The translations under genes were made by a program, and so were the position numbers. The notes beneath the pieces are model-generated. The model was not told where the DNA came from. It did no database searches and saw nothing but the letters and a program-made list of their open reading frames with translations. This document shows, piece after piece, positions 1 to 64,000 of a DNA stretch of 64,000 bases (the first letter of the stretch is position 1; every line of letters begins with the position of its first letter). This stretch comes from Isurus oxyrinchus (Eukaryota), in NCBI GenBank assembly GCA_026770705.1, contig JANJGN010000039.1, positions 4,588,001 through 4,652,000 on the forward strand, read 5' to 3'.

Positions 1-179
1 ATGGTCACAGGTCAGCGAGTAAGCGTATCTTAGTAAAAGTAACCTTTACAACTGACATTGTGCAACAGATATCTTTTGGAAACATTGAATAACTGACAAC
101 ATATTGAATATATGGAAGTCAGTTATTCTAAGTAATGAAGCAGAACCTTAGGGAAAATATCCCCGTCCAAGAAAAAGAA

Positions 180-666
180 GAACAATGTTTGGAATCAGCT
201 CAGGCAATTACAAGAGGCTAAAACGTTCTACCTTTTGATATATTTCTTCATAACCACAATTTAGACTAATAGCCAGAATTTCGCCACCTCCATTTGTCTT
301 CAAAAAAGGAGAAAATCAAGTACCAGCTTAAGGAAGGTAATGAAGCGGCCTGTTTCTCTCCCATGCTTCTGATACACTAAGCGTATGCTACTCCTCTAGA
401 GTCCCTCTTTTAACGTGTGTGTTTGAGTGTGTGTGTTTGTGCCTTTGTGTCTTTGAGGAATGACATCTTGCTACACTTCGTACTCTTGTAAGCAATACAT
501 TTTAATCATTTCCTTTAATCTTTTAACTTTACAAGAAAAACTACTTAGTCACTTTTCTTAAAAACTGCCACACTGGAATGTTTAAACACTCCTTCCCTGA
601 AATGCATCCTGTTGTAGTTAGCAGAGAAATGGGGAAAACATCCAGATCACTTCCCTTTCCTTAACA
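180..666 (+). mobile_element. Decayed LTR-like segment in the intron of the first GPCR pseudogene, homologous to ~13640-14141
   Basis: Shares blocks with the intact gene's intron (ccacaatttagactaatagccaga..ctccatttgtcttcaa; cacttc..ccttaacac..catcacctc). Contains a TG tract and ends in ..TTAACA. The homology is seen directly; the LTR identity is inferred. Confidence 0.45.
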
Positions 667-1090
667 CATCCATCACCTCAGGCTCTGCCCAATCATACGT
701 GTTCCTCAGTTCGCCCCTCGCCCCTGGGCCGCCCTATTATTGCCTGGCTCCTCCGTTAGCGTTGGGTTTCAAAGTTACGTTTGAATCACTCCTGACTTTT
801 CCGATCTCCAACTAAATCCCCTTGTTGTCCCCTGGGCCCAACATTCATCCTTTGTACCCTCATTACCTCTACCGCCCGCGATAATCCTGCATCCACTTCC
901 TCCACCCCTTCAGCTTTTGTTATTTTTCTCGGCTTCCTCAACTCGATCGCAAACCTTCCCATTTGTTATTTCAGGTTCATTTTTCACAACATATTACAGG
1001 CTGCAATAACATACAGAAACTAATCAATTAAACGAGTTGCTTTGACTAAGCCTGATGTATAGTCTAATTGTTTATTTCCCGTCCAGGCAG

Positions 1091-1973
1091 CAAACTTTGT
1101 CATGCTTGTGATCCTCAGGAGCAACAGATGTGGTCTGTCGAAATGTGTAACTCAGTACCTGGTGGCCATGGCTGTGGCTGACGAAAGGTCGTTATTCCTG
1201 ATGTGATAATAAGGCACATTCCATTCTTGTTTAAGGAACAGTTTTACTTCTGGAACTCCATCCACGTGTGTAATATCCATACCATCTTGCTTTAAGCAGC
1301 CACAGACTGTCCTGTCTGTTTCACCGTCACTTTCACCTTTGGGGGATTTGTGGCCATTTGTTCCCTGAGGCTGAAAACTGAATATTGCAGTGAGAAAATA
1401 GCCACTGTGCTTCAGGGAAAATTGATTGTGCTGAGCTGTTCAAATAACATTTTCTGTTATTTTATGATAACAGATCCATATTGGCTGATGAACGGCCCCT
1501 GATTTCTGTGATTGTGCATGGAATAACCACGAATCTCTGTTCTGGGTAGCAATTGAGTTCCATTGTGTTTTCCATTTACCATGATTCTGCTGCTTAGTGT
1601 TTTCATAGGTAAGCAGATTTTAATGAAAGGCAGAGAACACAGGAGATTCCGGGCTCACAGAAGTGGGATAATCCCGGCGATCCATAGAGTGAGAGCAGAC
1701 GGAAATCTATGCATTTTCTGTCTGTTATCTCAGCCAATTTCTTCCTGTTTTGTTCAATGTCAATTGTTTATTCTATTTGGAGACTGATGTGGAATTTGGG
1801 CTATAAGTCGATGTATCTGTATCGTTTTGTTCAGGAAATAGGCTTCATGCTGCAGCTCCTGATTTGCTGCACAAACACTGGGATTTATGCAGTGACCGGG
1901 CTAAGTTCACATAGTATTTAAGAATGTGCTGCAACATCTCTTCACCCGAATTTCTTCAACATATTAAACAATA
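1091..1973 (+). pseudogene. GPR139/GPR142-like GPCR pseudogene, exon 2 (exon 1 lies left of the window)
   Basis: Acceptor ..ggcag at 1090, then NFVMLVILRSNRCGLSKCVTQYLVAMAVAD. Collinear with 14556-15433 through to GFMLQLLICCTNTGIYAVT. Lesions: frameshift near 1185, TAA at 1293-1295 (replaces Y in LYAATDC), DRF changed to GGF at 1341, TGA at 1500-1502, further frameshifts. Confidence 0.93.
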
Positions 1974-2460
1974 AAAAGAAAGAAATCACTGAGAGTTTCA
2001 GCAGATTCTCAGTTAATTGCAGAACCACAGCGGATGGAGCTGGAGAGATGGAGGGTGTGGAGGGGGGACAGGCATCCAGTCAGCCGTCCTCTCCCTTTTG
2101 CCAGTTCAATTGTTCATCGTGCAACAGCCTCACAATGATTGAAAGGAAAAATATCAGTAATAAGATATCTCTTCGCTCTTATTGGAGCTTTGGCATCATG
2201 GAGTTCCCTCACCCTGGTTGGACATAAATCCCCTGCCCTGGATGCATCCCCTCCAAATTGCTCTTCCATCTGTCCAGCATTCTCATTCGTCATGCTGATT
2301 CTAATGAAAATCCACAACATGGCAAAACTCCTCTTTCATTTGCCAGATTAACGCCCATCACAGAACCCCACAAATTCCAGCAGAAAGCAAGGGGCCTAGG
2401 GTCAAGGGAAATTCTCAGTTAATTTGGGAACTGAAAAGGAAAATTAGAGATATATTTATC

Positions 2461-2647
2461 TGAGAGGGAGAAAGAGAGAGAGAGAGAGAGAGAGAGATGA
2501 GAGATAAACAAACAAAGGGAGAGAGAGAGATATTCAGAGAGACAGGTCTGAACAGAGAGTAGCATATGGAGTGAGTTATAGAGACTGAGACAGATAAGCA
2601 GAGAGAGAATGAGAGTCCAAGACAGCGGGAGAGAGGCAGAGAGAGAC
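2461..2647. repeat. (GA)n-rich simple repeat
   Basis: Visible GA dinucleotide runs. Confidence 0.9.
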
Positions 2648-2920
2648 ATTGCCTGTTCCAATCAAATCGGAGGCGAGCACAGTATATTTAAACCCACTAC
2701 TCCACAGGTAATACCAACAGACAGATTCACACTCTAAAATAGTCCATTGTTCACCTTCGATACTGTTAGAATAAAGGAGATGATAATCAAGCTTCGTTCA
2801 GTAAATAACAAGCATGTTTGTTAATTATAATACCAGTCCTGTTAAATACATAGGCAAAATTTGTTAACTTTCAGTATGGAATATGAAGTTATACTAACCA
2901 CTTTTACAAGATACCCAAAT

Positions 2921-3250
2921 ACTCTCTCTCTTTCTCTCTCTCTGCCCCTCTCTGCCACTCATACACACGTTTTGGCACCTTCACGCACACACGCACGTCT
3001 GTACATGACAGACACATACACACACACCAACAAATGCAACATCAAACACACACACGCACACTAACAGTCAAGTGTGCAAACACACATACACAAACACACA
3101 CATGGATTAACAAACACACATACATTTACACCCACACGCACACACACACACACAAACAGAAAAACACACATGTTAACACACACAGGCACACAAACATAGG
3201 CAAATATACACAAACACAAACATTAACGCAAACACGCATGGACACAAAAA
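2921..3250. repeat. (CT)n and degenerate (CA)n simple repeat
   Basis: Visible; it explains the HT-rich spurious ORFs at 2861-3567. Confidence 0.9.
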
Positions 3251-3581
3251 TGCACCGGAAGAAGAGGAATTCTCCCAAAGGTGAAAAATCACCATTGCAA
3301 GGAGGAAGCAAAAATGGAGCAATTCTTGAATGGCGTCCACTTGGCCTCCCAAAGGTAATCTTTGAAAGAACTGATGATTCTTTTCGTTCAGGCTCAACAA
3401 ATACTCATGGGATCTCAATCCCTGTAGGTCGATTACTTCGGAGTAGCTTATATTCACTTCCAGCTTTGGACTGGCTCTGGCAGCAAAAGGGCTGCTGTGC
3501 TCCTTTTGGAAGCCGTTGGTCCCTCTGGTCTGAAAGCACAGAGCCAAAGCCACTTCTTCTTTCTTAATACATTGTTTCAGT

Positions 3582-6500
3582 GGGTGGAATTCCCCCACAA
3601 TTGCACTAAACGCGCTACCGTGCTGGTGAAAAGGAGCCCTGCCCACTGACAGAAATGGCGGGTTTTCATGCCATAACTTCCCAAGACCACCTTAATATTT
3701 ATGCATAATAAACACATTGTTTCCAAGTTGGCAGAACTTTGGCTCAACATCAATGGGCTGTAACATCACCCTGGCCGTCGCCTTTACAATGCAGCCATCA
3801 GCAAAACGCTCATCGCCACCAGCTCACCATTTCTGTTTGGAAAAAAAGGCCAACAAAGGTAAAATGCCTGCAGCCCCTCTCTGCAATGATGGATCCCTCC
3901 AGATACTGCTGGAGGGCCGCCGGGATGTGCCCTACCATCCGGAGGATGGACAGCACTGTCACAAACCCAGACACTGCAGCGATCGCTGCAATGGTCAGAG
4001 CGAACGCCCGGCTGAGTATGAATGATCTCCCCGTCCCTCCAGTGTAAGTCACTCTTTCCTTCACTCATAACACACACTCACAAACCCAGTACTCAAACAC
4101 AGGGCCCTCACTCACGGCCAATGCAAGGGACCGCAACATTGACTCTTTCACACAGGCCGCCATTGTCTTCATCCTGCACATTGGGACACTCAAAACCCAC
4201 ACATGCCAGGCGTACTTGTCATCTGGCCCGGCAGGAATCATGATACACCCTCACATCTCTTTCCATGATGGACAAATTGGATCACAACAGGAGGGCTAGA
4301 TCGCAGACAGGAACGACTCGGTGGACATCAACGTTCTGACTGAATTGGAAAACAGAGTCATTCAGCTGGACAGTTATAACTGGGAGCACTCTTGTGCTAA
4401 CGATGAGGTCAGCAATGATATACCAAGTTAAGATCCAGCAGTGCCACATTCATTAGCAAACACTTATGTGTGTGATGTGTCCTCTATCATATGCCACTCT
4501 CATGCACTGATTATTTCCCCTTGCTTTCCCAGGTATACCTGCCAAACAGCCGAGGGATTGCATGACCCAATGCCCCCGTCAAGCTCCAATGAAAAGTCTG
4601 AGGAGGAATCTGAAGGGACCCTGCCTAAAGTTCCGTTAGAGCGCTCACCCACGCCCTCTACCAGCGTAGAGACACACACCTGCGTGGGAAGCAGGTTTCG
4701 AGAAGCCTCAGGATCATAATCTGGTGATCATTTGCCCCCTCCACAGCAGGTGGAGGCACGACTTTCCCAGGTTCCCGCATACGAAGGAGTTCTGTGAGCC
4801 AGAAAGTTGCTGAATAGGAGTTAAGTGTTGAGCACCTACACTTGGTCATCTCTCAGAAGTTGGAGCTGCAAAGGTAAGCCAGCCAACATCAGAAAGTGAT
4901 GTCAGCTGCACTTCTCAAATTGTAATGCATGATGGAGGATACCGTCCATCTTCAGGCTCATGGGGGAGTGCCGGCATTACAAGATACCGAGTCCAACACT
5001 GGCATTATGTCGTTTACCATGGAGACCATGGGCAGGGCTTCTACTCATGCAATGCTGCATGGTCTTAACTCCTTTGCTGCTGCCATAGTTGGTGTCCAGC
5101 AGACTGTACATAAGATGGGTCCTCGGATGCATGATCTCAATCCAGCTGCCCCTTCCACTCACTGAGTCAGCAAGGGGCTCTCAGGCACACATAGGGAGGA
5201 AGGTCAGTATGTGCACGCTCCGGGGCCATCCAACCAAATGACTCAGCTAGTGACAGGCCCATGTGCCTTCCCTCTTCCTGTAGACTATACAGATCCAGCT
5301 TCACAGGCCGAGCAGGATGCCACTGCCCCACAGCAGGGCGATGAAAACAGACAGGCGACCTGCAAATCTCGGCCTCTGAGAGGACCAAGGCCAAAGTTAT
5401 CACAGCCAGAGCGTCGCAGTCAGCATGCAGCCGTTAACTCCGGGAATCTGCTCCTGCTGCTGCCTAACCAGTCGCTCCCTCCTCCATCTTAAACGGTCCC
5501 TGTAGGCCATCAGGCTTACTGCTAGGTAACCAGGATGCATGATCCTGACGTGGTCCTCCTGCAGCACGAAAGAGAGAGACACGTGGTAATCATCGCTGGT
5601 CCTTTAGCAAAAACCCATAATGCTTCCCAGAAAGTGCTGGTCACCCCTCGGAATTCTAGAGAGGATTGCTCTGCCTGGGTGCCTTGTCAACATGCAGCAA
5701 CGGGGACGCTGTTACAAACAATGATGCTGAATATGCAAGGAGCTGACAGCGCCTCCAGCAGTGACTGCTACATGACCAGTGTTGGCAAAGAGGTTACACA
5801 ACGTGTGAAGTCCAACTGCTGTGCAGTGCAATGAAGTGCTGGTGGATTCAAAGCCAGTGCCGGTTTGTGTAGGGGTCGGGGGGTGGGGGGGGAAGCATAA
5901 GACATGGAGCAGCTAATGGCACGTTGTTGCCTCTTGGATATTTAAAGGCGCGGGGAGGCAAGGAATCTGAACCAAATCATATCACACTCGCTGCACCTGA
6001 TCTGCCTCATGTGCAGATACATGGCAAAATTGTGCATGTGTCTTCCATGGGTGGCCATTTCCCTCACTTATCCTACCCTCCACCTCTATTGACTTAAAGT
6101 GTGATGCAGCACATTACACCCCTGCCACCACCAGGGCAGCACGTTATAGCACCACCCCGCACCCTCAGCAGGCGCCTCCTTGGCTGGCAGCAAATGCCCG
6201 AGACAGCAACCTGCACCCATCACCAGTCACCTCCGAGGCTGGCCAGCACTTGCCCACAGACACTCACAACCCTCACCCTTCACCTGAAGTACCGGGCATC
6301 AATTTACTCCGACCTCGGCGCCATTGAGGCCTGAAAAGAATGGGCGACTAGTGGAGATACTGCTGCTTAATCACTGCAGCTCACCCAAAGTGAAGCTGCA
6401 CAGTGCACGTCACCTGTGTACTGCTGTGAAACACATCGTTATGCTATACTGATGACATGGACAGGTGATACGGTGGATTCCATACACCTGAAGGGATTCC

Positions 6501-6687
6501 CTTTAAATTATGTACTAATCATTGCAATTAGCCTCCCATTGACCGATGGTGAGAAACGCAGCCCGTTAGCGGTAGGCTGAGCAGAAGATCGCGACCTGCA
6601 TTCACGCTGTCTTGAAGTGGGCCCACCATATATACCATGCCCGCCACATATCACACCCGCCGTCAGTGGGCTTGGAAGACCGCACCC
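3582..6687 (+). mobile_element. Internally deleted PIF/Harbinger-type DNA transposon with a decayed Myb/SANT-like gene (+) and a transposase N-terminal remnant (-)
   Basis: Imperfect inverted ends GGGTGGAATTCCCC / GGAAGACCGCACCC. The + strand carries Myb/SANT-like pieces APLCNDGSLQILLEGRRDVPYHPEDG, AAIAAMVRANA..MNDL and DKLDHNRRARSQTG..VLTELENRVIQL. The convergent - strand piece MHPGYLAVSLMAYRDRLRWRRERL (about 5540-5430) resembles a Harbinger transposase N-terminus. Confidence 0.7.
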
Positions 6688-6849
6688 AAAATAAGTCACT
6701 TCGTGAGAGGAGAGGCTGCAGTTGGAGCTTTGGATCAAATCACTATCTAAGGAATTGATTTTATCTCGGGCTCTGAGACGGCTGGTTCCAATTAGCCTCA
6801 CCGAGACTGTTATAACACCCACTGGAACTGAAAGTAGCTGAGGCGCGAT

Positions 6850-9800
6850 TTGAGTAATATCCTGCGTTGTGTCTTGACTGCTTCATGGCTAGATCTCTGG
6901 TCAAAAATTACGAAGCCATAGAAGGAACTGGAGCAAACTGAAGAATGTAATGAGAATGAGGATGACATTTCGCTCCATCTACTTTAGTAGAAATGCAACA
7001 GGCTTATCCAAGGTTGAGAGCATTTGATATAACACCCTATCAGAGCTTGAATCAGAATCAGTACCTGAGTGTTCTTATTTAAAAATGCTGTGCATATGAG
7101 GAAAGGGAGGCCACCTCAAATATGAGCCAATCGGCAATTTACAATAGTTCATCCGGTGGACGGTCCATCACGAGTTGCTTACGGTGTTCCAATGGCAGTT
7201 CATGCGTGCTTTAGGAAAACACAGGCTAATCTGCTGAAACATATTTATTTCCCATGGTTTCATAAAGATGTTGTTAGTTTTTGCTAAACATGACATACAT
7301 GCCAATTGTGGGGAAGCCACAATCATCAATTAAAGTGCATCCTTTATTCAGTCCAATTCCAGTTTGTACAGAACCATTTAGCAGTACCTTAATAGAGGTT
7401 TTGGATCCCCAGCTAAAGCTGAAGTGGGAAACAGTGTCTTTCAAAAATTATGGTAGCTCTAACAACATTTCCAATGGCAGTGCATTTCAGAAAGATCATG
7501 GTGAAAATTGTAGGGGAAAAGCCAGTTCCTTTCTTTACAATATGTGAGTTTCCTCAAGAAAAGTAATCAGATCAAGGCTCATATTTTATGTCACAGATAT
7601 CCAAATAAAAAATGAAAAGTTTGGGAGAGGAAAAAAGTATTTTCAGCCTTCAGCGTATGATTCACAGTCATAAGGAACTTTAGCAAAATGAAATCTAACT
7701 TTAAAGACCACGATTAAAGTATATTGTAAATGATGTTCCATTTTGGGGGTAAATTCCTTCGATTTGTACTTCTAAGGAACGCCCAGAAGGAGTCCACAGC
7801 GAACACTGCTTTTGACCTGATATTTGAGGAAGTGGCAGGAGATCCAGTGAAATTAATTGAAGGAAAATTTATCAACCAAAGTTTCCGAGACGTCACATTT
7901 GACTAACGTGTCAAAATGCTGGGGAAAAACTAACCAAGCCCTGTGGGTCGGTCAAAAAACATGTAAAAATAGAAATGCACCACAAACAATGGAAGCAGGT
8001 ATCTATTCCAAAACTCGAAGTTATGTTGCTGGAGGAAATGTTTGAGTATGGTGACTTTTCGCTAGTAACAAGAGAAAAGCAAGGTTCATCGGCCTTTACC
8101 AAGTCACAAAGAAACTCAAATCTGTGAATGATCTAGTGAGCACTCCAAGCAGGGGGAAATTCAACTGAATGTTTCCCGTCAATATGTTAAAGCCAAATAA
8201 TGGCTGGGAAGGTAACCAGGAGAGGAATGTGCTTGCATTAGTGAAAGGAGAAAGGGGAGAAATTAATATTTCAAACCAATTGGAGAATGAACCAGAAATC
8301 GGAAATTCTAAACTCAACCCATCCAGTGGTTATATTGAACAGTTCAGAGGCCGTTAAAATTTAGATCAGAGCATAAGAAATAATAACAGCGGTAGAACAA
8401 TCGGTCCCTTGAACCTGCTCTACTATTCAATAAGATAATATTTGATCTTCCAGTGTTTCGATTTCCATTTAGCAATGTAAGCCGGATAACCCGTGATGCC
8501 CCTGCCATATTACGCTAACTTCCAGAAAATAATTCCCAGATGTCTTATGAAAGTTAATACAAACTCATGAAACTCAATGTACAGATCGACCAAGGAAAAC
8601 GGCTTTGGCCTTATATGTTGCAATGTTGGGGATGTCACCAAAAGAGCAACGTCTACTCAGGCTTATTCCAGGGATGTTATTCTAAGCAAAGGAAGCAATG
8701 AAGTTTATGTTCGAGGATGACATTATTCAACCGATTAACAGTACATGGAGCTCACCCCTTATAAAGGCATCTAAACCAGATGGGTCACAATGATTGTGTG
8801 TAGTTTATGGCAACGTTAATGCATTCACATACGCGGATCCATATTTTATTCCAAGATTGGAAAACTGTATTGAAAAGATTGGGCAAGCAAGTTTCCTGAT
8901 AAAAAAAATGAGTTATTGTAGGGGTACTGAAAAGTCCCTTTAACAGAAGTGGCCAAAGAAACAACAGATTTTGCAACCAGGAATGGCCATTTTGAATGTA
9001 ATTTCATGCCTTTCGGAATGAAGAATGCAACAGTAACATTTCAATGATTAAGCAAAAGCGTTTTTGAAGGATTATTTAACAGTGTTATACATATAGTGAG
9101 AAGTTCATTGTGTTCAGCTGAGCTTGGGGGGAACTTATACAATTGAATGATGTGTATGGTCATTTACAAACATACAAATTAGTCATAAAATTTGCATAAA
9201 GTGAATTTTCCAAAACGAAACTGATTGATTTGGATCACACTCTGTTGAAAAGGCAAACTGATTTCCGGAAAAGCAAAAATATGGGTAATCCAGGATTGAC
9301 AGTGCTTAAGAATAATGGAGCGACGTTATGGTCGCTTGGCATAAATGCATTTTATAGGAAGTTTGTCCTGAATTTCACGTCGGTAAAGAAGAGCAAAAAT
9401 ATTTGAATGGACAAAGGATGGTCCAAGTGCCTTTGGCATCTTGAATGCTGTACTCACCACTCCACCAGCTTTAGCAGCATCACATTGTGTGAAGCCAGTT
9501 AAACTAGTTTTTGATGCTAGTAAGTGTTGGAGCAGTTTTACCACAGAGCGACTGGACGGGAATTGAACGGCCAGTCTGTTAAGTTACTGGAAATGTACTT
9601 TTTTTTTTAACAGGGGAAATACTCAGAAGTGAGAAGGATAATCTAAGTATAGTGCTGGCTGCACAACATGTCTCCTCACCCAAACATTCTGCAGAAATTA
9701 TTATTTTATAAGGATCAGAATCCTATATCCTTCCTAGACAAGTTTTAGAATAAGAAACCGATACAATGTTGGTTGAGTTTAAGGCTATTCCCTTACAATG

Positions 9801-9860
9801 AAAAACTCAGCCATTTCGCTGGAAGTTACAATGTAACAACAGATACTTTATCAAGAGCAA
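6850..9860 (+). mobile_element. Degenerate Ty3/Gypsy (Gmr1-like) pol: integrase, then RT, then RNase H
   Basis: Integrase Zn-finger region RKTQANLLKHIYFPWFHKDVVSFC*T*HTCQ / VGKPQSSIKVHPL..EPFS at about 7210-7400. RT KPDGSQ*LCV..VNAFTYADPYFIPRLENCIEKIGQA at about 8770-8900, and MPFGMKNA at about 9007. RNase H ends DTLSR at about 9857. Many stops and frameshifts. Confidence 0.9.
8370..8515 (-). mobile_element. CR1-type LINE 3' end nested in the Gypsy element
   Basis: cataagaaata..cccttgaacctgctc..attcaataagat has the same tail pattern as the minus-strand CR1 ends at 34480 and 38285. Confidence 0.6.
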
Positions 9861-10071
9861 ATATGGAGGAAGAAGAACGTCATAATGAAAGTGGACTTGT
9901 ATAGAATATGATTCTTATGGAAAATACTTGCATATTTGCTGTCAGAACATAATTACAGCTATTGTAAAAGCTGTAACATAAGATAGATTTAGTGACGAGA
10001 GTAGATGCTAACGGGAAATGAAAATGCCTCTTAAAGCTACCTTTTCAATTCTTATCCTTTTGCGGGGTAAA

Positions 10072-10968
10072 TGATGGGAACTCGATGTAATTTTAGACAA
10101 GCTACAATTGTATTTGTAATGTGAAGCCTGGGCTTGGTTTCAGTTTGGATTTTTGTGACATTCAGCCGGCCAGCCTGGGCCACTGTTTAAATGTATACAT
10201 TTTAATGACTGCATTACGAATCTTGAAATGAAGAGATTGGCTCATAAAGGGATTGGTGATTTAGTGAAGTCAAATCCAAAACAAGAAGTAGGAAATAAAA
10301 CTGTGTTGTTGACTCGCAACTTGTGATCAGAGGGAGCTGCACAGATACATAAAGACAAGGAGCCTATGACCTTGTAGTTTCAGTTGTATCAGATTGCCAA
10401 TGAGTGAAGACTTGACGAAAAGGCCTCAGTCTCTCTCCAACTGGGCATGATGCCAGATTCTTATGGAACTCGTGGATAATCCTCTAACACTAAAGGAGAG
10501 GTGAATTTAGATTGAGTGTTCTGGATATCTAAAGGGATATACAAATTGTGCAATTGCTTCTAGTGAATGTTCAGAAGACCACTGGAAAATCAACTTCTTT
10601 ACCACTGAACAAACGCTACCCTTGGTCCAAAATAATGGTGCCTGTCCGCTGGGGTCCTGGGTTAATAAGGGCATTAGTAGGATGAAAGGGGCAGTATGAG
10701 TTTCTGCCACTTATTTCCTCGTCTCTGTAATGAAAACTTACCAAGCGTTTGGTTGCCTGGTGTAATATGATCATGATTAATTACATTTTTTTTGTGAATC
10801 TTGCAAAGTCAAATCAGGCTGCTGTGAACCAGTTTCAGTAAGGAACCCACGCTTTCAAAATAAATGATTTCTTAAAATAGGTCATCAATCCAGGTTCCAT
10901 TCTGCTTTGGAACTCTGCTTTTATAAACAGCGTGGAACACTTAAAACCCTCCTGTCCTCGGATATCAC
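10072..10968 (+). mobile_element. Probable 3' LTR of the Gypsy element
   Basis: Follows the end of pol and a purine tract (gcggggtaaa) and is non-coding. Boundaries are approximate. Confidence 0.5.
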
Positions 10969-11084
10969 TTCCAGGTGCCTTTACATGTCATGGTCAGTCA
11001 AACCTCTATTCACAGCCTTCCATCCCTTAGCGAGCCACATACATCCGATCTACTAGGTTGTGAGACAAAAATTGTTGGAATGCA

Positions 11085-11315
11085 AGGCGTTAAATGAACC
11101 GGTTTGTTCAGTCCCTGTAATTAACTTCAATCTCCCTGGATCCTAATTGTGTCACAGGAGGGTTTCACTCTGCTATTTATACGGGGCTCATTTCAAAGTG
11201 CTGTCCCCTAATGTCAGGGGGACAGTCGCATTCAGCAGTCGCAAGGATCAACGATTCCTGAGAGGGGGAGAGAAAACATCAGAACCGCAGAATAATAGAT
11301 TGGAACGTGACAACA
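11085..11315 (+). promoter_or_regulatory. Proximal promoter/5' UTR of the intact GPCR gene
   Basis: TATA-like TATTTATA at 11174-11181. The block aligns with the upstream regions of paralogues at 48405-48600 and 63835-64000. Confidence 0.55.
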
Positions 11316-11490
11316 ATGAATCAGAATCTTAGAACAAAATCTTGGAATTTTACAAAAATGGACAGAAGTTTAACCTCGGGGCTGTACTATCTTTCTCAAG
11401 ATCGGATGTCATTAGCTGTTAGGATCGAGGGTATAATTTCGGTAATCCAAGTTGGTTACTTTCCCATCCTGACTCTTGTTGGTGTCAGCG
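11316..11490 (+). CDS. GPR139/GPR142-like GPCR, exon 1 (N-terminus and TM1)
   Basis: ATG 11316 (alternative ATG 11358); MNQNLRTKSWNFTKMDRSLTSGLYYLSQDRMSLAVRIEGIISVIQVGYFPILTLVGVS. Phase-1 donor G|GTAAGA at 11490/11491 joins exon 2 in frame. Confidence 0.88.
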
Positions 11491-11639
11491 GTAAGAACCT
11501 ATATGCAACAATCTGTTTTTTAAACCAGATTGACTGCATTACTGTTACTGTCTTTTACATTTCAGGAAGATGGAAGTCATTTGCTACTGTTCCCGTTTTA
11601 ATGATCTTTACCTATCCAGTCGCTCCACCCGCCTACCAC

Positions 11640-12060
11640 GCCATTATCTAAGTCTGAACCATAGTGTCTTCGACTCCCATGCTCCATTTGGCCCTGAGCT
11701 GATTTGTGAGCCCAGACTCTTTCTATCCTTAAGCCTGTCTTCCACCAGCTGTTTAGCCTCACCCACTATCCTCGCTGCATCAACACATCACCCGAATGAT
11801 CCCTCAGCTGTACATTTGGCAAAGCCAGACTCGGCTATTAAAATGTTAATCTGGCCAGCCAATTGCTTTTACAAACGTTCTTAAAATATACCCCATACAA
11901 AACTCTGATTTTTGTAAACTCACCCATGCCAAATCTCATTCCACCAATATCCCTGTGCTCAAGGGCCAAGATTGCTTCCAGGTCTTTCAAACCGTCAATT
12001 TCAAAATTCCCAATCCTGTGATTTGATCACAATTTAATCTCTCTTCTCCAATCAATCCCA
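11640..12060 (+). mobile_element. L2-type LINE 3' fragment in the intron
   Basis: ccaaatctcattccaccaatatccctgtgctc..ttcaaaattcccaatcctg resembles an L2 tail; a counterpart occurs at 49300-49600. Confidence 0.45.
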
Positions 12061-12699
12061 CGTCCAGAAACTCACATATGGTGCCCCATGTTGTGCAGGG
12101 ATTTTCAGCATGTTTGACGCATCCCTTTGAAACACTGGCTCTCCCTGTCCACCGGAAGCCTGTGTTAATCACTCTCAGCTAAATATTTGTTAAACAACAC
12201 GAGGCACCCTCTCCAGTTTAATTGAAACGGGCGAGACATCTCACTGTCAGCTGAAGGGCTTTCGACTGACTACTGTTATTGCAAAGTCCATTGAGGTGCT
12301 GTAGATTGTTTTCATGGTGCTGTGCTGTGAAGGGCTGCATAAATTGAGAGAGGAAAGAGGATTTATAGGCCCAACCTTGGAAGAGTATTTGGTGCAGTAA
12401 TTACAGTGCACCTGGACCTGTACCGTGACTAACAGAAAGGAGCGGAGTGAATAGGGAGTCAACCACCTGTTAACATTTCTTTGGGGGGGGGAGGAGGGTT
12501 GCACTGCCCGAAGCACCCCTGGATTGTCAGGAACACTTTACAAACCTACGCAGAAGTCATGTTCAGAGACGGATGTAACTCTGACACAACAGTAAAGAGT
12601 TACAGTCCCGTGTCACCTCCTTCAACAGGACCTGGGGCCACACACCAGGGTGAGGGAGCTGCTGTCTTTGGACATTAAGTTCACATGATCATTGAAACT

Positions 12700-13450
12700 T
12701 CTTTTGATTCGGAACCGTCCATGCAGGAGAATAGCTGGTGGTATATTAATTATCACCCAGTATTTTGTCTAACTATGTATTCGCTAGCTAACAGAGAACA
12801 TCTATGCTGGGTGCCACGTTTGTACTTTTGCTCCCTCAACAGGGAGAGGCAGTATAAGCGGTCCCAGGGCCTCCCAGGGCAGAGGGATTCCCGATGGCGT
12901 ACGTGATTCTGCCGTGTCCCCATTAGAATGGACAGAGATAAAGGCTCTTAAAGAATTCTAACTGCATTCACTTGCAATTGATGTACATTTATGCACAGTA
13001 CATCATGTTGGTGAATATCCAATATCCCGACTAGAGCCACAATACCTTCATTCTGAAGCACTCGGACGTTTCCAGCATCTCTGTAGCTCCATAGAGAACC
13101 ACGCGGTGGCTTTTCGGAGATGAAGGCTGCCCCATCGGTAAATGGCTCAAAAATCACAACTTCGCCATTCCCTACCTCCAACCAAGCAGGTGAACATCAC
13201 ACCTCAATACCAAGAGCAATGGAGTCGCACAGAGCATTTTGGATCACCCTGACATTGTGGGAAAGAAAAGCTTCTGATTACTGAGCCGTTGGGAGCGAAC
13301 CCTCCATTTCACCCTGGAGTGGTTGATCATGTTCACAGTGTTCTGCTTCATCCTTCATATAATCACCATCATAAGGAGACAGGCATTGTCACCAGGAATC
13401 CTGATACACTGCAGGAGAAGAGGAGATTGTGGTAAGATATATCCTGGATG
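12700..13450 (+). mobile_element. Degenerate Harbinger (HARBI1-like) transposase remnant in the intron
   Basis: Translates as LQLMYIYAQYIMLVNIQYPD*SHNTFILKHS..RWLFGDEGCPIGKWL. This corresponds to the DDE_Tnp_4 motifs QLVCD..YPGSSHDAFIL..WLLGDKGYPL..WL. Confidence 0.75.
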
Positions 13451-14555
13451 CTTTCGCCTTTGACAGGTTGTCTAGATGTGCCCACTAAGAATCCAGTTTG
13501 CACATGACTTCCTTTCTGAAGTTGTACACAATGTAAATTTTAGTGTTTGGACAATGGAAATCCAACACCAAGATCGAAGGACAGGGAGACCTTTGCTGAT
13601 AATAGGAACACTTCAAAATAACCTTTTATTAAGAGACATTTTTTGAAGATTTCAGGTACTAAAAGAGGCTGATAGGCTATACATGTTGGTACATTTCTTT
13701 AATACAGAGGCTCCACCACACTGTAGACTAAAAGCCAGATATTTAAAAACTCCATTTGTCTTCAATCACTGAGGAATGAACATTTCAGTCCTGCGATGTT
13801 TACAACCAGCACATTAAGCAAATTAAGGAATGAGCTGTTCCTGTTCTACACTCAAAATAATGTAATTATGCGCTGCATTTCTGCAAATTATCATTTTATG
13901 TGTGAGGGTGTATGAGTGTTTGTGGTGTACGTGATCGCTATATTTGTATTTCGTATTTTGTAAGAAACAGTCGTTTATCCTTTAATTTGAAATGATAATT
14001 CGCAAGAAAGCTCTCTTCGAAATTCTTAAAATAACATCAGTGGAGAGAGGAAACATTCCATCTGATAACTGCATAGCCTTCCTGTCAGGTGATATGTTGC
14101 GCAAAATAATAAATTACCCCGTTTCACTTCTTTCCCTTAACACAATCATCACCTCTGGCTGCTCTCACTCAAACGCATCTCCCCTCTCACACATGAGTTC
14201 CAGCATCAACCATGGGTACCACCCGTAATGGGCACCCTCGCCCGCCAATTCATGCGCCTCTATCATTGCTAAGTGCAACTATTATCCCCCGATTACTCCT
14301 TTCCTCCTTTGTCTCGCAAATATTCCCGTTCTCTCGCAAACTCCCATCTCCACCTTATTCCCACCTCCTTATTTTAACCATTCAATGTATGCTGCCTTCC
14401 ACGATATCACAGTCATATTTTATGCCTTGTTTCTGGACCGTTCATTTCAATGCACCGGAGGCTGCTGTAACACATCTCCATCGCATCTCAATCATACTAG
14501 CAACTTTGGTACCAGAGTGATATAGCGTTTTATTGTTTATTACCTTTCCTTGCAG

Positions 14556-15433
14556 TTAACCTGGTCACGATTGTGATACTCAGGCGCCGGAGCTGTGGCC
14601 TCTCCAATTGTGTTACCCGTTACCTGGTGGCCATGACAGTAGCTGATCTACTGGCCATTATCCTGGACCTGATATTGAGGCATATTCCAATTGTGTTTGA
14701 TAAGTATTTTTTTTTCCTGCGATCAATCCCAGTGTGTAATATCCATGCCGTCCTGCTTTATGCAGCCACTGACTGTTCTGTGTGGTTCACTGTCACTTTT
14801 ACCTTGGATCGATTTGTGGCCATTTGTTGCCCGAAGCTGAAAACTAAATATTGCAGTGAGAAAACGGCAGCTGTGATTCTGGGAACCGTCATTGCACTGA
14901 ACTGTTCAAAGAACATTTTCTGGTATTTTTTGCTTACAGGTCAGTACTGGATGGTAAACTTCCCCTCGTTTTGTGGTTACACAAATGAGGTTCTGTTGAA
15001 TCCTGTCTGGGTAACAATCGAGTTCACCCATCACATTCTAACACCATGTGTCCCATTTGTGCTGATCCTGCTCATCAATATTTTGACCATCGAGTATATT
15101 TTAGTGACCAGCAGGGCCCGCAAGAGACTCCGGCCTCACAGGAGTGGGCAAAACCCCAAAGACCCAGAGGTGGAGAATCGAAAGAAATCGATCATGTTAC
15201 TCTTTTATATTTCAGCCAATTTCATCCTTTTATGGGGAATGCTAATGTTTTTTTCCATATGGATCCGGATGTATGATTTAGGCTATTATTCCCTGTATCT
15301 AGATTTTTTTGTTATGGAATTGGGCTTCATGCTGCAGCTCCTTAGTTGCTGCACAAACACTTGGATTTATGCTGTGACACAGACTAAGTTCAGGAAGCAG
15401 TTGTGGAAAATGTTGAAATATCCTTTCACTTAA
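14556..15433 (+). CDS. GPR139/GPR142-like class A GPCR, exon 2 (end of TM1 to TM7/helix 8); spliced product 350 aa
   Basis: Polypyrimidine tract plus tgcag acceptor at 14555; open frame to TAA 15431-15433. Motifs: TM2 YLVAMTVADLL, ECL1 Cys (PVCN), TM3 DCSVWFTVTFTLDRFVAICC, TM5 TPCVPF, ICL3 DPEVENRKKS, TM7 SCCTNTWIY. It is not a one-to-one GPR139 orthologue, so no symbol is given. Confidence 0.93.
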
Positions 15434-16494
15434 ATTCTTTACTTAGTTCAATGATTAGAACAGCTGAATATCTGACATTTATAGGACATTATTTCACATT
15501 TTCAGCAGGGGCTATGGGTCTGTCATTGGTCAGAAAGAATCAATGCGATCTTCCTGAATTTTAACAATTAACTTAACGTTTTCAGCAGATGTGGCTGGGA
15601 GATGGGGTGGGGATTTTTGGGAGGTGGAAGTGGGTTTACTATCTGGAAGTATTAAATTACTAGGAGTTTCATGAATTCTCTCCTTGAATTTAACATTGCC
15701 AGCTGGCACGGGGGAGTCGGGGTAGGATGGTGTTGTCTTGTGCGTTCAAGGTGTCCTTATCAAAGGAACAGAATCACTCAGCGCTTCCAATATTTTATCA
15801 GTTCATTGCTCAGTTTGAATGGAGGAAAATGTCTCTCACTGTGCGAACAAAGAAACCATGATTTTCCAGAATTATATCATTTTATCTTACTTACAGCAGC
15901 GGGGGTGGGGAGATGGTGGTGGGAGTGTGGGGTGTGCGGGGGCGAGGGGAGGCACTGAATGTTCACCACTGACCAACTTCTCCCATCCCATTGGACGAAT
16001 GCAAACCCATCGTCCCCAAGCCTCACACGGTAAGGCAGGAAACACATCTCAAGCCATTTCCACACTTCCATTGCCCACGAAACATGGCCATTATACTTCT
16101 CTCTCGCACTGATTGAACAGAGAACTAAGCCACTGACGCCTACTTCCAAAATCGCCGGTGGAACCGCCCGCTGCTTCTCAGTGATTGGACATGAATCCTC
16201 CTTCCAATACGTGAATGGAAGCCGAAATGGCATGTCAGAGTGCAACGTGGTGCGGTCTCGTCAGAGGAGATGTGGTCACAGCGTAGACTTAGGGTAACCA
16301 ACAACGCAAGTAAGATAACAAAGTGAAAGTGAGGTATCAGTGGAAATCAGTGCATGGGCAGCACGCCAGCTCCGATTGAATGCTAGTGTTTACAACGGAA
16401 GTGGGTATCAATGCAGCTGCAGAAAGGGGGCGGCGTTGCAGGGGATTTGGGGTTTGTGTGTTGGGCAAGATGGCACAACTGGACCTCGATCTCC

Positions 16495-17215
16495 CTAAAA
16501 GAGATGCAGATTGATATCGAGAGACAAGGAGAGAAAGACGCAGGTTGCTTAACAGACAGAGAAAGACAAAGAGAGGTTGAAAAATAGATAGAAAGAGTGT
16601 GAGTGTGGGGAGAGGAAAAGGCTGATAGAGAGAGAGGTGGAGGCATAGTGAGAGGTGAACATGCTGGGCTGGAGAGCGGCAGAAAGACAGAGAGCGAGAA
16701 AGAGATAAAGAGAGAACTAGAGGCTGGAAGAGAACAACAGTGAGAAAGGGAGAGACGTACAATAAGAGAGGGAGAGAAGGAGACATTGAGTGACAGGGCA
16801 GAGGACGTGAAAAGGAGTTAAGAGAGGGATTGAGTGAGAGAAGGACAAAGAAGGAGTGAGAGACAGACAGACAGATGTTGAGAAAGAAACAAACACAAAA
16901 TGAGAGATAACAGGAAGGTGAGAGGACGAGCAAGAGAGGGAGAGACGGAGAGACAAATACACAGAAATGATCCCTCAGCGCTGCCCTTACAAGAGTGCAG
17001 CAGCCCCTCGGTTTTGAAATTTGACTGAAAAGCATGATTTCGTACTGACCCACCGATAGTGCAGCGCTCCATCATTGCTGTCCACCTCTTTCTCTCACCC
17101 TCTCTCTTCATCTCGCCTTCCTGTTACCTCTATTTTTCTTTTTGTTTTTTTTTCTCAAAATCTCTGTCTTTCATTCTCTCTCCCTCTGCATTTGTCTCAC
17201 TCTATCCCTGTCTTC
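16495..17215. repeat. GA-rich then CT-rich low-complexity tracts
   Basis: Visible; the source of spurious ORFs 16337-17053 and neighbours. Confidence 0.85.
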
Positions 17216-17450
17216 AACGTACAGCACACTTCCAGTACTGATCTTTCGACAATGCAGCACTTGAGCTGTACCGACCATCCTGTAATTCATCTCTGCTCCA
17301 GCATTGATGCTTCTGACGGTGTCCTGCTCTCTCAGTACTGACTCTCTGGCGGTGCAGCAACTCCTCAGTACTGAAACAAAGATATTGCAGTACAATTCAG
17401 TACTGACAGTCCATCAGTGCAGAAATCCGTCAGTGCTGTATTGGAATGCA
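17215..17450. repeat. Degenerate short tandem repeat (cagtactga..gtgcagca.. units)
   Basis: Recurrent CAGTACTGA and GTGCAG motifs about every 30 bp. Confidence 0.6.
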
Positions 17451-18967
17451 ATAGAGTTACAGTATTCCACATAACAATAGTTTCTCAAAAGATCCATCAC
17501 CCAGTTAAGGTAATCTGCCAGGAAACATGCAATGTCAGAAGGGTAACCTGTCTGGAAGTGCCTTAGGAGGAGTCACTAGACTCACTGCAGTGAAAGGTAA
17601 ACGAAACCGTGACCAAGTGCTCCTATTGGGACGTTGAACATATCATTCTGCTCGATCAGAGAGCCATCTGCTAAAATTGGAAAGCAACATTCGAGCTCAG
17701 GGTTTGCTGTCAGGCGGGTTGGACTCGATCCCTGCTCTCAGTCAGTCTAGGACCCTTTTTCACAATAACATTGTTGGGGAATAACGACACGAAATCAGAC
17801 TATTTATCACTGTTACATTCAAATACAGTCTGCCCCCATTTGAACATCAAGTGAGCTAATCCCATATCCTGGTGGCGTTTCACTGGCCTTCGATAATGAC
17901 CATCACTGGCTAACCAGCTTTTAGTGACCGGGGAGGGGAGGGGGCGCTTTATTTTCGCGCTGCTGCCGTCCTCTGTGCCGCTTTCTGGTCATCCTTAATG
18001 TCCCAGTGGTGACTTTTGTGAGGATTTCTGGAGAGGGCAGCCGTGGATTATCCCTGTAAAATCAGATTTGAACGGTTTTCTCTGTCATGATGCAGGGAAT
18101 GGTGACTGTCTGTCCTTTCAAATCGACTCCAGTCTCCCGATGAGGAATATCCGAGGGTGGTTGCCGTCCTTTTCTTTAAATCATTTCAAGCATTAAAAAT
18201 AAATGGACCTTAATGTATTCTTGTGCCGTGATCGGCTGCTAATTCATATCGATTCTTTCCTGATAAAGGAGGTACATGTTAGGGTTGAATGGAATTGGGA
18301 GCGCCCTAATGGCCAGGATATGAAAGAAATTAAAATGTGGGAGGCAGACATTCAGAAAAAGGTGGTGTCCTCCAATCCAACAAACATGAGTGACTGTGTC
18401 AACCCAGGATCTGTTCTGCAGCCTCAGCTGCCAGTTCACTAAAATGCACATAAAACCCTGATGCAGCAACATGGAATTTTATATCAAAGATTGTTGATGA
18501 CGCTCAGTGGGATGGTGATTAAATTATTGAGATGTGTGTGGAAAATTAGTAAGTTGGTTTTAAGGATTAAACGGTTTGCAAATCTTTGAGGGTATAGGCA
18601 AAATCTGAGAGAGTGGGGGCCATTCACAAACGCCATAATTAAAAAGTAGTTTATTCTAGGAATGGTCATCAACTAAATTAAGGGTGCTGTCCGCGTGGCT
18701 AACTCAGAAAGGCAAGCGTTTTATACCTGGAAAGGAACGGTGCACAATTAAGCCAAGATTAGCATTAGGCCAGAAGGCTGAGAAAATGTAGGCACATGCA
18801 AAACAGTTCCCAAAGAAAATTCAGTTGGAGACATTAGCACATGCCTGGCTAGAAATGTGGCAACATACATTAAAAAAGCCTTCAAACACACATGAAACAA
18901 AAGAGGAACTAAATGTTAGTCACATCGTGGATGAGATTTGCGCATTAAGAATGGGGTCATGGAAATG

Positions 18968-19345
18968 GCAGCTGAATGAATTTTAAACAGTAAAAGTCCC
19001 ATTCACTTAGCACCAATCTGCTGAATGTATTTTAACCAGTACACACTTATCAACACTCTGCTGAATGTATTTTAAACAGCACTAAATCTCATTCACTTCT
19101 CAATGATCTGCTGAATGTATTTTCAGCAGCACTACATCTACTCACTTATCAACACTCTGTTGAATGTATTTTAAACAGCTCTAAATCCCATTCACTTATC
19201 GATACTCTGCTCAATTGATTTTAACCAGCAGTAAGCCCACTCACTTATCAAACACTCTGCTGAATATATATTACCCAGCACTAAATCCACTCAATTATCA
19301 ACACCCTGTATGAATGTATTCTAACCAGCACAAAATCACATTCCT
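18968..19345. repeat. Minisatellite, about 8 copies of a ~49-50 bp unit
   Basis: Unit about CTGCTGAATGTATTTTAAACAGCACTAAATCCCATTCACTTATCAACACT, directly visible. Confidence 0.92.
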
Positions 19346-19349
19346 GGTC

Positions 19350-22300
19350 GGGGAATCTTATACATTCGTATATGTTAAAATTAGTGAATTAGTATACTAT
19401 AGATTTCCTGACTATATATGTTAACGTGCCAAGTTTATGCTGATGAATTAAAGTTACTGCACAAAGATGTTATTTTATGGGGTGAGTCAGTCCATGATCA
19501 GACAGCAGTTAAAGACTGTCGTGAAGTATCGGTTCTACATATTTTTCTGAGACTCAGCCAATCCATGAGCTCCGCCCGCTGTCTTACAGGTAGCACAGTC
19601 AAGCCGGAGCTTCACCCAGGGACTCACAAACATTACCCCAAACCACCATCTCCACAACCACTCTATTAATTCACGCACCCCATTGTTGAAAGCCACCTCA
19701 TCCAATCGGAATGATTGACCAGGTGAACCACGATTCACTGAGCCTATTTGGTATTTCGTTGACATTCGCCTGACATAATCAGAGAAATCCGCCCGGTCAT
19801 CAACACCTACCTCAGCCAATCAGGGAGCATCATCTCATTCCCCAAGGATTATTGAACTGTCAGCGGCCCCTGGGCTACAAACCTGCCGATTCCTTTTGAG
19901 CATTTGCAAACCAGTTCACTCGGCCCTGTTTACAATAAACTCAAACCTCCATGAGGTTTATTAACTCTCTCCCTACCGAGCCATGTTGAACCTTTCCCTC
20001 TTCAACTGCTACGATCCTGCTAAGTAATTTATAATTCTCTTCCTTAGAGCGATAGTGGTGAAATTATTCTGCAACTGTCCAAATGCTTTCAAATTATTGT
20101 AAAATTGTTGTGTCCAGTAATGAAAACAATATCCTCCTTGAGGGCTTGATGTTATGTATTTTAGAAATCCATTTAAACCATATTTTACCGAATATCTAAT
20201 ATTTCTCGTGATATTATTTTATGTGAAAAACGCCACTTTGAATTATTCTGTCCAGGGTGATGTGTGACTAGGCGGGATGTGTTTCTTGTTTTACTGTTGC
20301 CTTAACGAGGGTGTAAATGGAAGCCAAATTAATTAGGCGTTTTAGGATTATTAGTGTGTTAATTTGTAGACCTATGCATTTGCTTTTAATCCTAACTGTT
20401 GTTATTAAATGTTTAATTTAGTTTACCGAAAACTTTATGGGCTTATAACCCCTCAATTTAGGGCATGCATCTCGAAATAAATACATATTGCCAAATCGAT
20501 GTGACTGCTTGAACAAGTTTTTTTTGTCTGTTTCATCCACCTAGCCCACATCATTGTCGCATCATAAAAAATGGGAAGTAATTGCTGTATATTTGAAAAT
20601 ATTTGAGTGGCTTGGAAAAGCTGAACATTAAGGTTGGAGGTACGAGAAGCGCTTTGAATTCAGGAGTTGGCTTGAGGTATTGTTAAAGTTGGGAGACAGC
20701 AAGATGCCCTTATCAATGGCTAAATCGTTACTGGAAATAGCATTAATAACTCCCATTTGGTTACAGCAAAAGAATCTAAGGGTAAGCAACAGGTCTGTTG
20801 GTTAAGTTGCAGTTGAGGTTAAATGTGGGAGCAAAGAAAGCAGATATAGTTGAACTGATAGCACAACATTTTATGTTGGAAGTAAAAACTGAAACTAGTG
20901 TGCCAAAGCTGGAGGTAGTGAAACTCCAGTTGGAATTGAGGAGGCTTGAATTTCAATAAGCAAAGTAACTGAAAAAACTTGAATTGGATGCAAAAGAAAA
21001 ACAAAAGAGATTATATCAAAAAATGTTGGAAATATAAAAACTTGATCTCCAGAAGAAAACGTTAACAATTGAGGAGAGATTCAAGGAAAGAGATAGAGAG
21101 TTCTGACTTTAATACGTTAGAGTTTTTAAAAAGAGACATATGATGTTGATGTAAGTTCTGATTTTGAAAAACGTATATCCTGCTGAGGAGCTATCTAAAT
21201 TTGTTCAATCTTTTCCAAGATTGAAGAGGGAGAGACGTCCAGGCGCACTCTGTTACATTTGAGGAGATAATAAAGAGATTAACTCACCAGAAGTAAACCT
21301 GACATTGTTGTTAAGGTATACGTTATTGAGCGGACCTCATTATAGTTACGCTTCACTGTCAGAAGAAAGCTCAATGTATTCTGAAGTGATAAGATACATA
21401 TTTGAGTGCATATGAGTGGAATCTTGAGGCAGACATCAAGAAATTTAGGAGTACAAGAAAGGAGCCTGGGCAAATGTAAACTGAGTTTGGAAGAGTTAAA
21501 CACAATAATTTCGATTGATACATCCAAGCATTAAATATAGAGACAACATATGGTGCTTCCGAGAAGGAGTACTTTTAGATTAACTAAAAGATTCACTTCC
21601 TTCGGTAGTGAGAGCTCATGTTGAGGGACAGAGGGTTAAAACGGTAAGACATGCCACAGAAATAGCTGACCATTAGAAGTTATCTCCTACATCTATTCGT
21701 TTCTTTTCGTCACCCTTTTAAATAAGTGAGGCATACAAAATAGGAAAATGAAAGTACTGTGTGTAATAAGGAGAGGGAAGGAGCAGGTGCAATATCCAAG
21801 CAACAATTTATTTTTCAAAAACTAAATTGGACGGTGCTAAGGACTGAAGAGACAATCCAAATTTGAAGTGTTTTCAAAGTGATAAAGTTGGGCACAAGAA
21901 GTCAGTGTGTTGGAAATCTCAGGGAAAATGCAGGGAATTAATCAGATGCAGCAAATTTCTGGGTATAAAATTATTGTGGCTTCTGAGCTTCAGGCAGAGG
22001 AAAAAGAAATGTTTTGTTTAGCGGTAAAGAAAGGAAGAATCAATGATATGTCAAGAATGGCTTGAATGTGTTCATAACCCAAGCGTGTTCTGGGGAGCAG
22101 GTTGTGGAAATGTATAAACATTTTGTACATGATGCGGAAATCTTTCACTGTGTATAGGGCAGAGCAGGAAAATATATTAGAATTTAAAGAAATACATGGG
22201 CGACACAATCATTAATGTTGCCGGAGAGTGATATTTGTTGCTCAGAGGATGTATTGCCAGAACAGGTGATAATAATTGGGAATCATCGAGATGCTAAGCC

Positions 22301-22830
22301 TAGTTCATTGTGGAAGGTACATGTTAACAGTAGGTGGAAAATAGGTGAGCTGTTTGTCTGAGGAATGGCAAATTGCCCATTACATTGATACAATTTGTTT
22401 TAGGTAATGTCATTCCTGGATCACAGATGTGGCTGATATCTATTCTAGTTGAGCATATGTAGAGTTATTTTCAACCTATGTTTTGCAGAAAGAGCATCCT
22501 AGGTTCCTTCCCGGTTGCATTGGAACAAGATCACAAGCTCACAGGTTGAAACATGAAGAACAGGAATCTAAAGGTCAGGGAGAAGGTGCTGAAATTCAAT
22601 TATCTAACAATGTATTTGATAACATTGTTTAGAAAGAAAGAATTGAAGATAATGAACCTGAGACGTATAGATTAAGGTAGTTGGTAGAGTAACAGGAAAA
22701 AAGAGCCACACATAAAACAGTTATATTAGAGAACTTACCACGAAGCACAGACAGAGTGTATTACAGAACGCAGTGACCATAAGGGCGATATCAATGTTAA
22801 CCAGAAAGAGGCTGATGTGACTCATAAAGC
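19350..22830 (+). mobile_element. 5' part of a degenerate Gypsy element: probable 5' LTR (to ~20568), gag with zinc knuckle, protease; truncated before integrase
   Basis: Coiled-coil gag (KLEVVKLQLELRRLEFQ), KFVQSFPR, knuckle LKCFQSDKVGHKKSVCWK at about 21862-21915, and a protease-like motif around 22180-22220. Confidence 0.8.
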
Positions 22831-22869
22831 ATTGTCGCAGCTAGCTGGCACACAGGCCTCAATGACCAG

Positions 22870-23003
22870 AATTAAACAGGTCATTATGATAACAGCACAA
22901 TCAATAAGGAGACCAGCCGCTGCCATTGCCATCATATAGTATGTAATGCATTTGCAGAGACCATGCTTTCCTCGCAAAAGATTCACAATTGCAACGCCAT
23001 TCA
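22870..23003 (-). pseudogene. Truncated GPR139-like exon 2 (TM1 end to TM2 only)
   Basis: Minus-strand acceptor ctctctcttacag, then (V)NGVAIVNLLRGKHGLCKCITYYMMAMAAAGLLID. Homology ends where Gypsy sequence begins. Confidence 0.85.
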
Positions 23004-26000
23004 CTGTAAGAGAGAGAGACACATAACATGAGATAAACAGCAAAGATGAACATATTTTTCTTTTGTTTGCAGCAAACGGTATTCATTGCAAATTTAGTTT
23101 CTTCATGCATCTTTTAAATTGTTTAATGCAAGCATGTTTAGCATGATTTCCAATAGCAACGTGTTTTATATATGCATCGAACCTAGTAAAAGTGCGCAGG
23201 ATGGTTAAGCGTTAATTGATTATTCATCCTTAGGGAGCAGCACCCTCAATGAATTCTGAACAGCTATTGTGCACTGAAGATTCAGCGTGCTGAGGGTGAA
23301 TGTGTACTGGACTGACTGAAGGTCCAAAAAAGCCTCGGCTTGTTAAATTTTAAATGAGAAAAAGGAGGTGGAAAGAGCGAATTCACGTGTGAAGGTGCAA
23401 TGTGGACTGTGAAATGCGGGCACAAAATAAAGATTTAGCATAGTAGAGTTCTGTTCTGGAAGATGTAGTGGTGAAAAGTGTGCCGGGTATTTAATAGATT
23501 CAGTAAGTGGTGGGATGTTTCATTGTGCAACAGGAGAGACAGCTTGAAGAAAAAACGTAGCCCTGGGCAAGTCTGGGCAGTTGGGATGGTGTAGGTGGAA
23601 TTGCAATAAACAGGAAATGTTATAATGGTCACTGGACTACAAAAAAGTCCCACATAGAAGAGGCTGAATGAATGTTTACTCAGGCGCCCTCATGCTGGCG
23701 TTCAACGACAATACAAGTAAGGAAGTATGTTTATGGAGACTAGCGGTGTGAAGTAGGGGTTCATGACAGACCAGTCAGTAGTTTTAAGGCACGATGAGTA
23801 ATGTGACATTGATAGGCAAGGTGAGCATTGTCGAGGAAAATTTCAGAACGTATCTTTCGCTGATTCATTGCAGAAGGACTGAAGCAACATGTACTATGCA
23901 GGGTGGGAAGTCTGGTTTAGTCAGTGCGGATCAAGGGGCAGTTTAATCTCCAAATGGGAGAAAAGCGATATTGTCAGGCAGACTGAATATATTGGTCGGG
24001 GAATATTTATTGGCAGTTTCAGGGCAGAGTTAGTTTTGTGCATGGCCACGTTTTTTTTCTAGGCAGGCCAGTTTTAAAGCACATTGAATAGATATGGTAA
24101 AATGCAGGGGGAATGGGAATTAGATCGATAACCAAAACATGGTGAATGAGCAATTCAGAAATATTATTCGACTGCGATTTAACTCAGAGTTTTCCAACTC
24201 AGGGCACAGGAGAGAGGTCCCTTTTTTGACCGGGTGAAGTACAAAACACTTTGTTTCTGAAAGGGCAGAAAAGAATCATTTTCATCTCAGAAGCTGCATC
24301 CTTGTGAAACGTTTAGAAATGAAAAATTGAACACTGATTCCTGCTGGACACCAAATGTAGAAAACCCAGAGAGAAATTGACGGTGATTTGCACATCGACT
24401 TGTGTTGGTAAAGTATTTGAAATAGCTAAGACATGATTGGAAAAATTAGTTTGCGATTTGTGGATTTCCTGAGGATATAGTAAAAATCCATTTCTAAAGT
24501 AATGATTTTTATTCTAATTTCATTGTATATTTGTCGGGAACAGAATATCAGTGCATTTTAGAATTGTTTGGTAGATCCATATTAAATTTTCTTTCAAAAA
24601 GCAGGAACTTTTTAGTGAATTCAATCAATGCTTTGTTATTATGTGGAAGTTTACAGTAAGAGCATTCATATTAAAGACTGATTATATTCACTCATCAGTA
24701 TAAATGAAGCGAAATTGTTCTGATCCTTGGATGATCCTGGCTGCATCATATAAGTCATGTTGCATACTTAAATAACCTCCGTTTGCATTTCGAGGGGTAG
24801 CATTACTCAGTGAATCTGAAAGGACCAATTTGATGCTGCCAGAAATGTAACTTCTTAATTCAAACGTTTATCAAATCATCTTGTGCATTTCAAAATTAAT
24901 TATATAACACTAGACTAAATGCATATCCTTAAATTCCATTGTGTGTGTAGTCCTGGTTGCAATAGCCTATCATGAATCAGGTAAGGGTTCAGAACAGCTT
25001 TCCGACTGAAATCTCCAGTGAGGCTGGAGAGGAACAGATTAGAAATGGAAAATTCACATTTTCACAATCGAGCGTTCATTGAAGTATGAAATTCTTTTAA
25101 GGTTATAGAAAATGCTGCACACTGATGCATAGGCGTTGCAGACTGGCACTTAGGAAAACAACAATGCAATGTGGCATTGTATGTTGATTGGATGGTGAAT
25201 CAATAATTTGAATCACATTATTTAGGCAAGTTGTTGATTAACGATTTTGACGAACTTTGAAAACATTAAGGAGAATTATTCGAATAAGGATAAAGAGCGG
25301 TTTACATTTCTGGATCAGCTTGTGAGTTGATAACCGAACTCTCATTCACAGTTTTGAATAGCGATTGCAAGCATCCAATATTGATTGGCTGTGGCAGATC
25401 CCATCAGACCAATCATAAGAACCTTACAGGGTCACATAATGTGTATAAACTGAGTAGGGATTTTCCGATGACCCTTAGGCTGCACTGGAAATGATGCATG
25501 TATTAGAAAATCAAAATCCATAAGAAACAACCAAAGTGCGACAGAAATGAAAGTCGGCCTTCATTTGCCCTTTTACTATCCAGGTGTTAGCTGAGCAAAC
25601 CCACTATTTACATCCCTACAACATCGTACATTTACACTGAGATTTAATTTGTCATTTCCATACTATCAATTCGCTTTCATGAAATATGCAAAGATGTTTA
25701 ACAAAAATATCAGCACTCAAACTGTCTTGGCCATCACTGCCAACAGGGAAACTCGTTAGAAAACATTATTTTTCACAGTTACATGTTGATGTACCCGAAG
25801 TTTGAAAAGACTAATTATATAAAATAAATCATTAAATTAACAACATATTTTCTGTTTTATTTCCGAATTAAACGTTGAAATACCCAAAAAATGAATCGGT
25901 AAATTATCAGCTGAAAGAAATATTGAACAATGCAAACAATGATTCATTATTGTATCTATCAAATTAAGAATACAGACAATGAAAAAAAATCCAGACGCTT

Positions 26001-27169
26001 TCCTGCTAAATTAAAAAGAGAAATTAAAATATGTACATGCTGTGTAATTATCCATTATTTTAAGCAACAACAATCTCTTCCTGACACCTTAATAATTTGC
26101 AGTTGGGAAAAGAAACTGAGACCAGGTACAGTGCACTTGGCTCATGATCCTCTTTGGCCCATGATCCTAGACTGATCAAACAGAGAGCGATGGGGTTTTG
26201 TCCACGAGCCGAAATCCGACATCAGCTAAACCGCAAAGTGACCATGGCAACGGGCAGGAGGCAATGAGAGATTCAAAACGGGGTCGGCTTCCAATCGGAA
26301 GTGCAATCCTTGACCTGATGGGGACGCGTTCAATGCTGTGAATAGAAAGTCGGTAGGGGTCGGGGGTCAAGGCTGTGGAGGGGGTGTTGCAAGAGGTTAA
26401 GCGCGGTTCTTTGTGGGCAACATTTTCAGCCAAGCCTTTTGTGTACAAACTTGGATATTCAAGAGTGACTTGAAGATGTATGTTCTCAGTTCGCGACCAG
26501 GGTACTGGATGCTACTGAAAATAACTTAAGCATGTGAGATTCGTCTCGATCTATTCGGAACAAAGGAGTCAGCTCTGGTCATCATTTCAATGCAGAAGGA
26601 CGCATTATTCATAGATTCAGCATGATGTGGCACTTCCTCTGCTTGCGGTATATTGACAAGATCAGTCTTTATTCCGTTTTCTCTATTTCTTCTTGAAGGG
26701 AATGGTTTTATAGTGTTGCAGCTGAAGTGAGGCAAATCGACACACAGTGCTCGAAGAATGAGTTCCAGGTTTTTGATGCAATGTCACTCAATTAACGGTG
26801 AATTATTCCTAGTCATTTTGGTTTGTGACTTGGAAAGGAATGTGAAGTTTATATTGTCCCTATGTTCTTGCCCTTCCAGGTGTTCGAGGTCAAGTGTTCG
26901 AGGATACTGGAGAAGGATATTTGCCGACAAACGTAATATGTCTGGAGTGGCAGCACTGCTAGATAATAACGAGGTTTCAACCTGAAGAAGCTGCTTGGCA
27001 AGTCTACTTGCTTGCCAAAAACAGCGGAAGCAGCGCACAACAGAAAGTGCTAATTGGTCCCACAAACAAATAAGCAAATATCAGCCGTGATTTCCAGTCA
27101 CATGCTGTCTTAAATGTTGTTGCATATTTCAAAAAACTCAATTGCAGAGGACACTCCACCCATATCCTC

Positions 27170-28260
27170 ATCGGCAATGATTGTGGAGCTCAGCACATCA
27201 GTGCTAAAAAATGGCTAAAGAATTTGCAGCCACATTCAGGATGAAGTGAGGAGTAGATGGGTCATTCCGGCCTCATCCTGAAGATGGCATCATCACAGGG
27301 GCCAGTCTTCAGCCTATGTGATTTACATAGCATGATATGAAGAAACAACTCAAGGGGCTGGATGATGCAGAGGATATGGGTCCTGTCAGATTTCACCAAT
27401 TGGATTAGAGATCAGTGTCCCTGAAAAATCCTTCCTAGCCACGTTGTAATAGTATAGCTAAAATACCGGCCTTTACATGAAAAGACATAAGCTGTTGACG
27501 CTCATTATGTGTTTTGTCTGAGCTGCAGCTCTTCGATCAGATTTGATACAGACATGGACATTGGTGCTGAACTCATGATGTGATGCGAGAGCGACTGTGC
27601 TTCATATCAATACAACATTTGTCATTTTATGGTAGCAGGGATCAGAAGCGAAATTTGAGTCAATACATGTAAGGGGGTGGGGGGAGTTTCTATTGATTGG
27701 AGTCATGCCGAGCACAAAGGATTTTTATTTTTGCAAGTCACCCACCTCAGCCTCTTGATATGACTGCAGGAGATGCTGAGGTCATAGTCCGGGCGCAACC
27801 ACGTTAATCCACTTCATCAATGAATCTCTCTCCATCATGTACTCAGAAAGGGTTTGGGTTTGGGAAGCGGGGGGTGGAGATAGATCCACTCATATTTGCG
27901 AAAACTTAAGCAAAAGTTGCGACTCAACAGATGCTGAAGAAATCTTTGCCTATGTGTAACTAACAGGACCTGGGCAACACCCAGGCCTCTGCTGAAAACC
28001 GACAAGTTATATTCACCACACACCGGCGACAGTCAATGATCATCGACAGTAAATAATTATCCAACGAACACCCTTGTCATTTAGACCGTCTCTCTTCTAC
28101 AACACGCAAATCAAGAGTGTGATTGGAAAATCCTACACTTGTCTGGTTGAGTTATGTTCCAATAACATTCAAGAATATTGAATTAATCTAGGACAAAGGA
28201 CCCTGCTTGATTGACAGCAGTTCCGCTACCTTAATGATTCAAGCCGTTTATCTACTGTAG
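27170..28260 (+). mobile_element. Degenerate LINE RT fragment (CR1/L2/jockey group)
   Basis: ITGASLQPM*FT*HDMKKQLKGLDDAEDMGP resembles the region before the RT KAxGPD motif. Related 3' ends lie at about 31700-31965 (+) and 35800-36050 (-). Confidence 0.65.
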
Positions 28261-29559
28261 ATTAATAGTTCTTATTGCGTTCAAAGCTCATCTCCATCAT
28301 AACCCACCCTCTCAGTTAAATAACCCTATCTAAAAACTTAATTCTCAATCCCATTTCGAGCCATCGATCATTTTTTGTTCCTTTCTTAAATTCCATTGTT
28401 GCAAAACTTTTATGTTCAATGTGACGCATCTGAAACAGCCTTAAAAGTAATTGGAATTTCAATGAAATCTCATGGGATCAGGTATTACTTGGGCAAGGAA
28501 AGTCCACTGCTGATTAAGCCCTATCGTTCGCCTCAGATGATGAATGAGTGATCATCAATGGAGGAAGATTTTGTGATGGCAATAAAAACTATGCTCCACG
28601 TAGGGGGCTTCTGTGTCTATGATCAAGAAAGAATCTCTAGCACTACTAATGGCCGAGCTGGCCGCGTGATAAAGAAAACTGCAAGACTGGGTCTTTTGCA
28701 TGTGGTCAGGAAATTAACAAGATGGAAAAACAAAACTGAACTCACCCCAATAACATACGCACGTGGATATGCTCATGGCAGTATTGATAGTATTGACCCT
28801 CACACAGTCCCTGAGCACACAAAATCCGCCTTCACTTGGGGATTCCCTCCAACGCGTTGTGTGGCAGAAACATTCTGCTAAATGAGGTAAATGTCAACGT
28901 GTTCAACAACTCAAAATTGGGCATTCACCAGGCGCTCTGAACAATCAGCTGCAGCAGAGTTGTGCACAAACCTGAATATGTATTCACAAGCCTGACAGAT
29001 CCTCAACACTGTAGTTATCGGTGGAACATTTATGGTGATGGTTGTGATACCGATCAACCAGCCAACTTCATTCTTCTTGTGTTGAGTTTTTGAGTTGTTG
29101 TTGTCACTGAAATAATCCCGGCCATCTCAGTTTGTTAACCATTCTCCTAATACACACGTAGTTGATGGTGTCCTGAATCTGAATCTTAATAGATGAGATA
29201 CTCTCATTGTATTTTCTAACGTTTCACCTTCTTTTCGAGGCCAACTTTTACATGGCAGCTACGGTTAAGTTTCCTGTCACCCAAGGTGCCCAACAGCCTG
29301 ATTGTGGGGGATTGAGAAATTACAAGGCCATTGGAAAGCAATTGGAGATTTCCAACTTCGTTATGGATTTTGATTCACCCACTGACGTGCTGAAAATGTT
29401 ACTTTCTGACCGGTTTCTTCTTGAAGGCAAAAGCTGATTCAGGCTATGAGGGCGTGTGAATGTTAGTTGTACAACCGTGAACGAGAAGCCCCAATACTTC
29501 CTCAAATTACGATTGAGTTTCACTGGTGAAGCAATTGAGTATTTGAGAGCAAACAGAGT

Positions 29560-30202
29560 GACTGATGGGCCTCATCTCAAGGGGTGTATCATAAATACTG
29601 CCGGTCTTCTTTCCAAAATAAGAAAAAAGTAAAATTGTCATGGTCTGTATTTGGAGACGATGGGGGTTGATTGTAAGGATAAAACGTGAGGGAGTGCGAA
29701 ATGGAGAGTTCACCAGACTTACACCTTATATAATTGGGAATTAGCTGGGATTGGCCTATGTGGAGACATTGGCGAGACTGAGCCCAAGCTCTTTGGACCT
29801 TTGGTAAATAAGGAGTGATCTCAAAGAAGCACAAACCTTCCTTAGAGCTTCAATGGTGTAGAGGTAGGTTGGATGCTTCCCATGTCGGGGGTGACTGAAA
29901 GCCGGAGACACAATTTCAGAACAAAAATATGATATTTAGGACTGAGGTGAGGAGAAATGTATTCACTCAGAGGGTGATGAATGTTCAAAATTATTTCCTT
30001 TCAGCCGCGGTGGTGGTTCAACCATTGCGTATGTTGAAGGCACAAATGAACCAATCTGTAAACATTAAATGCAACATAACTATGAGATATTGCAAGAAAA
30101 TGGCTTGAGACATGATTTCAGCCATGAGATACTTCAATAGTGGATCAAGCCCGAGCGTCCGAATGGCCAACTTCTACTCCCATTTCTTAGGTTCCTATGT
30201 TC
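29560..30202 (+). mobile_element. CR1-type LINE 3' fragment
   Basis: tttaggactgaggtgaggagaaat..ttcactcagagggtg..ggccaacttctactcccatttcttaggttcctatgttc tail. Confidence 0.75.
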
Positions 30203-30439
30203 ATTTGTAAGCACCTGCATATGATTGCAATGTGGGCTTTCCAAAGGGACAGGAAAGTCCGAAAATTCATAATATCGATCCACTTCAATTCTCAATGTAA
30301 ATCACTTATATTTGGTAGTGTGGTTTACTGCAGCAGGAAGTGGTTGGTGAGAAGTTAAATTGAGCACAAAAATGAGAATGAGATATGTGCTCAGGTTGCA
30401 TTGGTGTTTCAAAATTGTTCCACCTACGACTCCGTACCA

Positions 30440-30845
30440 ATCCCCATGATGAGATAGATGTTACCGATTTATCTCTGGCGTCAGCACTTGAGAACAAAAT
30501 TCTCAGCTAATGCTCCATTGCCGTAGTGAGGTAGTTATGTATTGTCTGAAGTAGCAACTTTCAGAACGTATATAAAATGGATTCACGGGTTAACCGTAAG
30601 TAAAAAAAGAAGCATGCCACCATTTTGAACAACAAGCTGTTCATAACCTTTTGTGCCCTGACTGATAGAAATACCTCTGCTAAAACTCACAAACAAAGAT
30701 CATCGGGTCATTTTCAACGTGCTGCGTGTGGAAGCTTCCAGAGCACAATCTGACTGTCGCACATCTGCTTTACTCCAGTGTCTATACTTCATGTCAATGC
30801 ATTAAGGTGGTCGATAAAAGATGCTACAGAAATGAATATCTTTCA
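30440..30845 (+). mobile_element. Degenerate SINE (DeuSINE/SacSINE1-like)
   Basis: Resemblance from memory to the core and tail of that family (..gctgcgtgtggaagcttcc..aaagatgctacagaaatgaatatctttc); not database-checked. Confidence 0.45.
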
Positions 30846-31354
30846 ATATATACAAACAAGGAAGATAGTCGATTGTCCTCAGCACGCAGAGCTTTATCTT
30901 TCAGCCCAGCTCTCCTTCCTGCATACTGAGCTGTAAAAAATATTGCTGCCTCAAAAAGTAAGGGATTTGTCAGGGATTCCGTGCTGGCAATATTGCAAAA
31001 CCGTTGGAAACCATTAGCCAACACTTTCAATTATTTCAAGGTGAATCTTGCATTGATTTGCACAGATTGTGGTATCGACAACGTCAAGCTCGGTTTGCAC
31101 TTGGTTATAACATTTATTGCAGCGTCCACCCAGTTACAAAACATTCCCTATAGAATAAATAAAATGTCATCACTGGAAACTCCCGTATGAGAGATGCAGC
31201 AAAAATAAGAAATCAGGTGACGTTCAGGTTAAATTGGCATCTCAGCTTTGATTACTCTCCAACAGTAAAGAAACAATTTCAGGTTATCAGAAACGTCGTT
31301 TGAGAACAAAGTCAACATCCATTTATACATCCAATGATGTGTTTATGCTCTCAC

Positions 31355-31424
31355 CAGGTACGCCAATAGCCGCGAGAATACAATAGTAAATGTCGTCAAT
31401 CTGGTGAAGTCTCAGTTTTGCCAT
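31355..31424 (-). pseudogene. GPR139-like exon 1 (short N-terminus type), probably the partner of the truncated exon 2 at 23003
   Basis: ATG at 31424; MAKLRLHQIDDIYYCILAAIGVP plus phase-1 donor G|GTGAG. Splicing to 23003 gives GVPVNGVAIV in frame. TATA-like TATTTAAA upstream (31511-31518, minus strand). Too short for the ORF track. Confidence 0.85.
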
Positions 31425-33179
31425 CTTTATGAGAAGGAGACTTTCCTGCTGAGATGGATACACAGCAAATAATAGAAGGTGTGAGTTGAAACATACAAAT
31501 CTCGGTATCCTTTAAATACATTTCAGAAAGAAAAAGAAACACGGTAAACCTATCGGACAGCCAGAAGGAGATACCACATTAGTTAAACACACAATATCGG
31601 GTTAGAACTGGCACCATAGCATTCGGAACAGGGAACAGAGAAAAACTGCCACCTTTTGCGTGCTTGACGTCCTTTTGTTAATATGCAAACCCACAGGCGC
31701 TACCATCTGGCAAGAATAGAGCAACAGATATTTGCGAATGCAACCAGCTGGAAGTTACCCTCCAAAGCACTCATCGCCCTGATTTGGAAATATGTCGCCG
31801 TAAGCTCGCTGTCTCTGTGTCAAAGTGCTGAACATCCAAAACAACTTACACCACACAGGCAGCAGCAGCTGGAAAAGTGAGCTCACCACGAAATTCTGAA
31901 GGACAATTGCGGAAAGGCAATTAATGCTGGCTTAGCTAACGTTGCCCATATCTCCTGAATGGAAGGAAAATCAGCAGTGTATATTGTTTGCCTGAGAATA
32001 TGTGAATCCACGTACATGGTGCCACGAGAGATGCTGCAACAGTTTTGTAAATGGTCAGCAAATGATAAAGCATAACAAATTCTAGTCACTGTGATAAGCA
32101 CTAAGAAACTGCTGCTGAAGCAGTTATACTGAGACTGCTGGAAATCATGAGATGATACTTTCAGAGAAACTCCTATTTATATAGCAGATAAATCTCCATT
32201 AACGCATTCATACTGCCTGAATAAATAAATTAGTTTCCGTCATTCAACAAACAGATTCTTTCAGTCGCTCTCCTTATGAGAGAAAAATTTTCAAACTGAA
32301 ACGCCAAAAAAAAGGAATTACGTCTGCTGTCAAGACAATTCCGGGGTGTAGATACCTGAGCAACAGGTGAATACTACAGGGGATGGTGAACGATTGTCCC
32401 AGAAATTGATGCTGAAAAATAAACTTTTATCAATTTAGATCAAAGTATATATATGTAAATGAAAAGGCCTGAAGCGCCAGGGGAAGTAATGCGGAAAGCA
32501 CAGTTGTTTGCCACCGTTTTCTGTTTCCGGGCCCACTCCATGTCCAAACAGGGCACATGTGGGATGCTTGTCTGTGACAATCAAGCTTCTAGAGAGAACA
32601 GATACCCTGCCCAGATTTGCCCGTGGATTCCTCTGGCAATGCAACGTGCGATATCTTGTGGGCCAAAAAAAGAAACCCCCAGCAATTGAAGAACACATTT
32701 AAAAATATAAACGTGAAAATGTATGCAAACCTTGGGCACAGACAAATTATGAAATCAACCAATGATTTCAAAACTTGAGGAGAAGAGGATAAAAAACCCT
32801 TCAAGCAAAGCGTGCGCGGACAAAGTTTAATTATCCCGCTAGTACAAGTTTGATATGCAAATTTTGCAATCGGTAATGCAAACATAGAATTGGTGTAACC
32901 TCACGCAAGGTACCACGCTGACACTTTTTTATTGCTTGGACACTGATCTGTGATAGCGTTGTGAAAACCAATCATCAACATCGTTAGACAGGCAGACCTA
33001 CAGGCTGATAGATGGACAGATGGCTAGACAAATAGAAGACTTAACATTGAACGGATTAATTAAAATGAGAAATAGCAAGCGAGCGGGAGAGAGAGCGATG
33101 CACAGAGAGCAAAGGTGAGAGAGAATGAGAGCACGAGAGAGTTATACAGCAAGCGAGTTAGAGAATGTGTGAGAGTGAT

Positions 33180-33315
33180 NNNNNNNNNNNNNNNNNNNNN
33201 NNNNNNNNNNNNNNNNNNNNNNNNNNNNNNNNNNNNNNNNNNNNNNNNNNNNNNNNNNNNNNNNNNNNNNNNNNNNNNNNNNNNNNNNNNNNNNNNNNNN
33301 NNNNNNNNNNNNNNN
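33180..33315. other. Assembly gap (136 N)
   Basis: Run of N, flanked on the left by a GA-rich repeat. Confidence 1.
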
Positions 33316-33611
33316 TGTGAATAAATGCATGTGCTTCTTGGAAGAAATATCCTCTAAAGGACCATAGATAAAGGTGACAGTGAAGCAGAACGAGGTGATT
33401 TTTGTTGAAAATTTAGGAACCACAGTGCACTTAAACATCCGACTATTGTACATAAATAAAACTGGGAGTTCCTCCTGACAACTCCCTCCTAATATTGGAT
33501 CTGTGATAACGACAAGGAATTTGGTGTCTGCCATTCACTCCAAGTAGCAAAAAACACAATTTGAGGTTGAACACTTTCATCGCTTCAGGAACAAAAGCTC
33601 CCGAAATTTAC
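33316..33611 (-). pseudogene. Degenerate GPR139-like exon 2 running into the gap
   Basis: Acceptor ttttgtctgctccag; KFRELLFLKR*KCSTSNCVFCYLE*MADTKFLVVITDPIL..ITSFCFTVTFIYGPLEDISSKK is collinear with TM2-TM3 of the intact gene. Two in-frame stops; DRF lost. Confidence 0.8.
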
Positions 33612-34114
33612 CTGGAGCAGACAAAAGCAGGAAGAAAATACCCAAAAGTGATTCATCAGATATGGAGAAAGGGAACAGTGTGCCGCGAACTGGGCTAAAA
33701 TCCCAGCTCTTTGTTGCATTAAATATCTAAACGGATAAATGACCTGGGCAAAACATTCAGTCACAAAAATGTATCTAAATACCTTTATCAACAATGCGCC
33801 GGGGCAATCGCAAAAATGAAGTAAACAGTGTCTGTATACAATCCACTGGAAGTGCTGAGTGAGGGCGTTGTGCTCAATGCCCGAATCAGCTGAACGTGGA
33901 TATAACGATGCAAGTGAAATTTTGCTCCAAACTATATATTGGGATGCCATGGGACAGTAGCAGGTAGAAGTTTTTTAGTCCATTGGTTTTAAAGTGTCAA
34001 CAGCGGGTGTTAGAAAACGGGAAAATCCGGACAGCCACGTCTGGCAATTTCACTTTTCGGATGGATTTAGAAGCGGAAGTCGGAATCCGAACCAGTGAGT
34101 GATCGAACAAGAAC

Positions 34115-34300
34115 AATAATAGCTGGAAAGAATCAGCAAGTCTGACAGCATCTGTGGAAAGGAAGACAGAGTTAATGTTTCGAGTCCGCATGACTCTTCA
34201 TCAGGAGTAAAACAATATAAATGTGCTGAAATATAAGCTGTTAGAGGGGGTGGGACAGATGGAGCTGGGCAGAGCGCCAGTGAGTTATCGAGATTGGAGG
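34115..34300. mobile_element. Short interspersed repeat fragment, possibly a Penelope-like terminal segment
   Basis: gctggaaagaatcagcaagtctgacagcatctgtggaaagg..gagttaatgtttcgagtcc resembles a common fish/shark repeat end; the family is uncertain. Confidence 0.4.
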
Positions 34301-34479
34301 AAGAGAAAGAACGCAGCTTTCAGAATCTCCAGGAGGGTGAGGTGCTGGGACAAGAGGATCTGGTTTAGGTACGAGGGCAAACTGAATTCATGCATGAGGA
34401 AACCATACTTTAAATGCAAGGATCAGAGATTCTAGCATTCAATGGGAGACACAGCTGCACATGGTATTGGAAAAACACA

Positions 34480-35180
34480 AACAAAGAAATCCCGAGCAGG
34501 CCGAGAGAATTCGGCTCCTCGAGTCATGTCCGCCATTAAATTCCATTGTGGCTCATCTCATTGTGGCCTCAATTCCACATTCCGTCCACCTCCGATTACG
34601 TTTCACATCGTTGGTTCTCAAGAGACTGACTACCCCTGCCTGAAAAATATTCCATCAGCCTGAGCCTACCACTCTCCGGAGAAGAGAGTTCCAAAGCCAT
34701 TCAACCTTCTGAGTGAAATAAAAACCTTCCCATCTCTGTTTTAAACGGGAGACCAAAAAGTAGAAAAATGTGTTCGCTTTGTTCCAAACTCATCCACAAG
34801 AGAAACACACTGTTTACATCCAGGATGTAAAATTCTTCAGGATCCTACCTGTTTCATTAGGGCAACGTTTGATTTTCCAAATTTCAATGGGCACTGGCTG
34901 TCCAATCTTTCAAATAAGATTACACCACAACCACCACCACCCTCCACCAACTCCGCTTCCAGGCATCCGCAGCGTGAACGCTATCTGAACTGATTCTAAT
35001 GAATTGTAATAATTACTTAAAGTTGGAGATCAAAACTATACACAGTATCTTAGATGTGGTCTCTGCAATAATTGTCAGTATAATTGTCCTAAAAGATCAC
35101 CATTTCTCTACCGTATTCCTTTGGAAAAAGAAACACATCATTCTAGTTGACTTGCTGTTCGTACATATGAACTTTGTGTG
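34480..35180 (-). mobile_element. CR1-type LINE 3' fragment
   Basis: Reverse complement of the CR1 tail pattern seen at 29560-30202. Confidence 0.65.
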
Positions 35181-36359
35181 ACTCATGGGAAATCTATTGA
35201 TCGTAGCAACACAACTGAAGAAACATTGAACCTTTAAGCTACACAGTTGTCACCCTGCGAGAAAAAAAACCTTGTGAATAATAAAGGTTGATTTTTTTTT
35301 TGGATTTCGAATTACAAATCAATTAATCAAAATATATGAAAAACAGATCGCCCTTCAGTGAATACTGCAGACAGATTTTTAAAGCCATTGTGCTAATAAT
35401 GAGACCACAGAATTTATTATTATGCTTATTTACTCCATTCAAAAAATAAATGGGAATTGAACATCCGCAAGATCAGAATGAGAATTTGACAAACAAAAAC
35501 TTACTGGGAACTTTGAAAGTCGCCCAGTTGCAAAATCAACACCATGTCTTAAATTCACAACATTTCACGGTAATTGGTCTTTTTCGGGTAGTTGCCGTAT
35601 CTGGGAAATTCGAAAGGGAGATAGATCGATTTATATGACGATGATAGAATGGCGATACACTTCTGCCAGTTAGACGATGAATATATTCAATGCTTTTTCA
35701 TGTACCATGTTAATTGAGAGATACGATGATTGTACACGGAGGTCAATATGAGGTTGAAGATCAGTTGATTTCGTGCAGCAGGCTCTAAAGGACAAAGCGC
35801 CTTCCTCGAGCTACTGTTTGCTATATTCTTCCAATGTACATGCTGCCCTTGTTCTTCTAGGCCGACAAGGTTGTACATTTGGAATGTACCGTCAAGCTTT
35901 TAGTAACTCGTTGCAGAATATCCTGCAGATAGCACACATGGAAAGCCATGTGCCCCGATAATGGACCGAGTGTTTTTTATAGCTGGTGGATGGAGTTCAA
36001 TCAATGAGAATGCTTTTTTAGTTGTCCTGTCAAACTTCTCGCAGAAATTACAAAATAACCTTGACCAGCATGTTGCAGATGTTATAGAGGCTTTGGGGAG
36101 CGTCCAAAGTAGAAGAGCATTGATAGGCCTGGATGGGCATTTGGCTCGTCTTGAAATGGAGTATTCTTTCCTGTTCAGGCCACCGTTTCTGGAGGAAGTG
36201 TGTGCAGGGAAGAAGGAAGTTGCTAATAGTTCGCCAACAAAGATGCAGGGATGAAGAAGTTCCCTTGTGTTTCTGGAATGCAAAATTTGGGATTGTCTTT
36301 CCTGTAGAAGAGAAGTCAAAGTGGAGATCAAGAGGTGGTGAAAATAATTAGTTTGTACA

Positions 36360-36670
36360 GAAAAGAGGGGATGAATTGTTATTCTTTGTGGAACTATAGA
36401 GAGCCAATTTTAGGTAATTGGAATTGGAGACAAAAGTGACATTCGTCCGTTCTTCATTATGCAGCAATTGGTCAGGATCTTGGGTGCTCACCGAATAATG
36501 TGTTGGGAGCAGATTCAATTGAGACGTTCAAAAATATGGTTGGATGTTTATTTGAAGAGCAAACAATTGCACGGCTATCCGGAGAAAGCGGGGTAGATGC
36601 AGAGGAGTGTTACTCTTGTACAGGGCAGGCACAGACATGCTGGGCCGAATGCACTCTTGGGTTTTAATCG
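36360..36670 (+). mobile_element. CR1-type LINE 3' fragment
   Basis: gggagcagattcaattgagacgttcaaaa..ggcacagacatgctgggccgaatg tail. Confidence 0.6.
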
Positions 36671-37619
36671 ATGTTTGTTATTAACGTACTTGAACGTTCA
36701 GCAGTGCATCATGGTGCAATACTCATACGTGATATACTTTTAATTGTCCTGCCTGTCTTACTTCCTTTCTCTTTCTCTCCCATCTCTACGTATTCTTTCC
36801 TACTTTCTCTCCAATAGACAATGACACTAACCATCTTTATTACTTAGTCTCCTATCGCTTCCTGAATACCCACTTTTACACCTGAGTAATTGCTTTCATC
36901 CGGACGCTGCCTCTTGAACCAAACCCTTGGTGCTGTCATGCGATTTCCCGTGTTAGTCAGTTGAATGATGAGTCGTTTGGAAAAGACAATCATCGTGGTT
37001 GTAAAAAAAAACAAGTATCCTGTCTGCTGCAATTAGTCAATTTTCATCATTTAATTCATTTCATTTCAAAAGCCAATGTACAAGTACATCGGGTGTAACA
37101 AAACCGAAGCAGGTTTTAACTTGAATATCATAAAATATTCTTGCTGTGTGTATTAAACTATCGCTGTCTCGTGTTGCACGTATCAATGGCAGTACATGAA
37201 ATGCTGGATGGCGGCTAGCTGGGTGAGGGGAATAATCCTTCTCTCTCCCAGCAGGAAGATGAAAGTTCAGACGTTCTATGCTTTTGTCGGAATGCCGGAT
37301 TCCCAATGTTGTTTTTGCGGTCCCCCATTGTCAACAAGGAGAGGAACAGGAAATGAAGGAATTCTCACTGCTTCAATGTCTTGTGCGAGAACGATGCATA
37401 GCACATCATGTTGATGAACGATCACCATCTTAGCAGCAGCCAGGAATCCTGCACTCTGAAGCCGCTCGCCATTTTCGGGCATGCACCGAAATGAAGGCTG
37501 CCCCTAGATTCATGGCTAAAAATAGCCAGCACATGGCCATTCCAGGTCGCCAATCACACAAGTGAAAATAGCTTCGCTACCAAATAACAACTTTTGACAC
37601 CTCGGATCTTCACATAGTT

Positions 37620-38210
37620 AAAACAGCGAGACTTCAAACCCATTAAACAGAGAGACTTCAATTAGCTTTAAACTGCGAAACATTAAATAGATTAAAAAGC
37701 GAAACTCTGGGAAGTTTAAACAGCGAGTCGTCGGGACAGTTTCAACAAGGAGACATCAAACCGCTAAATATTGATTATTAAATTGTTTCAAACTGCCTGT
37801 CTAAGTGGCAGTGTAAACAGAGAGACTTTGGGCAGGTTAAACAGTGAGAATTTGGGCAGTTTAAACATAGGGATTTCGGGCCGTTTGAACAGGGAGGCTT
37901 CGGGACTGCTTAAAGGGTGAGATTTCAAACAGTTGCAGCAGGTTGAATGGGGACACTTCAAACATTTTTAAAAGGCAGACTTCAAGCAGGTTAACCAGCG
38001 AGACTGCAAACATGCTGAATAGGGGGACATCAGTCAGGTTCAACATGGCGACTTTAATCACGTGTAACAGGGAGACTTCAAATGGGTTTTACAGGGAGGC
38101 TTCAAAAATGTTGAAGAGTGAGAATTCAAACAGGTTAAACAGCGAGGCATAATTTAGTTTCAAAAGTGATACTTCGGACAGATTAAATAGCGAGGCCTCG
38201 GGCATAAATT
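37620..38210. repeat. Degenerate 24-bp minisatellite, about 24-25 copies
   Basis: Consensus about AAACAGCGAGACTTCAAACAGGTT. Confidence 0.88.
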
Positions 38211-38284
38211 TAAGGGTAGGTTATGGCAGGGCCGATCAGCCACTTGGATTCCTACGGCCATGCGACGTTGGAGGCCAGTGTCAC

Positions 38285-38950
38285 ATCTAAAGAACACATG
38301 AACGTGGAGCAGAATTTGGCCATTGGACCCCTGGATCCCGCGCCACCTTTCAGTAATAACCTGGTTGCTCTGCTTGTATTGATGATTCAACATTCCCATC
38401 CACCCCGATAACTTCTGTCTCAATTGCCGGACAAAAAATGTTAACGTTCGCCTTAAACTCATTCAATGACAGACTCCAGTGCGTTCTGAGGCAGAGAGTT
38501 CCAGAGTTACACAACCTCTGAGAGGGATAAAACAACCTCCTCATATCTGTCCCAAAGGCGGTTCCTAATTTTAAACAATTCCTACTAATTCTGTTAAATA
38601 TTATTTCATTGTCAAACTTGTCAAGCCCGTTCAGGAACTTATATACTTCAAAAAAATCATCCCTAACTCTGCCAAAATCCAGCTGAATCAAACCCAGCCT
38701 CTCTAAGCTACCGTCATAACACAACCCAATCGTTCCAGGTTCCAATCTAGGGAAGCTCCTCTGAACAGCCGCTAATCCTTAAAAGCCTTCGTTCAATAAG
38801 GGGAACAAAATTGCTCACAGCGTTCGAGATGGGGTCTCACCAGTGCCCTGTATAACTGAAGCATAACATCCTTCCATTTATTTCAAAGTTCTATACTAAT
38901 ATACAATCGCATTCTATGACCATTCTCTATTACTTTCTGAACGTGCATTC
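38285..38950 (-). mobile_element. CR1-type LINE 3' fragment
   Basis: Reverse-complement CR1 tail (ggagcagaatttggccattggacccctgg..agagttccagag..gatggggtctcaccagtgccctgtataac). Confidence 0.7.
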
Positions 38951-38954
38951 GGAC

Positions 38955-41900
38955 ACGTGATGAGCACGTGTGCAGAAATGTCTCCAGCCACAGCTACTCG
39001 AAAACTGCAGCTGCGGCTGCCGTCACTGCAGAACATCCTTAAGGCCGATATTTTCCTGGAAACCGTACAATGGGATGGTCATACCACAGTCAAAGTGTGT
39101 ACAGGCAGAAAGGCAATTGGTTACCACAGGCAAATTAAAAGCACTGGGCAGTTAATGGGCCCAAACACCTCTGTAATAGATTTTCTACGTGCATACTGCT
39201 TGGCGAGTTGGTTTCTCAGGGGAACGCAGCGAGAGCCAAGTCCGTTGCGCCTCGTGTGGCTCAACAGCACGGGGAGCTTGGGGAGAGTGTGGTGAGAGAA
39301 TGGGAGATTAAAAAGAACAGTGATAGAGGAATAGTGCCAGGGTATTGTATCGTAAAGTGAACAGAGAGGCGTTTCTGTGGTCGCAGGTATTACTGCTGGG
39401 TGGGACGTTTCATCCCTGCTGCTAGGGGCAAGGACGTCACTGAGATGCTGCAGAACATTCTGAACGGGGTGGGGGGGTGGGGGGGCGGTGGAAAATACAT
39501 GTAGTGACCCACATGGTACCAGCCTCATGTGCTAATGTAGAGATGAGGTCCTGAAGGCACTTATCGGGAGCTGAGTAAACAAATTAAAAAGCAGAACAAC
39601 AAGGTTTGTAATCTCAGTGTAACACCCAGTGTTTCGTGCAAACGAGATCAGGTAAAGGAGGATAGATCAGTTCAATGTCCAAACGGAGTAATTGTGTAGG
39701 GATTTAGATTCCTGAGGGAATGGGACACATTCTGTGGAAGATGGGGTTTGTATAAGCTGGACAAGTTGCACTCAAGCAGGACCAAAACCAATTCTTTGCA
39801 GGGCTAATCATTTTCTCTGTGGTGCCGATGGGCGGGGGAGGGTTAGGGGAGGAGACTATTATGGTGACGAGGTCATGGGAGCATCAGCGGTGGGTAACAA
39901 GAGAGGGAACAAAGAAACAAATGAAAGAGTACTAAAAAAGAAATGTGGTAAGCAAATGAACATAGGGTTTGCAGGAAATAGGGACAAAATGCAGTTAGGT
40001 TCTGTAAAAATATTAGAATAAACAGCTCTAAAGGCATGGCACCTGAATGCATGGAGCATTAATATAAGCTAGACGAATTGACAGTGCAAATAGGTTTCAA
40101 CGTGCACAATGTGATTTCGGTCATTGAGACAGGGCTGCACGGCTTCCAACGCTGGCAAGTGATTGTCCAAGGGATTTCCATATTTCGGGCGGGCAGGGAA
40201 ATAAGAAGCAGAGGTGAGGCGGGGCTACAAGATAAGAATGAAATGAGTACAACTGTGAGAACTGATATTGGCTCAAAATATCTAGATGTAGATTTAGTCT
40301 TGCTGTAGCGAAAAAGGGAGAAGGTGCAGAACAGTTTGCTGATTTGTCTAAAGGCGCCAAAATGTAGCAATAAGGCAAGGAAAGGCGTTAACCTGAAACG
40401 TAGAGATGCATGTAACTCACATGCTGCAGAAATCATGGATGTTTGATGGACAAACTGAATCAGCAATGACATTCTGGCGAATGAATTGTCGAGTGTGTAC
40501 GAAAAGCTTTTTTTTAATTGGACCATTACGTCGGGGATCCAACCAGGGAGCAGTTTATCCTAGATTTGATATCGTGTCATGAGAAGGAGAAAGCTAATAA
40601 CCGTGTCGTGCAATGTCCTTAAGAGAATGGTGACCAAAGTGAGATAGAATTTTTTATTTGGATGAAAAGTATAATAGTCCAATCCGAAACTATCGTCATA
40701 CATTCAAACAAAGTAAGCTACGAGGATATGAGACTGTGAGTTGGCTTAGATAATTTGGGTAACTTCATTAAAGTACATGGTGCTCAGGCAAATTTTTATA
40801 TTTTTGGACTGGATCTGTGCATTGCTGCAATTACATTCATCTTCATGGCTTCATAAAAAAAAAAGCAGTAAATGCAGCCCAAAAACAGCTAACAAAACGA
40901 TATCCGGATAGCGCTAGATCCAGTGAAGAGTCAGTTAAATGTGTTAGCAAAAGTAGCAATTTGGGAACAGCTTAGAATTTATCGAAGGGTGACCAAGCGA
41001 TGGTTTAGAGGGCATAGGGCATGAGGGTAAACTTGCAAAAAACATAATAGTGGAGTGCAAAATTTTCTACAAGCATGTACAGTGAAGACAAATGTTGGAC
41101 CGTTACAGTTTCAAAATGTAGAATTTATAACTGAGAACAGGGCAATGCAGAGTATTTAAGCAACTATTTTATTTACGTAATTTGAGGAGTAAACACAAGT
41201 AGCTTACCAGAGATGCCAGAAAAGCAAAAAGAACCAGCGAGAACTATCATTTTAAGGAAATCAGCACGGGAAAAATTAAAAGAAATACAGCGCTGGAAAA
41301 ATCAATTGGACTGACAGCCGATAAATCCCCAGGACGTGATCATTTACATTCGGGAGTGCTAACTGAATGGCCATGGAATGAGAGATTGTGTTAGCTTTCA
41401 TCTACTAAAATTTTGCAGATTCTGTAACAGTCCCGGGAATTGGAAAGTGGCAAATGTAACGTCACTATGTTCAAAATAAGAAGCGAAGAATAAAACAGAA
41501 AATTACATGCCGGCCACCATCATTTGAAGGGAAAACTTTCGAGTCTATTATAGAGCTTGTGCTAATAGGTCATTTGAAAATATCATCATTACTGGGCGAA
41601 ACCATCATGGGTTTATGAAAGGGAAATCGTTTGTTACAAACCTAATGGGAATTTTTAAAAGATGTAACAGTTAGAAATATCAGGGAGAACAATTGATGTG
41701 GTGCAATTGGGCTTTCACGGAGTTTCTGGTAAAGTCCCACAAAGGAGGTTAGTGTGCAAAATTTAAGCACATTTGAACGGAGGCAATACATTGGCATGGT
41801 TTGAGAATAGTTTACAGACCGAAAGCAGAGAATAGATATAAATGTTCTTTTTTCTGGAGTGGCAGGCATTGCCGAAACTGGTACAGGATGTATCAGTGAA

Positions 41901-42856
41901 TGAGTCCAGCTGTTCACATTACACATCAATGATTTTGATGAAGGAATAAAATGCAATAATTCTAAATTTGCTGGCAGCAAAACATTAGGGAATGTTAGGG
42001 GTGAGGATGATTTAAAGGCGCTTCAAGGCAATTTAAGAAAGGTGAGCGAGTGGACGAAGATATGACAGATGCAGTTTTTTTTTCGGTAAGTGTGACATAT
42101 TCCAATTCGGTCATAAAAAGCCTGAATGCAATAATATTATTTAAATGATGATAAACGGGGAAATGCTGGTGTACAGATTTCAGCAAGCAGTTTGGAAGGC
42201 AAATAACATTCTGGACTTCATTACTGTCGGACTTGAGTGCAGGAGCAAGGATGACTTACTGCATCTCTAGAGGGCATTCGTGAGACCACTCATTGATTTG
42301 TGTGCTTCGGTCTACTTCCCAAAGAAAGGGAATATTGCCATGGAGTGAATGCAGCAAATGGTTACCCGAATGATTTATGTGATGGCAGCATTGTCCTATA
42401 ATGAGAGATTGTGGCGTCCAGGCCAGCATTCCCTGGAGTATAGATGATTGAAAGGGGATCACATTGAAAGGTATAAAATTCGGTAGCAATTTACAGACTT
42501 GTTGCAGGGACGATGTTCTCTCTAGCTGCGAGATCTGGAGCAAGGTGTCATTGTTTCAGGATATGGGATAGGCCATTTCGGATTGAAGTGAGGAGAAAGT
42601 TCTCCACCTAAAGCGTGGTGAATCTAAGGGTTTATCGACCAAAGAAGTCTGCGGGTGCCAACGGACTGGATATATTAGCAATACAGTGGACAGCTTTCTA
42701 GACTATGAAGGAGCTTTCTGGACTCTAAAGACATCAAACCTGATGAGGAGAGAGCTGGACAATGGCATTATTTTGGATGAGGAAATGTGAACATATGGAT
42801 GAGGCAGCAGGATCGAAGGGCCAAAAGGATTACAGCTAATCCTATTGTCTGTGCTT
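38955..42856 (+). mobile_element. Near full-length degenerate CR1 LINE (ORF1 esterase-like, ORF2 endonuclease and RT)
   Basis: ORF1-like RRFCGRR..PAARGKDVTEMLQNIL. EN WHLNAWSI..KLDELTVQIGFNVHNVISVIETGL. RT KSPGRDHLHSGVL, WKVANVT, HHGFMKGKSFVTNL, INDFDEGIKCNNSKFAG. 3' tail at about 42800-42856. Many disablements. Confidence 0.9.
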
Positions 42857-43029
42857 TTAATCTTCATTGTTCAAGGGGAGCAATGTAGCACCAGGAGCAG
42901 CATGGAACGGGCTACTTACATGATGAAACATTGCTGGCGCTGCATGAAGTGCAAGGATTGAACTCCTCAGTAAACGTTGGTGCAGGTTTCCAAACATCTG
43001 ATGTTCTCCCATGCAATTCATATGGGGAA

Positions 43030-46000
43030 GTGGATTGAGGGGAGTAGGTGGGGGTGGTGTCCTCCATACACACGCCTGTTTGCTGCATATTCGGATCAGG
43101 TAGTAAGGGATGTTGAGCCGATGTGCAATTGGCTTGCGTCCTGGCTTTTGGCTCAATTCGTGGATGTTTTCCATTCAGATCGGCAGGGTAGTTGGTAAGT
43201 TTGAAAGGTCATTTGAATCGGTTTGTGGATAATCCAGCAAGGCCGGGTATCGTGGTATTCATGAAAGGTCACAGGGCAATGTCAATGCTTTTTGGGTGTT
43301 AGCCTGGTTTGCTAATGAGGGATGTTACCTAACGGCGCGTGTGTTTCTTTCACTGGATGCTCTGTGTGTATTTGAGGTTTGTTTCCATAAGATTCGGGGC
43401 TAGAGAGGTCAATGAATAAATGCTGTCCAGGCTAGTTATATTAAGGTTGGTTGCGTCTTGGGAAATTAGTGCTTTTGGATGGGCGGGCCGAGTCAAGATT
43501 AGTGACCTATCTGTCAGTGTGGCCGGGACAGAGGAGCAGTCCTTTTTGTTGGGAAGTCAAGCAATTGGGTTTTGCATTTACTCAATGGGTTAGTTGGGTG
43601 GCCAAGTGTAGTCAGCTCCGTTCAAGTCAGTGAGTAGTCTGGCCTCAGGGGATATTTTGTTAAATGGGGGGTTAACTGAGACCTTTCAATCGGGTAATCA
43701 GGTCAGGTTAATTGGTTGTGTGTGCTTGGAAATGCAGCGAGGATGAGTGAAATCTTATTGGGTTTGTCTGGCATTAGTTAACTGGCCTGCAAAAAGGTCG
43801 GGTTGTTTTAAGCGGTTATTGGGGACAGTGGTGAATTTGGTCAGGTACAGCGATTTGGATCAACTGTGGAAGGGCGGGGTGCTTCGGGTGTTTCGTGAGG
43901 TGAATGGGGTCAGGTGGTATTTGGGAAGAGGGAGGTTATGTTGGCGGATTGTGGTGGTGCCTCGATCTGAGTTATTTTTCTCGTTGGGGCTCTAGTCACT
44001 TTGGGTCATGTCCATATTCAAGCCTGTTTGATAATAGCTCGTGAGTGATCGGGGTACTGTTTAAATTGGACTTGGGGGATAGTCACATCGATGCAGATTT
44101 CATCAGCTGGAGGGTGTATGCATTCTGCAGAGTCTATCGTCCAAAGAATTCGGGGAAATTGGATGGAGTCGGGTAGAGTCATTTTGTAGCTGGGTCTTGT
44201 GTGTTGAAAAGTCTGTTCAGCCGTGGGATAAATAGATCTGCTGGGGTGGAAGATCTTGTCAGCTCGCGGGTCGGAGAAAGTGGGAGGCACTTTGTTTTGC
44301 CCGTGTGTTTGTTCAGCAACTCGAGCTGTAGACAGGCCAAGCCATGGGAAAGCTCTGTTCGATCATCGGAGTAGTTGTGTCGAATTGGGGGATAGTCCAT
44401 TCAGGTCAGGGATAGTTGCTCCATTGTTTGGATGAGTAGATTGTTTCAGTCTTCAGGTTGGAGCCACAGCAATTTAGTTAGTGCTGAATGGCAGTCATGT
44501 CGTTTTGGGAGAATGGGTCAGCTTTTGAGTGTAGTCAGTTCAGTTCGCAGTGTGCAGTAATGTCAGGTTCGTTTGGGTGGAGGAGCTTCAATCGGCTAGC
44601 CTTAGGTTAGTTGTTTAATTGTGAGGAATGGTTGCCATTTTAGGATATTCAATTCAGCGGATAGTCATTTTGGGTAAACGTCTCAGCCTGATTTGTTGGA
44701 TTGTTAAGATAGTTCGACACGGAGTAGTCAGATGAGCATGCAGTGGTAGTCTTACCCAGAAGTTAATAGTGGTATCCAGTCAGGTCAGCAGTGTAATCTT
44801 GTCAGCTAAAGAAAATCATCACAGGTAGTGAGTAACCCAATCAGGTTGTTGGGTATTCGTGCCGGATTTGAGAGGTATGTGAATTGGATGGATAATTGGG
44901 GCGCATATGAGTCTTACTCGGATTGGCTCGGGGTTTCTCAGGTTCGGTCACGGTGTTAAAGTCCGGTACCTTGTTTGTTGCGGTTGAGGATGAGTAAGTA
45001 GGATTGGAGAAGGGCTTGATCTGCTCAACACCGTGTACAGTCGGTCAGGTCTCTGGGCAGTTTGGTCAGATGGCACGTGGTGATTAGTTCAGGGAGGTAG
45101 GAAGGTCGAGTCAATGTTTGTTACTTGAGGTGGGCTTGAAGCTGTCACGAGATGCAAAGGGGTACTCTGGTGAGGGCAGTGATGTAGACATCTCTGGTGC
45201 GTAGTGGGGACTTGTGAGGTGATTTTTGGTACGTGCTGGGGGTATTTTGGCCCAGGTGGTTAGTCGTGATCTGCACAGATTAGTCACTTGAGTTTGGGCG
45301 GTGGTGACAGTGGTGAGCAGTAGACTTTCCGGTTCAGAAGTTGGCCGGGCTCTGTTGGTGGTAAACAGTTTAATTGGGCTATTGGGTCGTGGGGGCAGCG
45401 GCATATTTGTGTAACATGTTCGGGTCAGTATGTAGCCCATGTAGTGGTATAGTTAGGTCCAGAGTGATAGTTTGGCCGTGCTGTAAAGGGGTGTAGCTGG
45501 AGTGAATAGGGCCGGGAGGTTGAAGAGTCAAGAGAGCTGGATTCAGAAATGTCACCAAGTTGGTTGGAGGTGTAGTCGGGTCAGGAAACAAGTATTCAGG
45601 TTGTGAGTTAGTCCTTCCTGGATGTCAGAAGGAAGAGCATCACTGCTTTAAGGCAGGCATTCCTGGAGTTAGCCATCTTGGTTCAATGAGAGATAGGTCA
45701 GAGGGTATTAATTTGGGCTGGGCTGTTGAAAACTTCGATGCATTGATTCATCAAGCTCAGCATTTAGTTTATTCGTGTTGTGGGTGTTTAACCGGTGAGG
45801 TTAAGGGTATCTGGTCAAGGTGGTGGAATCAACTTGGCCGGGTATGCATGTCAGATCCATTCGTTAATTTGGCACGTTTGTTTGCGGGATTTACTGGTGT
45901 GTTTCAGGTCAGGCCATAATGGTCATTGGCACGGGTATTCGGACCGAGTGGCGGGTAGTCACGCCTGGTCAGCGTGTCCATTGTCGAATTGTGATTTTAG

Positions 46001-46770
46001 GGGGTTGTGTCTGGTCAGCTTGGGATATAGTCAGGTCTAGTCGGAGACTGGTGTGGTCAGTTTCTTGCATGAGCTAGTCAACCAAGTGGTTTTTCAGGCT
46101 GGGTTTGCAAGTGGAGCAGAAAGATCGTGTCAGGTGTTGTCGCATCTGGTTGGTGCAGGGGAATGTCGAATTTGGTTTGCTGCTTGTTGGATCTTGTTGT
46201 TGTGGCGGCAGCCTGATAGGATCAGTAGGTAGTCGGATCAAATCAGAGGTTGTCGGACATTATCATTCCGAGATGTCATGAGATCACTTCGGGGGTGAGT
46301 CTAGTATGGAGTGCGATCAGGTGGGAAGGTGGAGAGGCATGTCTTGTTTACAGTCCTGTAGTTAGAGCGTGACAGGGGCCAGCTGGGTCTGCCAATTATG
46401 TGGGGCAATCTGTAACAATCATCAGTTCTGGATGTTATTGGCAGGTAGCTTGAGCGGTTCAGCTAATAATCGAGCCGGGTAGGTGCGGTGCTTTTTCGGA
46501 GTTGATCAAAGGTAGCCGTGTCTGGTCTGTGCAAGTGATAGTTGGAAAGTGTCAGCGTTTGGCAGAACGAGCTCGGGGGCTGTTGACAGACTCGGGGAAG
46601 TGGACTGTTTTGGGCTGTTTTTTTGGTTCAGGTCATATGGGCTGTCAGGTCCTTAATTTGGTTTAGCAACATTTCAGGTTTCATTGAGATCATTGGTTAG
46701 TCCGATTGGTTAATATTGGTGTCAGGTCGCGTCAGGTCAGAATCACTAGCCGGCACCGGCGTGATTCTCT
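43030..46770. other. Unclassified ~3.7 kb G/T-skewed element (copy 1)
   Basis: Strong G+T bias on the + strand, dense GTCAGG/GGTCAG motifs, no long or recognisable ORF. Confidence 0.6.
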
Positions 46771-48571
46771 GCTAAGTTAATTGTGAACAGAACTTGAAAT
46801 TCAACTTAAGGTGTTTTCTGTTCTTTTGTCACCTATACCAGGGTTGAAGGAATGATCAACATCTGGTTAAAAAAGAACAGCTGAAAGCAAATTTTACAGA
46901 CAAGATGGGGGCGTCAATGATTTATGTCTTCACGTCGATGGATTATAGAGTGCAGAATCAATCCATTGCTTGGATCATGCATGTGCTGGCTTCCAAAGAA
47001 ATATCCAGTTTTGGTTTCCGTGTCTGTTCTTTTCCCATAGCGGCTGCAAGTAGCTATTCAGTTCCCTATTGAAGCTGCTTTCAACGTGTCTGCAAGCAAT
47101 GCATTCCAGATAGTAACAACTCTCTACAATCATTTTCTTTTCATGGACTCTCTGATACTCTTGGCAATTAAATTACCTATCCTAGTTAGAGCGGGAAAAT
47201 GTTTACTTCCCGTTTGAAAATACCATGGAATATTCATCACCGCGATAACATTTCGCCTTTAACTTCTGCAGTAAAGGAATGAGCAAGCCCAGCTCCTCTA
47301 ACCTCTCGATTTCACTGACTGATCTACCATCTCTGGTACCAAAGCAATAACCCGCTCTGCACCCTCCTCATATAGTTTCTAATATATATATAGATAGACA
47401 TAAATTGGATATGGACAGAATTAATCAATTTTACTTTATTGAATTTCAGCACTCACTCCCAATTGTTCTGTAGTATTTGCATGGAATGATAAGGCAATAA
47501 CACATGTGCGCATTTTCCAATTCAAATCAAAGTATTCCAGCAGCTTCAACACGGTGTGTACGTCAGCCCAGTCTTGACTTGTTCCTCATTTCAAATCGTT
47601 GCTTTCAGTTTACATTGACGCTCCTCATTTTCCACTCAATGCAATGCTTTGCACTGCTCTGCATTAAATTGCATTAGCCGTGTGTCTCTCCAATGCATCA
47701 ACCTGCCTTTATACTCATGCTTTGTGTTTCTAACTGAACTTCTTGCTGTTTACTTTTCTGATTTTCTGTATTCTACAAAAGGTGAAAATAATGGCAGTTC
47801 AATGTTTTGGAAATGTCCCCCTGAAGAATATCAATGTATCCTCCACTCCAGCCTTAACAAGAGCATTAAATTAGTCCCCTCGGTATTTTGTACCTCAGCC
47901 AATGTCATACCAAAAATGCCAGTGCCCCTTTAATGCCCTGATTTCGGTTATCCTCACAGCTCCATTAAAAGGCACATTATCGCATGCCGCTTCACCATGT
48001 ATATACATAATAACCACATTATTCTCCTTAAAACTCTCCATTGTTTCACCAAACTTCACCAACTTTGCTAAACATGATGTTCGTCTGCTTAGTCATTCAT
48101 TAACCCTCTTTTTTTCTCCAAGTGAAGAATGTTGCAGTTTTTTACAATGTGTGGTAATATCTCCAGGATGGACTTTAGACTGACAGTCTTGAAGTTGGTG
48201 GGACCATTCATTTATTTACGTTTTAATGGGATTGGACATTGGTATATTCCAAATCTTGTGGCACCTCACCCATATCCATTGATGACTGAAAGATTCTGAC
48301 CAGAGTTCCCGTCATTTTCGCCATCCCTGCGCTCAATAATCCTCACAAACCCCATCATACTGTGCAAATGTTCCTATGCATTATGGTATAAAACTTCGTC
48401 TGGAAGAGGTTAACTGGGCTGTTCTGCTCAGTGACTGTTATTGGTTTCAGTCCCAGAGCTCCGAATTGCGCCGCTGGAGGTTTCCTTGCAGCTGTTAAAA
48501 AGGGAATCTTGTCTTTCTTATGTCCACTGTGTCAGCGAGGGCATCACCCCCGCCATAAAGAGGGAGCAACG
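43452..48571 (+). repeat. Segmental duplication, copy 1 (direct repeat of 58878-64000)
   Basis: Near-identical sequence at offset 15426-15429. Paired ORFs 43747/59173, 44018/59444, 45111/60537, 47649/63078. Confidence 0.98.
46940..48350 (-). mobile_element. Old CR1-type LINE fragment (duplicated at ~62368-63780)
   Basis: Reverse-complement CR1 tail (gcaatgcattccagatagtaacaactctct..cccgctctgcaccctc..ctctgcattaaattgcat). Confidence 0.6.
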
Positions 48572-48600
48572 GCTCTTGAGAGGCAGAGAGGATAAACCTG
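48405..48600 (+). promoter_or_regulatory. Paralogous GPCR promoter/5' UTR block
   Basis: Aligns with 11085-11280 (tcagt..ctgt.att...ttca.tc..tcc.aattg.g.c.c.ggagg.tttc; caacg.tc.tgagagg..gagag). Confidence 0.6.
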
Positions 48601-48615
48601 AATCTGAGGGCAATT

Positions 48616-48856
48616 ATGTTTCATGTCACAACAATGGCTCAGAATCTGAGGACAATATATTGGAATTTCACAACAATGGATCCGAATCTGAGCACAACAG
48701 TTTGGAATGTTCCAATCAGGACCAGTGGTTTATCCTTTTGGTTTGCCCTTATTTTCGCTGAAAATGAATGGTTCACATTAGAAATCCGGATCTCCTTCGC
48801 AGTTAAAGTGATTCAAATGATTTATTATCCAATCCCTGCTATTGTTGGTGTCCCTG
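48616..48856 (+). CDS. GPR139-like exon 1 with no matching + strand exon 2 in the window (orphan exon, or part of a gene extending beyond the window)
   Basis: MFHVTTMAQNLRTIYWNFTTMDPNLSTTVWNV..LEIRISFAVKVIQMIYYPIPAIVGVP plus phase-1 donor G|GTAAGT at 48856/48857. Homologous to 11316-11490. Confidence 0.8.
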
Positions 48857-50199
48857 GTAAGTTTTGTTTTCTATCACGCTGTTAATTAATAACCTCTGAC
48901 TAACTGCATTAGTGTTCTGATTACTTCGTCCCGCGCGTTGCTTCCCCCTCAGCCAGTCTATCTGGTTATTAGCTCCACAAACCATTTTTCACTGTTTGTG
49001 TAATTTATGTGCTCTTTCTTTCATCTGTTGCTGTTCACGCTCTGTCCCTCTGTACAGCAATTAGATCTATGAAGCACATTGAATTGATTCATGTTTTAAA
49101 TGTTTGGATTGTGGAAGCCATTATCTTCCGCCCTTTACACAATCCCCAAACTCTGTAAACCGACTCCCTCCCTTCCGTTGCCAATATGTGAGGTTGAAGA
49201 AGATTGCTGACAACCTCGGCAATCATTCTGACTATCGGTGGATTTACGGTGCCGTATATTCTCGCTCACTAAACCTGACTGCTACCACCTCCATACATCA
49301 CCCTCTACTTCAAGTCACAAAACTAATCAATGTCTACATTACATCCTTGTTAGATTATGTCAATTCAACCTTGGCCACACTCTCGCTTTTAAACGACCAA
49401 AAGTACATCAAATGCAAATGGCTGTTCCCAAAGGCTGAAGCACACCAACTCCCGCTCACACGCCCCCGTTTGCTCAGTGACCTACATTGGTTCCTGGCCT
49501 GGCAGAGCCTCAGTTTTAGTCATTCAATTATTGTGCTAAAACCAGCCGTGTCTCACGTCTTCAATTCGTTTCATTCCCCTATCTGTTCCCCACGCTCCTG
49601 AAAATGGTTCCCCATTTGCATTTTATGGACTCACTTCTTTGTCCAAAATGATTTTTCTTTCCCCTCCTTATCGCTCAATGCCCATGATGGCTAGCTCTGC
49701 ACAGCCACAGTTACCAGCAACAAGACGGACAACACCTTGGGAAGGCCGTTTCAGGCTGTCACGTACGACTTGTTATGTTCCCATATGAATCACTCTGAGC
49801 TAAATTTGCATTAAGCGGCGAGCCGTGTTCCTTGAAAGGACCAGGCATCAAACCTGTATGCGAGCGTCATTTGAAATAGTTACGTTATGGCAAGTTAGTG
49901 GAGTTGGCCTTCATCGTTTTCCGGAGGTTTCATTGTGATATGATGTAGAAACTCAAGAAGACAAATGAATTGGTTCAACATGGATCGAGATACAGGAACT
50001 GTAATGATTCTGGGTTCGAGGCATGACTAGCATAAAGAGCAGAGGCGGCATAGAAAATAAACTCTGCAGTATGGTGCAAAGAGGCGGGAACTACGCCGTC
50101 AGCATCGCGGATGGTCCAAGAGCATTTATATTCCGTGCACATTTCGAGCAGAGTGTGAGGTGACTTCCTTTCATCACTGGCTGATGACAGACCTGTGCC

Positions 50200-51200
50200 A
50201 GATAGTTAATAAGAACGACCTGCGGCAGCGCACCGGAACAAGAATGACCAGGAGCTGTATGAGGTCACAGCTTCGCTGGGCTTCTGTGCAGGCAGGTGAC
50301 TTCAGGAAGGAGAGGGCTGCATTCAATCTCTGAATATCACGAGGAAAGCTGCATCTGCCAGACTGTGCAGACTATCAATACTAGTTGATTTTCAAAGTGG
50401 GACTTGGACGGTGCGCACGAGTATTTGGTGTCCAAAGTGAAGCGCTCACAGTGATTTCTCTGGCAGCCACGAAAAGGAGGATGAGAAAGTTTTCCACTTT
50501 GCCAGAATACTAGGATTCTGCGGGATTCTGATATCAACGTCGGCCGGGACAGGAACAGGAGGTGTTATCACATTCTTAACACGCTGATGACGTCAACACA
50601 GTTCATTATTACATAATAAGGTATTATTATTGTGTAAGAATGCATTGTTTTGATGTCATAAGCGTGTTACCTGGAATCCTCACTGCCACGTTGCCTTCGA
50701 TCTGAAACATGTAGTACTCCCACTCTTTTCTGCACTCCATGGGGAACACGGTTGTGTTTTCTCTGACGCAAAGCTTAACATCTCCATCCATGCCTCACCA
50801 TCCACAAACACCTAACATGCTAGACGCTGCCAGAAAACAGACACATACAGAATGACCCTGGTTGGTTATGAATAAATAACTGTAGCGCCCTGCAGCCGAT
50901 CAGCAGCATGAGGAAACCCTCTATCTGATTCCTGATCCACGTGCTGGGAGCGCTCCAATGCACATTGGAAGAGGAGACACAATTTGTGGTGTTACTCCAC
51001 ACGCTGCAAGCCATCGCATTTTGAGAGCAAAGGAATTGTTGACAGGAATACTGAGGGAAATTCAGGGGCAATAGAGGAGGAGCAGGATAGGAGGAGGCTG
51101 TGGCTATATTCCATTGATGCTACCAAGCCACAAAGGCTGAGGAATGGTGCGGACATTCCAAATGGTACTGCAGGGCACCGTCCAGCAAACACTATGTTTA
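50200..51200 (+). mobile_element. Degenerate Harbinger transposase remnant
   Basis: FLIHVLGALQCTLEEETQFVVLLHTLQAIAF resembles the transposase C-terminal region (CLDRSGGALQY.PERV..FVVVCCMLHNLA). Positionally equivalent to 12700-13450. Confidence 0.55.
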
Positions 51201-54099
51201 AGGGTCAGGATTCAGGATGTAAAATCTGGACATTGGCCGTAAAGCTTTCGTTGTTCATTGGGTTCTTGTCGACAATAGAAACAATAGGTGTGTGGCGCTG
51301 AAGACAGAGGTCAAGCTGCTATAGCGAGGACTGATAGTCCTTTCATGTTACTTGGATCCACTGCCAGAGAGAGAGAGAGACAGAGAGTGAGAGGGACAGA
51401 CAGGTAGTTGTAAAGCGAGAGGGAGTGAGATGTGACATAAAGAGAGACATCGAATATCTTTGTCCATGTCTCTTATGTTTATTCTTTCTGATCAACGTTT
51501 ATTGTCACTCTCAACATTCTGATTTGTATTTTGTTCCTTTTGGTAGGATATTGTGAGATTTATTTGATTTATTCCTTCCTGACTTACTGCCGTGGCATAT
51601 GCCATTATTTTTACAAATGCTTCCCTAACTTCTTGATCTGCATTTCGTCCTCCTGGTTATTTTCGCCCTTGCACTTAGTGAATGATGCTTGCTGCCATTT
51701 ATATATTTCCGTTGATTCATTTATTCATCCTGTTGTTTTATGCTTAAATAATTGCTTTCTGTTAAATTTGCAGATAATTGACCCGGCGACTTTCCCCCAT
51801 CTCTCTCTCTCCCTGTCTCTCCGTCTGTCTGTCTGTCTGTCTGTCTGCCTGTCTCTCTTTCTCTCTCTCTCTGCCCCTGTTTCGCCGGGCCTACCTTCTA
51901 ACATACGATTAACTTTGTCGCATTGAACTCCACACAAGCACAGCAAACATACTAAATATATTGAATGCGTCGACCTCAGCATCTACATCGTCAGCAAGAC
52001 AATCTTCTGTTATTTCTTTCGAGGAAAGATTCCTTTTGCTTTTAACCTGTGGCTCAGATTTGCCTCAGCATCTCACCCATTTCCGTTCCTGAGCTCGTTT
52101 TGTTATATTTCCTCTTACCAGGATAGAAATCTGCTCGCCTGTTTTAGAGTAACCTAAACCCTGGAGATAAGGCACAGGGTTCAATCACGTATGAATAAAT
52201 TTCGAAAATGTTTGTGTCACTCTTAGCGTTTTGAATCTTTGGATTTTTCTTCCACAGAAAGCTGCAGATTTCTCGGTCATTCAGTGTAAACAGGGCATGG
52301 TTTAATCCAATGTTTAGATGTGTTTGGGGTGAAAAGCTTTATAGAAAGTGTCAACGTTTGAAAAGAAGTAAATGATTAGACGCAAATAGTTAAAAGGGGG
52401 TGCAAGATGAGGTGACAAAATGAGCTCCTGCTGCGTCTATATTAATGTCTGGATGAGAAGATCCGTTCAATGTGTTTTGCTTTATTCATCATCTGTGTTT
52501 TGTACCCTTATTTTTCACAGCCTGTCTCTGTAACTGAAGCGATTACGTCCATTTCCAAATTTTAATGCAACTCTTAAATAATTGGCATGAAATTAATTCC
52601 TACTTCAATGTTGGAGGCAGTTTAAATAATTCGAAATACACTCTACAGCCCAACTAAACTTTGAGCAAATTTAATGTGAGGAATTTAACGGGTATTACCG
52701 AACGCAATGCTGACCCTGTAGATGGGAAATCCACCAAAGCAGTGGTTATAAATCCAGACGTTGATAAGGAACAGTGACAGGTATTTTAAATCCTTTTAGC
52801 ATGAAATAGATGCAACATCAATCGGAATATAATTAGATAGTTTTGGTAAACATTGTTAAATACGTAAGGGGAAGAAACATGTCCAAATAAAACTAGATAG
52901 CAAGGAGCTGATATTGTGGCAATGAGAAAGCATTTTTTTGCAGATAAACTGGAGTCGATTATTAATTATATGAACATAGAACAACGGTGGGAAATATATG
53001 TTTAGACGTAATGAATAGGCATCTGGATAATATGTCCCTTTAAAACAACCAACATGATAGCTTTAAAACAACGTTCCTGAATAAAGGGAGGGGTGCAGGA
53101 AATGGAAATTCAGGTGAATCTCATGCAATAAACAGAATGAGGATAAAGGAGAAGACGATGAAAATAAAGCACAGCGTTAGGGAAGAAAGCGAAACAAGGA
53201 ATACAAATAAAAGTTTTGAAATTAAATGATGAAGCAATTAATGAAAGAAGCAATAAAATATCTTAAAGACAAAATTAGCAAAAAGGTAAATCAGCGTGTG
53301 AACCGAGATATTTAGGATGCATTCGGTGAATATAAGCTCGGAAACAATGAAATAGTCTCTCTCTCTCCCCCTCTCTCTCTAACCCTCTCTCTGTACCCCT
53401 ATCACTCCGTTTTTTTTTACCGTCTCAGTTCATAGCAGCTGCGTTGATCCATTTCTCATCCACGTGTTAAGCATTGGGTCCTGGAGTACAGAGTAAGTAC
53501 CTCACCACATTTTCCCTTTTCCCTGCCCGCCATTCACAGATCAATCAATGTACTTGCAATCTCCTGCTGTACTCATCGTATAAACTTTACTCAGCTCATA
53601 ACTTTTCTCCCAGATTTTCCACTGAGCCCCTTCCATTATTTGGTCATCTCTTGACCTGCCCTTCTCCTGCTATTTAAACTTGCCCTGACACAAAATTCCT
53701 CTACACATATGTACTCGAAGATAAGAATATGGTCAGTAGTTAGGAGCAATTGCTTGAAACATATTTATATAATTAAGGTACATTTGAATGTTGACGAGGC
53801 AGCGTCAGTTGCAGAGTCAAACTGCCAGGAATAAGGATAACAATTAAAAAAAAACACAGCATCCAGGTGATTTACCGAGCAAAGTACATTTCAGGCACAT
53901 GGACATCAGAAACCAAAGCAGCACTAGCCATTATGCCCTTCATGTCCTTTAGCATTTAAGAAGACAATTCCGGATCTATTATTAAGCTTTAACCTCCTCC
54001 AGTGCCCATTTTGTTTCAAGGTGCGCATTTTCCCCAAGGCATGTTGGTGCAATAACACTTTTCTGCAATTTTTCCTTCATTATTCCGATGCTAATTGTA

Positions 54100-54450
54100 C
54101 AACTTTAAAAAAACATGTTCACACTGGTTTCCTCTCTGTTTGCATATCTTTATCCGGAGTGTCCCTTCATTTTGATATTCCTGTTTTTGTTCCCACAATA
54201 TCAGTTTTTTTACCTATTCATTACGCAGAAAACAATCACTGTGATAGGGAACTGTGTGCTGAAGATGGAATATATGCAATATGCAATAAGTGCAATATGA
54301 CATGTGAGAAAATATATTTAGTAGTAGACATGGTTGACATAATAAGGATCCAGCAGAGATTGGAACCACAAAAAGGGATTGAGGGGAATAGTCAGGGAGC
54401 ATTACAGCGGTCGGGATGGGTTATTAGCACATCCAGTAAAAAGGATTTTG
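54100..54450 (-). pseudogene. Possible very old GPR139-like fragment (TM4 to ICL3)
   Basis: WFQSLLDPYYVNHVYY*..YSIFSTQFPITVIVF..DIVGTKT..PDKDMQTERKPV in the expected order, against WYF..HHILTPCVPFVLILL..YILVTSR..KDPEVENRKKSI. Identity is weak. Confidence 0.3.
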
Positions 54451-55259
54451 CTTAAAAAGACCAAGTTTCAAACGCATTGACATTCCCGTCCTACCCAGTG
54501 AAATTGCTCCTCTCGCTCTGACCATATTGTTCACTCCATAAAAGGTTTGTTCACCCCCATCCATTTCCTTAGCCATTGAAACTCCTCCCCTCCCCTGCTC
54601 CGGCCTCCCGATTCAATTAAAACCTCTCCCTCCCTAAACCCCGCCTCCCCACCCACTGAAACTCTTCCCCTCCCCTGCTCCCTCCTCCCAACCCACGGAA
54701 TGATTCCCCCTACTGTAACCGCGCCTGCCCATGGAATGCAACACCCCCCTCGCTGAACTTATTCCACATCTCCTGAGACACCTCCTTCCAAACAACGACT
54801 TCCCCAAAATCTCTTACTCATCCCTTGGATATGTTTCGTAGCCCTTAAGTGCATCTTTCGACAACTTGCACATTCTGTGCACCCTGTCCTTATCTTCAGG
54901 CCCCTGACCCAGCTACCTGTGCTCCTGACCCCCTTTCCAATACACTGGGCTGTAGTTAATGGAGACGATGGAGGTCTGAGCCGTTACCCGGAGAGCAGGT
55001 GTGAGCCCTGTGTCAGCTCCTTGAGTGAAGTCCCGCTGAAAGAACGGCCACTCAGGCACTTAAATTGATAATATCGGGGGTTCCCCGTGTTCAGGGATTT
55101 CAGCGATGGAAACCCAGCCCACCAAGAGCTGCCGGCCCAACAGTTACTGGCAGCTCCAGGACGGCAGCACCGCTGCTTAGGAATAGGTTTTTGCCGATAC
55201 CACAACCAACTTCGTCTTCTGGCCATCGCTAAATCCCAGGCCACAGGTGCTTGATGGTT

Positions 55260-55835
55260 GGATACATAATTTGTTTATCATTCTCATGACTATTGTTGAC
55301 ACGTACAGAATTAATCCCGAACATGTAAATCTTCCACTGACATGTATTGATTGAAACTCAAGGATTCACACAACACACGGGAGTGAAAGATGCATAAAAT
55401 CCCACTGTGACATAACAATATTGCAGAACTAGGGTACATCAGAGAGATCTATAATGACTATCAAACACCATGCACAGAATGAAAATCGAAAACACAATGA
55501 AATATAGATAACGAGTCTGATATACACCTACTATCTTACTGAAACCACTATCAATGTCATGCACGGTTCCACGGAACAATTGCTGCAGACTGAAATGGAG
55601 GCACGCACACCAAACCACAGACGTTCAGAATCAGAATGACTCCCCATACCCATATCCAGTTGTACGGAACGAGAAAGATCTAATCACACGTTGACAATTA
55701 CAGAAAAACTACACATTGCTCCCGGAACTGAGAAGAATGGCTTTGACACTCGCTTACTGCACTAAGATAGTGACAAATGCGGAATGAATGCGGCTCTCGC
55801 TTACAGTGGCAGAGAATGCCAGATAGCGAATGAAA
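55260..55835 (-). pseudogene. Highly degenerate GPR139-like exon 2 (TM1 end to ICL3)
   Basis: Ordered, plausibly spaced remnants: ILCHCK..ICHYLSAVS; SV..AAI; AWCLIVIIDLSDVP*FCNI (55417-55437); CIF(T)PCV; RVNNSHENDK. A candidate phase-1 donor AG|GTGAGT lies at 56023/56022. Confidence 0.55.
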
Positions 55836-56199
55836 CCCATACGTGTTTACAGTAACAGAAACTGACTGATAGAAAAAAATCCTTGCACAAATACACTGCA
55901 AACGGCAGCTTCACAAAGCGGTCAATTTTGTTAACAATATCAGGAAATGACCGACAGAAATAAAGTACAACACATATACACTGCTCCGGAGAGTAACAAA
56001 TAGTGAATAACCAAACACTCACCTACAGCTCCATTGACAATTGTTCCAAACTCACGTTCTTGCACATAAGGGTTAAATAAGCTGCTTTCGCACTTCAATC
56101 TGCGTCATCACGTTGAAACCACCAAATTCACGCCCCGCCGACACCGCGCACTTAATTCAAGAGCCGGTTCAGCATTTCCTAGCAATTCCCATCTTAAAA

Positions 56200-58860
56200 T
56201 AATGACAGCCTACCCACTCAGTTACTACAGTGACAGGTATCTGGACCTGTAAAATACTTAAAGTGTACCCACTCAATTTCTACAGTGACAGGCCTCTGTC
56301 CTCTAAAATCCTGACAGTCTACCCACTCAATTCCTATATTGATAGACCCCTGGCCCTGTAAAATACTGACAATCTACGCACTCAATTACTATAGGGGCAG
56401 ACGACTTGCCCTGTTAAATAACGACAACTTACCCAGGCAATCACTGCGGTGACAGACGCTTGGCCCTGTAAAGGACTGACAGTCCACCCACTCAATTATA
56501 ATATTGAAAGGCCATTGGTTCTGTAAAAAACTGATAGTCTACCCATTTAATTGCTACATGGACAGGCCCCTGGCCCTGTAAGTTACTGACAGTCTAAACA
56601 ATTTATGCATACAGAGTGAGGTCTCAGGCACTATGAATATTTTGACAATTCCCCTCTGCTACTTTTTAAAAAATTCGTTCATGGGATGTAAGCGTTCCTG
56701 GCTGGGCCACCATTTATTACCCAACCATAATTTCCATGTACAGATGGTATTTATGAGTCAGCCACATTTCTGTTGGCCTGGAGTCACATGTAGGTCAGAC
56801 CAGGAAAGAACAGCAGTCTCTTATTTAAAGGGCATTTGCAAACCAGATGAGTTTTTACAACACTTGGCGTTGGTTTGATGTTCATCATTAGAGAATTTAA
56901 TTATTCTTATTTTTTTGATTGACGATTTTTACTGAATTTAGCAACACACCGTCGGGAGAATCGAACCCGAGTCCCCAGAGAATTATTTTGTGTCTGTGGA
57001 TTACTCGTCCTACCCGAGTGACAGGCCGCATCTATGTCAACAAACTTCCATTTTCCCCGCTCCATTACTACAGTAACAGGCACCCAGCTCTGTTAACAAA
57101 TTGACAGTCTCCCCACGATATTACAATAGTGGCAGGCGCCCAGCCTTTAATATGTAGAGACAGACTGCACACTATATTACGATAGTGACAGGACCCGGGC
57201 TCTGTAAGCATTCTACATTCTACCAAACCAATTGCTATAAAGACAAAACCCGCAACTCGGGTAATGATACTGACAGCCTATGCCATTATGTGACTGTTGT
57301 GACAGGCCCCCAGCTCTATCATACTCTTGAAGTATACGCATTCTATTAGAATATTGATTGGAGCCCCCGCTCTGTAAACATGCTGACAGCCTGCACGATC
57401 AGTTGCTATGGTGGCAGGCCCCTGGCTCTTTAATAATAATGACAATCTACCCACTCTATTAATTTAATGACAGAACCTCCTGCTCTGTCAACACCCTGAC
57501 AGTCTACCCAAACTATTACTATGGAGATAGAACCACTAGCTCTGCAAATATGACAGCCTAGCCAGTCTAGCATTAGAGTTACAGGCCTCCAGCTCCTTAA
57601 TGATGCTGACAGATTTTCCACGCTATTACAATAGAGGCAGAGTCCCGGCCTCTGTAAACGTACTGACAGTCTCCCCATTCTAATACTATAGTGATAAAAC
57701 AGTGTGTGTAATGTTGCTGACAGAATCTCCACTATATTTCTGTTGTGACCGGCTGCCGAACGGTACATATACTGACAGCTCCAAAATCTAGTTACAGGCC
57801 CCTGGCTCTGTAAATATCCTGACAGTCTCCCCACTCTGTTTCTTTGGTGACAGGACCCTGGTTCTATAAAACACTGACAGTCTAGATTATCTATTATTGT
57901 ACTGGCTGGCCCCAGCTCTTCAAGCATGCTGACAGTCTAAACAATCTATTCATACACTGACTTGTCCCCGGGTCTTTAAACATACCGAGAATCTCTCCAG
58001 TCTATTACTACAGTGACAGACCCTTTTGTAAACATACTGATTGAATAGTATAATGTTCTTTAGTCATAGGTCGCCTGCTCTGTAAACAAGCAGGCAGAAT
58101 ACGACTGTATTCATATAGTGGCAGGCCTTCGGCTCTGTAAATCAATTGACAGTCTATGTATACTAATACTATAATGAAATGCTCTAGGCTTTGCAAACAT
58201 ACTGACAATCCCCCACCCTATTAGAATAGTGATAGGACCCGATTCAGTCAACATGCTGACAGTCTAAGTACCCTAATAATATACAGACAGCACCCCCCCC
58301 CCCACCCCCCACCCCCCGGCTCTGTCAAATAACTGAAAGTCTATGCACTGTATTACTAATAGTGAAAGTACCCTGGCTCTGTAAGCAAGCTGACAGTCTA
58401 TGCACTAGAATAATAAATTGGCAGCCGAATGGCTCTGTCAACGTGCTGGCATTCTATGCCCTATATTACTATAGTGACAGCCCCCCGGCTTTGTCAACAT
58501 TCTGACAGTCTATACCCTCTATTACTATAGTGACAGCCCACGGCTATGTCAACATATTGACAGACTATGAACACTATTACTATAGTGACAGCCCCATGGC
58601 TCTGTCAACATACGGGCAGTATAGGCACTCTAATAAGATACTGACAGACCCCGCCTCTGTCAACATTCTGACATTCTCTGCATTTTATTCTTATAGTGAC
58701 AGTCTCAGGGCTCTTTTGGATTACTGACACTCTACGCTCTCTCATACTAGAGTCACAGCACACGGTCTATTTCAACATGCTGACACCCTATGCACTCTAT
58801 TACTATTGTGACAGGCCCCCGGCTCTGTCAACATGCTGACAAGCAATGCACTGTATTGTG
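56200..58860. repeat. Degenerate ~55-bp tandem array, roughly 40 units, interrupted by a SINE
   Basis: Unit about CTGACAGTCTACCCACTCAATTACTATAGTGACAGGCCCCTGGCTCTGTAAACATA. Confidence 0.92.
56665..57025 (-). mobile_element. tRNA-derived SINE inserted in the tandem array
   Basis: Minus strand has a B-box-like GGTTCGATTC head (~56960-56972) and a LINE-like tail (..catcccatgaacgaatttttt) related to the LINE 3' end at ~31900-31965. Confidence 0.7.
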
Positions 58861-58877
58861 TAGGAATCACTGGGGTG

Positions 58878-61800
58878 TGCGTCTTGGGAAATTAGCCCTT
58901 TTGGATGGGCGGGCCGAGTCAAGATTAGTGACCTATCTGTCAGTGTGGCCGGGGCAGAGGAGCAGTCCTTTTTGTTGGGAAGTCAAGCAATTGGGTTTTG
59001 CATTTACTCAATGGGTTAGTTGGGTGGCCAAGTGTAGTCAGCTCCGTTCAAGTCAGTAAGTAGTCTGGCCTCAGAGGATATTTTGTTAAATAGGGGGTTA
59101 ACTGAGACCTTTCAATCGGGTCATCAGGTCAGGTTAATTGGTTGTGTGTGCTTGGAATTGCAGCGAGGATGAGTGAAATCTTATTGGGTTTGTTTGGCAG
59201 TAGTTAACTGGCCTGCAAAAAGGTCGGGTTGTTTTAAGCGGTTATTGGGCACAGTGGTGAATTTGGTCAGGTACAGCGATTTGGATCAACTGTGGAAGGT
59301 CGAGGTGCTTCGGGTGTTTCGTGAGGTGAATGGAGTCAGGTGGTATTTGGGAAGAGGGAGGTTATGTTGGTGGATTGTGGTGGTGCCTCGATCTGAGTTA
59401 TTTTTCTCGTTGGGGCTCTAGTCACTTTGGGTCATGTCCATATTCAAGCCTGTTTGATAATAGCTCGTGAGTGATCGGGGTACTGTTTAAATTGAACTTG
59501 GGGGAGAGTCACATCGATGCAGATTTCATCAGCTGGAGGGTGTATGCATTGTGCAGAGTCTATCGTCCAAAGAAGTCGGGGAAATTGGATGGAGTCGGGT
59601 AGAGTCATTTTGTAGCTGGGTCTTGTGTGTTGAAAAGTCTGTTCAGCCGTGGGATAAATAGATCTGCTGGGGTGGAAGATCTGATCAGCTTGTGGGTCGG
59701 GGGAAGTGGGAGGCACTTTGTTTTCCCCATGTGTTTGTTCAGCAACTCGAGCTGTAGACAGGCCAAGCCGCGGGAAAGCTCTGTTCGATCATCAGAGTAG
59801 TTGCGTCGAATTGGGGGATAGTCCATTCAGGTCAGGGATAGTTGCTTCATTGTTTGGATGAGTAGATTGTTTCGGTCTTCAGGTTGGAGCCACAGCAATT
59901 TAGTTAGTGCTGAATGGCAGTCATGTCGGTTTGGGAGAATGGGTCAGCTTTTCAGTGTAGTCAGTTCAGTTTGCAGTGTGCAGTAATGTCATGTTCGTTT
60001 AGGTGGACGAGCTTCGATCGGCTCGGCTTAGGTTAGTTGTTTAATTGTGAGGAATGGTTGCCATTTTAGGATATTCAATTCAGCGGATAGTCATTTCGGG
60101 TAAACGTCTCAGCCTGATTTGTTGGATCGTTAAGATAGTTCGACACGGAGTAGTCAGATGAGCATGCAGTGGTAGTCTGACCCAGCAGTTAATAGTGGTA
60201 TCCAGTCAGGTCAGCAGTGTAATCTTGTCAGCTAAAGAAAATCATCACAGGTGGTGAGTAACCCAATCAGGTTGTTGGGTATTCGCGCCGGATTTGAGAG
60301 GTATGTGAATTGGATGGATAATTGGGGCGCATATGAGTCTTACTCGGATTGGTTCGGGGTTTCTCAGGTTCGGTCATGGTGTTAAAGTCCGGTACCTTGT
60401 TTGCTGCGGTTGAGGATGAGTAAGTAGGATTGGAGAAGGGCTTCATCTGCTCAACACCATGGGCAGTCGGTCAGGTCTCTGGGCAGTTTGGTCAGATGGC
60501 ACGTGGTGATTAGTTCAGGGAGGTAGGAAGGTCGAGTCAATGTTTGTTACTTGAGGTGGACTTGAAGCTGTCAGGAGATGCAAAGGGGTACTCGGGTGAG
60601 GGCAGTGATGTAGACATCTCTGGTGCGTAGTGAGGACTTGTGAGGTGATTTTCGGTACGTGCTGGGGGTATTTTGGCCCAGCTGGTTAGTCGTGGTGTGC
60701 ACAGATTAGTCACTTGAGTTTGGGCGGTGGTGACAGTGGTGAGCGGTAGACTTTCCGGTTCAGAAGTTGGCCGGGCTCTGTTGGTGGTAAACAGTTTAAA
60801 TGGGCTATTGGGTCGTGTGGGCAGCGGCATATTTGTGAAACATGTTCGGGTCAGTATGTAGCCCATGTAGTGGTATAGCTAGGTCCAGAGTGATAGTTTG
60901 GCCGTGCTGTAAAGGGGTGTAGCTGGGGTGAATAGGGCCGGGAAGTTGAAGAGTCAAGAGAACTAGATTCAGAAATGTCACCAAGTTGGTTGGAGGTGTA
61001 GTCGGGTCAGGAAACAGGTAGTCAGGTTGTGAGTTAGTCCTTCCTGGATGTCAGAAGGAAGAGCATCACTGCTTTAAGGCAGGCATTCCTGGAGTTAGCC
61101 ATCTTGGTTCAATGAGAGATGGGTCAGAGGGTATTAATTTGGGCTGGGCTGGTGAAAAATTCGATGCATTTATTCATCAAGATCAGCATTTAGTTTATTC
61201 GTGTTGTGGGGGTTTAACCGGTTAGGTTAAGGGTATCTGGTCAAGGTGTTGGAATCAACTTGGCCGGGTTTGCATGTCAGATCCATTCGTTAATTTGGCA
61301 CGTTTGTTTGCGGGATTTACCGGTGTGTTTCAGGTCAGGCCATAATGGTCATTGGCACGGGTATTCGGACCGAGTGGCGGGTAGTCACGCCTGGTCAGCG
61401 TGTGCATTGTCGCATTGTGATTTTAGGGGGTTGTGTCTGGTCAGCTTGGGATATAGTCAGGTCTAGTCGGAGACTGGTGTGGTCAGTTCCTTGCGTGAGC
61501 TAGTCAACCAGGTGGTTATTCAGGCTGGGTTTGCAAGTGGAGCAGAAAGATCGTGTCAGGTGTTGTCGCATCTGGTTGGTGCAGAGGAATGTCGAATTTG
61601 GTTTGCTGCTTGTTGGATCTGGTTGTTGTGGCGGCAGCCTGATAGGATCAGTAGGTAGTCGGATCAAGTCAGAGGTTGTCGGACATTATCATTGCGAGAT
61701 GTAGTGAGATCGCTTCGGGGGTGAGTGTAGTATGGAGTGCAATAAGGTGGGAAGGTGGAGAGGCATGTCTTGTTTAGAATCGTGTAGTTAGAGCGTGACA

Positions 61801-64000
61801 GGGGTTAGTTGGGTCTGCCGATTATGTGGGGCAATCTGTAGCAATCATCAGATCTGGATGTTATTGGCAGGTAGTTTGAGCGGTTCAGCTAATAATCGAG
61901 CCGGGTAGGTGCGGTGCTTTTTCGGAGTTGATCAAAGGTAGCCGTGTCTGGTCTGTGCAAGTGATAGTTGGAAAGTGTCAGCGTTTGGCAGAACGAGCTC
62001 GGGGGCTGTTGACAGACTCGGGGAAGTGGACTGTTTTGGGCTGTTTTTTTTGGTTCAGGTCATATGGGCTGTCAGGTCCTTAACTTGGTTTAGCAACGTT
62101 TCAGGTTTCATTCAGATCATTGGTTAGTCCGGTTGGTTAATATTGGTGTCAGGTCGCGTCAGGTCAGAATCACTAGCCGGCACCGGCGTGATTCTCTGCT
62201 AAGTTAATTGTGAACAGAATTTGAAATTCAACTTAAGGTGTTTTCTGTTCTTTTGTCACCTATACCAGGGTTGAAGGAATGATCAACATCTGGTTAAAAA
62301 AGAACAGCTGAAAGCAAATTTTACAGACAAGATGGGGGCGTCAATGATTTATGTCTTCACGTCGATGGATTATAGAGTGCAGAATCAATCCATTGCTTGG
62401 ATCATGCATGTGCTGGCTTCCAAAGAAATATCCAGTTTTGGTTCCCGTGTCTGTTCTTTTCCCATAGCGGCTGCAAGTAGCTATTCAGTTCCCTATTGAA
62501 GCTGCTTTCAACGTGTCTGCAGGCAATGCATTCCAGATAGTAACAACTCTCTACAATCATTTTCTTTTCATGGACTCTCTGATACTCTTGACAATTAAAT
62601 TACCTATCCTAGTTAGAGCGAGAAAATGTTTACTTCCCGTTTGAAAAGACCATGGAATATTCATCACCGCGATAACATTTTGCCTTTAACTTCTGCAGTA
62701 AAGGAATGAGCAAGCCCAGCTCCTCTAACCTCTCGATTTCACTGATTGATCTACCATCTCTGGTACCAAAGCAATAACCCGCTCTGCACCCTCCTCATAT
62801 AGTTTGTAATATATATATATAGATAGACATAAATTGGATATGGACAGAATTAATCAATTTTACTTTATTGAATTTCAGCACTCACTCCCAATTGTTCTGT
62901 AGTATTTGCATGGAATGATAAGGCAATAACACATGTGCGCATTTTCCAATTCAAATCAAAGTATTCCAGCAGCTTCAACACGGTGTGTACGTCAGCCCAG
63001 TCTTGACTTGTTCCTCATTTCAAATCGTTGCTTTCAGTTTACATTGACGCTCCTCATTTTCCACTCAATGCAATGCTTTGCACTGCTCTGCATTAAATTG
63101 CATTAGCCGTGTGTCTCTCCAATGCATCAACCTGCCTTTATACTCATGCTTTGTGTTTCTAACTGAGCTTCTTGCTGTTTACTTTTCTGATTTTCTGTAT
63201 TCTACAAAAGGTGAAATTAATGGCAGTTCAATGTTTTGGAAATGTCCCCCTGAAGAATATCAATGTATCCTCCACTCCAGCCTTAACAAGAGCATTAAAT
63301 TAGTCCCCTCGTTATTTTGTACCTCAGCCACTGTCATACCAAAAATGCCAATGCCCCTTTAATGCCCTGATTTCGGTTATCCTCACAGCTCCATTAAAAG
63401 GCACATTATCGCATGCCGCTTCACCATGTATATACATAATAACCACATTATTCTCCTTTAAACTCTCCATTGTTTCACCAAACTTCACCAACTTTGCTAA
63501 ACATGATGTTCGTCTGCTTAGTCATTCATTAAGCCTCTTTTTTTCTCCAAGTGAAGAATGTTGCAGTTTTTTACAATGTGTGGTAATATCTCCAGGATGG
63601 ACTTTAGACTGACAATCTTGAAGTTGCTGGGACCATTCATTTATTTACGTTTTAATGGGATTGGACATTGGTATATTCCAAATCTTGTGGCACCTCACCC
63701 ATATCCATTGATGATTGAAAGATTCTGACCAGAGTTCCCATCATTTCCGCCATCCCTACGCTCAATAATCCTTTCAAACCCCATCATACTGTGCAAATGT
63801 TCCACTGCATTATGGTATAAAACTTCGTCTGGAAGGGGTTAACTGGGCTGGTCTGCTCAGTGACTGTTATTGGTTTCAGTCCCAGTGCTCCGAATTGCGC
63901 CGCTGGAGGTTTCCTTGCAGCTGTTAAAAAGGGAATCTTGTCTTTCTTATGTCCACTGTGTCAGCGAGGGCATCACCCCCGCCATAAAGAGGGAGCAACG
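58878..64000 (+). repeat. Segmental duplication, copy 2 (continues beyond the window; ends here inside the GPCR 5' UTR)
   Basis: The last base, 64000, corresponds to 48571, which is 45 nt before ATG 48616. Confidence 0.98.

Follow-up and report, generated by a model that had tools for sequence, protein, structure and literature searches.

A GPR139-like receptor gene of Isurus oxyrinchus belongs to an expanded elasmobranch family with divergent ligand pockets and a possible chemosensory role

A 64-kb stretch of Isurus oxyrinchus DNA, here called the window, carries a single class A GPCR gene that is intact (gene B, two exons, 350 amino acids) and five remnants of related genes, distributed over both strands. 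Gene B is a member of a GPR139-like family that has expanded in elasmobranchs, as established by its nesting in trees, the phase-1 intron within TM1 and a 14-residue repeat. Judged from sequence comparisons, this shark and ray family appears to be very large, fast-changing and, so far as literature searches show, undescribed. Its members combine a variable ligand pocket with conserved activation switches and intracellular loops, a pattern that would fit a repertoire reading many ligands, and we see an even chance that the family works as a combinatorial chemosensory repertoire.

Exon 1 of gene B (11316..11490, + strand) encodes the N-terminus and the first half of TM1, ending in phase 1 at a GTAAG donor at position 11491. 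The 3065-base GT..AG intron (11491..14555, +) lies in phase 1 inside TM1, and exon 2 (14556..15433, +) is intact from the rest of TM1 to helix 8, with no internal stop in the 350-residue product. The N-terminus carries 42-bp/14-residue repeat units with N-glycosylation motifs; this glycosylated repeat is also found in relatives, in which the stalk is 0–5 units long. The sole Pfam match of gene B is 7tm_1, located in exon 2 (49.9 bits against a curated cutoff of 30.5), and the structure model of exon 2 (pLDDT 87.3) matched class A structures at TM-scores of about 0.6–0.7. Residues N1.50, D2.50, C3.25, D/E-R3.50, P5.50, F6.44, W6.48, N7.49 and Y7.53 are kept, and P6.50 and P7.50 are replaced. 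Together, the Pfam score, the seven-helix model and the activation switches identify gene B as a class A (rhodopsin-like) receptor. Its identity to shark relatives does not exceed 73%, most close matches lying at 65–73%; pieces of exon 2 and of the intron match contigs of related organisms at about 97% and 90–99%, respectively, these being a mixture of orthologues and paralogues.

The original prediction of one intact gene, at least five paralogous remnants and a further duplicated upstream region was borne out by copies A, C, D, E and F, in addition to B, and by the duplicate G. Copy A (1091..1949, +) is a pseudogene with a complete exon 2 that shares 72.9% nucleotide identity with gene B; it has four stops and several frameshifts and has lost the DR motif of TM3, but still has the phase-1 acceptor. 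Its exon 1 would sit upstream of the window. Copy C (19353..19541, +) retains only ECL3, TM7 and helix 8 (profile score 25–27 bits); a 50-bp minisatellite (19004..19337, strand not assigned) immediately precedes it, at the site where the 5′ portion of exon 2 is absent. Copy D comprises a 23-codon exon 1 of the short-N-terminus subfamily (31355..31424, −; tblastn E 9e-5) with a phase-1 donor, and an exon 2 remnant covering TM1–TM2 (22858..23003, −; profile 33–34 bits) with a phase-1 acceptor, in which homology stops at TM2 and D2.50 is lost. From strand, order and subfamily, these two pieces would form a single copy with an 8.35-kb intron. Copy E (33334..33611, −; tblastn E 3.6e-8, 32.7 bits) is a degenerate 5′ part of exon 2, from TM1 to TM3/ICL2, with about 31% amino-acid identity, in-frame stops and a phase-1 acceptor, and ends at an assembly N gap (33180–33315). 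Copy F (48616..48856, +) is an open exon 1 of 80 codons containing 2.6 copies of the 42-bp repeat and a phase-1 donor; no exon 2 of this copy was found within the 64-kb window.

The segment upstream of copy F (43452..48571, +), of which the last ∼170 bases belong to the conserved upstream region and 5′ UTR, served as template for a recent duplication. Its duplicate, copy G (58878..64000, +), is 97.15% identical, with 143 mismatches and 2 gaps over 5123 bases. The end of the window falls just before exon 1 of copy G would begin. Arrays of a 55–56-bp minisatellite (56195..58857, strand not assigned) end beside the left breakpoint of this duplication. In gene B, the region before exon 1 (11081..11315, +) likewise comprises a conserved upstream region and 5′ UTR, with a TATA-like element at 11173; these ∼235 bases align with those of copy F, and upstream region plus exon 1 score 172, shuffled sequences reaching at most 34. 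The upstream region of copy D aligned with neither. The ‘duplicated promoter’ of the original prediction is confirmed as a duplicate of the upstream sequence of F, its label as a promoter being putative, from position and conservation. The 50-bp and 55–56-bp satellites bear no relation to each other (scores 19–27, shuffles up to 31). Satellite-type matches upstream of B and F are weak (40 and 43 against 32), none of B, D and F has a tandem array immediately before it, and the idea of a satellite before every gene was not upheld.

Remnants were detected with tblastn and with two family profiles, the second broader than the first. Real copies score 25–575 bits, compared with no tblastn match in the reversed window and no signal above 5 bits with the first profile or above 3 bits with the broader one. 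Signals at 25663–25740 (4–6 bits), 39361–39462 and 9134–9364 were dropped as near noise or as arising from mis-annotated N-termini. None of the 23 other window ORFs tested gave a Pfam match, and no neighbouring genes were found in the window. Wherever a junction could be read (the acceptor of A, donor and acceptor of B and D, the acceptor of E and the donor of F), it was in phase 1 at the identical codon (7/7). The shared phase-1 intron therefore stands as predicted in phase, but not in place, as it lies inside TM1, at the codon just before N1.50, rather than after this helix.

Database comparison indicates that the family reaches far beyond these copies. Of 1,897 candidates, 1,358 match at E≤0.001, and at E≤1e-30 the matches form 107 clusters at 50% identity; of the 21 clusters looked up, 20 come from sharks, skate or rays and one is unnamed. 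Among the 120 matches listed, 117 are named shark proteins and 53 come from one species, giving at least 53 for one shark. Ten of 14 whale-shark entries share one record length, taken as one chromosome, and intact members were found across sharks, skate and rays. In contigs of three related organisms, the conserved helices show a tens-fold pile-up relative to the intron. Copy number as given here is based on other species and on these contigs. In quick trees, gene B is nested among shark and ray paralogues, its subfamily having a support of 100. A lineage-restricted birth-and-death family with many copies, as had been proposed, is supported by these data. The family corresponds to the shark and ray proteins that RefSeq and GenBank name ‘probable G-protein coupled receptor 139’, ‘neuropeptides capa receptor-like’ and ‘vasopressin V2 receptor-like’. 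These names are automatic; no publication was found that treats their bearers as a family, and literature searches, including the supplements of several papers, yielded no description of this expansion.

Variability of the ligand pocket was assessed at 22 positions fixed from GPR139 papers, relative to the other positions in the extracellular halves of the helices. Across 54 representatives of the expanded family, entropy was 2.67 in the pocket versus 2.01 elsewhere (p=0.0007), in agreement with the expectation of diversified ligand pockets. The conserved clade (84 members) gave 0.69 versus 1.11 (p=0.009). Within the subfamily of gene B (116 sequences from several shark orders) the pocket was not more variable than its surroundings (0.84 versus 0.79, p=0.38), so that the majority of recent duplicates may have a core ligand in common, with differences confined to the rim. 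Same-species paralogues are 0.82–0.95 identical in the intracellular loops, 0.54–0.60 in ECL2 and 0.48–0.59 in ECL3, and in deep subfamilies, whose helices are about 47% identical, every switch residue is retained. Such divergence of the pocket speaks for different ligands, not for a sensory site; immune or peptide receptor families would look alike.

GPR139 and GPR142 are class A orphans activated by L-Trp and L-Phe (PMC5430874, PMC8807744), and in GPR139 the charged part of these ligands is held by R6x51 and N7x38 (PMC5430874). Gene B retains three of the five residues of this site (the aromatic at 3x33, F in GPR139 and Y here, H5x43 and W6x48), with R6x51 changed to L and N7x38 to F; E3x32 is also replaced. 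An aromatic amino-acid ligand, suggested in the original prediction, is rendered less likely by the absence of R6x51 and N7x38. The pocket of the gene B subfamily is charged (D2.57, R2.61, H3.28, E5.39, H5.42 and E7.36) and differs from the L-Trp/L-Phe site. GPR139 is the best match of gene B by sequence among solved structures and 115 of the 120 matches listed bear the name ‘probable/putative GPCR 139’, as would be expected if gene B were orthologous, in sharks, to GPR139 or GPR142 and surrounded by pseudogene copies of itself. Structurally, the alignment to GPR139 has 18% identity and ranks 18th of the best 50 shown, and the structure search does not tell GPR139 from other peptide receptors. 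Orthology is very improbable: the score of 32.9 bits between gene B and human GPR139 lies below those of three non-orthologues (a coelacanth paralogue, 70; a salamander receptor, 53; an amphioxus receptor, 93), R6x51 and N7x38 are missing, and C3.25, the TM3 cysteine present in gene B and all 116 close relatives, is lacking in GPR139. GPR139 and GPR142 are also single-copy, unlike this multi-copy family. As surmised, gene B is most probably not the neuromodulatory GPR139 orthologue.

The description ‘GPR139/GPR142-like’ holds in that these are the nearest mammalian relatives, but a third, conserved paralogue is nearer by score (102 versus 33 bits). This closest non-expanded relative (coelacanth XP_005988539; 102.5 bits, 32%) is probably among the receptors called ‘GPR210A/B’ (PMC6504862) and ‘Orphan 139-like’ (PMC5207463). 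It has about one entry per species, from sharks, where it is apparently single-copy, to teleosts, amphibians, squamates and turtles, with no mammal or bird entries among the 120 matches listed. Its pocket is invariant at E2.61, R3.28, D3.29, Q5.42, R6.51 and Q6.55, none of which is present in gene B. A search with the amphioxus receptor gave 12 proteins, with no true GPR139 or GPR142 among them, and the quick trees lack such sequences. In these trees the clade of the conserved paralogue has a support of 97–99 with gene B outside; a sister relation between the two was not rejected (p-AU 0.183), and neither the position of the salamander receptor nor the root of the expanded family was fixed. 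In orthologues of this paralogue taken from contigs, homology is interrupted at the TM1 codon at which gene B has its intron, which suggests that the intron is shared. The nematode Srw profile is found on 16–69% of members of related Atlas clusters. Srw chemoreceptors probably arose from the peptide-receptor group to which the present family goes back. That group is of the MIP/FMRFamide type (PMC8514136).

Copies arise by local duplication, G being a 97% replicate of the F segment, and are broken down by truncations, frameshifts and stops, as in A, C, D and E. Pocket and extracellular loops diverge on a constant set of activation switches and intracellular loops. On the chemosensory reading, each subfamily may have its own ligand, a polar small molecule or a short peptide that reaches the animal from its surroundings, and the subfamilies would share a single pathway, probably phospholipase C via Gq/Go, as used by GPR139/GPR142 and by TRPC2-positive microvillous neurons. 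A sensory role for the family, gene B included, is what we infer from these sequence patterns. Nematode Srw chemoreceptors and mammalian MRGPR and FPR are lineage-specific, ligand-diverse expansions of peptide-type receptors, independent of this family. In vertebrate chemoreceptor families, too, the pocket is variable between paralogues and conserved among orthologues, and OR, TAAR, V1R/ORA, V2R/OlfC, T1R and T2R genes show the same clustered birth-and-death with many pseudogenes (PMC10869828, PMC10116579, PMC6368271), although the present family differs from them in ancestry. The main texts of these surveys gave no mention of GPR139 and the family is not counted there. Many pseudogenes are described as a hallmark of olfactory families (PMC10116579), and cartilaginous fishes have small olfactory repertoires of 20–62 genes yet many sensory neurons (PMC10869828). 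Against this, catshark olfactory neurons are reported to be all TRPC2/Go-positive and to express V2Rs already (PMC10116579). Of 20 sequencing runs found to contain the sequence, one (share 0.05) is recorded as RNA; this run, a coral metatranscriptome (an environmental sample), gave four short contigs on the conserved helices, which may be DNA or a paralogue and are left out of the argument. A more tentative, rather doubtful step is that the family constitutes a seventh vertebrate chemosensory GPCR family, confined to sharks and rays, derived from the GPR139/neuropeptide-receptor group and outnumbering their known smell and taste receptors together.

The same signature of clusters, pseudogenes, variable pocket and loops and constant intracellular face is predicted if the receptors serve immune or barrier surveillance in the manner of formyl-peptide and MRGPR receptors, sensing peptides of microbes or of damaged tissue on leukocytes, skin or gut cells. 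The peptide-receptor ancestry would agree with this, and the repeated, glycosylated N-terminal stalk suits an exposed surface. This role is unlikely, as the sequences show no tie to chemoattractant receptors and the pocket of the subfamily is conserved over shark orders, slower than an arms race would suggest. Lower still in probability is a diversified GPR139/GPR142 role with ligands from within the body, such as neuropeptides, metabolites or cues of reproduction or osmotic state, sensed in brain, gut, gonad or rectal gland. The nearest relatives that have been characterised act in brain and gut/islet, where they respond to amino acids and peptides, and expression outside the nose is reported for several catshark OR and V2R genes (PMC11979771). 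Against this role, the death rate of copies in the window is high, and the conserved paralogue that sharks retain as a single copy, its pocket invariant, would suffice for the ancestral function. Endogenous ligands are also not known to form any set as large as the >100 clusters at 50% identity.

Slightly less probable again is that most copies are incidental products of a region prone to duplication, few of the genes being functional and a wide repertoire not being under selection. Of the six copies whose coding sequence can be read, only one is intact; minisatellites lie at two breakpoints and the pocket is unchanged within the gene B subfamily. Batoid tandem duplication scales with genome size (10.1101/2025.06.08.657570), so that some of the copies may be neutral. 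It is the deep subfamilies, retaining every switch residue while the pocket changes selectively, and the intact members in sharks, skate and rays that argue against this.

Cartilaginous fishes are reported to have few GPCRs overall (PMC8455134) and the smallest vertebrate chemoreceptor repertoires, with a mean of 43.8 olfactory genes (PMC10869828), which has been explained as a trade of discrimination for sensitivity. Those counts would no longer stand if a family as large as this one has been hidden behind the automatic name ‘probable GPR139’. The conserved paralogue, single-copy and invariant in its pocket, offers a target of its own in the search for ligands. Were the expanded family immune instead, it would still be an undescribed vertebrate receptor repertoire; if it is indeed a seventh chemosensory family, it would explain very large olfactory organs alongside the small number of recognised olfactory receptor genes.

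Family searches of the window recovered an intact two-exon receptor gene (gene B) and five further copies, and nothing comparable to these was found in the reversed window used as a control. Gene B lies on the forward strand, with exon 1 (11316-11490) and exon 2 (14556-15433) separated by a 3065-base GT..AG intron, and encodes 350 residues with no internal stops; it is a class A GPCR, and the structure predicted from exon 2 has a pLDDT of 87.3. Copy A has a complete exon 2, 72.9% identical to gene B, with four stops and several frameshifts, and copy C is a remnant spanning TM7 to helix 8. On the minus strand, copy D comprises exon 1 (31424-31355) and a truncated exon 2 from 23003, and the degenerate copy E is cut off by an N gap; copy F is an exon 1 only, in open reading frame. 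The original prediction had this inventory right and erred only in placing the intron after TM1: each of the seven readable junctions interrupts, in phase 1, the codon preceding N1.50, which lies inside TM1. The receptor cluster is real. As a sample it is ordinary; the family it comes from is extraordinary.

The segment at 58878-64000 (G) is a 97.15% copy of 43452-48571, upstream of copy F, and terminates just short of exon 1. Copy F (48616-48856) has an intact donor, and no exon 2 follows before the next copy, 15.4 kb on. Either a duplication that broke within the intron left it orphaned, or it is an alternative first exon able to splice to exon 2 of G, which would exchange the receptor's most variable region. 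Two unrelated minisatellites sit at rearrangement points: the one of 50 bp (19004-19337) where copy C is truncated at its 5' end, and the one of 55-56 bp (56195-58857) at the duplication's left end. A strong GC skew runs through most of the duplicated segment (43452-47500 and 58878-62900), which by eye looks like a degraded LINE in minus-strand orientation; the two ORFs tested from it had no Pfam match. Other decayed transposon-like stretches were seen by eye at 3700-6500, 7100-9800 and 15900-16300, including one DNA-transposon-like and one LTR-retroelement-like remnant, and the ORFs tested from these also had no Pfam match.

The DNA is of shark type: of the 120 highest-ranked relatives listed for the long ORF, 117 are named shark proteins. 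A word-indexed protein search returned 1,897 candidates, 1,358 of them at E<=0.001; by hand count the 120 matches listed include 53 from horn shark, 25 from sevengill, 14 from whale shark (10 on one record) and 10 from zebra shark, several entries possibly being isoforms of a single locus. Sevengill models outscore the full identity possible for one receptor, and therefore likely hold duplicated receptor segments from merged tandem copies. A bamboo-shark model in which a coiled-coil/RING-type (TRIM-like) N-terminus precedes a family receptor has probably arisen by the fusing of adjacent genes during annotation. An exhaustive search gave 107 clusters (50% identity) at E<=1e-30, 154 at 1e-10 and 743 at 0.001. 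Of 21 of the 107 whose organisms were looked up, 20 are from sharks, skate, stingray or devil ray; among clusters looked up, the first non-elasmobranch one appeared at E 3e-24 and none was from a chimaera. Contigs of three related organisms aligned to gene B gave summed depths on TM2-TM4 and TM7 of 26,000-51,000 (two runs) and 450-760 (third), and in the intron of 100-1,800 and 11-48, respectively, summed depth not being equivalent to copy number; one intron stretch was covered by several distinct contigs at ~91% and ~99%. This pile-up is read as suggesting many paralogues, some recent.

The best solved-structure match of gene B is human GPR139, at only 32.9 bits. A coelacanth receptor scored 102.5 bits against gene B and only 70 bits against human GPR139. 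It leads a conserved clade of 145 matches in which each species contributes roughly one entry. Mammals and birds are absent from the 120 matches listed, and three sharks are present, at 60-66%, so that sharks possess both this conserved paralogue and the expanded family. The conserved GPR139-like orphan occurs in sharks, bony fishes, amphibians, squamates and turtles. Its pocket is nearly invariant and charged (E2.61, R3.28, D3.29, Q5.42, R6.51, Q6.55, D7.36), with S/C replacing W6.48. That two of its entries bear the name of TMEM183A isoforms suggests this gene as a neighbour.

Three quick trees (69, 49 and 30 rows, all subsets of full-length rows), which do not include true GPR139 and GPR142, place gene B within a shark subfamily of full support and outside the conserved clade; the two larger trees do so with 16 and 6 rows. 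The conserved clade grouped with amphioxus at support 95-98; uniting all vertebrate rows was not rejected (p-AU 0.183), and the expanded family may therefore be a sister to this clade that has evolved fast. A salamander receptor with a long branch and N2.50, K6.51 and N7.39 was placed near the base of the expanded family, without firm support, and may be a survivor of it in bony vertebrates.

According to PMC5430874 and PMC8807744, GPR139 requires F3x33, H5x43, W6x48 and N7x38, and its R6x51 is modelled as binding the amino-acid backbone. Gene B retains 3x33, H5x43 and W6x48 in kind but has F at 7x38 and L at 6x51; judged by these residues, GPR139-style L-Trp/L-Phe binding is unlikely, and it may bind other polar ligands. 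Twenty-three pocket positions were preset from the same papers, 22 being left after removal of five gappy columns, and were compared with other extracellular-half helix positions in rows with >=88% core coverage. Entropy was 2.67 in the pocket versus 2.01 in the control for expanded-family representatives (54/119 rows retained; p=0.0007), 0.69 versus 1.11 for the conserved clade (84/120; p=0.009), and 0.84 versus 0.79 for the close subfamily of gene B (116/120; p=0.38). At 53 positions near-invariant in the conserved clade, the expanded family averages 3.04 bits over the nine in the pocket and 1.02 over the 44 others (p=8e-6). Same-species paralogues are 0.82-0.95 identical in the intracellular loops and 0.40-0.60 in ECL2, ECL3 and the proximal N-terminus, a contrast not seen in the conserved clade. 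A 14-residue unit bearing glycosylation motifs is repeated 0-5 times in the N-terminus of the close subfamily (83/120 rows readable); the 42-bp coding repeat at 11316-11360 and 48600-48710 encodes this glycosylated stalk.

A search of the openly accessible literature found no paper on the shark and ray expansion. It is not described in the accessible portions of PMC11979771, PMC10620051, PMC8455134, PMC6504862, PMC5207463, PMC10115646, PMC6368271, PMC10116579, PMC10869828, PMC8514136 and 10.1101/2025.06.08.657570, or of the supplements of PMC13188829. In the parts available, PMC6504862 names GPR210A/B in bony fishes, with no shark included, and PMC5207463 has an 'Orphan 139-like' entry.

The sequence establishes that copies duplicate and decay, and that the pocket and outer surface vary while the inner surface stays constant. 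The expanded family bears the sequence signature of ligand diversification and very probably constitutes a ligand-diverse repertoire, in which many ligands would feed one pathway. That it is used in sensing, as originally proposed, has about even chances and ranks ahead of the other readings; it is favoured by how large the family is, by its many pseudogenes, by the contrast between paralogues and orthologues and by the gap in the repertoires known from sharks. Against it count the conserved pocket within the close subfamily, the V2Rs already expressed in the nose (PMC10116579) and the scaling of duplication with genome size (10.1101/2025.06.08.657570). A repertoire for immune surveillance is rather improbable, receptors for internal signalling are unlikely, and neutral amplification is the least likely of these.

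The expanded family is catalogued under a misleading name, mostly 'probable GPR139', and is apparently undescribed. The full claim, with the odds somewhat against it, would be that this is a seventh vertebrate chemosensory GPCR family, amplified only in sharks and rays beyond their known smell and taste receptors together.
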